A stretch of 64,000 bases of DNA from an uncultured Gemmatimonadales bacterium (GCA_963701965.1 OY969695.1:4896001-4960000); one strand, 5' to 3'. Shown: positions 1-64,000, counted from the first letter of the stretch. The notes: a model not told the origin generated them from the letters alone. Program-made: numbers and translations.

Positions 1-459
1 CAAGCGCTGGTGCGCCCCGCGACGTTCGTGCCGACCAGCAAGCCGCTGGACCGCCTGCTGGCCGAGTTTCGCGCGACGCGCACGCACCTCGCTATCGTCG
101 TCGATGAGTACGGCGGCACGGCGGGCCTCGTCACCATCGAGAACATTCTCGAGGAGATCGTCGGCGACATCCGCGACGAGCATGATGTCGACGAGCCCGG
201 CACCGGGCGCCAGGAAGACGGGCGCTGGTGGGTACCGGGCCGCGCGTCGCTGGACGATCTGGCCACACTCGTGGGCCACACGTTCGAGAGCGAGGACGGG
301 GCGACAACCGTCGGCGGCTGGGTATTCGAGCGGTTGGGTCGCGTGCCCCGGCCGGGCGAGGAGTTCATCGCCGACGGTTTCCGCATCGTCGTGGAGCGGG
401 TGCGGCGCCGCGCGGTCGACCGCGTGTACTTCGAGCGTCTGACCCCCGTGACGGTATGA
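1..459 (+). CDS. Hemolysin/CorC-family CBS-domain protein with transporter-associated domain (5'-partial)
   Basis: HLAIVVDEYGGTAGLVTIENILEEIVGDIRDEHD motif and C-terminal TTVGGWVFERLGRVP (CorC_HlyC domain); frame is open at the window edge. Confidence 0.9.
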   Translation, partial: QALVRPATFVPTSKPLDRLLAEFRATRTHLAIVVDEYGGTAGLVTIENILEEIVGDIRDEHDVDEPGTGRQEDGRWWVPGRASLDDLATLVGHTFESEDGATTVGGWVFERLGRVPRPGEEFIADGFRIVVERVRRRAVDRVYFERLTPVTV

Positions 460-1406
460 GCCTCTTCGTCACGTCGGTGATCGTGCTCGGCGTCCTCGTG
501 CTGCTGAACGGCTGGCTGGTCGCGGCCGCGACGGCCATCCGATCGGTCAGCCGCATCTGGTTGCGCCATTGGGCGCAGCGGGGTGGCCACCGCGTGCCGG
601 TCGTGTCGCTGTATCTGGAGCGGCCCGATCAACTCTTGCTGGCCGCCGGCTTGGGCCTCACGACGACCGCGGTGCTGATGGGCGCGGTCATCGGCGGCGA
701 GACCGCGAGCGTGGCCGGCGCGGCCGTCGCGGTGGCGCTCGTGGCCGCCGCCGTGCTGGTGGTTGGCCAACTCGTTCCGCGGGCGGTCGGGCGCCGGTGG
801 GCCAAGGAGCTCGTGCCCGTGCTGCTGCCGTCGCTGCAGGCCATGGCCGTGCTGGCGGCGCCGATCCTGTGGCTGGCCCGTCTCGCCGCCCGGTTCACGG
901 CGCGTGGGGTCGTGAGGCCGCCGTCGCCCGACGCCGTCAACGACGTATTCCGCGACGCCCACCGCGAGGGGGTGAGCAGCGGCGACGAATCGGCGATCGT
1001 CTCCAGCATCGTGCGGTTCGGCGGTCGGACGGTCCGCGACGTGATGACGCCGCGCGCCGACGTGTTCGCCATCGACGTCGCACTGCCCCCGGCCGATGCG
1101 GCCATGGCCATCGCGCGCGCCGCGTACAGCCGCGTGCCCGTCTACCGCGGCAGCTTCAATGACGTCGTCGGCGTCGTGCATACGTTCGGCGTCTTCAAGG
1201 CGCGGCCGGGCGAGCCGCTGCCCGTGCGCCCCGTGGCCCGGGCCGGCGAGCAACAAGCGCTCAGCGACGTCATGCTCGCCATGCTGCGCGAGCGCCGGCA
1301 TCTGGCCATCGTGTCCGACGCCGCGGGGCGCAACGTGGGCCTGGTGACGTTGGAAGATCTGGTGGAAGACGTCGTCGGCGAGATCGAGGATGAGCACGAC
1401 GAATGA
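456..1406 (+). CDS. CNNM/DUF21 plus CBS-domain membrane protein
   Basis: ATGA overlap with the upstream stop; hydrophobic N-terminus with LVVGQLVPRAVG; VRDVMTPRADV, YSRVPVY and GLVTLEDLVEDVVGEIEDE. Confidence 0.85.
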   Translation: MSLFVTSVIVLGVLVLLNGWLVAAATAIRSVSRIWLRHWAQRGGHRVPVVSLYLERPDQLLLAAGLGLTTTAVLMGAVIGGETASVAGAAVAVALVAAAVLVVGQLVPRAVGRRWAKELVPVLLPSLQAMAVLAAPILWLARLAARFTARGVVRPPSPDAVNDVFRDAHREGVSSGDESAIVSSIVRFGGRTVRDVMTPRADVFAIDVALPPADAAMAIARAAYSRVPVYRGSFNDVVGVVHTFGVFKARPGEPLPVRPVARAGEQQALSDVMLAMLRERRHLAIVSDAAGRNVGLVTLEDLVEDVVGEIEDEHDE

Positions 1407-2356
1407 TCGACCGCCTGCTGGAGGACTTCTTCGCCGGCAAGACGCCCGCGCTGGCGCGGGCCGTGAGTCTCGTCGAGAATCATCGCCCCGGGTATGAGCG
1501 CTTGCTCGCCGCGCTGCACTCCCGCGTGGGCCGGGCGCGTCGCATTGGTCTCACGGGGCCGCCGGGCGCTGGCAAGAGCACCCTCACCATGCGCCTGGTG
1601 CAGGCGCTGCGCGGAGAGGGATTGCGCGTCGGGGTGCTGGCCGTCGATCCCACGTCGCCCTACACCGGTGGGGCGCTGCTCGGTGACCGGGTGCGCATGG
1701 AAGACGTGGCCCTCGACCCCGGCGTGTACATTCGCTCGCTGGCCACGCGCGGCGCGCTCGGCGGCCTGTCGGCCGCGACGCGCGAAGTGGCCGATCTCTT
1801 CGACGCGTTTGGGTTCGATCGCATTTTGATCGAGACCGTCGGCGTCGGCCAGAGCGAGCTCAATGTCGCGCGAACGGCCGATACCATCGCGGTGGTGCTC
1901 GTGCCCGAGTCCGGGGATGGCATTCAGGCCCTCAAGGCCGGGCTCATGGAGATCGCCGACGTTTTTGTCGTGAACAAAGCGGACCGGCCCGGCGCGGACC
2001 GGGTGCGGCGGGATATCGATACGGCGCTGCATTTTCGCGCGGCATCGGCCTGGACACCGCCGGTCATCTCCGCGGTGGCGCTGACCGGGGACGGCGTCGC
2101 GGACGTGCTGGCCGCCCTGGACCGGCATTTCCAGTACCTGGTCGACAGCGGTGCGCTGGAGCAGCGGCGTCAGAAACGATTGCGGGAGCGCGTGCTGGAC
2201 GTGGTCGAGCAACGCGTCCGTGCCCTGGTTCTCGGCGCGGCGAGGGAGACTTGGTTGGAAGAACGTCTCAAGGCCAATGACGCCACGCCGTTCGCCCTCG
2301 CCGATGAGTTGTTGGCGCTCACCCTGCAACGGGGAGCGGCGCACGGCGGCGACTGA
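1403..2356 (+). CDS. meaB: Methylmalonyl-CoA mutase-associated GTPase (MeaB/ArgK)
   Basis: GLTGPPGAGKST, AVDPTSPYTGGALLGDRVRM, ETVGVGQSE, KAGLMEIAD, VNKAD. Confidence 0.95.
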   Translation: MIDRLLEDFFAGKTPALARAVSLVENHRPGYERLLAALHSRVGRARRIGLTGPPGAGKSTLTMRLVQALRGEGLRVGVLAVDPTSPYTGGALLGDRVRMEDVALDPGVYIRSLATRGALGGLSAATREVADLFDAFGFDRILIETVGVGQSELNVARTADTIAVVLVPESGDGIQALKAGLMEIADVFVVNKADRPGADRVRRDIDTALHFRAASAWTPPVISAVALTGDGVADVLAALDRHFQYLVDSGALEQRRQKRLRERVLDVVEQRVRALVLGAARETWLEERLKANDATPFALADELLALTLQRGAAHGGD

Positions 2357-3107
2357 TTGGTGGGCGTCCTACTTCGACGCGCAGTATCTGCGCGAGTACG
2401 AGCCCATCTTCTCTGCGGATCAGGATCGACGGGATGTCGCGCGGCTCGTGGAGCTGTTGCGGCAGCCTGTGGGCGCGCGCGTCCTCGACGTGCCCTGCGG
2501 GCAGGGGCGTCATGCCCATCTCCTGGCCGAGGCCGGGTATCGCGTCGAGGGGCTCGATTACTCGGCGCATCTGCTGTCGGTCGCCCGGGCGCGCGCCAAT
2601 GGCGTGCGCTACACGCGCGGGGACATGCGCCGGATGCCGGGTCGGTGGACCGGCCGGTTCGACGCCGTCGTGAACCTCTTCACATCGTTCGGTTTCTTTC
2701 TGGACCCGCGCGATGACGCGCGCGTGTTGCGCGAGGTCGCGCGCGTGCTGCGTCCGGGTGGCGTGTTCGTGTGGCACGGCGCCAGTCGCAATGGGGTCGT
2801 GGCCCGCATGGTGAGTCGGGACTGGTGGCATTCCGACGATGGGACGCTCATCGCCCACCGGCGGGCCTTCGATCCGCTCTCCGGCATCCTGACCGTGCGG
2901 GTCATGTGGCGCGGGCACACGGGGATCGGGCTCGAGCCGGAAGGGGAGCGCGAGTACCGGATACGCTTGTACACGCCCACGCGATTGGCCGAATTGTGCG
3001 CCGACGCGGGCATGATCGTGGAAGAAGCGTACGACGGCTGGACCGACCGGGCGTTGCGTCGGCGGACGACGACCATGGTACTGGTCGCTCGTTCGGCGGC
3101 CCGGTAA
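2343..3107 (+). CDS. Class I SAM-dependent methyltransferase (start uncertain; ACG at 2343 or ATG at 2304)
   Basis: [46 protein letters not shown] 6 nt upstream of the in-frame ACG at 2343. Confidence 0.85.
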
Positions 3108-3118
3108 CATTCGCTGTG

Positions 3119-3532
3119 ATGTCCAGACCAATCCGTGTCCTCGTCGCCAAGCCCGGTCTCGACGGGCACGACCGGGGCGCCAAAGTCGTCGCGGCGGCCC
3201 TGCGCGACGCGGGGATGGAGGTCATTTACACCGGCTTGCATCAGACGCCGGAGATGATCGCGACGGCCGCGGTGCAAGAGGACGTCGACGTCGTGGGGCT
3301 TTCGATCTTGAGCGGTGCACATATGACGCTGTTCCCGCGGGTGCAGGAACTGCTCCGCGCGGATGGCCGCGAGGACATATTGTTGACAGGCGGTGGCATC
3401 ATCCCGAAGGACGACATGGAGGCCCTCCAGCGCATGGGGATCGGCCGCCTCTTCGGTCCAGGCACGACCACGACGGAACTGGTGCAGTACATCCAGGAGT
3501 GGTTCGCCGAGCGCCAGCGGCAAGAGGTGTGA
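3119..3532 (+). CDS. Stand-alone cobalamin (B12)-binding domain, acyl-CoA mutase small subunit
   Basis: [19 protein letters not shown] (DxHxxG), [15 protein letters not shown]. Confidence 0.95.
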
Positions 3533-5109
3533 GCACCCGGCTTCGCCAGTCGAGCGACGATGTCCGGGCGCTCGAATCGCGTGTGATCGCGGGCGGCGGT
3601 CCGGACAAGATCGAGCGCCAGCACGCGCAGGGGAAGATGACCGCGCGGGAGCGCATTGCCGGTCTCACCGACCCCGGCACGCGCTTTGTAGAAGTCGGCC
3701 TGCTCGTCGCCTACGACCAGTATGAGGGCCAAGCGCCGGGCGTCGGCGTCGTCACGGGGATCGGCATCGTGCACGGTCGCGAAGTCGTCATCGTGGCCAA
3801 CGACGCGACCGTCAAAGCCGGGTCGTGGTGGCCGGAGACGATCAAGAAAATCCTGCGGGCGCAGGAGATCGCGATGCGTTGTCGGGTTCCGATCATCTAT
3901 CTCGTCGACTCGTCCGGCGTGAATCTGCCGTATCAAGGCGGGGTGTTCCCGGGTCAGTACGGCGCGAGCCGCATCTTTTACTACAACTCCATCATGCGGC
4001 GCTATTTGCACGTGCCGCAGCTGGCAGCCGTGATGGGGCCGTGCATCGCCGGTGGTGCGTACCTGCCGGCGCTCTCCGACGTGATCGTGATGGTGAAGGG
4101 CACATCGTTCATGGGGCTGGGGGGTCCCAATCTGGTCGAAGGCGCGACGGGGCAAACGGTCGACTCCGAGTCCCTCGGTGGCGCCACGATGCACACGTCG
4201 GTCTCCGGCGTGGCGCACTACATCGCCGACGACGATGCCGCCTGTCTCGATCGGCTGCGCCGGCTGGTGGCGCAACTGCCCGCGTCGCTGGTCTCCGAGA
4301 CGCGCGTGGCGCCGCAACCGGCCGATGGCCTGTACGATCTCCTGCCGGCGGATCACCGGATGCCGTATGACATGATGGCGGTGCTCCGGATGCTGGTGGA
4401 CGACGGTCAGCTCGATGAGTTCCAGTCGGACCTGGCGAAGGAGATGATCTGCGTCGATGCCCGCCTCGGCGGCATCCCGATCGGCGTGATCGCGAATCGC
4501 CGCGGGCTCGTCAAAGGGCGGCCCGGGGAGAAGCCGCGGTTCGGTGGCATCGTGTACGCCGAGAGCGCGGAGAAAGTGGCGTACTACATCGACCGCTGTG
4601 ATCGGGAAGGGATCGCCCTCCTGTTCGTGCAGGACGTGTCGGGATTCATGGTCGGCCCCGAGGCCGAGGGCGAGGGCATCATCCGGGCGGGCGCGCGATT
4701 CGTGGAGGCGATGGCTACGGCGAAGGTGCCGAAGCTGGTCCTCACCGTGAATCACGCCTCGGGCGCCGGGTACTACGCCATGGCGGGGCAGGGGTTCGAC
4801 CCCGATTTCATCTTTACCTGGCCGACGGGCCGCATGGGTGTCATGGAAGGAGAATCCGCCGTGCGCGCCGTGCACGGACCGGCGCTGGCCGCCGCGAAGG
4901 CCGCGGGGCGCGAGCCGGCGCCGGCCGTCACCGCCGCCGTCGACGCGATGCGCGAGGAATACGAAGCCCAACTCGACGCGCGATACGCTGCCGCGCGCGG
5001 TTACGTCGATGCCATCGTGTATCCGGAGGACACCCGCGACGTGTTGGCCATGGCGTTGCGCACCGCCCGCCACAACCCCGGCCCTCATCTCGGAGCGTTC
5101 GCGCTATGA
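3529..5109 (+). CDS. Acyl-CoA carboxylase carboxyltransferase (beta) subunit, MCC-beta-like
   Basis: [49 protein letters not shown] overlap with the upstream gene. Confidence 0.93.
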
Positions 5110-6458
5110 ATCCCGTGCGAGTCGGTGGCGGCCAGGGCTTCTGGGGCGATGATCCCGACGCGCCCCGGCGGCTCGTCGAAGGCGGTCCGCTCGACTATCT
5201 GATGCTCGACTATCTGGCCGAGGTCACGATGTCGATCCTGCAGAAGCAAAAGGAGCGCGACCCGGCGATGGGGTACGCGCGCGATTTTATCTCGTCGGTC
5301 GAAAGCGTGCTGCCCGCGTTGTCGCGCGGCTTGCGCATTGTGGCCAATGCCGGCGGGGTGAACCCCAAGGGCTGCGCCGACGCGCTGCGCGCGATGGCCA
5401 GCGCGCGCGGCGCCTCCGGCGCCGTGCGCATTGGGGTCGTGACTGGCGATGATCTGTTGCCGCGTCTCGATGAATTGGTGGCACAAGGGCACGTGTTGGC
5501 GAACATGGAAACCGGCGAGCCGCTGAGCACCGTTCGCGAGCGTGTGCTTTCGGCCAACGCGTACATTGGGTCGGAGCCGATCGTCGAAGCGCTATCCAAA
5601 GAGGCCAACGTCGTCGTGACCGGGCGTTCGACCGACACGGCGCTCACCATGGCACCCCTCCGCCACGAGTTCGGCTGGACGGCCTCGGACTACGACCGGT
5701 TGGCCGCCGGGATCGTCGCGGGGCACATTATTGAGTGCGGCGCGCAGTGCTCCGGCGGCAACTGCCTGTACGATTGGCGCGACATCCCCGACCTGGCGGA
5801 CGTCGGCTACCCGATCATCGAGGGTTCGCCCGATGGCACGTTCGTCGTGACGAAGCACCAAGGCACGGGCGGCCGCGTCTCGACGCATACGGTCACCGAG
5901 CAGTTGGTCTACGAGATGGGCGATCCGCACGCGTACATCACGCCGGACGTCATCGCCGATTTCACCTCGATCCGTCTGGGGCAGGCGGGCCCCGACCGCG
6001 TCCGGGTCTCCGGCATTCGCGGCGCGGCGCCGACCGACAAGCTCAAGGTCTCCATCGCCTATCGCTCGGGCTACAAGGCCGTCGGCACGCTCGTCTACGC
6101 CTGGCCGGACGCGCTGGAAAAGGCCCAGGCCGCCGACCGCGTGCTGCGCCAGCGGCTCGACCGTCTGGGACTCCGGTTCGACAAAGTACTCACCGAGTTC
6201 GTGGGGGCCTCGGCGACGCACGGCCCGTTGTCGTCTCCGCCGCCCGACCTCCCCGAAGTCCAGCTCCGGATCGGTGTCCGATCCGAGCGAAAGGGCGACG
6301 TCGAGAAGTTCTCGCGGCAGATCGCGCCCCTCGTGCTCAACGGCCCGCCCAGTGTCACCGGTTTCGCGGGCGGCCGCCCCAAGGTGGAGGAAATCGTGGC
6401 GTACTGGCCCGCGCTCATCGACAAGCGCGTCGTGACTCCCGCCGTGGCGATCGTCTGA
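5106..6458 (+). CDS. Acyclic terpene utilization AtuA-family protein (DUF1446)
   Basis: [58 protein letters not shown]. Confidence 0.9.
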
Positions 6459-6811
6459 TGCGCGTCCGCCTCCGCGACATCGCGCACGCCCGCTCGGGCG
6501 ACAAGGGCGACACGGCCAACGTCGGCGTCATCGCGATGCGCCCCGAATGGTACGATGTGCTGGCACGCCATTTGACCCGGGATCGCGTGGCCCAACACTT
6601 CGCCGGCGTGATCACCGGCGGCGTGGTGCGTTTCGAGTTGCCCAACCTGGGCGCGCTCAACTTCCTGCTCCACGGCGCGCTCGACGGCGGCGGCACGCTC
6701 TCGCTCAAGACCGACGCCCAGGGCAAGGTCTTCTCGACGGCGCTGCTTCGGCTCGTGCTCGACGTCCCGGAGGACGTCGCGGCGCGGCTTTCGCTGCCGC
6801 GGGAGCCGTGA
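6458..6811 (+). CDS. AtuA-related small protein (AtuA C-terminal-like domain)
   Basis: HARSGDKGDTANVGVIA and LDGGGTLSLKTDAQGK; TGATG coupling to the upstream gene. Confidence 0.85.
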   Translation: MRVRLRDIAHARSGDKGDTANVGVIAMRPEWYDVLARHLTRDRVAQHFAGVITGGVVRFELPNLGALNFLLHGALDGGGTLSLKTDAQGKVFSTALLRLVLDVPEDVAARLSLPREP

Positions 6812-6963
6812 CCAGGCTCACGACCTGGCGACTCGTCGTGGCGCTCGTCGGCGTCACGATTTTTGGTTGGGGCATCCGGACGGAGGATATGACGGTGCGC
6901 TGGGTGGGAATCGGATTTCTGGTCGTCGCGCTCGCGCTGCGTTTCATCAAGGGGCCTCGGTAA
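6808..6963 (+). CDS. Small two-TM membrane protein
   Basis: GTGA overlap; two hydrophobic segments (LVVALVGVTIFGWG, WVGIGFLVVALAL). Confidence 0.6.
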   Translation: MTRLTTWRLVVALVGVTIFGWGIRTEDMTVRWVGIGFLVVALALRFIKGPR

Positions 6964-6995
6964 GGGGTCGGGATCGGGTTAACTTTGGCGGTGCC

Positions 6996-9632
6996 ATGAC
7001 CGCCGCCCGACAACCGATTCCTGAGCTGCTCGCGCCCGCCGGGTCGCTCGACGCCGTGCGGGCGGCCGTGGCCAACGGCGCCGACGCGGTCTATCTGGGC
7101 GCCGAGCGGTTCAACGCGCGCGATGAGGGCGCGCAGCTCACGTTCGACGAGCTGTCCCAGGCCTGCCGCCTGGCCCACGCGCACGGCGCCCGCATTTATC
7201 TCACGCTCAACGTGCTCATCAAGCCGGGCGAACTGGCCGACGCGTTGAGCGTCCTCGGCGAGGCGATCGACCGGGGGATCGATGCGGTCATCGTGCAGGA
7301 TGTCGGGCTCGTCCGGCTCATTCGCGCGATCTACCCGGCGCTCGAGATCCACGGGTCCACGCAGATGACGGTGCACGATGCCACCGGCGCGGCGATCCTC
7401 CACGACCTCGGCGTGTCGCGGGTCGTGCTGGCGCGCGAAAACACGCTCGACGACGTGCGGGCGATTCGGCGCGCCGTGCCGGAGCTGGGCCTGGAGACGT
7501 TCGTGCATGGCGCGCTCTGCATCGCGTACTCCGGACAGTGCTTCATGTCCGGCATGATCTCGGAGCGGAGCGCCAACCGCGGGTCCTGCGCGCAATCCTG
7601 TCGCAAAGACTATGTCCTGCGCGACAACGCGACGGGTACGGTCCTCGACTCGGGGTATCTGATCTCGGCCAAGGATCTCGCGGCGTACGACGCGTTGGCC
7701 GAGATCGCCCGCGCCGGCGTCTCGTGTCTCAAGGTGGAGGGGCGCAAGAAGCGCCCGGAGTACGTCGCGACGGTGACGGCCGGCTACCGCGCGTTCCTCG
7801 ACCGGGTGGCCGAGGGCGCGACGGCGCCGCTCCCGCCGGCCGACGTCCAGCCGCTGGTTCAGATCTTCAGCCGGGGATTCACGGCGGGGATGCTGGGCGA
7901 TGGCGACCGCGCTGGCCGCGAGTACGTCACCCGCACGCATCCGGACCACCGCGGACTGGCGCTCGGCCGCGTCGCGGCGGTCGCCGACAACGAGGTCACG
8001 ATCGAGCTCGCTGGCGCGGTCGATCCGGTCGCCGTCGGCGATGGCCTCGCGTTCGAGCCGCCGGCCGGCACGCGCGGTGAACGCATTGGTTTCGCGGTCG
8101 AGCGCGTGCGCCCCGCGGGTGCGACGCGCGTGGCCGTGGGCACCCGGAAGCGCGTGCCCCTCGGTTGGCTCGCGTACCGCACCGCGCAGGCGTCGCTGCT
8201 GGAGCGGGGGCGCGCTGGCGTCGCCCGCACGCACGTGCCCGATGCCCCGAAGCGGCGCCTCGACGTCCGTCTCTTCGGCCAAGCGGGATCCCCGCTCAAG
8301 GCGATCTTCTCGGTGGGCACCGACTCGGTCACTGTCCGCACCGAGATCTCCCTCCGCCCAGCCGATCGCCGTGCGCTCGATGACGCGCAGCTCCGGGAGC
8401 AGCTCGGCCGACTAGGCGAGACGCCATTCGCGCTCGGCACACTCGACGCCGCCGCCCTCGGCCCGGGGCTGTTTCTGCCCGTCAGCGCCCTCAATCGCCT
8501 CCGCCAGGAAGCCACCACCGAGCTCGCGGGGCGCGGCGAGTGGACGGAAAACGCCGCGCGCGCGGAGCGCGCGACGGCGATCGCCAATGCGCTGGTGATA
8601 CCAACGATCGCCAATGACCTAGCGTCGTCAGCGACTGCCGAGGCGCCGCTGGTACCAGCGATCGCCAATGCGCTGGTGATACCAACGATCGCCAATGACC
8701 TAGCGTCGTCAGCGACTGCCGAGGCGCCGCTGGTACCAGCGATCGCCAATGGGCTAGCATCGCCAACGATCGCCGCCGAGGCCGCCGAGTACACGTTGTC
8801 CGCCACAGTGTACAACGTCGACGATGCGCGAGCGGCAGCGAGCGCGGGGGCGACGGAGATCGTGTTCGACCCATTTCTCCGCAACCCGCCGCTGCCGGCG
8901 GCGCGGGTCCGCGCGCTGGCCGAGGAGCTGGGTCTCCCATTCGCCATTCGGACGCCGACGATCGTGCGTCCGCCCGAGCGCCGACACCTCGACAAGTGGT
9001 TGGCGCTCGGCCTCCCCATCGTGACGGGCCACCTCGGCCTCGTCCACGCATTGGCCGGCGATGGTCGCCGCGTCATCGCCGACTACGCGACGAACTGCTT
9101 CAACCCTCACACGGCCGCCGAGTTTTTCCGCTTGGGGGCCGAGCGGATCGTGTTGTCCGTCGAGCTGACGACGGACGAGATGGCGGATGTCGTCCGCCCC
9201 TGGGGCGGCGCGCGGTTCGCGACGCTGATCTACGGTCGTCCCGAAGGGATGACGATCGAGCACTGTGTGCTCTCGGCGGCCTTCGACCGCCGCCCGACGA
9301 CGTGCCGGGATCTCTGCGTGCAGTCGCACCCTGACGTCGCGCTCACCGACCCCGCCGGCTACACGTTCTCGGTCGCGACCGATACGGATTGCCGCAATCG
9401 CCTGTTGCACTCGCGCCCGATCGAGGGATCGGAGTTCGTCCCGCGTCTGTGGGCGGCCGGTATTCGCACCTACCACCTGATACTCAACGTCCCGGGCGAT
9501 CCGGTCGCCGACCTGGTGGGCGGGTACGCGCGGACACTGCGCGCACTGGCTACGGGCGCCGAGCCCGACGGCAGCCCCCGCCGCATCGTCGGCTCCGCGT
9601 TCACGCGCGGACACTTCGCGCGCGCCGTTTGA
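6996..9632 (+). CDS. U32 family protein with DUF3656-like region (RlhA-type Fe-S RNA hydroxylase family)
   Basis: PELLAPAG, GADAVYLG, HGSTQM, HGALCIAYSGQC..NRGSCAQSCR (four Cys), LKVEGRKK; second degenerate U32 half at the C-terminus. Confidence 0.9.
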   Translation: MTAARQPIPELLAPAGSLDAVRAAVANGADAVYLGAERFNARDEGAQLTFDELSQACRLAHAHGARIYLTLNVLIKPGELADALSVLGEAIDRGIDAVIVQDVGLVRLIRAIYPALEIHGSTQMTVHDATGAAILHDLGVSRVVLARENTLDDVRAIRRAVPELGLETFVHGALCIAYSGQCFMSGMISERSANRGSCAQSCRKDYVLRDNATGTVLDSGYLISAKDLAAYDALAEIARAGVSCLKVEGRKKRPEYVATVTAGYRAFLDRVAEGATAPLPPADVQPLVQIFSRGFTAGMLGDGDRAGREYVTRTHPDHRGLALGRVAAVADNEVTIELAGAVDPVAVGDGLAFEPPAGTRGERIGFAVERVRPAGATRVAVGTRKRVPLGWLAYRTAQASLLERGRAGVARTHVPDAPKRRLDVRLFGQAGSPLKAIFSVGTDSVTVRTEISLRPADRRALDDAQLREQLGRLGETPFALGTLDAAALGPGLFLPVSALNRLRQEATTELAGRGEWTENAARAERATAIANALVIPTIANDLASSATAEAPLVPAIANALVIPTIANDLASSATAEAPLVPAIANGLASPTIAAEAAEYTLSATVYNVDDARAAASAGATEIVFDPFLRNPPLPAARVRALAEELGLPFAIRTPTIVRPPERRHLDKWLALGLPIVTGHLGLVHALAGDGRRVIADYATNCFNPHTAAEFFRLGAERIVLSVELTTDEMADVVRPWGGARFATLIYGRPEGMTIEHCVLSAAFDRRPTTCRDLCVQSHPDVALTDPAGYTFSVATDTDCRNRLLHSRPIEGSEFVPRLWAAGIRTYHLILNVPGDPVADLVGGYARTLRALATGAEPDGSPRRIVGSAFTRGHFARAV
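8577..8774 (+). repeat. In-frame tandem repeat: two exact 81-bp units plus a partial third, built from 27-bp sub-units
   Basis: 8577-8657 is identical to 8658-8738 (AIANALVIPTIANDLASSATAEAPLVP); partial unit from 8739. Confidence 0.95.
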
Positions 9633-9689
9633 TGTTGGACCGTACGCCGTGATGCGTGGCCCGCTGTTGTCGCGGGCTAGTGTCGCGGC

Positions 9690-11726
9690 ATGGGCCCGTG
9701 CGTAACCGTGGCCGACGCGACGCAGGTACTCCGCGAACGGTTTGGCTACGAGACCTTTCGTCCCGGCCAGGAGCGGGCGGTGCGCGCCGTACTGGATGGC
9801 CGCGACGCCCTCGTCGTGCTGCCGACAGGCGGCGGGAAATCGCTGTGCTTTCAGATCCCGGCCTTGCTCTTTCCGGGTGTGACCGTGGTCGTCTCGCCGC
9901 TCATCTCCCTGATGAAGGATCAGGTGGATGCGCTTACGGCGCGCGGTTTGCCCGCGGCGTTCATCAATAGCACGCTGACCAGCGCACAGATCGCCGACCG
10001 GCTGGCCCGTGTGCAGCGCGGCGATCTCAAATTGTTGTACGTGGCGCCCGAGCGTTTCGACTTCGGGTCGGCGGCGACTCGGCTGCGCGCGGCGGGTGTT
10101 TCACTCCTCGCCGTCGATGAGGCGCACTGCATCAGCGAGTGGGGACATGATTTTCGGCCGAGTTACCAACGTCTGGGCGCGCTTCGCGCCGCCCTCGGCG
10201 AGCCACCCACCATCGCACTGACCGCGACGGCAACGCCCCTGGTGCGTGAGGATATCGCCAAGCACTTGGGGCTCAGAGAACCGGAGATCGTCGTAACCGG
10301 ATTCGATCGACGGAATCTGCGGTTTCATGTCGTGGCCACGAAGAACGACGCGCAAAAGGATGCCGCGCTCATTGACGCCCTGGGCTCCCGCGAGGGACTG
10401 GCGATCGTGTACGCCTCGACGCGGCGCGCGGTCGAGCGGCTGACCCCCGTACTGGAAAACTGCGGGATCCCGGCCGTCGGATACCATGCGGGTCTCGACG
10501 ACGATCGTCGCCGGGAAGTGCAGGACGCGTTCATGACCGAAAAGGTCCGCGCGGTCATCGCCACCAATGCGTTCGGCATGGGCATCGACAAGCGCAACGT
10601 GCGACTCGTGGTGCACCACACGATGCCGGGCTCGCTCGAGGCCTACTACCAGGAGGCCGGCCGCGCGGGGCGCGATGGCCAACCGGCCGACTGCTTTCTG
10701 CTGCATGCGTTCCAGGACCGGTTCACGCACGAGTTTTTCATCAAGGCCGCCTACCCGGAGCGCGCCCTCGTCGAGCGGGCCTATGATCTCCTGCGCCGGA
10801 CGTGTGGCGCATCCCCCATCCGGATTGGCCCGGACGACCTCGCCGAGCGACTGGGTGGCAAGACACAGGCTCGTGACACGGAGGCCGTGCTGCGGCTGCT
10901 GACTCGTGCCGGCGCGATCGCCGAAGGCGACGCGCCCTGGCGCTCGGTCGTCCGCCTGCTCGCCACGCCGGATCGCATCAAGCGCGAGCTCGACGGACCG
11001 GACGACCTTCTGGGCCGCGACATTCTGCGGGCCCTGTGGCGGCTGGCGGGCAGCGCGTTGCACTCGGGCGTCGCCGTGGACCTGGGCGCTTTGCCACCGG
11101 GATTGGGCGGGGCGGGGCAGGTGCTGGCCGTGCTTCGCGGCCTCGAGCAGCGCGGCTTCGTCACGGCCGAGCGGGCGTCCGGGGCGTCCCGATTGGCGAA
11201 CCCGGAGGCCTCGCTCGCGTCGTTTGGCGTCGACTGGAGCGCGCTCGGCCGGCGCCAAAAGGCAGACTTGGCGAAGGTCGACACGATGCAGAAGTACGCG
11301 TACGCCTCCACGTGCCGCCGCGCGTTCGTGCTGCGATATTTCGGGGATCCCTCGCTGACCCGGGGCAGCGCCTGCGATGGGTGCGACAATTGCTTGGGCC
11401 TCAAGTGGGAATCGGCGGCGACGGTCGCCGAGACGCCGCGGCGGAAGGGGCGTGGGCGCCGGGCGGAAGTCGTGGTGCCGACCGCGGTGGGGCCGGCCGA
11501 CACGCCGCTGTTCGAGAAGCTCCGGACGCTCCGGGGAGAGATCGCCCGGCGCGACAAGGTGCCCGCGTACGTGGTGTTTCCGGACCGCACGCTGGCCGAG
11601 TTGGCGGTGCGCCGGCCCAGCTCCATGGAGGCGCTGGCCGATGTGCGGGGGATCGGTCCGGCGAAGTTGGAGAAGTACGGTTCGCAGTTTTTGACTCTTA
11701 TTCGCGGCGACGGCGAGGCAGCCTGA
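9690..11726 (+). CDS. recQ: RecQ family ATP-dependent DNA helicase with HRDC domain (start 9690 or GTG 9708)
   Basis: [47 protein letters not shown], Zn-binding [29 protein letters not shown]. Confidence 0.95.
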
Positions 11727-11728
11727 CA

Positions 11729-12946
11729 ATGGACGATGCTCTCTATTTCAGCGACCAGCATTTTCAAGTGCGCGACATGGTGCGCGCGTTCGCGCAGCAG
11801 GAGATCGCGCCGGTGGCCGCGCGCTTCGACGCCAGCGCCGAGTTCCCTTGGGAGAATATCAAGAAGATGGGCGAGCTCGGGCTCTTCGGGATTCCGTGGC
11901 CCGAGGATCTGGGCGGGTCGGGGCTCGATCTTCTGAGCTACATGATCGTGCTGCACGAGCTGGCCAAGGTCGATGCGTCGCACGCCATCACGGTCTCGGC
12001 GCACACGACCCTCGGCACGTCGCCGATCGTGAACTTCGGCACGCCGGAGCAGAAGCGCCGCTATGTCCCGTTGCTGGCGAGCGGTCGCGTCCTGGGAGGA
12101 TTCGGGCTCACGGAGCCCGGCGCCGGCAGCGACGCCGCGGGCACCCGGACCACCGCGGTCCGCAAGGGCAGCCATTATGTGCTCAACGGGTCGAAGATCT
12201 TCATCACGCATGGCGGTGTCGGCGAGATCTTTGTCGTGACCGCGGTCACGGATCCGTCTTCGGGCACGAAGGGCATCAGCTCGTTCATCCTGACAAAGAA
12301 CACGGTCGATCTCGACAAGGCGCGCGCGTTGGGCATCGGCCACGACGACTCGCTGGCGCCGCTCACCGGGTTTCGCGCGGGCAAGAAAGAGGACAAGCTC
12401 GGGTGGCGCGCGTCCGACACGCGGGAGTTGTTCTTCGAGGATGTCGAGGTGCCGGCCGAGAATCTGCTGGGCGAGGAAGGCGCGGGGTTCACGAACTTCA
12501 TGCGAACCCTCGACTCGGGCCGGATCGGCATCGCGGCGCTATCGCTGGGCCTCGCCGAGGGGGCGTTCGAGCACGCGCTCCGCTACGCCAGCGTGCGCAA
12601 GCAGTTCGGCCAGGCGATCGCCGAGTTTCAAGGCGTGCAGTTTCAATTGTCGGACATGGCGACGGAGATCGAGGCGGGCAAACATCTCGTCTTTCACGCG
12701 GCCTGGATGGCGCAGCACGGGAAGCCGTACAGCAAGCAGGCGGCGATGGCCAAGCTCTTCTGCAGCGAGCTGGCGATGCGGGCCACAATCAAGGCCGTGC
12801 AGATCCACGGTGGATACGGCTATACGCGCGACTATCCGGTCGAGCGGATGATGCGGGATGCCAAGATCTGCGAGATCGGGGAAGGGACGTCCGAGATCCA
12901 GCGCTTGGTGATCGCGCGCCACCTCCTGCGCGAACTTCCCGACTAG
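11729..12946 (+). CDS. Acyl-CoA dehydrogenase
   Basis: [51 protein letters not shown]. Confidence 0.95.
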
Positions 12947-14559
12947 CGCACGACCAGCGCCGTGAACGGCGCGACGTAGGCTTCGAGCGTCACGAGGCCG
13001 GCGACCAGGCCGGCGAGCAGCAGCGAGTGGACAAACACGAAGCGCAGGATCTGCCATTCGTGTCCATACCAGCGCGTGGTCGTGCTGGCGACCACGATGC
13101 TCTGCATGTCGATCATTTTGCCCATGACGCCGCCGGAGCTGTTGGCCGCCGCCATCAGCACGGGGCTCACGCCCACTTGCTGGGCCGTGATTTGCTGGAG
13201 GCTGCCGAACAGGACGTTCGAGCTGGTATCGGACCCGGTGAGGGCGACGCCGAGCCAGCCTAGGAGCGTGCCGAAGAACGGATACCAGGCGCCCGTGCGG
13301 GCGAAGGCGAGCCCGAGAATCGCATCCAGGCCCGAATACCGCGTGAGATAGCCGATCGCCAGCATCGCGGCGATCGTGAGGAGCGAGAGCTTCACGGTAT
13401 TGAGGGTGCGGCCGTAGATGCGCCAGATCTCGCGCGCCTTGTAGCCCATCGTGACCGCGGCGATGAGCGCGGCGACGAGAATGCCCGTGCCGGTGGCCGA
13501 GAGCCAGTTGAGGACAAAGGCGGCGGGCTCCGGTTTGGGCTTGGGCACGACCGGAGGCATGCGGAGGACGAGTTGGTCGAGGCCCGCGATCGTGAGGGTC
13601 GGCTTCGACCAGCCGTCGAGGAGCGCCTTCGTCTGGGGCAGGCCCCACAGGAACACGACCACGCTCAAGATGATCCATGGCGTCCAGGCTCGCAGCACTT
13701 CGCGACGATCGCCGGCCGGCTCCGCCGCGACGCGCGGGGCGTCTTTCGGATGCCATACCCGGAGGAGCGCGGTGACCGCAGCCATGGAGACGACGGCGGC
13801 AACGACGTTGACGAGCCACGGTCCGTGGTAATTCGAGATGAGCCACTGCGGGATCGCGAACGCGACGCCGGCGACGAGGAGCGCCGGCCAGATCGGCAGC
13901 ATGCGGCAGACGCCCGTATAGGCGACCATGAGCCAGAACGGGATGATCACGGCGAAGAAGCTGAGCTGGCGGCCGACCATGGCGCTCAGGGACATGAGCG
14001 AGATGCCGGTGACGCCGGCCAGCGCGATCAGCGGTGTTCCGAGTGCGCCGTAGGCGACTGGCGCGGTGTTGGCGATCAGGGAGAGGCCGGAGGCCTCGAG
14101 CGGCGAGAAGCCGAGGCCGATGAGGAGGGCGCCGGTGATGGCGACCGGGGTGCCGAACCCCGACGCCCCCTCAAAGAACGAGCCGAAGCAAAAGGCGACG
14201 AGCAGGAGTTGCAAGCGACGGTCGCCGGTGATGCCCGCGAGGCTCCTGCGCAGCACGTCGAATAGGCCGCGATCGAGCGTCAGCTGATAGAGGAAAATGA
14301 CATTGAGGATGATCCAGCCGATCGGCATCAGCCCGTATGCGGCGCCGAGCAGCGAGGCGCGGGCGACGAGTCCCGGCGGCATGTGCAGCACGGTGGCGGC
14401 GATGACCGCCGCCGTGGCCAGCGCCAGGAGCGCGGCGTAGTGCGCGCGGACGCGTCCTATGGCGATCGTGCCGAGCAGCACGACGATCGGCAGGGCCGCG
14501 ACCAGCGTCGAGATCAGCGGATTGCGCAGCGGATCGTAGATCTGCGACCACGGCGGCAT
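12943..14559 (-). CDS. L-lactate permease (LctP/LldP family)
   Basis: [50 protein letters not shown]. Confidence 0.93.
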
Positions 14560-14685
14560 GGGACCCCGGGCTCAGGTAGGCCGGGCAAATGTCCCGCCTC
14601 GCCGCGAGGCCCGCAAGGCTCGCTCGCGCGCCGATACCGGATCGTCACGATTCTTCAGTCGACAAGCGAACCCAACCGTAAAGGA

Positions 14686-16170
14686 CTACTGGAGCCGCCA
14701 GATGTCAAGTATGCCTGTCGTCTCGTGGTCGTTCGCGCTGCCCTCGGGGAGCGCGATTCTGCCGTCGGCGATAATCGGACTGTTCCAGTGGCCACCGCCG
14801 GCGGCCAAGGTCGTAACGAGGGTGCCGCTCGCCGGTTGATAGACGCGCAGCGCGCCGCCCGGATCGTAGACATAGAGGAGACCGCCCGCGACGACGGGGC
14901 TTGTGCCGCCATGACTGTTGTGCCATGCCGCGGCCAGGTGGCCACCGCTCACGGTCCACGCCGCGGTGCCACCGCGGTCGGCCGCGATGAGGAGTGCCCC
15001 TGTGGCGGTTTGCAGGACCGCCGGAGCGCTGAACAGCATCGCGCCCGATGGCGTGGAGATGATCTGCGCTTCGCCGCCTTGGTGCGGCGTCGTCCCGGCG
15101 ATCGTGGCACCCGAGAGCACGCGGATCGAGCCATCCTTGCCACCTTGCGCCACGGCGCCGCCACCGAGGAGCACGGGGGAACTGGAGCCCAAGTCCAAGT
15201 CGCTCTGCGCCAGCGCTCGGGTGTTCGTGGGCGTGTAGTTGCCTAACAAGTGCGTCGCGGACGAGTCGAGGCGCAGGATCGCGTCGCCCCAGTTGGTATT
15301 GCCATCCCACAGGCCGTTACCCGTCGCCACGTAGATATCCCCGGTGGCCGAATCGATGACCGCGCCGCTCCGTCCCCAGATGGCGGACAACGACTCCGCG
15401 CATTGGGTCGGCGCCAGGAGCGTGAGCTGATCGCTGCACAGCGCATTCCAGATGTGGCGGATCTGACCGCTCGCCGCGTCGAGAATGGCCACATGCCCCT
15501 GATAGGGCGGCGCGTCCCCGAAGTACCCACCGGTCACCGCGATCACGCGGCCGGTGATGTACGTCAACGACGACGCGATCTTTTCCGTGGCCGGGACCAT
15601 GCTAATGGACGTGCTCCAGACCACGTGCCCGTCCGCGACCGCGAGCTTCTGAATACGCCCGTCGGGTGACGCCGCATAGAGAAACTGGCGCCCGGGGTCC
15701 GCCACCGGGGTTGCGTTCGTGATCTGCGCCGAGCCCGCCCACGACGCGTAACCCGGCGGCGTGTACCGCCACAGGATGCCGCCCGTGTTCGCGTTCACCG
15801 CGATCGTCTTCCCGTACGTCGTGGTGACGAAGAACACATCGTGCGCCGCGCCGTTGACCACGACGCTGCTGAGATAGATCGGGGCGGCGTCCACGACGCC
15901 GTCGAGGGCAACCTGCTGCCGGCACATCGCCGCCACGTTGGACGCCGTGATGCCGGTCGGCGCCGTGGACACTCCGGATCGCCCGACATCGACATTGAAG
16001 CGGATCCAGTCGTGCCCCTGCGTCACGCGATCAGGGCCAATGGGGCAGGGCGCCGCGGCGTGGCCTGCCGGCGACGCCGTCGGCCCCCCGCAAAACGTGA
16101 CTGCCGGAAGGCCCGCGAGCAGAGCGGCGACCCACCACGACCGACGAAGCGACGTCACAGCTGCCTCCAT
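14686..16170 (-). CDS. Secreted PQQ-binding-like beta-propeller repeat protein
   Basis: Signal-like N-terminus; repeated propeller motifs (A..G..LW, IYVATGNG, DLDLGSSSP). Confidence 0.75.
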   Translation of the reverse strand: MEAAVTSLRRSWWVAALLAGLPAVTFCGGPTASPAGHAAAPCPIGPDRVTQGHDWIRFNVDVGRSGVSTAPTGITASNVAAMCRQQVALDGVVDAAPIYLSSVVVNGAAHDVFFVTTTYGKTIAVNANTGGILWRYTPPGYASWAGSAQITNATPVADPGRQFLYAASPDGRIQKLAVADGHVVWSTSISMVPATEKIASSLTYITGRVIAVTGGYFGDAPPYQGHVAILDAASGQIRHIWNALCSDQLTLLAPTQCAESLSAIWGRSGAVIDSATGDIYVATGNGLWDGNTNWGDAILRLDSSATHLLGNYTPTNTRALAQSDLDLGSSSPVLLGGGAVAQGGKDGSIRVLSGATIAGTTPHQGGEAQIISTPSGAMLFSAPAVLQTATGALLIAADRGGTAAWTVSGGHLAAAWHNSHGGTSPVVAGGLLYVYDPGGALRVYQPASGTLVTTLAAGGGHWNSPIIADGRIALPEGSANDHETTGILDIWRLQ

Positions 16171-16272
16171 GATACAATGCGGGGGTCCGCCTATCTTAGC
16201 GTAGATTTGCCAGTTGGCGCCCTCCCCGTTATTCATACTACGGTTGTCGACAAGTGAATTGTCACGTGTAAC

Positions 16273-16498
16273 CGGACCGGGCGACTCGCGGTCGTGGTTG
16301 CATGTTGTGTGAAATAGCCGCTCGCCCCCGTGATGTTCTCGTCGCAGGTGACGATGGATCGGTCGGAATACCCCGTGTCACAGCAGGCTGAAGAGCTCCG
16401 TGGCGGGGTCGCCGAAACCGACTACGCTGGCGTGGTGAGCCGCTTCGTATACCCCATCTATCAGTCCCGTCCCCGCCCGGATATCGAGTCGCGGTCCG
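16273..16498 (+). promoter_or_regulatory. Putative structured 5' leader of the RNase E/G gene
   Basis: 14-bp long-range stem 16273-16288 with 16485-16498, enclosing nested helices. Confidence 0.45.
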
Positions 16499-16519
16499 CT
16501 GGCGTGGGCATGGACCCCG

Positions 16520-18076
16520 ATGAAAAGAGAGATACTGATCAATGCGACCTCGCGGGAAACCCGGGTCGCTATCATGGAGGACGACCAGCTCGTCGAGCTC
16601 CTCGTTGACCGGCCGGACGCCCGCCGCATGGTGGGCGACATCTACCTGGGAAAGGTCGAGGCGGTGTTGCCTGGCATTCAGGCCGCCTTCGTCGACATAG
16701 GCACGGAGAAGAGCGCATTTCTCCACGCCTCGGACCTGGTGTTCGACGAAGATGCTGCGGCCGAGCGGGACGAAGAGGAAGAGGACGACGCTGCTGAGGA
16801 AGACAATGGGAAGGACAATGGACGGCCGAAAGCGCCGCCGATTCAGGATTCCCTGAAGCGCGGCCAACAGATCATCGTCCAGGTCTCCAAGGAACCCATC
16901 TCGACCAAAGGCCCCCGCGTCACGGCCCAGATCTCATTGGCCGGCCGGTTCCTCGTCTACATGCCCGACGCCTCGCGCGTCGGCATTAGCCGGAAGATCG
17001 GCGAGCGGGCCGAACGACACCGGTTACGCGACATGGTGCGGGGCGCGCTCCCCGAGAACAGCGGCGGAGTCATCGTCCGCACCGTGGGAGAGGACGCCAC
17101 GGAGGAGACGTTCAAGCGCGAGCTGACGACTCTCATGAACACCTGGAAGCGCGTCCACCGGAAGACCCAATTCATGCGGGCGCCGGCGCTGGTCCACCGC
17201 GAGACCAACCTCACGCGCGGCATCATCCGGGACCTGTTCTCGACCAAAGTCGACAGCCTTACCGTCGACAGCAAGCAGATCTTCAACGAGATCGTCGAGT
17301 ACCTGAAAGGCATCGCGCCCGATCTGATCGAGCGGGTGACGCTGTACGACGGCCCGTTGCCGTTGTTCGACAAAGCCGAGATCGAGACGGAGATCCGCGA
17401 CCTTTTCAAGCGGCGCTGTGATCTCCCGTCCGGCGGCTACCTCATCATCGAGCCCACGGAAGCCCTGGTCTCGATCGACGTGAATTCCGGTCGTTACACC
17501 GGCAAGAAGGATCCGGAGAAGACGATCCTCAAGACGAATCTCGAGGCGGCCCGGGAAGTGGCGCGGCAGATCCGGCTGCGCGACGTCGGCGGCATCATCG
17601 TCTGCGACTTCATCGACATGGAGACCAAGCAGAACCGCGAGCGCGTCCTGCAGGATCTCCGCACCCACCTGGGCCGCGATCGGGCCCGCACGAAAGCGTT
17701 CGCCGTCAGTGACCTCGGGCTCATCGAGATGACCCGCCAGCGCGTGCGGCAGAGCCATCTCCAGAGCATGACCGAGCCGTGCCCCACGTGCCACGGCACC
17801 GGCCGGGTGTTCACGCCCGAGGCCATCATCCGCCGCGTGGAGCGGTCTGTGCGCCGGATCGTGGTGGAAGGGAAGCGCGACAACCTCGTCGTCCGGCTGC
17901 ACCCCGACGTCGCCATGTACGTGCGGGAGCAGGAAAACGACCTGCTCCGCAAGCTCGAAAAGGGCGCCGGGTTCTCGATCGAGTTCCGGGACGATCCGCT
18001 GCTCAGACCGGACGAGTTCAAGATTGTCGTCAAGTCCGCCGGACGGGATGTGACGCAGCAGTACGCGGTCGCCTGA
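16520..18076 (+). CDS. Rne/Rng family ribonuclease (RNase G-length catalytic domain)
   Basis: S1 domain GDIYLGKV..QAAFVDIG, KGPRVT, SIDVNSG, GGIIVCDFIDM, EMTRQR, CPTCHGTG. Confidence 0.95.
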   Translation: MKREILINATSRETRVAIMEDDQLVELLVDRPDARRMVGDIYLGKVEAVLPGIQAAFVDIGTEKSAFLHASDLVFDEDAAAERDEEEEDDAAEEDNGKDNGRPKAPPIQDSLKRGQQIIVQVSKEPISTKGPRVTAQISLAGRFLVYMPDASRVGISRKIGERAERHRLRDMVRGALPENSGGVIVRTVGEDATEETFKRELTTLMNTWKRVHRKTQFMRAPALVHRETNLTRGIIRDLFSTKVDSLTVDSKQIFNEIVEYLKGIAPDLIERVTLYDGPLPLFDKAEIETEIRDLFKRRCDLPSGGYLIIEPTEALVSIDVNSGRYTGKKDPEKTILKTNLEAAREVARQIRLRDVGGIIVCDFIDMETKQNRERVLQDLRTHLGRDRARTKAFAVSDLGLIEMTRQRVRQSHLQSMTEPCPTCHGTGRVFTPEAIIRRVERSVRRIVVEGKRDNLVVRLHPDVAMYVREQENDLLRKLEKGAGFSIEFRDDPLLRPDEFKIVVKSAGRDVTQQYAVA

Positions 18077-18101
18077 CGAAGCGTCGCCTAGCGCGACCGC
18101 G

Positions 18102-19160
18102 TCACCCCCCGGCAAGCTGGGCGCGCGTCCAGAGCAGGATCTTGAGGCAGCGGTTGGCTTCGCCGGGGAACGCCATGGGCACGGGCTCGCTCGGCTGATA
18201 GACCTCGATCGCGATCAGATCCTTGGGCGGCGGCAGCATCAACTCGTCCGGCCCGCCCACCGGCTCGTTCGTCCCCGGGATGTACGCGTTGGTCGCCTGG
18301 CCGTTCCCGACCACCGCGCCATCGATCACATACAACGTGCAATCGCCGTAGTTGTTGATCGTCGTCGGACCGCGGGCGCTGAACACCCGCAACACGCCGT
18401 GATGGTCGTCGATCACGCGCAAGCCCGGCACGGTGCGAAACAACTCGGGCGTATCGACCACGTCTCGCCGCTCGATCTGGTCCTGCGTCATGAAGTGCCC
18501 GACCCCGATCCGCTTGCGCTCGCTGAACCCTATGTCGCGGTACACCGCAGTCAGGCGTAAACGGTCCGCCGCCACGCGCACCACCTCCAACATGGGCGGC
18601 AGCCGCTGCATGGTGACATCGGTCGTTCGCGGCGTATCCGCGGCGAGATCCACCGGCACGACCGCCGCGCCGAGCCCCACGCTCCGCACGATGAGCACCT
18701 GGGAACCCGCGGGCAGGCCCGGCATCCGATAGCGGCCATCGCTGCTGGCGTTCACGGTGGCATTGTTGCCGAGCACCGTGATCGTCGCGCTGGGCACCGG
18801 GTCGCCCGCCGCGGTGACGATGCGCCCGGTCACGACCGCGCGACTGGAGTCGTCGCGGCGGGTCACCCGGAGGTCCGCCTGGTCGCCCGCCGACACCGGC
18901 AGGTAGGCGGCCGGCGCCGAACCCACGTGCGCCTGGATGAGCGCCCGCTTGCCGTCGACGCACACCTGGTACCGTCCGGCGGTGTCGCTCGTGGTCTCCC
19001 GGCCGAACGTCGACTGGTCCAGGCCAATACCGGTGACCACGGCACCAGGCACGGGTTTATCCGTGTCGGTCTCCAGCACACGACCCGAGACGCAGAGTTG
19101 CGCCCGGGCAGGCAAGGCGACCGCACTCACGGCGGTCGCGACGGCAAGCAGTCGCCTCAT
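18102..19160 (-). CDS. Secreted protein with carboxypeptidase-regulatory-like domains and a TonB-plug-like C-terminus
   Basis: Signal peptide ending ARA-Q; GRVLE..PVPGAVV; second domain G.PVPSATITV; GVGHFMT..QIE, IAIEVY, ILLWT. Confidence 0.7.
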   Translation of the reverse strand: MRRLLAVATAVSAVALPARAQLCVSGRVLETDTDKPVPGAVVTGIGLDQSTFGRETTSDTAGRYQVCVDGKRALIQAHVGSAPAAYLPVSAGDQADLRVTRRDDSSRAVVTGRIVTAAGDPVPSATITVLGNNATVNASSDGRYRMPGLPAGSQVLIVRSVGLGAAVVPVDLAADTPRTTDVTMQRLPPMLEVVRVAADRLRLTAVYRDIGFSERKRIGVGHFMTQDQIERRDVVDTPELFRTVPGLRVIDDHHGVLRVFSARGPTTINNYGDCTLYVIDGAVVGNGQATNAYIPGTNEPVGGPDELMLPPPKDLIAIEVYQPSEPVPMAFPGEANRCLKILLWTRAQLAGG

Positions 19161-19163
19161 ACG

Positions 19164-19192
19164 TTGACAAATCCCGTTGGCACAAATAGCCT
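19164..19192 (+). promoter_or_regulatory. Sigma70-type promoter for rplU-rpmA
   Basis: TTGACA (19164-19169), 17-nt spacer, TAGCCT (19187-19192); ATG begins 9 nt after the -10. Confidence 0.7.
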
Positions 19193-19200
19193 TACAGGCT

Positions 19201-19521
19201 ATGGCATACGCGATCATCCGTACGGCTGGCAAGCAATTCCGCGTCGAGCCGGGGAAAAAGGTACGCTTGCCGAGCCTCGAAGGCGAGGCTGGCGCGTCGG
19301 TGCGGTTCGACGAAGTGCTGGTCGGATCGGATGGTACGACGGTCCACACGGGAACTCCGCTTGTCGGCGGGGCGTCGGTGACGGCCGAGATCGTGCGTCA
19401 CGGCCTGGGCGACAAGATCGTCGTGTTCAAGTTCAAGCGCCGCAAGAACTACGCCCGCAAGCAGGGGCACCGGCAGGGCTATACCGAAGTCCGCATCACC
19501 GATATCTCACTCGGATCCTGA
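19201..19521 (+). CDS. rplU: 50S ribosomal protein L21
   Basis: [13 protein letters not shown]...[21 protein letters not shown]. Confidence 0.98.
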
Positions 19522-19522
19522 C

Positions 19523-19789
19523 ATGGCTCATAAGAAGGGCGTCGGCTCCTCGCGCAACGGGCGCGATTCGAACCCGCAATATCGCGGGGTCAAGAAGTAC
19601 GGGGGCGAGCACGTACGCGCCGGCAATATCATCATCCGCCAGTGCGGCACGAAGGTGCATCCCGGCCGCAACGTCGGCCTGGGCTCCGACTTCACGATCT
19701 ACGCGCTCATCGACGGCGTGGTGAAGTTCGAGCACAAGAACAAGCTCCGGTACAAGGTCAGCGTCTACCCCGAGCCCACGGCCGCGTAA
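19523..19789 (+). CDS. rpmA: 50S ribosomal protein L27
   Basis: [24 protein letters not shown]. Confidence 0.98.
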
Positions 19790-19808
19790 CGCATCGCGAC
19801 TCGCGAGG

Positions 19809-19842
19809 AAAAAAAGGGGCCGCCCCTCGGGCGGCCCCCTTT
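19809..19842. terminator. Bidirectional rho-independent terminator
   Basis: A-run, GGGGCCGCCC / GGGCGGCCCC hairpin, then TTT, between convergent rpmA and amidohydrolase genes. Confidence 0.8.
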
Positions 19843-19856
19843 CGCATCTGTTGTGC

Positions 19857-21140
19857 TCAGGGTGCTTGGTACGTCGGACGCGGCAGACTCTTGTAGCGCT
19901 GCATCAGTTGATCCTGACGTGAGGGTGCCGTCACCGGTTTCCCGTGGATCAGCACGACCTCGGCACGCGTGCTGAACTCGAACGGATCCCCGCTCCAGAC
20001 CACGACGTTCGCCGAGCGACCTGCTTGGAGCGAACCCACGCGGTCCGCGACTCCGAAGGCTTCGGCCGGGGCCAGCGTGATGGCGCGGAGCGCCTCGTCC
20101 CACGCCAGGCCATAGGCGACCGCTTCGCCTGCCTCCTGGCGAATGTTGCGGATGTTGAACGGCGACGTGTCCTCCTCAGCGGCGTTTCCGATGAGCATCA
20201 CCGACACGCCCGCGCGGCGCAGCAGCATCGCATTGTCTTGCCGCTGCCCCAAGCGCTCGAAACTCTCCGGCACATTGTTCATCGCACCGGTGAGCACGGG
20301 CACCTTCGCGGCGGCGAGTGCGCCCGCCACCTCCCACGCTTCGGCGCCCCCGGCGATCATGATGTTGAGCTTGTATTCCTTTGCGATCGCGATCGCCTGG
20401 GTGATGTCGCTGGCCCGGTCGGCCACGATCACCAGCGGCAGTTTCCCGTCGAGCACCGGGCGCAGGGCTTCGAGATCGGCACGGCTCGCGGAGAGCGGGC
20501 GCGACTGCGCGCGGTCGTACGCCTCGGGGTTCTTGGCGTAGCTGCGCACGTCGTCGAACAGCTCGCGCAGGCGTCCGGTGACCTCTCCGCGAGCCGTGAA
20601 GCCCGCGGACTGGGCATCGCCGATCTGCCCAAACATGGCAGCTGGCGCGCGGATCATCATCTCCGCGACGGGTCCGTCCGCGAGGTCGACCATGATCGCC
20701 TGGCCGGCAATGACATTGCCGCCGTCGGGGGTCGCGACCACACTCGTGACGCCGTCATTCCGCGTGGGTTGGATCAACACCGAGTGCGGGTTGAAGCCAT
20801 CCGCCACGCGGAACGCCGCGGAGACCGCATTCGCCCCTTTCGCCGTCGCATCCCGCGTATCGGGGACGGCCTGCACTTCTTCCACGCCGAGCAGGGTCGC
20901 CGAGTTGATGAGTCCCGGCGTCACCCATTTGCCGGTGGCGTCGATCCTCTGGGCGCCCGACGGCACTGCGACGTTCGCGCCGACCGCGACGATCTTGCCG
21001 TCCCGGATCACCACCGTGCCGTGGTCGATCTTCGGGCCGCTCACCGGATAGACCGTGCCGCCGACGATCGCGATCGTCTGGGCCCCGGCGGCGCCGGCCG
21101 CCGACCCCGCGATGAGCAGGACTGCGAGCGCGCGTATCAT
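19857..21140 (-). CDS. Secreted amidohydrolase-family protein with degenerate metal site
   Basis: Signal peptide; IDATGKWVTPGLINSAT (HxH absent), ALRAITLAPA, GSLQAGRSANVVVW. Confidence 0.85.
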   Translation of the reverse strand: MIRALAVLLIAGSAAGAAGAQTIAIVGGTVYPVSGPKIDHGTVVIRDGKIVAVGANVAVPSGAQRIDATGKWVTPGLINSATLLGVEEVQAVPDTRDATAKGANAVSAAFRVADGFNPHSVLIQPTRNDGVTSVVATPDGGNVIAGQAIMVDLADGPVAEMMIRAPAAMFGQIGDAQSAGFTARGEVTGRLRELFDDVRSYAKNPEAYDRAQSRPLSASRADLEALRPVLDGKLPLVIVADRASDITQAIAIAKEYKLNIMIAGGAEAWEVAGALAAAKVPVLTGAMNNVPESFERLGQRQDNAMLLRRAGVSVMLIGNAAEEDTSPFNIRNIRQEAGEAVAYGLAWDEALRAITLAPAEAFGVADRVGSLQAGRSANVVVWSGDPFEFSTRAEVVLIHGKPVTAPSRQDQLMQRYKSLPRPTYQAP

Positions 21141-22588
21141 CGGGCGGCCTCCTCGTTCGGTATGAAGCCCAGCTCGAAATCGGTGCGCCACCGTTGCTTC
21201 GGATCGCTCCGGTCGTAGAGCATCGCGCCGTCCACCCACACCTTCTCGGCGTGGGCGTACACGCTGAACGGACTGCCGGACCACAGGACTACGTCGGCGT
21301 TCTTGTTCGGCTCGATCGATCCGATCCGGTCGTCGAGCGCCAGCGCCCAGGCCGGATTGATCGTCAGCCACTTGATCGCCTCATCTTCGCTGATCGCAAT
21401 GCCGACTGCGGCGCCGGCGGCCAGGCCCTTCGCGGCTTCCTGGTTCAACCGCTGGTCGCCCAACGGATCGTCGGAGTGGACGATCACCCGCGCGCCAGCC
21501 TGATGGATCAGCGCCATGTTGCCGCGCACGGCGTCGAGTGCCTCCATCTTGTACATCCCCCAGTCGGCCCAGACCGCGGCACCGATGTCATCCTTCTTCA
21601 GAAGATCGGCGATCTTGTAGGCCTCTACCGCGTGGTGGAACGCGCGAATCTTGTAGCCGAACTCGTGGGCGATGTCGATCATCTGCGCCATCTCGTCAGC
21701 GCGATAGCAATGGTTGTGGACCAGGATGTTGCCACGGAGCACCTCGGCCAGCGTCTCGAGGCCGAGGTCGCGCGACGGGGGATCGCCTTTGTGATCGGCG
21801 TTCCACTTGTCCCATTTCCGCCGATAGTCCTCGGCCGCGATCCACGCCTTGCGATAGCCGGCCACGTTCCCCATACGGGTCGACGGACCACGCTGCGCGT
21901 ACGTGCGCTTGGGATTCTCACCACAGGCCATCTTGAGCCCGTACTTGGCGCCGGGAAATTTCATCTCCTGGACGGTGCGGCCGGGCACGACCTTGAGCAC
22001 CACGCTGCGTCCGCCAATGAGGTTCGCGGAGCCGGGGAGGACTTGGATGGTGGTGACGCCGCCCGCCATGCTGCGCGGGAACTGGGGATCTTGCGGCCAG
22101 ACCGAATGTTCGGCCCACACATACGGCGTCGAGGGGTCCGTCGCCTCGTTCCCGTCGCTGAGCGCATCCCCGCCGGGCGCCGCGTAGTCGCCCATGTGCG
22201 AGTGGATGTCGATAATCCCGGGCGTGACGTATTTGCCGGTGCCGTCGACCACAACGGCGTCCGACGGCGCGTCGACCGTCGCACCCACCGCTACGATCTT
22301 GCCATCGCGCAGCAGCACCGAGCCGTCTCGAATCGTCGGGCCGGCGGCCGTCAGAATCGTCGCGTGGCGAATGACCGTTGGTCGCGACGGAAACGGCTTG
22401 TAGGTGCTGGGGAACGGGTCGGCGTTGGGCGTGGAGAGGGCACCGGCGCCGTACGTGGCGGGGGCCGTGGAATCCGCCTTGGGAGCTTGGGCCGGTGCGG
22501 GCCCCAATGTCACCTTGACGGCAGCCGGAGTGCAGCCAACGGCGACCGCCGTCCAAACGAGTACGCGGTAGATACGCATGGGCGGCAA
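21137..22588 (-). CDS. Amidohydrolase-family lipoprotein
   Basis: Lipobox-like AVGC; TPGIIDIHSH, KMACGENPKR, HCYRAD, HHAVE, HSD, GSIEPNKNADVVLW. Confidence 0.9.
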   Translation of the reverse strand: MPPMRIYRVLVWTAVAVGCTPAAVKVTLGPAPAQAPKADSTAPATYGAGALSTPNADPFPSTYKPFPSRPTVIRHATILTAAGPTIRDGSVLLRDGKIVAVGATVDAPSDAVVVDGTGKYVTPGIIDIHSHMGDYAAPGGDALSDGNEATDPSTPYVWAEHSVWPQDPQFPRSMAGGVTTIQVLPGSANLIGGRSVVLKVVPGRTVQEMKFPGAKYGLKMACGENPKRTYAQRGPSTRMGNVAGYRKAWIAAEDYRRKWDKWNADHKGDPPSRDLGLETLAEVLRGNILVHNHCYRADEMAQMIDIAHEFGYKIRAFHHAVEAYKIADLLKKDDIGAAVWADWGMYKMEALDAVRGNMALIHQAGARVIVHSDDPLGDQRLNQEAAKGLAAGAAVGIAISEDEAIKWLTINPAWALALDDRIGSIEPNKNADVVLWSGSPFSVYAHAEKVWVDGAMLYDRSDPKQRWRTDFELGFIPNEEAAR

Positions 22589-22590
22589 TA

Positions 22591-23274
22591 CTACCGCCGC
22601 TCACCCTCGGCAGCTAGGGTAGTCGCGACGTCGGAACAGATGCCGTCGACGCCCATCGCGTCGAGCGCGCGGACTTGGGCGGGCGCATTGACGGTCCACG
22701 CGATGACCCGGCCGCCGGCATCATGCACGCGATCCACCAGCGTCTGGTCGATGAATTCCCACGACTGCCAGTAGTCGCGGGCGCCCGCGGCGCGCAGGGC
22801 GGCGACGGGATCGATGAGATAGCTGTCCAGCAGAATGCCGGTTGGGAGTTGGGGCCGGAGTGCCGTGACGCGCGCCGCGACGCGGTGGTCAAACGCATGG
22901 ACGGCCGTAGGAACCGGCGACCGGTCCAACACGTCGACGACCGCCGCCTCGATAGGGCGACCCGCGATACCACGACCCTTGACCTCGACATACACTACGG
23001 TCGCAAACGGCGCGACGCATTCGAGGACTTCCGCCAGCGTCGGGATCACGACGTCCGGCGCCAGCGGATACCGGAGCAGTTCGGCGGCGTCGAGGGTATT
23101 GATCGGAGTCCCATCGCGAACCGTGGGGTCGTGGTGTACGACAATGACCCCGTCGCGCGTCTGGTGGACATCCAACTCAATGCCGCCAGCGCCCAGCCGG
23201 GCCGCGAGCGCGAACCCGGGAAGGGAATTCTCAGGATGCTGCCGAGGGGCGCCCCGATGTCCAATGATCTCCAT
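22591..23274 (-). CDS. Glycerophosphodiester phosphodiesterase
   Basis: IGHRGA..PENS, ELDVHQTRDG..VVHHD, YVEVK, AWTVN, GVDGICSD. Confidence 0.92.
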   Translation of the reverse strand: MEIIGHRGAPRQHPENSLPGFALAARLGAGGIELDVHQTRDGVIVVHHDPTVRDGTPINTLDAAELLRYPLAPDVVIPTLAEVLECVAPFATVVYVEVKGRGIAGRPIEAAVVDVLDRSPVPTAVHAFDHRVAARVTALRPQLPTGILLDSYLIDPVAALRAAGARDYWQSWEFIDQTLVDRVHDAGGRVIAWTVNAPAQVRALDAMGVDGICSDVATTLAAEGERR

Positions 23275-23301
23275 GCGGCACGAGAACCTTAACGTCGGCC
23301 C

Positions 23302-23880
23302 ATGACCGGCGTCAGACCCTTGGGAGGCGATCGGGACGCCGAGGACGCCATCGACCGGGCATTGATCGCCCGGTGGCTCGGCGGCGACCACGGGGCCGCC
23401 ACCGCGCTGGTCGAGCGGCACTCGGCGGCCCTGGCGCGGTTCGCGGCGGCGTCTTCCGCGGCGGACCGGTCGGAGGTGGACGAGCTGGTGCAGGACACGT
23501 TCGTGCGGGCGTTCAACTCCTTGGACACGTTTCGGGGCGAGAGCTCGCTGCGCACGTGGCTGTTCACGATCGAACGGCGACTGATGCTCGATCGCCGGCG
23601 GGCCGAACGGCGGCGACCCGAGCGCGTGGCGGTGGCTGAAGGCGACGCGGCGACCGAGTATACGGCGTTGGATGGGATGGTGGCGGAGGAGATGCAGGAC
23701 CAGGTCCGGGCGGCGGTCGATCGGCTCACGCCGTTGCAGCGCGAGGTGTTCACCCTTCGGGTGACCGAGGGCTTGTCGTACAAGGCCATTGCCGACATCG
23801 TCGGCTCGACGGAAGGCTCGGCGCGCGTGCATTATCACAATGCGATGCGCGCCGTGAAGGAATCCTTGGGGGCGTTATGA
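23302..23880 (+). CDS. ECF sigma factor
   Basis: DELVQDTFVRAF, FRGESSLRTWLFTI, LTPLQREVFTL..GLSYKAIA. Confidence 0.9.
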   Translation: MTGVRPLGGDRDAEDAIDRALIARWLGGDHGAATALVERHSAALARFAAASSAADRSEVDELVQDTFVRAFNSLDTFRGESSLRTWLFTIERRLMLDRRRAERRRPERVAVAEGDAATEYTALDGMVAEEMQDQVRAAVDRLTPLQREVFTLRVTEGLSYKAIADIVGSTEGSARVHYHNAMRAVKESLGAL

Positions 23881-24467
23881 GTGAGTGCGCCGACACGGAA
23901 ATGACGGATGTGTTGCCCGAGTTCGTGCGGGGCCGGTTGACCGGCGCCGAGCGCGAGCGCGTCGCGGCGCACATTGCCGCGTGCCCGTCTTGCGCGGCGG
24001 AAGCGGCGATCCTGGGCGCCGCGCAGCGGGCGTTCGCGGCGGCGACGCCGGCGGTCGACGTGGCGCGCATCGTCGGCGCGCTACCCGCGCCGCCGGCGCT
24101 CGGGCGGCCGGCGCTCGTGAGAGGCCGTCCGGCCCGCCGGCGTTGGCTGGCGGTGCCAACGGCTTCATGGCGCATTGCCGCCACGGTCGGCACCCTCGCC
24201 TTGGGGGCGGTGTCGATCGGCGTCGTGCAGTCGCTCATGCGCGGCGGGCAGTCGGAGAGTGCGGCGGTCGTGGCACCGCGCGTTCCCGCCGAAAACGCCG
24301 CCACGGCCGACGAGTCCGCGGGGCTGAGCGCCGGCGGCACGTTCACGGATCTGAGCGAAGACGACATGCGCACGCTGCTCAATGATCTCGATGATATCGA
24401 GGCCATTCCGGCGGCGGAGCCGCAACCGGCGGTGCCGGGTCTGCGCACCGCGACCGCCCCGCAATGA
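23877..24467 (+). CDS. zf-HC2 (ZAS) transmembrane anti-sigma factor
   Basis: HIAACPSC (HxxxCxxC), single TM segment, ATGA overlap with the sigma gene. Confidence 0.85.
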   Translation: MSECADTEMTDVLPEFVRGRLTGAERERVAAHIAACPSCAAEAAILGAAQRAFAAATPAVDVARIVGALPAPPALGRPALVRGRPARRRWLAVPTASWRIAATVGTLALGAVSIGVVQSLMRGGQSESAAVVAPRVPAENAATADESAGLSAGGTFTDLSEDDMRTLLNDLDDIEAIPAAEPQPAVPGLRTATAPQ

Positions 24468-24985
24468 TCCGACGGCGCGGCTGGGCGTTGTTGGGCGCCA
24501 TCCTGCTCGCGGGGGGACCGGCGCACGCCCAGCAGGATTCGGCGCCGCTGGCCGGTAATCGTCAGAACCTGGTGCGGGAGCTCAGGCAGCGCTGGCAGCG
24601 CGTCGTCGTCCAGCGGCTGGGGCTGACCGACCTTCAGGCCCGGCGACTCCAGGAGACGAACCGGCATTTTGCCGCGCAGCGGCAGGCGCTCAATCAAGCG
24701 GAGCGGGGGGTGCGCGGCGAAATGCGGGCGCAACTCACGGGAGCGCAGCCGGCCGACGACAAGCGTCTGGCGACGCTCCTCGATTCGCTCCTCGACATCC
24801 AACGGCAGCGCGTCGTGCTGACGCAGGATGAGCAGCGGGAGCTGGCGCTCTACCTGACGCCGCTGCAGCGCGTGCGCTTCCTCGCGCTGCAGGAGCAACT
24901 CCGACTACGCGTCGAGGGCCTGCGCCAGGCGGCGAAGGGACGCGCGGATCAGCCCGTCGGCGCCGACAGCTTGTCGCCGTACTGA
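24464..24985 (+). CDS. Periplasmic Spy/CpxP-like protein
   Basis: Signal peptide ending AHA-Q; LGLTDLQ and LTPLQ motifs. Confidence 0.75.
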   Translation: MIRRRGWALLGAILLAGGPAHAQQDSAPLAGNRQNLVRELRQRWQRVVVQRLGLTDLQARRLQETNRHFAAQRQALNQAERGVRGEMRAQLTGAQPADDKRLATLLDSLLDIQRQRVVLTQDEQRELALYLTPLQRVRFLALQEQLRLRVEGLRQAAKGRADQPVGADSLSPY

Positions 24986-26523
24986 CGCCGGTAATCCCGG
25001 AGTCGGTCGAGCAGCGCGGCGATGGCGTCGGGCACCGGTCGCGCCGGCACCGGGATCGCCGTCACTTCGCCCCGCAGGCCCGCTTCCGCCTTGGGGAGGT
25101 AGTCGGTCAACCCGTGGGCGTGTGACAAGATCTCGAGGACCCGATACGCCAGCGAGGTCGGCGCCTCGTGTCGCAGTTGCCGGTACCCCTCGGCCAGTCG
25201 GAGATAAAACTCGGCCTTCGTCCGCGTCGGGAGCGTCGTGGCTTCCATGGTCCGGCGCCACTCCTCGAACGACGCTTCGTCGCCCTCGTCACCTGCCAGC
25301 TGGAGCAGGTTGATGCCCGCCATCGCCTTGGCCGGCGCCAGCTGGGCGGAGGCGTACAACAGGTGGAACGCGTCGCGGGCGCCGCTCCGCACGCCGAGCG
25401 ACGCCAGGGCGATCCCCAGGTCGCTGAGCGCCCGCTCCCGCCAGGCCGGATCGCTATACCGTTCGAAGGCGTCGAAGAGATAGCGCGCTGCGTCCTCGAA
25501 TTGCCCATTGTGGATGGCGACGCATCCCCGATCGTGGTTGGCACGGGCGAACATTTCCACATGTGGGGTGGATTGCGCGTCGGCAATCACGGCGTCGAGT
25601 AGCGTCGTGGCCCGCGCGTAGTCCTCCAGATGGATCGCGAGGCCCGCCTGGGCGGTCCGGATGCGGAGCGCACCGGCCACATCGCCGAGGGCGTTGGCGA
25701 CATCGAGGCCCCGGATGTAGATGGCCTCGGCTTCGGTCGTCAGCGCGAGCTGGATGAGGCACCAACCCAGCCGCACATACACGAGCGGAATGCCATCGCC
25801 ACATTCGGGGACGTCGGCGCGATCGAGCGCGGTCTCGTACACGTCGACCGCGAGCGGCCACTCGCGAATGTCCTCCAGCAAGAGGCCGTAGGCGAACAGG
25901 AGCTTGGGGATGGACGCGACGTCGGCGTCGGAGAACGTGCGCAAGGAGTCCGTGAGGGAGATGAGGACTTCGTGCATGCGGTCGTCGTCGACATCCTCGA
26001 TCGCGCGCCGGACGAGCGCGAACTCTTTGAAGGTCGGCTCGCGGCCGGTGACCTGGCGTGTCGCCCAGCGATCGACCAATCGCAGGGTGAGGAGCCCCGC
26101 GGTGAACGCGCGCCAGGCCGGCGCGCTATCGTCGGTAATCTCGGCCACGCGGCGAAAGAAGGCGCTATGGGCCAGAGCCGTTGACGACGGCATCCCGGAC
26201 GCCGGCCCGTCCGCGGGTTTCGGCGGGGGCGTCACATCCGCCGGACCCGTCGCGGACGGCGCGTCGGGCTCCGCGGGCCCTTCCGGTTCGACGACCGGCT
26301 CCCAGTAGAACTCGAGCTTGTGATTGCCGTCTTGGTCGCGAAGCACGCGGGTTTCGCGAGTGTAACCGTTGCAACACTTGTCTGCGTCGTCGGCGGAGAC
26401 CCACGAGTGATGCAGTGGGCCGCGACACGTATAGACGCCCGGCGGAGGGGAAGCCTCTTCCACGAAGGAAGCCCAGGGCAAAGAGTGAATCGTCGGCCCG
26501 CGGCGCGATCGCCGGACGGGCAA
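24949..26523 (-). CDS. TPR-like helical repeat protein (start uncertain; could be ~26193)
   Basis: Helical repeats with TPR-like A/G/Y pattern (A..YETAL, LGWCL..A.AIY..GL, RALSDLGIAL). Confidence 0.6.
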   Translation of the reverse strand: MPVRRSRRGPTIHSLPWASFVEEASPPPGVYTCRGPLHHSWVSADDADKCCNGYTRETRVLRDQDGNHKLEFYWEPVVEPEGPAEPDAPSATGPADVTPPPKPADGPASGMPSSTALAHSAFFRRVAEITDDSAPAWRAFTAGLLTLRLVDRWATRQVTGREPTFKEFALVRRAIEDVDDDRMHEVLISLTDSLRTFSDADVASIPKLLFAYGLLLEDIREWPLAVDVYETALDRADVPECGDGIPLVYVRLGWCLIQLALTTEAEAIYIRGLDVANALGDVAGALRIRTAQAGLAIHLEDYARATTLLDAVIADAQSTPHVEMFARANHDRGCVAIHNGQFEDAARYLFDAFERYSDPAWRERALSDLGIALASLGVRSGARDAFHLLYASAQLAPAKAMAGINLLQLAGDEGDEASFEEWRRTMEATTLPTRTKAEFYLRLAEGYRQLRHEAPTSLAYRVLEILSHAHGLTDYLPKAEAGLRGEVTAIPVPARPVPDAIAALLDRLRDYRRQYGDKLSAPTG

Positions 26524-26572
26524 TTGCCCTCAACTTATTTTGTTTTCTGGCGGAGACCAGAGCGAAGATGCA

Positions 26573-27361
26573 TCAGTGCAGCGCGACTTGCGCCAGGGCG
26601 AATGTGGCACCTTGCAGATCTGATAGGATGGCGAAACGGCCCAGGTCCTCGATGGCGGTCGGCGGCATATACGTTGCGGCGCCCAGGCGCGCCGCTTGCG
26701 CGGCCGACGCGTCGCAATCGGCGACCGCGAAGTACGGGAGCCAGTACGCGGGCTGATGCGGATCTCGGTACGAGACGGGGGGAATTCCACCGATGAACTC
26801 CGCTCCGTTCCGGATGTGGAGATACTGGTGGGCGGGCTCCTCATCGCCCGGCTCAATGTGCCATCCCAGGAGCTCGGTGTAGAACCGCGCGGCGCGCTCC
26901 GGATCGTTCGTCGAGAGATCGGCCCAACACAGGGTCCCATCGATGCCCGTCACGCCAAATCCGCTGCGTTGACGCGCTTGCCACATCGCAAGGGTCGCGC
27001 CCGTCGGATCCTGGATCACGCTCATGCGGCCGATGTCCATGACATCGAACGGGGGCGCGACGACCGCGCCACCGAGCGCCGGCACGCGCGCGGCGGCCGC
27101 ATCGATCTGATCCGTGGCGATGTAAGCCAGCCAATGGGGCGGCACGCCTTGGACGCGCTGTTCCGGTCGCATCGTGCAGATGGCGCCGACGTCGCGGCCC
27201 GAGAGGCGGCACATGGTGTATACGTCGCCGGGAGCCATGGGGACGTCCTCGTACGACCAGCCGAACAGGGTCGCATAGAACGCCTTGCCCGCGGACTGAT
27301 CGGTCGTCGCCAGCTCCAACCAATTGAAGGCGCCGTTCGGGACGCGCTCGATCGTCGACAT
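26573..27361 (-). CDS. VOC/glyoxalase family protein (two domains)
   Basis: FNWLELATTD..KAFYATLFGW, PPHWLAYI, GRMSVIQDPTGA, repeated in the second half. Confidence 0.92.
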   Translation of the reverse strand: MSTIERVPNGAFNWLELATTDQSAGKAFYATLFGWSYEDVPMAPGDVYTMCRLSGRDVGAICTMRPEQRVQGVPPHWLAYIATDQIDAAAARVPALGGAVVAPPFDVMDIGRMSVIQDPTGATLAMWQARQRSGFGVTGIDGTLCWADLSTNDPERAARFYTELLGWHIEPGDEEPAHQYLHIRNGAEFIGGIPPVSYRDPHQPAYWLPYFAVADCDASAAQAARLGAATYMPPTAIEDLGRFAILSDLQGATFALAQVALH

Positions 27362-27379
27362 GGCGGGAATGGTGAGGGG

Positions 27380-28295
27380 TTAGGCGACCGCGGCGGCGGG
27401 CGCGGCCAGTGCCGCGTGGAGGACGCGCCGCACGTGCTCCTGATTGGCGACGGTCAATGCTTCGAGCGGTGGCCGCACCGGTCCTCCGACGAGGCCCACG
27501 GCGTCCAAGCCGGCCTTGACCCCGGGCACGCCCAAGGCGCCGACGATATCGCGGGCCACGGGCATCAGCCGCTCCTGGGCGGCGCGGGCCTCCTCGGTCC
27601 GGCCCGCGAGCGCCGCGGCCCACAGCGTTTCGACGAGGGCGGGCACGAGGAGCGCGACTCCCAGCACACCGCCGCGTACGCCGGATGCCAGCGCTTGCGC
27701 CAGCGTGCCGCCGTGTCCCGTCAGCACGGCGAACGTCGGCGACTGGGCCGCGAGATAGCCGGCCAGCAATGTTGGATCGCCGCCGGAGTCCTTGATGCCG
27801 ATGATGCGCGGGTGTCCGGCGAGCGTCTGCACGACGGGGGCGGGGATCGCGTAGTGCATGTACTTGGGAATGCTGTACAGTACGACCGGCGGCCCGTTGG
27901 CGTCGGCGACGGCGCGGTAATGATCCACCAGCGCCTCGGCCGTCCGGCTCTCGGGATAATAGTGGGGCCCGACCACCATGACAGCGTCGACGCCGATACG
28001 GGCCGCATCGACCGACCGCCGGATCGTCTGCCGCGTCGACTCGGCCCCAATGCCGGCGATCAGCCACCGGTCACGCGGCACTATCTCCCGCGCCGCAGTC
28101 AGCAGCGCCAAGCGTTCGTCTTCTTCCAGCAAAGCGGCTTCGCCGGTCGATCCGGCGACCACGATCCCGGAGCATCCGGCGGCCAGAATGGGCGCGGACA
28201 TTCGCGCGGAGGACGTCGATCGCCAACGCGCCATCGCGCGGATCAAAGGGCGTGGTGACCGGAGCCAGGAAGCCGGCGAGAGCGGTCGGTGTCAT
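27380..28295 (-). pseudogene. Dihydrodipicolinate synthase family protein, interrupted by a 1-nt insertion near 28187 (or a sequencing error)
   Basis: N-terminus LAPVTTPFD is in one frame (from ATG 28295); GSTGEA, LYSIP and IIGIKDS are in another; junction reads CAT-T-CTG on the minus strand. Confidence 0.8.
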
Positions 28296-28420
28296 GCCCA
28301 AAGCTATACCTCGAGCTCCATATAATGCACATCGTAGAACTGCCGCGCGCGCGCGTTGCTCGTCGCGACCTGGAGCGCGGGGTGACGAAACCCGACGGGC
28401 GCGGCGGCCGTACGGTCCGC

Positions 28421-29134
28421 ATGCGCGGCTCGGACTTCGTGTTCCGCTATCGCTTCTGGCTTTTCGCGGCGACGTTCTTCGGGGGGTTCGCGCTCTCCGG
28501 GATCGATCACGTGAACGCGACCGTCGCGGTGCTGCACACGATCGCGCCCTCCCTTGACGTCGACACGCCGCGCGGCATGATCGCGTTGCGCGCCGCGTTC
28601 GCGGTTGGCGCGGTGAGCGTCACATTGGCCGCGCTCCTCCGGACGTGGGCCACGGCCTATCTCCACGCGACCGTGGTGCACGATGACCGGCTCCACACCG
28701 AGGCGCTTGTGGCTAGCGGACCCTATCGCTATGTGCGGAACCCGCTGTACCTGGGCGGTCTGCTGCTGGCCGCCGGGCTGGCTCCACTGGCGAGCCGGAC
28801 GGGCGCCCTCGTCATCCTGGCCGGTGTGGTCGCCATCACGTTGGCCTTGATCGACGTCGAGGAGCGCGAGCTGACATCGGCGCAGGGCGCATCCTACGCG
28901 TCGTACCGGCGCGCCGTCCCGCGACTCGTCCCGGCGCTGTCGCCCCGCGTCGCGCCGTCCGGCCTGGCGCCGCACTGGGGCCAGGCGTTTCTCGGCGAGG
29001 GCATGTTCTGGGGGTTCGCCATCGCAATGATCGTGTTCGTGATCACGCTGCAACCCACGTGGACGGCTGTCCTCCTGACCACCGTCCCCATCCTCCATCT
29101 GGCGCTCATGAGCGTCTGGCGCCGGCGCCGGTAA
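28421..29134 (+). CDS. Isoprenylcysteine carboxyl methyltransferase/PEMT family membrane protein
   Basis: LVASGPYRYVRNPLYLG, EERELT, Y..YRRAVPRLVP. Confidence 0.85.
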   Translation: MRGSDFVFRYRFWLFAATFFGGFALSGIDHVNATVAVLHTIAPSLDVDTPRGMIALRAAFAVGAVSVTLAALLRTWATAYLHATVVHDDRLHTEALVASGPYRYVRNPLYLGGLLLAAGLAPLASRTGALVILAGVVAITLALIDVEERELTSAQGASYASYRRAVPRLVPALSPRVAPSGLAPHWGQAFLGEGMFWGFAIAMIVFVITLQPTWTAVLLTTVPILHLALMSVWRRRR

Positions 29135-29167
29135 GTCCGCGCGCGCCGGGAACCGATTCCCGCGCCC

Positions 29168-29196
29168 TGGCATTTGGGTGTATGTACACCTATAAC
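29168..29196 (+). promoter_or_regulatory. Putative sigma70 promoter with a palindromic operator in the spacer
   Basis: TGGCAT, 17-nt spacer, TATAAC; GGTGTA-TG-TACACC inverted repeat at 29177-29190; GGAGG RBS downstream. Confidence 0.55.
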
Positions 29197-29210
29197 ACAG
29201 GAGGTCGCCT

Positions 29211-29957
29211 ATGATTCCCGTCGTGCCCTGGTACTTCGCGCTCAGCGACGTCGTGGTCAGCATCGTGATTGTCACCGCCGTGTGGAGCATCTTCGCCGTG
29301 GCCGCGGACCGAGCCGTGCGCATCGGGTCCGCGCTCTTCCTCGGCGCCTGGCTCGTCGCCGCTCTCGTGCTCGCGCCGCCCCCATCGTCGCTGTCGGGAG
29401 CGGACCCGTTCGCCGTCAACCCAAGGCTCGGTCTGTTCACGATCGTGCCGGCCACGGTCGTGCTGCTGGCGCTCGCGGTCTCACCGTCGGTGCGGCGCGC
29501 GATCAATACGGTTTCGCTGCCCGCCCTCCACGGCGTGCAGGTCTATCGGATCGCCGGCATGCTGTTCCTGTTCCTGCTCGCCCGGGGGCAAGTGCCGGCG
29601 CACTTCGCGCTGCCCGCCGGCTGGGGCGACATCGCGGTCGGCGTCACCGCGCTCCCGGTGGCGTTCGCGCTCGCCCGCGGCGCCCGAAACAGTCGCGCGC
29701 TGGCGATCGGGTGGAACCTGCTCGGGCTCCTCGATCTGGTCGTCGCCGTCGGCATGGGCACCGGCGTGCTCGCCCCGTTCCTGGCGCCCGAGCTTGGCGC
29801 CCGCGTGCCGGCGGTCGCCGCCATGGGCGTGTTTCCCATGATCTTGATTCCGACGCTGGCGGTGCCGGTGTCGGTGATGCTGCACGCGATCGGCCTGACG
29901 CGTTTGCTGCGCGCGGCCCGCGTGCCGGCGGGTCCGGTCCCGAGACCAGCCACCTAG
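29211..29957 (+). CDS. Multi-TM hypothetical membrane protein
   Basis: Strong RBS; about 7 hydrophobic segments; QVYRIAG, FALPAGWGD, WNLLGLLDL, FPMILIP. Confidence 0.8.
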   Translation: MIPVVPWYFALSDVVVSIVIVTAVWSIFAVAADRAVRIGSALFLGAWLVAALVLAPPPSSLSGADPFAVNPRLGLFTIVPATVVLLALAVSPSVRRAINTVSLPALHGVQVYRIAGMLFLFLLARGQVPAHFALPAGWGDIAVGVTALPVAFALARGARNSRALAIGWNLLGLLDLVVAVGMGTGVLAPFLAPELGARVPAVAAMGVFPMILIPTLAVPVSVMLHAIGLTRLLRAARVPAGPVPRPAT

Positions 29958-29994
29958 CAAACCAACCGCGCCTCTGCGCTGTCTACGAGGGCAT

Positions 29995-32376
29995 ATGCTC
30001 CCTCGCCTCACCAACCTCCGGCGCGCGATGTGGGCCCTCGCGCGCCGGCCCGCGTTTGCCATCACCGCGGCCCTGAGCTTGGGGGTCGGCATCGGCTCCA
30101 CGACCATGGTCTTGAGCGTGGTCAACGCCGTCCTCCTCCGACCGTTGCCCTACGCGACCCCGGACCGGCTCGTCGCGATCGCGCCCGACCATGCGTTCGC
30201 CCAGCGGGAGGTCGAAGCCATCGGCGAGCGCGCGAAGAGCTATGACATCGTCGCATCGGTCAGTCCCGGCTGGCTCATGGCCCTGACCGACGTGCCGGCG
30301 CCGCGCCAACTCAATGCCGCGCGCGTGTCCGGCCAATTCTTCGGCATGCTCGGCATCGCTCCGATGCTCGGCCGAACGTTCGGCGCGGACGCCGAGTTGC
30401 CGGACCGCGGCAACGTGGCGGTGCTGAGCTACGAGCTGTGGCAGGCCTCGTTTGGCGGCGACCCGAAGATCCTGGGACGCTCGATCGTGCTCAATCGCGA
30501 GAGTTACGTCGTGGTCGCCGTGATGCCCCGCGCGTTTCGGGCGCTCGGTTTTCGCTCGGACCTCTGGACGCCGATGACGCGGGATCCGTCGGCCATGTGG
30601 TGGACTGGCGCGACGCAGTTGGCGTATGCGCGTGTGCGGCCCGGCGTGTCCGTCCGGTCGGCATCCGCGGAGCTGACGCCGCTCCTGGCCACGATCCAGC
30701 GCGACTTCCACTTGCGGGCCGACTGGTTGCAGGCGACCCGCGTCGTCGGCCTCCGGGAGAGCATGGTGGGCGCGATCCGTCCGACGCTCATCGTGCTCTT
30801 CGCGGCCGTGGTCTTTCTGTTGGCGCTGGCCACGGCGAACGTGGCGACCTTGGGCCTCGTCCGCGCCGCCGAACGCCGGCACGAGCTGGCCGTACGGGCG
30901 TCGCTCGGCGCCAGCGTCCGGCAAATCGCCATGGTGTTGTTGGTCGAGAGCGTCGTGCTCGGCGCCGCGGGCGGCATCATCGGCGTCGCGCTCGCCTATG
31001 CCGGCACCGGGATCCTGCACCGCGTGCTCCCGCCATCCGTGCCGCGTATCGAGGAGATTGCGGTCGACGGACGAGTGCTGGCCGCCGCGCTCGCCGTGAC
31101 CGGTCTCGTGTCGGTGCTGTTCGGCCTCGTGCCGCTCGCCGAGGCGCGGATCGCCGGTGTGACGGCCCGCCTGCGCGCGGGGCGTACCACGACGGGCGCC
31201 GGTGCGCGCGCCCGGCGGATCGTCGTATCACTCGAGGTAGCGCTGGCGCTCGTCCTCGCCATCGGCGCGACGCTCATGGGACGCACGCTCGTCGCGCTCG
31301 CCGACGTCGATCCGGGGCTGCGCGCCGACCGCCTCCTGACCATGCGTCTCCAGCCGACCGCGGATGGCGACGACGCGCGGCGCGCCTATTGGCACGACGT
31401 GCTGGCACGCGTCCGCGCGCTGCCCGGCGTCGTCTCGGCGGCCACGGTGATGCACCTGCCGCTCGGCGGCCGGGCGTGGGACGCCGACATCACCGTCGAG
31501 GGTCGTGCGCGGCAGCCTGACGCACCGCCTCCCCGGGCGCACTGGCAAGTGGTCTCCCCAATGTACTTCGCGACCGCGGGTATTCCGATCGTGCGGGGCC
31601 GAGACTTTCGTGAGTCCGATGGCGCGCACGGACCGCGGGTGATCGCCGTCAACTCGGCATTCGCCGCGCGGCTATTTCCCGGAGAGGATCCCATCGGCCA
31701 CCGTCTGCGCGCCACCCATGCCACCGATGATTCGCTCGCCACAATCGTCGCCGTGGTGGGGAGCGTGCGCCACGACAGCCTGAACGTCCAGCCGGGGCCG
31801 GAGGTGTATGTTCCGCTGGATCAGAAGACCGTCTTCGCCACGGGGCTCATGGTGCGCACGCGCGAGGAGCCGGCGGCGCTGGTCGCCGCGATTCGCGGCC
31901 AGATCGTGGCCGTCGATCGGAACGTGCCGATCTCCGATGTCCGAACGATGAGCGACATCCTCGCGGCATCCCTCGGCCGCCAGCGCATGATGCTCACGCT
32001 CCTCGGGGTGTTCGCCAGCATGGGTTTGCTGCTGAGCGCCGTCGGCATCTATGGCGTCGTCGCCTACGGCGTGCGGCAGCGCACGCGGGAGATGGGCATC
32101 CGCATGGCGCTGGGCGCCAACACGCGGGCGATCTACCGTCTAGTCGTCGGTGAGGGCGTGGGGTATGCGGCGCTCGGCGTGATCGCCGGCGTGCCGGTCG
32201 CGCTCGCGCTCACGCGCTTGATGCGCGGTCTCGTCTACGGCGTCTCGCCGACGGACCCGATCTCGTTCGCGCTCATTCCCACCGCGCTGGTGATCGTGGC
32301 GACGGCTGCGAGCTGGATCCCGGCGCACCGCGCCGCGGCCATCGCACCCACGACCGCGCTAAATCACATCACATGA
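29995..32376 (+). CDS. ADOP-type duplicated MacB/FtsX ABC permease (no ATPase adjacent)
   Basis: LGVGIGSTT..VLLRPLPY..PDRLV; ELAVRASLGA; second half RTREMGIRMALGA. Confidence 0.9.
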   Translation: MLPRLTNLRRAMWALARRPAFAITAALSLGVGIGSTTMVLSVVNAVLLRPLPYATPDRLVAIAPDHAFAQREVEAIGERAKSYDIVASVSPGWLMALTDVPAPRQLNAARVSGQFFGMLGIAPMLGRTFGADAELPDRGNVAVLSYELWQASFGGDPKILGRSIVLNRESYVVVAVMPRAFRALGFRSDLWTPMTRDPSAMWWTGATQLAYARVRPGVSVRSASAELTPLLATIQRDFHLRADWLQATRVVGLRESMVGAIRPTLIVLFAAVVFLLALATANVATLGLVRAAERRHELAVRASLGASVRQIAMVLLVESVVLGAAGGIIGVALAYAGTGILHRVLPPSVPRIEEIAVDGRVLAAALAVTGLVSVLFGLVPLAEARIAGVTARLRAGRTTTGAGARARRIVVSLEVALALVLAIGATLMGRTLVALADVDPGLRADRLLTMRLQPTADGDDARRAYWHDVLARVRALPGVVSAATVMHLPLGGRAWDADITVEGRARQPDAPPPRAHWQVVSPMYFATAGIPIVRGRDFRESDGAHGPRVIAVNSAFAARLFPGEDPIGHRLRATHATDDSLATIVAVVGSVRHDSLNVQPGPEVYVPLDQKTVFATGLMVRTREEPAALVAAIRGQIVAVDRNVPISDVRTMSDILAASLGRQRMMLTLLGVFASMGLLLSAVGIYGVVAYGVRQRTREMGIRMALGANTRAIYRLVVGEGVGYAALGVIAGVPVALALTRLMRGLVYGVSPTDPISFALIPTALVIVATAASWIPAHRAAAIAPTTALNHIT

Positions 32377-32390
32377 AGCGCGTAACTCTA

Positions 32391-32474
32391 TACCCGGGAC
32401 GAGACTCGAACTCGTAAGACCCAAAGGTCGGGGGATTTTGAGTCCCCTGCGTCTACCAATTCCGCCACCCGGGC
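32391..32474 (-). tRNA. tRNA-Leu (anticodon CAA), CCA not encoded
   Basis: Minus strand reads GCCCGGGTGGCGGAATTGGTAGACGC, anticodon arm GGGGA-CT-CAA-AA-TCCCC, long variable arm, GTTCGAGTC, CCCGGGTA. Confidence 0.97.
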
Positions 32475-32497
32475 AGGAGCAGAGGAGCAAAATATAC

Positions 32498-32704
32498 GTG
32501 GTTGGAGGAGCGGACGCAGTGGGCCTTCACCACCTGCGTCCCTTGGCCGATCTCGGTCGGTCGGCCCAGCGAAACCCGGGTGGCAACCCGGAGCGCGGCG
32601 CGTGCGACAAAGAGATGCTGGGATACCACCGCGTGCCGCACTCGCCGGTGAAACCTCGATCGCCTGAATGTCGTTTAGGACGGTGGACCTCTATCTCAAA
32701 CCAC
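32498..32704 (+). ncRNA. Candidate structured RNA with a possible pseudoknot (family unknown)
   Basis: Closing stem GTGGTT/AACCAC, three hairpins and two crossing helices (detailed in findings). Confidence 0.3.
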
Positions 32705-32714
32705 CCTGCGCACT

Positions 32715-34217
32715 GTGCGAACCATATCGTCCCACCTTATCTCTCTCTGTCTGCTCGCCGGTAACGCCGCGGCGCAGCTTCCCGCGTGGAACATCGATAC
32801 ATTCCACGCCCCGCCCGACCGGCGTTGGGCGACGACGACGGTGCATGACGTGGACGCGGCGTACGTTCTGCTGCGGGACAATCATCCAGGCGCCGCGCGC
32901 GAGCTCAACGATCTCGATTTTCAGCATCGGTTGACGCACGGACACGAGCTGGCACTCGAGCGTGCGCGGACCGTCACTTCCTATGAAGGGTACTCCGCCG
33001 TCCTCGCCGGCTTCGCGACCGCGATGGGTGACAAGCATATCTGGAGTCGTCCGACGTTCGTGGTCAACCTTCCGCGCTGGCCGCGGTTCATCGTCAGCAA
33101 GCGTGGTGACAGCTGGGTCGTGACCGACGCGGACCCGCCGCAGACATTGCTCGTTGGCGCGGTGTTGATCGGCTGCGACGGTCAGGACGTCGAAGCATTG
33201 GCACGCAACAATCTTGGCGGGTTTCGCGCGAACTGGGACATTGGGGCACAGCAAGCGCAATTCGCCCCATGGCTTCTCGTAGACGAAGGCAATCCCTTCA
33301 TCGTGCGTCCCACCGCGTGCGTGGTTGACACGAAAGGCCAACGCCAAACGATCACGCTCGAGTGGGTGCGGGTGAAACGCGAGCTGCTCTTGCCGCGGCT
33401 CAAGACTGCCGGCGGAGCGGGGAAGGCGGGCTACGGCGTGCGTCAGGTAGGAGCGGGCTATTGGATCGCCCTGCAGTCCTTGATGGGTACTCCAGCCATC
33501 GATGTAGTGAAAGCGGTCGACGCACAGAAGACGGCCTTGCGACAGGCGCCCTTCGTCGTGCTCGACGTGCGGGGCAACGGCGGCGGATCTTCACTGATGG
33601 AACGTGAGATCGCGGCGTCGCTCTTTGGTGCGCCTTACGTCGAAGGCCGCCTTGGGGCCGTGACGTCCCCCGCGTGCGGCGGGCCCGATGGGGCCTGGCG
33701 GGTCAGTCCGAGCAACATCGAACAGGTCGAATACTTTCTCCAATCCGCGGATGTGCGCCAGGGCGGGCCGGAGATCCGACAGGTCGTCGAAACGACGCTG
33801 CACGATTTGCGTGATGCCCAAGCGCACGGACGGGCGTTTTCGAGTGCCACGCACTGTGCCGGGGCGCCGCCCGCGCGGGTGGGGGCTCAACCGCCATCCG
33901 AGATGCACGGCCGTCTCCTGCTGCTGACGGACAACCTGTGTTTCAGCGCCTGCATCTCCCTGGCGGACGATTTCCGGCAGCTTGGTGCGTTTCACATCGG
34001 CCAGACCACGGATGCCGCCACGCGCTATGTGGACGTCCGCGAGCAGTACCTGCCGTCGGGTTATTCCCTGTTTTCTACGTTACAGTCCGTCGATCCCACT
34101 TCGCCCGCGCAGGTAGGCAACTTCAAACCGTCGGTAGCGTACAACGGCGACATCGATGATACGCCGACGCTGGAGAAGTGGGTCGTCGATAGCGCCGTTC
34201 GAGCGGCGAGTCGATAG
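32715..34217 (+). CDS. Secreted S41-family (tail-specific protease-like) peptidase
   Basis: Signal peptide ending AAA-Q; VVLDVRGNGGG; LLTDNLCFSAC (position of the S41 serine motif); IGQTT. Confidence 0.75.
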   Translation: MRTISSHLISLCLLAGNAAAQLPAWNIDTFHAPPDRRWATTTVHDVDAAYVLLRDNHPGAARELNDLDFQHRLTHGHELALERARTVTSYEGYSAVLAGFATAMGDKHIWSRPTFVVNLPRWPRFIVSKRGDSWVVTDADPPQTLLVGAVLIGCDGQDVEALARNNLGGFRANWDIGAQQAQFAPWLLVDEGNPFIVRPTACVVDTKGQRQTITLEWVRVKRELLLPRLKTAGGAGKAGYGVRQVGAGYWIALQSLMGTPAIDVVKAVDAQKTALRQAPFVVLDVRGNGGGSSLMEREIAASLFGAPYVEGRLGAVTSPACGGPDGAWRVSPSNIEQVEYFLQSADVRQGGPEIRQVVETTLHDLRDAQAHGRAFSSATHCAGAPPARVGAQPPSEMHGRLLLLTDNLCFSACISLADDFRQLGAFHIGQTTDAATRYVDVREQYLPSGYSLFSTLQSVDPTSPAQVGNFKPSVAYNGDIDDTPTLEKWVVDSAVRAASR

Positions 34218-34229
34218 CGCGGGTGGTTA

Positions 34230-34985
34230 TCAGTGCGACGCGCGCGGGAAGCGCGAGATCACCTTCCCGTGCTCGTCCAGGAAATCGAGCGATGCGTTGC
34301 CTGCCGAGTCGACGGCCATCCGGATGCGCGGCTTGCCGTTGCGGTCCATGAGCTGAACGGCCGCGTCGTCTTTCTTCGTCCGCCCGACGAAGACCCGGCG
34401 CGTCAGGTGTCCGAGCTCGGTGGCGTGCTGCTGGGCCATCGCTTTGAGCGCCGCCGTCTTGTCCGGCCCATCCTTCATTGACGCCGCGCTCACGTACTGA
34501 TGCGCGAATTCGGCGGTGAGCGGCGCGTTCGGCGAGTCCCAGACCTCCAGGGCCGACTCCTTTTCGTCGCCCTTCTGGTAGTGGCTCATGCCGATCGCTT
34601 CGTTTTGCCGGTAGTTGTCGAACCGGATCGTTGCGTCCGCGATATGTGAGCCGTCGGTGGACTTGCCTTGGTAGGTGAGGCCCCCGTCCTCATCGCCTTC
34701 ATCGTTGAAGAAGATCATGCCGGCGCCGTCCCGCTTGCCGTCACGGAATTTGAGCTCGACGCCGGCGACCGTGCCGCCCGGCATCCGATCGGTGTTGGAG
34801 ATCGCCAGCCGCAAATTCCCGTTCTTCTCCCGGATGTTGATTCGCTCGGCGTCGATCTCCGTGAACTTGGCGGGTGCCGGGGCCGGGCTCTTGGTGGCGA
34901 CGAATATCAACGCGCCGAATGCCAGGGTCGAGCAGCACGCGTAGGCCTTCAAGAGACGGATCTCGCGCTCGATCTTGCCATTCAT
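34230..34985 (-). CDS. Hypothetical membrane-anchored beta-rich protein
   Basis: ATG start, single N-terminal TM segment, strong codon bias; no recognised catalytic motif. Confidence 0.7.
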   Translation of the reverse strand: MNGKIEREIRLLKAYACCSTLAFGALIFVATKSPAPAPAKFTEIDAERINIREKNGNLRLAISNTDRMPGGTVAGVELKFRDGKRDGAGMIFFNDEGDEDGGLTYQGKSTDGSHIADATIRFDNYRQNEAIGMSHYQKGDEKESALEVWDSPNAPLTAEFAHQYVSAASMKDGPDKTAALKAMAQQHATELGHLTRRVFVGRTKKDDAAVQLMDRNGKPRIRMAVDSAGNASLDFLDEHGKVISRFPRASH

Positions 34986-35193
34986 AGTCGACTCTCTCGT
35001 GAGGGGTCCGGATTCCCAATTGTCCGGACATAATACTCAACTGGCCGCCGTGGCGCAGGGGGAGGACGGTCGGAACATCCGATTCCGGCTTTTAACACAA
35101 CGCAAACACCGCTCGGCGGGCGGACCACCGATATTCGTCGCCGCCCGCGCGTGACCGCCGCATACGTCCGATTTCCGCCGAATTCGTTACTAG

Positions 35194-35224
35194 CGTAGGG
35201 GCGCGGCCGTGCTCGCCGGTATGT
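35194..35224 (+). promoter_or_regulatory. Putative ECF promoter upstream of sigma copy 1
   Basis: CGTAGGGG-N12-CGCCGGTATGT, with identical boxes and spacing repeated at 35829-35859. Confidence 0.65.
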
Positions 35225-35255
35225 GACGTACGGCTCGTCTACCCCTGCTTCGCGA

Positions 35256-35822
35256 ATGACTCACGCCTGTGTAGCGGATCTGGACGTCGAACTCATCGCG
35301 CGCATCCGCGCCGGCGAAGAGGACGCCTTCGGGCAGCTCTTTCGCCGCTACTATAGACAGCTGTGTGCCTATGCGGCGCGCATCGATAGCGCCGGCGGAG
35401 CGGCCGAAGAGATCGTGCAGGAAGTGTTCTTCCGGATCTGGATGCACCGCGAGCGCCTGCAGCTCGTGGAGACCCTCGCCGGCTATCTCTACGCGATCAC
35501 CCGCAACGTCGCGCTCAATCGCGTGGCCCGGGCACGCACCGAGGGACGGTGGCGGGCCGGCGTCGAGCTCGACGTGCTCGATGTGCCCGTCGCATCGGCG
35601 GACGCCGATACCGCGATGCGTGAGACAGAGATGGCGATCGCCATCGACCGCGCCATCGGGCAGCTGTCGCCGCGGTGCCGGGAAGCGTTTCTGCTCCGGC
35701 GGCAGGGACACCTGAGCTACGCCGAGATCGCCCGACGGATGCAGACGACTCCGAAGACCGTGGAGAACCAGATCGCCAAAGCGCTGAGGCATTTGCGCAC
35801 GGCACTGGCCGACTGGCTCTAG
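35256..35822 (+). CDS. ECF sigma factor, FecI/PUL type (copy 1; start 35223 or 35256)
   Basis: AFGQLFRRYY, AEEIVQEVFFRIW, YLYAITRNVALN, LSPRCREAFLL..LSYAEIA..KTVENQIAKAL. Confidence 0.92.
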   Translation: MTHACVADLDVELIARIRAGEEDAFGQLFRRYYRQLCAYAARIDSAGGAAEEIVQEVFFRIWMHRERLQLVETLAGYLYAITRNVALNRVARARTEGRWRAGVELDVLDVPVASADADTAMRETEMAIAIDRAIGQLSPRCREAFLLRRQGHLSYAEIARRMQTTPKTVENQIAKALRHLRTALADWL

Positions 35823-35828
35823 CGCTGT

Positions 35829-35859
35829 CGTAGGGGTGTCGCACTCCGCGCCGGTATGT
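35829..35859 (+). promoter_or_regulatory. Putative ECF promoter for the fecR-susC operon (copy 1)
   Basis: CGTAGGGG-N12-CGCCGGTATGT; ATG at 35865 lies 34 nt after the T of TAGGGG. Confidence 0.65.
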
Positions 35860-35864
35860 ACGGC

Positions 35865-36938
35865 ATGGACTCGTCACCACCGTCGCGTTTCCGGCTCCTG
35901 ACGTCCGACCCTGATTGGGTGCTCGTCGAACGGTATTTCAGCGGCGAGAGCACGCCAGAGGAACGGCAGGCGATCGACGCCTGGGCCATGGCCGATCCCT
36001 CGCACGCGCGGCTCCTGGCGGGCATGCGGACCGTGTGGCGGGAGGCCGCCACGCCGTTGCCGGTCGTCGACGAAGCCGAGGCGTGGCGCGCGCTGCAGGA
36101 GCGATTGCGAGCGGCACCACTGCCGACGAAGCGCACGCGCATCCTTCCGGAGCATCCAGGGAGATCCTGGCGGGCAATGGCGGTCGCTGCCGGCCTCATC
36201 GCCGTGGGTATCGCGCTCACGGCCACTTGGCGGCGAGTGGAAACCGTGCGGTTGGCCGCTGCGCCACCGCGCATCTACGAGACGGCGCGTGGCGAGCGAT
36301 CGCAGGTGACGCTGGTCGATGGCACGCACGTGTGGCTCAACGTCGACAGTCGATTGGTCGTACCGGCGGCCTATGGGACGACGCGAGACGTGGCACTCAT
36401 CGGCGAGGCGTACTTCGTCGTACAGCACGACGCGCGCCGGCCGTTTCGTGTGCATGCGGGCACGGGGGTGATGGACGATCTCGGGACGGAGTTCGCCGTC
36501 CGCGCCTATCCGTCCGATACCAACACGGTCGTCATAGTCGCCGGGGGACGCGTCGGCATCCGACCCGCGGAGATCACGGCCAATCTCAGTGCCGCGCAAC
36601 TCGGCCGCGGGCAGATGGCGACGCTGGATCGGAGCGGGGCGGTCCAGGTGGTCGACCACGCGGATCTGGACACGTGGCTGGCATGGGTCGGCGGTCACCT
36701 CGCGTTCTCCGAGCGGCCCCTACGGGACGTACTGGGGGAGCTCGAACGGTGGTACGACATTCAATTCGCGGTCGACGACAGCACGCTTCTGACCGTCCCC
36801 ATCACGGCGGCGTTCACCTCGCAATCCGCGGACAATGCCATGGCGATCCTCGCCGGGACGCTCGGCGTGCCGTTCACGCGAGACGGGCGATACGTCCACA
36901 TCCACCACGCAGCCCAGCGCGGCGCGCTCAAGCCGTGA
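35865..36938 (+). CDS. FecR-family anti-sigma/signal transducer (copy 1)
   Basis: Single TM segment; TARGERSQVTLVDGTHVWLN, GEAYFVV.HD..RPF.V, LGTEFAV, LAF..PL..V..ELERWY. Confidence 0.93.
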   Translation: MDSSPPSRFRLLTSDPDWVLVERYFSGESTPEERQAIDAWAMADPSHARLLAGMRTVWREAATPLPVVDEAEAWRALQERLRAAPLPTKRTRILPEHPGRSWRAMAVAAGLIAVGIALTATWRRVETVRLAAAPPRIYETARGERSQVTLVDGTHVWLNVDSRLVVPAAYGTTRDVALIGEAYFVVQHDARRPFRVHAGTGVMDDLGTEFAVRAYPSDTNTVVIVAGGRVGIRPAEITANLSAAQLGRGQMATLDRSGAVQVVDHADLDTWLAWVGGHLAFSERPLRDVLGELERWYDIQFAVDDSTLLTVPITAAFTSQSADNAMAILAGTLGVPFTRDGRYVHIHHAAQRGALKP

Positions 36939-39900
36939 CGCCATTCGTGTGGGTGGTCGCGGGTATGGTGACTGGGATCGGACCAGTCTATGGGCAGGTG
37001 GTGTCGCCGGACAGCGCCCCCAGTGCCCAGACGGCGCCCGCTCCGGCGCGCGCCCGCGCGCACACGCCGCCGCTGGAACGGCGGGTGACGCTCGATCTGC
37101 AGAACGTCACGCTGCGCGAGGCGCTGCACGAGATCGACCGGCAGGCGAAGCTGGGCCTGGCGTTCACGCCGCTCATCGTGCCGGTCGACCGGCGCATCTC
37201 GATTCAGGCCGACAGCGTGACAGTGGCCAACGCTCTGGAGCGCGTGCTGCAGGGAACCAATGTGCGCGCGGTGGTCACGACCAGCGAGACGGTCATGTTG
37301 GTCAAGGACCGGGATCTGCGGTCTTCGGCGACCGATACTGGTGGGTATGCCATGGTGCTGGCGCGCGTCACCGATGACACGACGTCGAGGCCGCTCGTTG
37401 GAGTAGTCGTCGCGGTCAAAGGCACGAGCAACCAGGAGACCACGACCGACAAAGGCTATACACTCTTGCGGCGCGTGCCATCCGGGCTGCAAGTCATCAC
37501 CGCACGTTTCCTCGGCTACACGCCCGAGGAACGCCGCGTCGTGGTGCCCGACACCGGGTATGTGAACGTCTCGTTTCAGCTCAAGATGGGCGCGGCTCAC
37601 CTCCAAGAGGTTGTCACGACGGCGACTGGCCCGCGACGTCGTTACGAGTTGGCCAACGACATCACGATCCTCGATGCGGACTCGATCGTTCGCAACGAAC
37701 CGATTTCGAGCGTCACACAGTTGCTCGACGGTCGCGTGCCCGGGCTGACCGTGCAGCATACATCGGGTGCGCCAGGCGATCCGAGTCGCCTCCGACTCCG
37801 CGGGGTCAGTAGTGCGCTCGAATCGAACGACCCAATCGTCATTGTCGACAACGTGCGGGTCTATGCCGCACAGTCCGACTCGTTGAGCGGGAATCTCGCA
37901 ACGCTCCACGATCAAAGAGGCGCGAGCCTCACTATTCCCGGCAGCGGTGCCGGCAATTTAGGGAGCGTGGTCGGAGCGACGTCCGGCGCCCCGTCACCGC
38001 TGGATCAGATCGACCCCGGGAGTATCGAAACGATCGAGGTGTTGAAGGGGCCATCCGCCGCCACCCTGTACGGGCCCGATGCCGCGAATGGCGTGATCGT
38101 CATTACGACCAAGAAGGGTCACGCGGGTCCGGCGCGTTGGACGGCCGACGCGTCGCGCGGGATGTCGTCGATCCCCGGGCAATATCCACTGGGGTACTAT
38201 CGATTTGGCGTCGGTACGCAAAGCGACAACGTAAAGCTCTGCCCGTTGAGCAGTTCCCAGTGCACGGCCGACAGCCTCGTGCGCTTTCAAGCGCTCAATC
38301 ACTCTCAGTACTCCATTCTCCGTGATGGGGTGACCAACACGGGGAACATTGGCGTCTCGGGCGGCAGCGAGGTGCTGACGTACGCCGTCAACGGGGGCAT
38401 TGACGACGAACAGGGTGTGGTCGGTATGCCACCGGCCGAGATGGCCCTCTATCGGTCGACGCACGCTGGCAATGATCCACTCGGTTGGATGGTTCATCCG
38501 GAACAGCTGTCGCGATGGAGTGCGACGTCGCGCCTGGCCGCACGGCTCAGCGATCGTGCTGATGTGTCGATATCGGTAATGTTGACGCACGAAAACCAGC
38601 AGCGATCGGATCTCGAGCGAGAGCTGGGCGCGCTCATGACGACGTACGTCGATACCAGAAATAACCGGTACTGGTCGGCCTCTGGTCAGGGGTTGAGTCC
38701 GGTGGCCGACCCCCTACCCGATCTGTCGCAGCGGGTGACGGACGATGCCACCAATTTCACGAACTCTGCCAGTTTCAATTGGCGACCGTTGAACTGGCTC
38801 ACTACGAGCGCCAGCGTGGGCCTCAACGTCATTAGTCGACAGGACGACGCGCTCGTTCCGCAGGGTGTGCAGGCCATTAGTTCGGACCCCGCACTGGGGT
38901 CCATCAATGCCGATAGCGCCGGCACCCTCACCACCGCGCACGGATCGACGACGCAGTCCACCGTCAACATGCAGGTCGAGGCCAACGTACCGCTGTTCGG
39001 CGGCCTCCGCATGCAACTCGCCACGGGAGCGAACTACAGCGCGTCGGCGGTCTCGACGATCACGACATCGGCGGTCGGCCTCCTGCCCGGCAGTAACTCC
39101 CTTGTGGGCGCCCAGACGATCGCGCTCGCTACGCAAGCATCGAACAACCAAACCAGTTACGGCTGGTACCTCGCGCCAGACTTCACGTACCGGCATTTCG
39201 TGATCAACACCGGTCTGCGTCTCGATCAAAGCACGTCGTTCGGCAAGAACGCCCATCAGCCGCTCTTCCCGAAGCTCGGTGTGTCGTGGCTCGTGTCCGA
39301 AGAGAAATTCTTTCCGTTCAAGAAGATCTTCGACGCGTTCCGCGCGCGCGCGACCTATGGGCAGGCTGGCGTCTGGCCGTCGCCACAGCAGCAGCTGCGC
39401 CTCTATCAAACGACCAATCCGTTCCTCGACGGCGGCTTCCAGCCGGCGATCCAGCTCGCGACCCTCGGTAACAGTCAACTGCGGCCGGAGCGGTCGGAGG
39501 AGTTCGAGGGTGGTGTCGACGCGGATCTATTGCACGACTGGGTGTCGATCGGATTCAGCGGATATCGGAAGATGCGCTACGATGCGATCATGAACGTGCC
39601 GATCGCGCCGTCCGTCTATGCCGGCCAGTCGATCGCCGAGAACATTGGGGAGATCCGCAATACGGGCGTCGAAGCGAGTCTGATCACGCAACTTCTTCGC
39701 ACCGACCCGGTCTCGTGGAATGTGGCGGTCAATCTCAGCCGCAACTACAACGTCGTCGTGCGCCTTGGTCCGGGTGTTCAGCCGTTCGGGACGGACGACG
39801 CGCGCGTCCAGGCCGGGTATCCCGTATTCAGTCGGTGGGCGCGGCCGATTCTGGCGTACACGGATGCGAACCATGATGGCATCATCGAGCCGGACGAGGT

Positions 39901-50168: not shown

Positions 50169-50276
50169 TAGAGGAAACGGACTTCGTGTTGGTCTATTCC
50201 TAGGGGTATCAGATCATCACGGCAGGCAACGGCCTCGAGTATTGACAGCATTGGTACCGTTGCTTACAGATCTGTC

Positions 50277-50909
50277 GTGAAGGTTCCGATACCGAAGACG
50301 TCCCACCACGACACGGTCACTGGGCCGGCCCTGCGGCTGGAGTTGCCATCAGGCGAATCCGGCGGAGACGCGGAGCGACTGTCGCGCATCCGCGCAGGAG
50401 ACGTGGCGGCATTCGAGGCCGTCGTTCGTGCGCATGCGCCAGGGTTGGTGGCCTTCGCCTATAGGTACGTGCGGTCTCGCGAGCTCGCGGCCGATCTCGC
50501 CCAGGACGTATTTGCCCAGATATGGGAGCGACGGGAGTCGCTGGACGTCCGCGGGTCGATCCGCGCGTATCTCTACGGAGCCGTACGCAACCGCGCGCTC
50601 AACGCGATCCGGCGCGATTCGCTACTGTCCCGCTGGCGGGACACCGAGTCGACACGCGACCCGGCCGATGGGCGCGCGGCGCCGTCGGCGGACCGCCCGC
50701 TGGAGGAAGCCGAGCTGTTGACGGCCCTGCACGCGGCCCTGGCGTCGCTGCCGCCGCGCACGCGTGAGGTGGCGCGGCTCCGCTGGCAGGAAGAGATGAG
50801 CTACGCCGAGATCGCGACCGTCATGGAGATCACCGTGTCGACGGTGAGCAATCAACTGCTCCGCGCCGCGAAACGCATGCGGGCCCTCCTCGCCGGAGTC
50901 TGGCCCTAG
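50277..50909 (+). CDS. ECF sigma factor, FecI/PUL type (copy 2)
   Basis: GDVAAFEAV, ADLAQDVFAQIW, YLYGAVRNRALN, LPPRTREV..MSYAEIA..STVSNQL. Confidence 0.92.
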   Translation: MKVPIPKTSHHDTVTGPALRLELPSGESGGDAERLSRIRAGDVAAFEAVVRAHAPGLVAFAYRYVRSRELAADLAQDVFAQIWERRESLDVRGSIRAYLYGAVRNRALNAIRRDSLLSRWRDTESTRDPADGRAAPSADRPLEEAELLTALHAALASLPPRTREVARLRWQEEMSYAEIATVMEITVSTVSNQLLRAAKRMRALLAGVWP

Positions 50910-50921
50910 CACATCCGCGGA

Positions 50922-50950
50922 TAGTGAAGTTCTCGGGGTCGCGTGTCTCA
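50922..50950 (+). promoter_or_regulatory. Putative ECF promoter for the fecR-susC operon (copy 2)
   Basis: TAGTGA-N12-CGCGTGTCTCA; GTG start lies 34 nt after the first T, the same geometry as copy 1. Confidence 0.45.
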
Positions 50951-50955
50951 TTGAC

Positions 50956-52059
50956 GTGGACAACGAAACCCCGGACCTGAGCGACCTACCGCTCGACGTC
51001 TTCGAGCGATTCCTCGCCGGTGAGTGTACGCCGGATGAAATAGCCCGCGTGCGGACGTGGGCCGCTGGTGTCACCGGCCATGCCAATGCCGCCCATCGGA
51101 TGCGCGAGGGAATTCGGTCACTCGACGCCGAAGCGCCGGCCGCCCTCAATGTCGACGCATTCCTCTCCGGGCTGCGCACCCGACTCAATTTGGCCCCGGC
51201 CCATCGGCGCGCGGCGCCTCGGTCGCGCACCTGGACGGGAGCCCCTGGCATCGCCACGCCACAACGGACCGGCTGGCGCATCGTACGAATGGCGGCCAGT
51301 GTCGCCGCCATCGGCCTTGGTGCGCTGACGGTGTGGCGCGCGGGCTGGGTCGGACCGACGCAACCGGTCCGCAATGTCGACAGTGCGCGCGGGAGTCGCA
51401 CCACCCTCACCCTGCGGGATGGGACGCGCATCGTGCTGGGGCCGGCGACGCATCTCGAGGTGCCGGAGGACTTCGGCCGCGCGACGCGAGAGGTCACGCT
51501 TTCCGGAGAGGCGCTGTTCACGGTCGTTCACGATCCTCGGCGGCCCTTCGCCGTCAAGACCCCGCGCATGACGACGCGCGATGTCGGGACGACGTTCGCC
51601 GTACGCGCGTACGCCGACGATGCCTACGAGCGCGTCGCAGTGGTCGAGGGAGCGGTCCAGGTGGCTGGCGCATCGCTCGCGGCGCACGACGTCGCGTTGG
51701 TCGACACATCCCGGCGTGTCACCATCGAGCGGGGGACTGATGTGGCGCCGTACCTGGCGTGGACACAGGCCACGCTGGTGTTTCGAGGGACCCCGTTCCG
51801 CGAGGCTGTTCGCGAGGTGGCGCGCACGCTCGATCTCGACGTGACCATCGCCGATTCGACCATCGGTCGGCAGCTCATCACCGGGTCGTTTGGCAATCAG
51901 TCCGTGGACGAGATTCTCGAGGCCATCACGCGGGTGGCGGGCGCGCACTTCGAACGGAAAGGCCGCGTCGTCGTGATTCGGCGCGGGGTGATGCCGGTCA
52001 GCCGACATGAGTCGCCGCGGAATGTGGAGCGGGTTACCATGAATGGACGCGGGTCATGA
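50956..52059 (+). CDS. FecR-family anti-sigma/signal transducer (copy 2)
   Basis: Single TM segment; LTLRDGTRIVLGP, GEALFTV.HDPRRPF.V, VGTTFAV, LVFRGTPF. Confidence 0.93.
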   Translation: MDNETPDLSDLPLDVFERFLAGECTPDEIARVRTWAAGVTGHANAAHRMREGIRSLDAEAPAALNVDAFLSGLRTRLNLAPAHRRAAPRSRTWTGAPGIATPQRTGWRIVRMAASVAAIGLGALTVWRAGWVGPTQPVRNVDSARGSRTTLTLRDGTRIVLGPATHLEVPEDFGRATREVTLSGEALFTVVHDPRRPFAVKTPRMTTRDVGTTFAVRAYADDAYERVAVVEGAVQVAGASLAAHDVALVDTSRRVTIERGTDVAPYLAWTQATLVFRGTPFREAVREVARTLDLDVTIADSTIGRQLITGSFGNQSVDEILEAITRVAGAHFERKGRVVVIRRGVMPVSRHESPRNVERVTMNGRGS

Positions 52060-55000
52060 GGTGGATTGGCACAGGCGGCGCGCTCATCGCGGCGTCGATC
52101 GCCTCGCAGTCGGCGCCCGCCCGAGCACAAGTCGTCCCGTCGTCGCTCGCGACGAGTGGGCAGCAGTGGCACCAGAACACCGACGTGCTCGCGAGGCGCA
52201 TCGCGCTCAAACTGGACCACGTAGCGCTGGCGGCGGCCCTGGATACGATCGCCTCCCGGGCGCACGCCCGCGTGGTCTATAGCTGGAGTGTGGTGCCGGT
52301 TTCGCAGACGGTGTCCTTGGTGGCGGACGCCATCACCGTGGAGGACGCGTTGACGCTCGTGCTGCGTCGGACCGGCGTGAAAGCCGTCGCCGGCACGAGC
52401 GAGACGATCATGCTGGTGAAGGACGAGGATCCCCGCTCCAGCAGCCCGGACACCGGAGCGCACGCGGAGGTGCTGGTGCGCGTGATGAACGATACGACGA
52501 CGCAACCGCTTGCGGGCGCCGTCGTGGGGCTCAAGGGGACCGACAAGCAAGAGATCACCGACGATCGGGGGTATGCCGCTCTCCTGCGCGTCCCGGCGGG
52601 ACTCCGGGTGATTACGGTGCGCTACCTCGGCTACACGCCCGATGAACGACGCATCGTCGCGCCTGACACCGGCTTCGTGACCGTCACCTTCGCGCTCAAG
52701 ATGGGAGCGGCGCACCTCCAGGAGATCGTCACGACCGCGACTGGCCCGCGCCGTCGCTACGAGCTGTCGAATGACATCACGATCCTGAATGCCGACTCGA
52801 TCGTCCGCAACGAACCGATCTCGAACGTCACCCAGATTCTCGATGGTCGTGTCCCCGGTCTGACGGTCCAGCATACATCGGGCGCGCCGGGCGATCCGAG
52901 CCGCTTGCGCCTCCGCGGGGTCAGTAGTGCGCTCGAGTCGAATGACCCAATCGTCATCGTCGATAACGTGCGGGTCTATGCCGCGCAGTCCGACTCGTTG
53001 AGCGGGAACCTCGCGGCTCTCCACAGTGCGGTGCTGCCGGGCATTCTCGGCATCCCCGGCGCCGCTAATACGAGTGTCGGGTCGACAGCCGGGGCCCCGT
53101 CGCCGCTCGATCAGATCGACCCAGGGAGCATCGAGACCATCGAGGTGCTGAAGGGACCTTCCGCCGCCACGCTGTATGGTCCCGATGCCGCAAATGGCGT
53201 CATCGTCATCACAACGAAGAAGGGTCACGCGGGTCCCGCGCGTTGGACGGCTGATGCGTCGCACGGGACATCGTCGATCCCCGGACAATATCCCGTGGGG
53301 TACTATCGGTTCGGCGTCGGCTCGGCAACCGATGACGTCAGGCTTTGTCCGTTGAGCGACCCCAGTTGCACGGCCGATAGTCTTGTGCGTTTCCAAGCGC
53401 TCAACCATTCCCAGTACTCCATTCTCCGGAGTGGCGTGACGAACACTGGGAACGTCGGTGTCTCGGGCGGCAGCGAGGCGCTGACGTACGCCGTCAACGG
53501 GAGTATTGACGACGAACAAGGGGTGGTGAACATGCCACCGTCCGAGATGGCTCTCTACCGGTCCATGCACGATGGCGATCAGCCACTCGGGTGGATGATC
53601 CATCCCGAGCAGCTGTCGCGATGGAGCGCCACGTCTCGCCTGGCTGCGAAGCTGAGCGATCGTGCCGATGTGTCGCTCTCGGTGATGTTGACGCACGAAA
53701 ACCAACAGCGATCCGATCTCGAGAGCGAACTGGCCCCGCTCATGACCACCTACATCGATCGCAAGAACAACCTGTACTGGCAGGCCAATGGGTCAGGATT
53801 GAGTCCGGTGAGCGACCCCCTGGCAGATGCGTCGCAGCGCGTCACCGACGATGCCACGAATTTCACGAACTCCGCCAGTTTCAGTTGGCGTCCGTTGAAC
53901 TGGCTCACGACTAGTGCCAGTGTGGGGCTCAACGTCATCAGTCGGCAGGATGACGCCCTGGTTCCACAGGGTGTGCAGGCAATCAATACGAACAACGAGC
54001 AAACGAACGCCGACAGCGGCGGCACGCTCACCACCGCGCACGGATCAACAACGCAAACCACGGTCAACATGCAGGTCGAGGGTAATGTGCCGCTGTTCGG
54101 CGGCCTCCGCATGCAGTTGGCCACGGGAGCGAATTACAGCGCTGCGGCGGTATCAACTATTACGACATCGGCGATCGGTCTCCTCCCGGGCAGCAACTCG
54201 CTCGTGGGCGCGCAGGCCATCAGGTTGGCCACGCAAGCCTCGAACAACCAAACCAGTTACGGCTGGTACCTGGCGCCGGACTTCATGTACCGGCACTTCG
54301 TCATCAATACCGGTCTGCGCCTCGATCAGAGTACATTGTTCGGCAAGAACGCCCATCAGCCGCTCTTCCCGAAGCTTGGCGTGTCGTGGCTCCTCTCCGA
54401 AGAGCGGTTCTTTCCGTTCAAGAAACTGTTCGACGCCTTCCGCGTGCGCGGGGCGTACGGGCAGGCGGGCGTCTGGCCGTCGCCACAGCAACAACTGCGC
54501 CTCTACCAGTCATTCAATCCGTTCCTCGACGGTGGCTTCCAGTCAGCGACCCAGCTCACCACCATTGGCAACAGTCAACTACGGCCGGAGCGGTCGGAGG
54601 AGTTCGAGGGCGGTGTCGACGCCGACCTGCTTCACGACTGGGTGTCGGTCGAATTCAGTGGCTATCGAAAGATGCGCTATGACGCGATCCTGAACGTGCC
54701 GGTCGCGCCGTCTGTGTTCGCCAACCAGTCGATCGCCGAAAACATTGGGGAGATCCGCAACACCGGCGTCGAAGCGACTCTAATCACGCAGCTCCTTCGC
54801 ACCGATCCGGTCTCGTGGAACGTGGCGGTCAATCTGAGCCGTAACTACAACGTGGTCGTGCGACTCGGTCCGGGCGTCCTGCCATTCGGCACGGACGACG
54901 CGCGCGTTCAGGCCGGATATCCGCTCTTCAGTCGGTTTGCGCGGCCCATCCTGGCGTACACGGATGCGAATCACGACGGCATCATCGAGCCGGACGAGGT

Positions 55001-55508
55001 GCTCGTCGGTGACTCGCTGGTCTATATGGGCGCGAGCGATCCGAGCTACACCGTCGGGATGCACAGCCAGATGTCCTTTTTTCGAGGCGCGGTGTCCGTG
55101 TCGGCCGACTTCGAGTACCAGGCCGGCCTGACGCAGCTCAACGGACCGCTGGGATCGGCTGGACAGTTGGTGTTCTCGCCGGGGAGCAGTGACCCGCACG
55201 CGCCGTTCTCGGAGCAGGCGGCCGCCGCTGTGTTGAACGAGACGGACTATGGAGCCATTCAGCGCGTGAGCACGTTCCGATTCCAGAGCCTCTCGGTCGC
55301 CTACCACCTCCCGAGGACAGTCGCGCGCTGGCTCATGCGAGCGGCGGATGTGTCGGTGGCGCTCCAGGGCACGAATCTCGGGTTGTTCACGAACTACAAG
55401 GGAAAGGACCCAGACGTGAACACGTACTCGACGGGCAATCAACTCATCAATGGCGGTGTCGTGCCGCAACCGCGCGTGTGGATCGTCAGAGTCAATGCGG
55501 CGTACTGA
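52056..55508 (+). CDS. SusC/RagA-like TonB-dependent transporter with N-terminal signalling domain (copy 2)
   Basis: Signal peptide ending ARA-Q; same plug signature IEVLKGPSAATLYGPDAANGVIVITTKKG; same C-terminus WIVRVNAAY. Confidence 0.93.
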   Translation: MRWIGTGGALIAASIASQSAPARAQVVPSSLATSGQQWHQNTDVLARRIALKLDHVALAAALDTIASRAHARVVYSWSVVPVSQTVSLVADAITVEDALTLVLRRTGVKAVAGTSETIMLVKDEDPRSSSPDTGAHAEVLVRVMNDTTTQPLAGAVVGLKGTDKQEITDDRGYAALLRVPAGLRVITVRYLGYTPDERRIVAPDTGFVTVTFALKMGAAHLQEIVTTATGPRRRYELSNDITILNADSIVRNEPISNVTQILDGRVPGLTVQHTSGAPGDPSRLRLRGVSSALESNDPIVIVDNVRVYAAQSDSLSGNLAALHSAVLPGILGIPGAANTSVGSTAGAPSPLDQIDPGSIETIEVLKGPSAATLYGPDAANGVIVITTKKGHAGPARWTADASHGTSSIPGQYPVGYYRFGVGSATDDVRLCPLSDPSCTADSLVRFQALNHSQYSILRSGVTNTGNVGVSGGSEALTYAVNGSIDDEQGVVNMPPSEMALYRSMHDGDQPLGWMIHPEQLSRWSATSRLAAKLSDRADVSLSVMLTHENQQRSDLESELAPLMTTYIDRKNNLYWQANGSGLSPVSDPLADASQRVTDDATNFTNSASFSWRPLNWLTTSASVGLNVISRQDDALVPQGVQAINTNNEQTNADSGGTLTTAHGSTTQTTVNMQVEGNVPLFGGLRMQLATGANYSAAAVSTITTSAIGLLPGSNSLVGAQAIRLATQASNNQTSYGWYLAPDFMYRHFVINTGLRLDQSTLFGKNAHQPLFPKLGVSWLLSEERFFPFKKLFDAFRVRGAYGQAGVWPSPQQQLRLYQSFNPFLDGGFQSATQLTTIGNSQLRPERSEEFEGGVDADLLHDWVSVEFSGYRKMRYDAILNVPVAPSVFANQSIAENIGEIRNTGVEATLITQLLRTDPVSWNVAVNLSRNYNVVVRLGPGVLPFGTDDARVQAGYPLFSRFARPILAYTDANHDGIIEPDEVLVGDSLVYMGASDPSYTVGMHSQMSFFRGAVSVSADFEYQAGLTQLNGPLGSAGQLVFSPGSSDPHAPFSEQAAAAVLNETDYGAIQRVSTFRFQSLSVAYHLPRTVARWLMRAADVSVALQGTNLGLFTNYKGKDPDVNTYSTGNQLINGGVVPQPRVWIVRVNAAY

Positions 55509-56997
55509 GCGCCAGGTGTCGACGATACGCGTCGCCTCGCCTGCCGTGCAGATCATCGTGCGGCTCGTCTACGGATCGCTGTTCGCCGGCCTGGCGGCGT
55601 GTCAGGTCGCCACCGATCCGCTCCCGGCCGGTGTCCCCGATCCCAGCACGACGCGCACTCCGTCGGGTGCGCAAGACGTCTACGAAGGTGCTCTGGCCAC
55701 GCTGCGCAACGCCTTTGCGGGCGCGGGAGATGCGTTCGTGCCGACCACCGGGTTGCTCACCGATGAACTCGAAACAGGTGACATTGGCGAGCTGTCGTTG
55801 ATCACACCGGGAACGGTGGTCGACAGCCGAATCTTGCCAGAGTACACGGGCACGGGCACGGACAACGTCACCCCCAGCACGATCGTCGAAATCTATGGTC
55901 TCTTGCAGAATACGCGCGCCGAGGCTCGACAAGCCCGTGGGTACCTCCATGCCTATGCGCCGCAAGCGCCCAAGGCGCTGACTGGGCATATGTATGCCGT
56001 CGAAGGCTATGCCGACGTGTTCCTCGCCGACCTATTCTGCTCGGGCGTCCCACTCAGCACGCTCGATTTCGGCAAGGATTTCACGTACCAGCCCGGATCG
56101 TCGACGCAAGATGTGTATGAGCGCGCGGTCACGTACTTCGACTCCGCGCTGACGCTGGTCGCCGACAGCAACCGTATTCTCAATCTGGCGCGGATGGGGA
56201 AGGGACGGGCCCTCCTGGCGCTTGGTCAGTACGCTCAGGCCGCCGCCGCGGTCGCCCAAGTGCCCGACGGCTACCAGTACGCGCTGCAGTTCAATGGGAC
56301 GGCTACATCAACTAGTGGCGGCGCCCCCATGTCCAACCAGAACTTCGTGACCCCGACCTTCAATGCTGGCTATGCCCCTGGAATCGGAGGGCTCACGATG
56401 GTGGATCGAGAAGGCGGAAACGGTCTTCCCTTTCTCTCGAGGGGCGATCCGCGCTCCGTAGGGACGGCGAACGGGTTCAACGACTTCGGGGTCCCAATGT
56501 TCCGACCGCTGATGTACGACATCACCGGAGACAGCCCGGTGATCATGGCCAGCGGGATCGAAGCGCGACTGATCGCCGCCGAGGCGGCGCTCCAAGCGGG
56601 TGGCAACGGTTGGCTGACGACGTTGAACACCCTGCGGACCGACGGCACGCTTGCGACGCAGCCGGATGGCACCGATCCGACCAAGACCGACACGGTATGG
56701 AATGCCGGCAGCGGCGGCGTCGCGGGACTGGCGCCGCTCCGTGATCCGGGCACCGTGCCCGCCCGCGTGACGATGCTGTTCACGGAACGCGCCTACTGGT
56801 TGTTTCTCACGGGCCATCGTCAGGGCGATCTGCGCCGTCTCATTCGGCAGTACGGTCGCGCCGAGACGCTGGTGTATCCGGTCGGAGCGTACACGGGGGC
56901 CTTCGACGCCTATGGCACTGACGTGACCGCACCCATTCCCGGCGCCGAGCGGCTCAGCAATCCGCTGTTCAAGGGCTGCCGCAGCCGAGGAGCCTGA
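55495..56997 (+). CDS. SusD/RagB-like lipoprotein (copy 2; start could be a GTG at ~55546-55558)
   Basis: Lipobox LAAC; paralog of 40395-41867. Confidence 0.82.
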   Translation: MRRTERQVSTIRVASPAVQIIVRLVYGSLFAGLAACQVATDPLPAGVPDPSTTRTPSGAQDVYEGALATLRNAFAGAGDAFVPTTGLLTDELETGDIGELSLITPGTVVDSRILPEYTGTGTDNVTPSTIVEIYGLLQNTRAEARQARGYLHAYAPQAPKALTGHMYAVEGYADVFLADLFCSGVPLSTLDFGKDFTYQPGSSTQDVYERAVTYFDSALTLVADSNRILNLARMGKGRALLALGQYAQAAAAVAQVPDGYQYALQFNGTATSTSGGAPMSNQNFVTPTFNAGYAPGIGGLTMVDREGGNGLPFLSRGDPRSVGTANGFNDFGVPMFRPLMYDITGDSPVIMASGIEARLIAAEAALQAGGNGWLTTLNTLRTDGTLATQPDGTDPTKTDTVWNAGSGGVAGLAPLRDPGTVPARVTMLFTERAYWLFLTGHRQGDLRRLIRQYGRAETLVYPVGAYTGAFDAYGTDVTAPIPGAERLSNPLFKGCRSRGA

Positions 56998-57002
56998 CTG
57001 CC

Positions 57003-58044
57003 ATGGCCTGGCGTCCGCCGTCACCCAATCACCTGGTCGCGATGCTTGCGCTCACCGTCGCGGCGTGCGCGACCGATACGCCGTATGCGCCGCCACCGGT
57101 GACGGATCCCACGAAACTCTACTGGTCACTGACGCTCAATCATCGGGCCGTCTTGCTTTCAACGGTGGCGCCGTACGACACCATTCGACTGGTCGCCACG
57201 CCGCGGACCATCAAGGGCGTTCCCATCGCGGGGCTTCCGGCGCCCACGTTCACGTCGCTTGACCTGCAGAACGTGCAAGTCAGCACCACGGGGCTGGTAC
57301 ACGCCATTGGCACGGGCACGCAATTCACCGTGGTCGTGTCAATGTCGGTCGGCAATGACACGCATGCGGACACGGCGATCATCAATGTCACCGACACGAC
57401 GCCGCCACCCGTGCTCAGCCGGTTCACGATTCATCCGGGATCCGGAGACAGCGCGAAGACGGCCGCCGATATCGAAGTGTCCATTCCCGGGGTGGGGATC
57501 GATCCCGTCGGAGACACCATCCAGAATCTCTCCATCTACTACGCGACCGCAGATTCCAACGTCGCGAACATCAGTCGCGCCGGGGTGCTGACACCGAACC
57601 GACCAGGTCATGTGACGGTGTATGCGACGACGACGGCGTACGGGATCACGAAGGTGGATACGCTGCCGTACACGATCGGGTATTCCATCTTCGCCGGGAT
57701 CCAAATCGCAGCGGAGCCCAACGCCGCCGGCAAAACCGTCGGCGTGTTTACGCCGAGCAGTGTTCTCGTCGGTCCGGGGGCCACCATCATTTTCGAGAAT
57801 CTGTCCGGTCCACTCACGGACGTCACGTTCAATGATCCGACGCACGTCATGCAGAGATGACGCCGCCTGCGCCGAGCATGTGTGGTGGTGTGGCTCCGGC
57901 AACATTCCGGCGTTCGCCAACGATCCCACCGACACGACCGGTTCGAAGCAGGATCGCATTCGCGTATTCCCCGTCCCGGGCACGTACAAGTTCCACAGCA
58001 CGATCTCCGGATCCTCCGGCTCGGTCGTCGTGATGAAACAATGA
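57003..58044 (+). pseudogene. Ig plus cupredoxin-like lipoprotein (copy 2), +1 frameshift at ~57855
   Basis: ATGCAG-A-GATGAC here versus ATGCAGGATGAC in copy 1; the C-terminus continues in ORF 57622-58044. Confidence 0.78.
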
Positions 58045-59673
58045 GTGCGCATTCGATGGACTCGTTCCTCACACGGCGTGGTTTCCTCAGAACCAGCGCC
58101 ATGGCGGCGGCGGTGGCCGCGGTGCCCAGCCGTATCGTGCGAGGAGTCCCCGAGGCGAGAGCTATTCCACCGATCGAGGATCCACGCACCGCCGAGTTGG
58201 CCGCGCGCGGGCTCGAGAGCGCGCGCGGCACCGGCGCGGGCTACGCCGACGTCCGTCTGACTCACACCCGGACGCGACGATTCCAAGCGATCGTCGTCGA
58301 GGACGAGGAGGACATGGAGGTCGGCGTACGCGCGCTCGTGGACGGGTACTGGGGATTCGCCAGCGGACCCGTGTGGAGCCCGGACGAGATGGCGCGCCTC
58401 GGTCGCGAGGCCGTGCATCAAGCCAAAGTCAATACCCTCGGCAAGCCGCGCAATGTGACCCTAGCGTCGGCGGCGGTCGTGCAGAGCGCGCACTGGGCCA
58501 CACCGGTCCAGATCGATCCGTTTGGGTTGTCGCCATTCGAGATTCAGGACTATCTCGCCGCCATGCAGATCTGGACCGAGGAGTACGGCATTCAGGGGGT
58601 GGTCAGTCAGATGTACGCCGTCGTCCAGGATGTAGCCTTCTCGTCGACGATCGGGAGCTATTGCACACAGCGCCGATACTGGACGGAGGGGACGTTGTCT
58701 GGCGCGGTGCGCGTCGGCAACGAGCGGGGCGGGGTCTCGCTGGCGTGCCTTTCGCGGGCGGGTATGGGGTGGGAGCTGTTCACCGCCGATCGCATCCCGC
58801 GCGTGCGCGATCACGCCTTGCGCGACGAGGTCCGCCTCCGCGCGGAGGAGGCGCGCGCGCTCCTTCGCCTGCCGCTCAAGCCCATCAATGTCGGGCGCTA
58901 CGATGCCGCCGTCGACGCCACGAGCATGGCGCGAGTAGTCAATGCGACGCTCGGTCGCGCCACCGAGTTGGACCGTGCACTCGGGTACGAAGCCAATGCG
59001 GGCGGCACCAGCTATCTGTCGGATCCATTGGGGATGATCGGACACTACCAGGCCGGCGCTCCCCTGTTGACCGTGACGGGCAATCGATCGGAATCCGGTG
59101 GGGCCGCTACGGTGCGGTGGGACGACGAGGGGGTGGCCCCGGACGATTTCTTGCTCGTCAAGAACGGCGTCCTCACCGACTTCCAGACCACGCGCGAAAG
59201 CGCGACATGGATGGGCGGGTCAGCCGTCGGCGACCGGTGCCCACGCGCGGTCACACGGGTGTGCCAATGCGCCCTCGGCGGTGTACGCCGCCATGACCCA
59301 CACGCCAAACCTCGTCATGGCGCCGGGGGCGTCCGGGGACTTCGAGACAATGGTCAGTAGCGTGACCAATGGTCTGGCCATCTCGGGGGCCAATCTCGAG
59401 ATGGACTTTCAAGTGGCAACCGGGTTCGGGACGGGGACGGTCGTTGCCGTCAAGCAGGGGAAGCGGGTGGCGCGCTTATCGGGTGCGGGGTTCCTGTTCC
59501 GATCGACCGAGTTCTGGAAATCACTCGTGGCGATCGGCGGCGAGACGTCGCTGCGCCGGGTGGGCCTGGCAGCGCAGAAGGGTGAGCCGCCGCAGCTGTG
59601 TTATCACAGCGTCACGGCGCCGCCCGCGGTCGTCAAGGGGCTCACGCTCATCGACCCGTTGAGGAAAGCATGA
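58041..59673 (+). pseudogene. Tat-signal TldD-family protein (copy 2), +1 frameshift near 59214
   Basis: TRRGFL Tat motif; split between ORFs 57882-59360 and 59098-59673; collinear with copy 1. Confidence 0.8.
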
Positions 59674-61115
59674 GCCGGGGACGTGATCGATTGATTCGAC
59701 TCAATGACGCGGATCGGATCCTGTCTCGCGAGGAATGCGCGCGCATCGCCCGCCGGACCTTCGATTTCGCGCGCGGCGGCGGAGAGTGCCGCATCGGGAT
59801 CTTCTCGTGGTGGAACGGTGAGCTGCGGTGGGCGCGCAATCGCGTGGCGCTGGCCAGTGATCGCCGGGACATCCGGATCGAGGTCGGCCGGTTCGTCGGC
59901 GTGGGGCAAGGCCAGGCGACGACGAACCAGCTCGACAATGAGTCGCTCGAGTCCGCGGTGCGGGCCGCGGAGCGGAACGCCCGGCACTTTCCACTCATTC
60001 TGCGTCGCCCAATGCTGCTCCCGCCCATTCCCGTGGCCGCGCCCCCGCAGACAGCGATCTGGAGCGACGCGACGTATGCCGTGACGCCGGAAGTGCGGGG
60101 CGAGGTGGCGCGGACGCTGGTGGCGAACGCGGAAGCGAAGGGGATGCAGTCGGCGGGGTACATCGAAATGCGCGCGGGCGCGCAGACGCTCCTGAGCTCG
60201 GAGCGGATGGACGCGCCGGCGCCGTGGGACGTCCCCTACGCGGCGTGGACACAGGCGCAATGCTCAATGACGGTGCGGAGCCCGGACGGTACGGGGTCGG
60301 GCTGGGCGGGTCTTTCGGGCCATGACTGGGCGCGGATCGATGGCGCCGGGCTGGCGCAGCGTGCGCTCGACAAGTGTCTCACCTCGCAGCATCCGGTGAC
60401 GCTCGAACCCGGGCGGTACACGGTGATCCTGGAGCCGCAGGCCGTCGCCGATTTGTGGGAGCTGGTCGTGGACTCTATGCCGCGGGTTATCGCGGAGATG
60501 GGCCAGGGGCCCTGGGCGTTGGCGCCGGACGAGGCGCTCAACCTGTGGCGCACGAAACTGGGGCTCAAGGTCATGGACGAACGCATCACGGTGGACCACG
60601 ACCCGGCGGACCCGGAACTGGGTATCGTGCCCTCGGCGTGGATGGAGCCCGTGCGCTGGATCGATCGCGGCGTGCTGACGACGCTCGCGTACGATCGGGA
60701 CTATGCGCTGGCGAACTTGAAAACCAACGCGCCACGGCGGGGGATGGTGGGGTACCGCATGAGTGGCGGCGAGACCTCGATGGAGGAGATGATTCGGACC
60801 ACCACGCGCGGATTGCTCGTCACCCGGCTCTCGAATGTGCGACTGTTGGATCAGACCAGTCTTCTGGCCACGGGGTTGACCCGGGATGGGCTGTGGTTGA
60901 TCGAGCATGGCCAGATCTCGAAGGCCGTCAAGAATCTGCGCTTCACCGAATCTCCGTTGTTCGCGTTCTCGAGCATCGAGCAGCTTGGGGTTCCGGTGCC
61001 GGTGTTCCGCCCGGTCAAGGACCCGTATGAGCAATTCGCGCCGTTGACCCCGGCGATCGTGCCGGCGCTCAAGGTGCGCGACTTCTCCTTCACGTCGACG
61101 ATCGATGCGATATAA
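59670..61115 (+). CDS. TldE/PmbA-family protein (copy 2, intact, no signal peptide)
   Basis: ATGA overlap; DGTGSGWA, EPGRYTVILEPQAV, IDRGVL, TGLTRDG, AVKNLRFTES. Confidence 0.88.
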   Translation: MSRGRDRLIRLNDADRILSREECARIARRTFDFARGGGECRIGIFSWWNGELRWARNRVALASDRRDIRIEVGRFVGVGQGQATTNQLDNESLESAVRAAERNARHFPLILRRPMLLPPIPVAAPPQTAIWSDATYAVTPEVRGEVARTLVANAEAKGMQSAGYIEMRAGAQTLLSSERMDAPAPWDVPYAAWTQAQCSMTVRSPDGTGSGWAGLSGHDWARIDGAGLAQRALDKCLTSQHPVTLEPGRYTVILEPQAVADLWELVVDSMPRVIAEMGQGPWALAPDEALNLWRTKLGLKVMDERITVDHDPADPELGIVPSAWMEPVRWIDRGVLTTLAYDRDYALANLKTNAPRRGMVGYRMSGGETSMEEMIRTTTRGLLVTRLSNVRLLDQTSLLATGLTRDGLWLIEHGQISKAVKNLRFTESPLFAFSSIEQLGVPVPVFRPVKDPYEQFAPLTPAIVPALKVRDFSFTSTIDAI

Positions 61116-62508
61116 CCGCGGCGGCGGCACGGCCCTCGCGGCGATGAGTGCCATTATTACAGCCAGTGCTCAGGGACAGACGCGATTTCAGTGGCCGGAC
61201 ACGAGCGTGGATGTCGCGCGCTACTCCAGCGTTGGTGAATGCCTGGGTGCCGTTCGACGCGTTCAGGCCAACGTGGAGCGCAATGAGGCATTGACCGTCG
61301 CGCGGGACACCATACCGCGAGACCCGGCACGCAGCCTTCAGCCGGCCCCGGCCGTGGTGACTGAGACGGCGACCCGGTGTGCGGCCCACATCTCGCCACG
61401 CACCGTCGATCTGGCCGAGTTCCGCTGGACCATCCCGCTCTTGCTGGCAGCCGGCCGGGATAGCGATGTCGCGGTCTTGATCGAGCGGAAACTGGCGCTG
61501 GTCCCCCCCACGGACGCGCGGGTGCGCGAGAGCGTCGTCGACAGCGCGGTTGATCTCTATCTGGACGCGCGGCCGGTGCGTCTGGCGGCGGCCGAAACGT
61601 TTCTGGTGCGGCGGGCCCGTGGCGGCGCGGATCGTATCGAACGCCTCAAGACGTACGACAAGCTGCGTAACGTGAGTCATCAGGATGGCGATACGGCACG
61701 CGCGCGGCGCGTCGCGCGCTGGGTGATCGGCGTGGCCGACTCCCTCACCCCGGTGGAGCGCCAGTCGCAGGCCTACGCGGAGCTGGACGTCGGGAATGGT
61801 GGCGACCTGCTGATCTACGCCGCGGAAGAGGAGCTGACGGGCCTGACCCCGCTGCTCGATAGCCTTCGCCACAGTACCGCGGCGTTCGCGGCCCTCGAAA
61901 ACGATCTCCTGCGTCGGGCGTCAGGCGGCCAGCCGGACAAGCTCCTGCCCATCGGACGACCCTCTCCGCCGCTCGCCGCTGATTGGTGGTTTCCGGCTGT
62001 CGCGGGGACCGTGCATCGGCCGACGCCGGGTCGGGTGACGTTCGTCAGCTTTCTCACTTTCCCGCAGTGTGTGGGGTTGTCCGAAGATAGCTACAGCGGC
62101 TCGTGTAATAGTGAACTGGTACGGCTCCGGCGACTCGCGCGTCGGTTTCCCAATGTCGACATCACGATCGTCGCGTCGACCCAAGGCGGCTTCATGTATC
62201 TGCCGCCAATGGCGCCGGCCGCCGAGGCCTCCTGGATCGCGCAGTGGGTCGACGTGTTTCATGTGCCGAACGTGGTCGTGGCCGTCGACTCGACGCCGTT
62301 CTGGCGTCTCCCGGATCCGGACGGGCGGCGGATCAACAAGGACGTGCCAGGTCTTGTGGTCCACCGGTACGGTCTCTGGCGACCGGAGCAGTCCGGTCGG
62401 ATGCTCGTCGACGAAAATGGCCTCATTGTCGACGTCCTGCATGTGAACGACGAGGACGAGTTGATGCAGTTCATTGACGCGCTGGTTCATCGCCACCGTA
62501 CGAGCTGA
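61105..62508 (+). CDS. Secreted protein with C-terminal thioredoxin/TlpA-like fold (copy 2, intact)
   Basis: Signal peptide; IGRPSPPL..W..PGRVTFVSF, C-X11-C, ELVRLRRLARRF..V.I, MLVDENGLIV. Confidence 0.65.
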   Translation: MRYNRGGGTALAAMSAIITASAQGQTRFQWPDTSVDVARYSSVGECLGAVRRVQANVERNEALTVARDTIPRDPARSLQPAPAVVTETATRCAAHISPRTVDLAEFRWTIPLLLAAGRDSDVAVLIERKLALVPPTDARVRESVVDSAVDLYLDARPVRLAAAETFLVRRARGGADRIERLKTYDKLRNVSHQDGDTARARRVARWVIGVADSLTPVERQSQAYAELDVGNGGDLLIYAAEEELTGLTPLLDSLRHSTAAFAALENDLLRRASGGQPDKLLPIGRPSPPLAADWWFPAVAGTVHRPTPGRVTFVSFLTFPQCVGLSEDSYSGSCNSELVRLRRLARRFPNVDITIVASTQGGFMYLPPMAPAAEASWIAQWVDVFHVPNVVVAVDSTPFWRLPDPDGRRINKDVPGLVVHRYGLWRPEQSGRMLVDENGLIVDVLHVNDEDELMQFIDALVHRHRTS

Positions 62509-62510
62509 TC

Positions 62511-64000
62511 ATGTACTTGCGCGCGTTGTTCCAGTACGGTGCCCTCGTGTCGCTCGGATTCATGTCGGCGCCCGCATCGCGGGATCCGGCGCTGACGGTT
62601 GGCACGCTGCCGAACGGGCTCCGATACTACCTGCGCCCCAACCACCTACCGGCGCACCGGGTGGAGCTGCGTCTCGTAGTCAATGCGGGCAGTGAGCTGG
62701 AAGATCGCGACCAGCAAGGGTTCGCGCACTTCCTCGAGCACATGGCGTTCGAAGGCACGACGCATTTCCCGGGGCATGCGTTGCTCGATTTCATCGAGAC
62801 GAGCGGGATGCGATTCGGGGCCGATCTGAACGCAATGACCACGCCGGACGAGACGATCTACACGCTGACGCTGCCGTCGGATGACCCGCACATCGTCGAG
62901 CGAGGCTTCCAAGTGCTGGAGGATTGGGCGGGGGGCGGGATCCTCATCGACTCGGCCGCCGTCGTTGGGGAGCGCGGGATCATCATGGGGGAGTGGCGCT
63001 CCCGATTACCGGATTCGGCCAGCCGGACCGTGCAGGCGCACTACGACACGCTGTATTTGGGCCATTCGCGCTATCTGTCGCGGAAGCCGATCGGGGATAC
63101 GGCGCTTATCCAACACGCCACGCCGGGGCCGATCCGGCGTTTTTATCGGGACTGGTACCGGCCCGAGCGCATGACCGTCGTGGTCGTGGGCAATGTCGAT
63201 GCGTCGGCTATAGAGCGGGAGATCCGTCAGAACTTCGGTGGCATTAAGGCGGCCGCGCCGGCGCGTCAACCGCCGGCGGTGGGGCTCCCATCGCGGCCAT
63301 CGCCCGAGATCGACGTGTATCGAGGGAAGGTGGAGCCCGAGGTGGAGCTGCAGTGGCCGCTGGCCACGACGCCCCCGGACGCGCTGGCTGCGGTCAAGCA
63401 GCAGATCCTACATGACATCATCGCCTCCACCGTCACGACGCGCCTCCTCGATATCCGCACCCACCCCTCACGCCCGTTCATTAGCGCTGATTTGGATCAA
63501 GGGCGCCTCATCCGCCCGATCGCCATCGAGGCGCTCTCGGTCATCACGTGGCCTGATAGTCTGGAGCGCGGCTTCGGGGCCGTGTACACGGTGCTAGAGG
63601 GCATCGCCCAACACGGCATCCCGGCGGCCAGTCTCGCCCACGAGAAGGCGGTGCTCCTGGCGCGCCTGGAGCACGCGGCATCGGGCGAGATGGGCCGGTC
63701 GTCGGCCGCCTATGCGGACGCCTACGTCGATCATGCGCTGACTGGCGAGGGATCGCTCCTGAGCGCCGCGCAAGAGCTGGGCTATGCGCGGCCGGTCCTG
63801 GCCGCGCTGACCCCCGACGACCTGGCGCACGTCGTCCGCCAATGGCTGGATCCCGCGCGATCGCGCCTCGTCATCCGGCTGCCGCTGACGGCGCACGTGG
63901 CCACCCCGACCCGGGCCCGGATGCTCGCCCTGATCGACTCGCTCGCCCGCACGCCGCTCCCGCCTGATAGCGATCGCGCCGCCTCCGGCGGACCGCTGCT
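62511..64000 (+). CDS. M16 family zinc peptidase (copy 2, 3'-partial)
   Basis: ATG at 62511; TLPNGLRYYL, HFLEHMAFEG; runs off the window collinear with 47367-50168. Confidence 0.9.
   Translation, partial: MYLRALFQYGALVSLGFMSAPASRDPALTVGTLPNGLRYYLRPNHLPAHRVELRLVVNAGSELEDRDQQGFAHFLEHMAFEGTTHFPGHALLDFIETSGMRFGADLNAMTTPDETIYTLTLPSDDPHIVERGFQVLEDWAGGGILIDSAAVVGERGIIMGEWRSRLPDSASRTVQAHYDTLYLGHSRYLSRKPIGDTALIQHATPGPIRRFYRDWYRPERMTVVVVGNVDASAIEREIRQNFGGIKAAAPARQPPAVGLPSRPSPEIDVYRGKVEPEVELQWPLATTPPDALAAVKQQILHDIIASTVTTRLLDIRTHPSRPFISADLDQGRLIRPIAIEALSVITWPDSLERGFGAVYTVLEGIAQHGIPAASLAHEKAVLLARLEHAASGEMGRSSAAYADAYVDHALTGEGSLLSAAQELGYARPVLAALTPDDLAHVVRQWLDPARSRLVIRLPLTAHVATPTRARMLALIDSLARTPLPPDSDRAASGGPL

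Follow-up and report, generated by a model that had tools for sequence, protein, structure and literature searches.

The window (the whole 64,000-nucleotide stretch of DNA that was analysed, from an uncultured Gemmatimonadales bacterium; GCA_963701965.1 OY969695.1:4896001-4960000) contains a nine-gene block present in two tandem, co-oriented copies, an arrangement made in the original prediction and borne out by domain profile scans. The gene order is ECF sigma factor, FecR, SusC, SusD-like lipoprotein, a further lipoprotein, TldD-like, TldE-like, a protein referred to here as X, and an M16 peptidase. The tight junctions described from fecR to the M16 gene are also present, as overlaps of 4–14 nt or gaps of 1–5 nt. 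Export signals had been proposed for all of the cargo except TldE, and reading by eye agrees: Sec signals are predicted on SusC, X and M16, lipoboxes on the SusD-like protein and the further lipoprotein, and a twin-arginine signal on the TldD-like protein (with a Pfam TAT match for copy 2), and none on TldE. CAZyme families, likewise thought to be absent, were not found among the 25 proteins scanned with Pfam. The features are as follows.

35195..35220, + strand: candidate ECF promoter GTAGGGG-N12-CGCCGGT, upstream of ECF1
35223..35822, + strand: ECF sigma factor copy 1 (Pfam Sigma70_r2, r4_2; TIGR02985 above cut-off; ATG at 35256 is a possible start)
35830..35855, + strand: candidate ECF promoter, second copy, directly before fecR1
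35856..36938, + strand: FecR-type anti-sigma factor copy 1 (Pfam FecR, FecR_C)
36935..40408, + strand: SusC/RagA-family TonB-dependent transducer with STN, copy 1 (TIGR04056; STN, plug, barrel)
40395..41867, + strand: SusD-like lipoprotein copy 1 (position, lipobox, weak profile match)
41873..42913, + strand: lipoprotein copy 1, Ig-like region (Big_2) and plastocyanin-like domain (profile match)
42915..44522, + strand: predicted Tat-signal pseudo-TldD copy 1, frame intact (fold, register, motif counts)
44519..45965, + strand: TldE/PmbA-like copy 1, without signal peptide; frameshift near 44780-44885
45955..47364, + strand: X copy 1, helical domain and TlpA/ResA-like fold; frame breaks near 45978 and 46410
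47367..50168, + strand: M16 copy 1, predicted exported zinc peptidase of PqqL/FusC type (HFLEH and distal Glu intact)
50277..50909, + strand: ECF sigma factor copy 2 (37% identical to copy 1; start uncertain)
50956..52059, + strand: FecR copy 2 (33% identical to copy 1)
52056..55508, + strand: SusC copy 2 (80% identical to copy 1)
55495..56997, + strand: SusD-like lipoprotein copy 2 (84% identical to copy 1)
57003..58044, + strand: Ig/cupredoxin-like lipoprotein copy 2; frameshift near 57854
58041..59673, + strand: predicted pseudo-TldD copy 2, NATLGR at the site; frameshift near 59214-59340
59670..61115, + strand: TldE-like copy 2, intact
61105..62508, + strand: X copy 2, intact
62511..64000, continuing to ~65314 in window-equivalent coordinates, + strand: M16 copy 2 (HFLEH intact); two frameshifts past the window end

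The M16 gene of copy 2 overruns the window end by ~1.3 kb. The reading frame is broken in five genes, namely TldE and X of copy 1 and the lipoprotein, TldD and M16 of copy 2, such that neither copy has a complete set of intact frames; assembly error probably accounts for these frameshifts partly or wholly.

Receptor and signalling modules

SusC of copy 1 scores 382.6 bits against TIGR04056 (cut-off 368.25), that of copy 2 is also above the cut-off, and the protein is composed of STN, carboxypeptidase-regulatory-like, plug and barrel domains. All nine of its solved matches are SusC/RagA proteins, with both glycan and peptide transporters among the nearest, and the best of them (8AA4) is listed just as 'SusC homolog'. 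The proposed SusD assignment is sustained by position, the lipobox and a weak match of the family profile to the solved SusD-like protein 3SNX (E 0.0012), but there is no Pfam or NCBIfam match; two Cys residues are invariant across 49 aligned rows.

The signalling chain that had been put forward, in which ECF and FecR are coupled to a SusC bearing an STN domain, is intact by domains in both copies. The 5.1 Mb genome has exactly two copies of the sequence GTAGGGG-N12-CGCCGGT, before ECF1 and before fecR1, and the same paired motif is found at both places in locus L024, whose ECF is 73% identical, and by eye in L013 and L015. The motif is a candidate ECF promoter, and the notion of a private promoter was kept just for copy 1 of the window, L024 and, by eye, L013 and L015. 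The idea that all copies have private promoters was rejected: cognate motifs scored 11.1 versus 10.9 for non-cognate (p 0.01) and were strictly best in 2/58, and a stricter test gave no cognate/non-cognate difference. Scanning for sigma-70 promoters and terminators returned nothing above shuffles.

Identity matrices of the paralogues correlate closely within SusC, SusD and the lipoprotein (rho 0.74–0.93) and within TldD, TldE and X (0.75–0.88). The STN domain tracks FecR_C (0.51 and 0.53, permutation p 0.002) and does not track its own barrel (0.09 and 0.14). The two window SusC genes resemble each other in DNA only from roughly where the STN-coding part ends, and the signalling module is unrelated even among near-identical copies. 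By these comparisons the evolution of the paralogues is modular, with a receptor, a periplasmic and a signalling module.

Conservation, copy number and the terminal slot

Synteny elsewhere had been set as a check, and the cassette order is kept in all 24 related GTDB loci fetched, as far as the contigs reach; the cassette is therefore not a chance arrangement. Every related locus with a taxonomic name is from the Gemmatimonadota. The distribution is patchy, with extreme copy number in two genomes; two relatives carry ~130 and 79 copies, which by extrapolation make up ~30% of the genome. A TldD search at 1e-110 also catches active TldDs, and its tally of 247/401 is not a cassette count.

From the two expanded genomes (G184 and G089), 1.2 Mb was fetched and 72 pseudo-TldD genes were scored for neighbours. 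SusC/SusD lie upstream of 61 of these, TldE lies adjacent and downstream of 71, and X downstream of 69. The TldD-TldE-X trio is present without SusCD in 11/52 cases in G184, and also in G445 and G479. In G184 and G089 the copies keep nearly full-length open frames, with mean identities of 26–48% and conserved cores, and no transposase or integrase was seen as part of the unit in the neighbourhoods scanned. In 11 loci or genomes the cassette adjoins a MoxR-DUF58-BatA-DUF4159 operon.

The invariant core consists of eight genes, and M16 lies outside it. The window M16 matches PqqL (6OFS) over its full length (E 7.7e-65), and in one GTDB locus set X is directly followed by M16 in 10/11 loci that extend that far. 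In G184 (n = 49) the slot after X is occupied by M13 in 26 cases, M16 in 6 and M28 in 1, with neither M13 nor M16 adjoining X in 17/49; only 2/20 G089 cassettes have a peptidase. Other copies adjoin M2, M14, S15 or Met-zincin peptidases, and an exported alpha/beta hydrolase ends a few copies. Active-site motifs are intact (HExxH in 34/34 M13; HxxEH in 7/7 and 11/11 M16), and a Pfam scan of 55 neighbouring or control ORFs turned up no glycoside hydrolase. Judged by families and motifs, the last slot is either a swappable, predicted exported zinc peptidase (PqqL-like M16 or compact M13) or empty, and M16 as an obligatory part is not supported: many cassettes have M13 instead or lack it. Occupancy by unrelated exported zinc peptidase families argues that the ligand is a peptide or protein, and the many peptidase-free cassettes (18/20 in G089; 17/49 in G184 without M13 or M16) mean that digestion must often be in trans or absent.

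The TldD-like protein and its partners

At the zinc-site position the cassette TldD has DATLGR in copy 1 (residues 295–300; nt 43797–43814) and NATLGR in copy 2, versus HESVAH and HESIGH in active paralogues; two stand-alone Tat-TldDs of the same genome retain HExxxH. In overlapping sets, an intact HExxxH was present in 0/2 window copies, 0/20 loci, 0/45 scored G184/G089 copies and 0/120 database homologues. A single-sequence PDB search gave no match and a 19-row profile gave weak matches only. The fold is that of E. coli TldD (5NJ5; Foldseek E 1.7e-22, from a model of pLDDT 63), and a family profile matches E. coli TldD at E 3.5e-8, fixing the register with HEAVGH on 5NJ5_A. In the E. coli protein, H262, E263, H267 and C454 are catalytic and E270, D272 and K456 structural (Ghilarov 2017, PMC5810440). 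The Asp equivalent to D272 is invariant in the cassette form, and the counterparts of E270 (Glu/Gln) and K456 (Lys) are retained wherever aligned. The third metal ligand position (Cys454, or Asp) is Ala in window copy 1 and is never Cys; Asp is found there in 8/25 G184 copies and 1/120 homologues, all without the histidine pair. A quick tree separates 36 dead from 27 active TldDs by a single branch (SH-aLRT 100).

As read from these alignments, the cassette TldD is a non-protease that has the fold and structural residues but no longer the metal ligands or catalytic Glu. TldD/E had been expected to process peptide N-termini, and this part of the prediction is not supported: with HExxxH absent from all cassette copies scored, an active N-terminal trimmer was rejected. 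Descent of the pseudo-TldD from an active TldD of the MoxR/Bat operon is not supported either, as 0/22 active-TldD loci have such an operon in the fetched flanks.

X was correctly described as thioredoxin-like in fold, but a redox enzyme is not supported. In a search covering residues 262–467 of copy 2, residues 280–462 match 3GL3 with a TlpA/ResA fold (Z 14.5, rmsd 2.5, 135 aligned); CxxC is present in 1/69 rows and 17 rows have no Cys at all in that stretch, and a role as disulfide reductase was rejected on this loss. Atlas look-alikes of X include Acidobacteriota clusters, which we note as a lead. The lipoprotein profile matches plastocyanin (1PCS alignment, E 8e-5), and the type-1 copper ligand pattern His/Cys/His/Met occurs in 0/23 and 0/43 homologues, on which grounds a copper protein was rejected. 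A modelled complex of pseudo-TldD and X scores 0.67, compared with 0.00 for the best of three controls. The mark was reached by 116/157 solved complexes and 2/215 mismatched pairs, counts that apply only roughly here because our own alignments were used. Runs share at least 83% of contacts with partner pLDDT of at least 76, and residues 30–55 of X are predicted to dock on residues 155–175 of the pseudo-TldD. The modelling supports binding of X by the dead TldD.

Function of the cassette

On balance we favour, with modest confidence, the reading that this Gemmatimonadota operon is an inducible importer, each copy taking up one peptide or small protein via a non-catalytic periplasmic cage. By analogy with SusCD biology, SusD, the accessory lipoprotein and SusC would capture a specific polypeptide at the surface; the STN domain of SusC would then signal to FecR, freeing the ECF sigma factor to transcribe its own operon, a step consistent with the parts present, the STN-FecR co-variation and the paired promoter motif in a few copies. 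TldD/E forms a closed shell with sequence-independent backbone binding of peptides (Ghilarov 2017, PMC5810440). The pseudo-TldD and TldE, likely Tat-exported together, would form this hollow shell without its catalytic metal and bind the incoming unfolded chain uncut, working as a holding cage or ratchet; X would presumably dock on the pseudo-TldD as an adaptor. Digestion of the cargo would fall to an exported endopeptidase, M16 or compact M13, either encoded by the cassette or shared in trans, and repeated duplication with STN-FecR-ECF rewiring may have generated a repertoire of separately inducible receptors. The peptide or protein import machine originally proposed thus stands with regard to synteny, the absence of CAZymes, the STN-FecR-ECF chain and the exported zinc peptidases, but not TldD/E processing. 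Weighing against the importer with a non-catalytic cage, a periplasmic trio for each receptor has no explanation if binding is sequence-independent, the trio occurs without SusCD in G184, G445 and G479, many cassettes have no peptidase of their own, private promoters did not generalise, the nearest solved SusC relatives include glycan as well as peptide transporters, and both window copies have broken frames. Also on this side, amino-acid auxotrophy of the two expanded genomes is not supported, as all four markers tested (hisD, leuC, argH and trpB) score above cut-off.

Iron carriers are the classic setting for FecI/FecR-type signalling, and the copies might instead import a metalloprotein or peptidic metallophore in a Fus-like manner, with the peptidase freeing the metal. 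The cassette M16 is PqqL/FusC-like and PqqL itself is iron-regulated (PMC6793856), but all three metal/redox folds of the cassette are without their ligands, the cassette has no inner-membrane transporter, and Fur boxes are not enriched over shuffles upstream of 38 G184 and 19 G089 ECF genes (window copies match at 9/19), although the E. coli-type consensus used may not be that of this phylum; we regard such metal or cofactor piracy as unlikely. Slightly less plausible again is surveillance or defence, in which foreign bioactive peptides (RiPPs, bacteriocins or antimicrobial peptides) are sensed, caught in the dead cage and then destroyed, without any benefit to nutrition. That prototrophic genomes have 80–130 diverged receptors, that even near-identical receptors never share signalling parts, and that RiPP precursors are substrates of active TldD/E would fit, but the scanned neighbours include no immunity or resistance gene, and toxins exploit TonB-dependent channels such as ButCD as an entry route (PMC11467351), making it costly to import a toxin for destruction.

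The remaining alternatives fare worse. SusC, SusD, surface lipoprotein and ECF form the standard PUL chassis, which together with the bare 'SusC homolog' listing of 8AA4 and the terminal alpha/beta hydrolases would suit a PUL for glycans or other non-peptide polymers with hydrolases elsewhere and the peptidases as passengers; the lack of glycoside hydrolases in the window block and the 55 further ORFs, and the exchange of unrelated peptidase families in one slot, make this improbable. Export of a cargo such as the peptidase through SusC, chaperoned by TldD, TldE and X, is more improbable still: TonB-dependent protease secretion has reportedly been seen in Myxococcus, and both three pseudo-enzymes and the flanking MoxR-type operon would suit it, but a SusD lid and STN-FecR signalling serve inward-bound ligands, and 18/20 G089 cassettes have no peptidase that could serve as cargo. 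Least credible is that a block of little function was amplified selfishly or neutrally, the patchy distribution, extreme copy numbers and window frameshifts being set against the near full-length, diverged frames with conserved cores and the lack of a transposase or integrase.

The importer has partial counterparts. Bacteroidota ECF/anti-sigma PULs share the receptor and signalling chassis and many paralogous loci per genome, whereas the cassette lacks CAZymes, has the fixed TldD-TldE-X trio and a terminal peptidase, and belongs to another phylum. RagAB and the peptidase-linked SusCD loci of Bacteroides fragilis, including ButCD, which imports a small protein, similarly place SusCD beside a zinc metalloprotease without glycan genes; such loci are described as few (4/59 in strain GS077), and the available part of the report on these protein-importing loci (PMC11467351) does not mention a Tat-exported pseudo-TldD/E or thioredoxin-fold adaptor. 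Fus/YddB-PqqL systems (PMC6071955, PMC6793856) combine a TonB-dependent transporter with a periplasmic two-domain M16, and our ratchet-type model is borrowed from them, FusC being described as a Brownian ratchet for protein import (PMC6071955). In contrast, the cassette receptor is SusC-type with a SusD lid rather than FusA/YddB (FusA being distant from SusC), there is a dedicated ECF/FecR pair and no inner-membrane transporter in the block, and the PqqL/FusC-like M16 with HxxEH is replaceable by M13 and present in only part of the cassettes. E. coli TldD/TldE (5NJ5; PMC5810440) shares the fold, adjacent tldE and structural Glu/Asp/Lys tether, but the cassette TldD lacks the metal ligands and catalytic Glu, has a Tat signal and a predicted third subunit in X, and sits in uptake operons. 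Literature searches found no description of this cassette system; SusCD with ECF control and protease-linked import are known as a chassis, and the pseudo-protease periplasmic stage was not found described in those searches.

A bolder version, which we offer tentatively as possible rather than probable, has some Gemmatimonadota with 80–130 separately wired peptide or protein receptors occupying ~30% of the genome, a dead TldD/TldE 'pencil sharpener' that with X threads and holds polypeptides rather than cutting them, and duplications insulated by an STN-FecR-sigma swap at a junction inside susC. Annotation of the pseudo-TldDs as 'TldD protein' implies that peptidase counts of Gemmatimonadota are inflated. 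If the importer reading holds, it would represent a new, non-catalytic use of the TldD/E shell and a protein-directed counterpart of PUL expansions outside the Bacteroidota, and the more than 100 sigma/anti-sigma/STN channels per cell would be an unusually large set for studies of insulation after duplication.

Tandem cassettes in the host genome

The host genome is a single contig of 5.12 Mb, and Pfam and NCBIfam scans together with the translations bear out the original prediction that a nine-gene block (ECF-FecR-SusC-SusD-lipoprotein-TldD-TldE-X-M16) is present twice in tandem, with junctions from fecR to M16 that overlap or lie no more than 5 nt apart. X denotes a thioredoxin-fold protein consisting of a helical domain and a TlpA/ResA-like fold.

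35223-50168: cassette copy 1
50277 to ~65314: cassette copy 2, ending beyond the window

The structural genes are 80-95% identical between the copies, the ECF genes 37% and the FecR genes 33%, and DNA similarity sets in at 37280, roughly where the part of susC encoding the signalling domain (STN) ends. There are ~25 SusC-like loci in the genome, and the block is present at only these two. Other genes are found to the left of the cassettes.

34230-34985 (-): 251-aa membrane-anchored protein without a known family, in divergent orientation to the copy 1 ECF gene
32715-34217 (+): exported S41-like peptidase just upstream of the cassettes, with a 75% paralogue at genome position 2.20 Mb
29995-32376 (+): ADOP-family duplicated permease, likewise immediately upstream
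18102-19349 (-): protein combining a TonB plug with two carboxypeptidase-regulatory-like domains and lacking a barrel

The genome encodes the 251-aa protein four times, and another ECF-SusC-SusD locus, at 3.32 Mb, lies between two of these copies.

Seven single-base frame breaks are present across five cassette genes, each of which has exactly one intact copy; both copies of ECF, FecR, SusC and SusD are unbroken.

Copy 1: TldE (one break), X (two)
Copy 2: lipoprotein (one), TldD (one), M16 (two)

Counted by a single method, there are 6 true breaks in 27 kb of cassette (one further call, an N-terminal artefact, is excluded) versus 5 across 78 background genes totalling 74.5 kb, a roughly threefold excess of borderline significance (binomial p ~0.05). 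One background break is in a conserved clpB-like gene (named from sequence reading) near position 516690 of the contig, which suggests that residual indel errors persist in this assembly. The cassette breaks may reflect either assembly error or complementary decay following duplication.

Enzyme-like proteins of the cassette

TldD and TldE had been proposed to process peptide N-termini, a role at odds with the loss of HExxxH from every scored cassette TldD. PMC5810440 gives the metal ligands of E. coli TldD as H262 and H267 (of HExxxH) and C454, the acid-base catalyst as E263, and the residues tethering the clamp as E270, D272 and K456. Cassette TldD has the TldD fold and retains the equivalents of the three structural positions (E270, D272, K456), and a 69-row profile aligns E. 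coli HEAVGH with 'sktiGa'. An intact HExxxH is present in 0/2 window copies, 0/20 loci, 0/45 scored copies from the expanded genomes G184 and G089 (one fragment was left unscored) and 0/120 database homologues, these sets overlapping. Judged by its sequence, cassette TldD is a dead enzyme that has lost its zinc site. The two stand-alone Tat-TldDs of this genome retain HESxxH, as do all TldDs in 20/20 further loci picked from lower-scoring matches, and a single long branch (SH-aLRT 100) separates 36 dead from 27 active TldDs in a quick, unrooted tree. Stand-alone Tat-TldDs (loci L028, L029 and L122-L141) keep HExxxH with a variable third-ligand position, either Asp or Gly-Ala, Gly-Asp or Asn-Gly, and are often arranged as two tandem TldD/TldE pairs.

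Twin-arginine motifs occur in 69/70 cassette TldDs and in 0/70 TldEs, so TldE is likely co-exported. The thioredoxin-like assignment of X holds for its fold, which is that of TlpA/ResA (Z 14.5, rmsd 2.5, 135 aligned), and fails for its redox site, CxxC being present in 1/69 rows. The C-terminal domain of the lipoprotein is plastocyanin-like, with copper-ligand patterns in 0/23 and 0/43 homologues. Both of these enzyme-like folds are empty, as is that of cassette TldD.

Modelled together, TldD (copy 1) and X (the intact copy 2 protein) scored 0.67 versus 0.00 for the best of three controls, on a scale whose mark is reached by 116/157 solved and 2/215 mismatched pairs and is only roughly applicable with the alignments used. 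Contact agreement is at least 83% and partner pLDDT at least 76, and the predicted interface pairs TldD residues 155-175 with X residues 30-55, the most conserved stretch of X. The model supports binding of TldD to X, short of showing it; to our knowledge no such complex has been solved.

Distribution, expansion and modularity

The gene order is retained in 24/24 related loci as far as the contigs extend, and 23/24 are assigned to Gemmatimonadota taxa, which together with genome kinship puts the host in the Gemmatimonadaceae; all 11 taxon-named X homologues (11/11) are from Gemmatimonadaceae. X profile matches are present in 8/401 genomes of a phylum sample. In a family sample, at least 17/401 genomes have a TldD match at E 1e-130 or better, a lower bound because three candidates per genome were scored; genomes marked unpublished enter the denominator only. 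These matches are dead wherever inspected, and genome G255 adds one weaker dead copy.

Two genomes are greatly expanded. At E 1e-20 or better, 137 matches come from G184 (5.3 Mb, 96% complete, 1% contamination) and 79 from G089 (3.3 Mb, 98% complete, 1% contamination). Counts in other genomes are 1, 4, 10 and 15. G405 shares its coordinates with G184 and is counted once, with 132 matches at 1e-100 or better; among the G184 matches, one belongs to an active-type TldD. In hit-rich regions selected for fetching (800 kb of G184, 400 kb of G089), cassettes form head-to-tail arrays along long contigs. Of 72 cassette TldDs, 61 have SusC/SusD upstream, 57 the full ECF-FecR-SusC-SusD, 71 TldE and 69 X. 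Extrapolated at ~12.4 kb per block, which is not a census, cassettes would make up ~30% of each expanded genome; same-genus genomes G072 and G074 have only 12-13 SusC matches. The fetched regions are 54% (G184) and 44-45% (G089) GC, versus ~67% in the window. The leuC gene is present in G184 and G089 and has no match above cut-off in G000, G072 and G074.

The gene after X encodes an M16 peptidase in 10/11 related loci reaching that far. In G184 (n=49) this slot holds M13 (26), M16 (6) or M28 (1), and in G089 (n=20) one M13 and one M16; M2, M14, S15 and Met-zincin peptidases adjoin other copies. The M16s are PqqL/FusC-like with HxxEH intact. The M13s, for example at G184 locus L058, 12542-13999 (-), are compact, exported, ~490 aa and PepO-related, lack ~200 residues of the second domain, keep HExxH in 34/34 and are possibly of an open-access neprilysin type; they sometimes occur as tandem pairs. 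No glycoside hydrolase was found among 55 neighbouring or control ORFs scanned, a subset of the ORFs available. Several cassettes have an exported alpha/beta-hydrolase-like protein of no clear Pfam family downstream of M13-M13 pairs.

L052 11144-12442; L053 7638-8975; L054 4233-5525; L081 1145-2455: alpha/beta-hydrolase-like protein

Over complete cassettes (37 in G184, 19 in G089), the correlation of pairwise-identity matrices is 0.74-0.93 among SusC, SusD and the lipoprotein and 0.75-0.88 among TldD, TldE and X, versus 0.32-0.42 (G184) and 0.54-0.76 (G089) between these groups. This contrast is the signal, because shared descent alone would lift all correlations. ECF correlates at about zero with all others and FecR at no more than 0.29. 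STN tracks the FecR C-terminal domain (rho 0.51 and 0.53, permutation p 0.002) rather than its own SusC barrel (rho 0.09, 0.14). Among pairs with barrels of 80% mean identity, the STNs are 25% and the ECFs 32% identical, equal to unrelated pairs, and module replacement or very fast divergence may account for this. Within the genome a bipartite motif has just two occurrences, ahead of the ECF and fecR genes of copy 1, and L024 has it at both places as well; generalizing it to paralogues gave a weak or null test.

Proposed function and known systems

Beside the observed parts, order, motif losses and retentions, module co-variation and copy numbers, and the predicted contact of TldD with X, we set a mechanism in which the cassette would induce itself, its cargo would be a peptide or protein, and the TldD/TldE shell would act as a non-cutting cage or ratchet before handing cargo to the peptidase. 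The ratchet is borrowed from FusC, as described in PMC6071955, and the sequence-independent peptide cleft and channel of TldD/E from PMC5810440. We lean slightly towards import of peptides or proteins. Against the mechanism, the peptidase is absent from many cassettes, SusCD from 11/52 G184 trios (TldD-TldE-X), and the expanded genomes retain hisD, leuC, argH and trpB. Also against it, G445 and G479 have a trio and a distant M16 inside a MoxR-DUF58-BatA-DUF4159 operon, directly after these genes and without SusCD. Metal piracy is an improbable alternative, surveillance or defence a little more so, and glycan uptake, export or neutral amplification less probable than either.

The MoxR AAA+-DUF58-BatA-DUF4159 operon, whole or in part, lies beside the cassette at 11 loci or genomes and was seen at 0/22 loci with active TldD.

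L001 6783-13725 (just past the window end); L005; L008; L009; L024; L025; L087; L089; L091; L093; L096: MoxR-DUF58-BatA-DUF4159 flank

The cassette would operate as an ECF-controlled PUL does, with polypeptides as its target, and resembles the ButCD loci (PMC11467351) and the Fus/PqqL systems (PMC6793856). It falls outside the TldD/E protease family, strict-sense PULs and the Fus family. No published description was found in the mainly open-access literature searched, and loci of this type may be among the gene-cluster tables of PMC6793856. The chassis is of a known kind, and what is new here is an undescribed periplasmic module and its extreme expansion.
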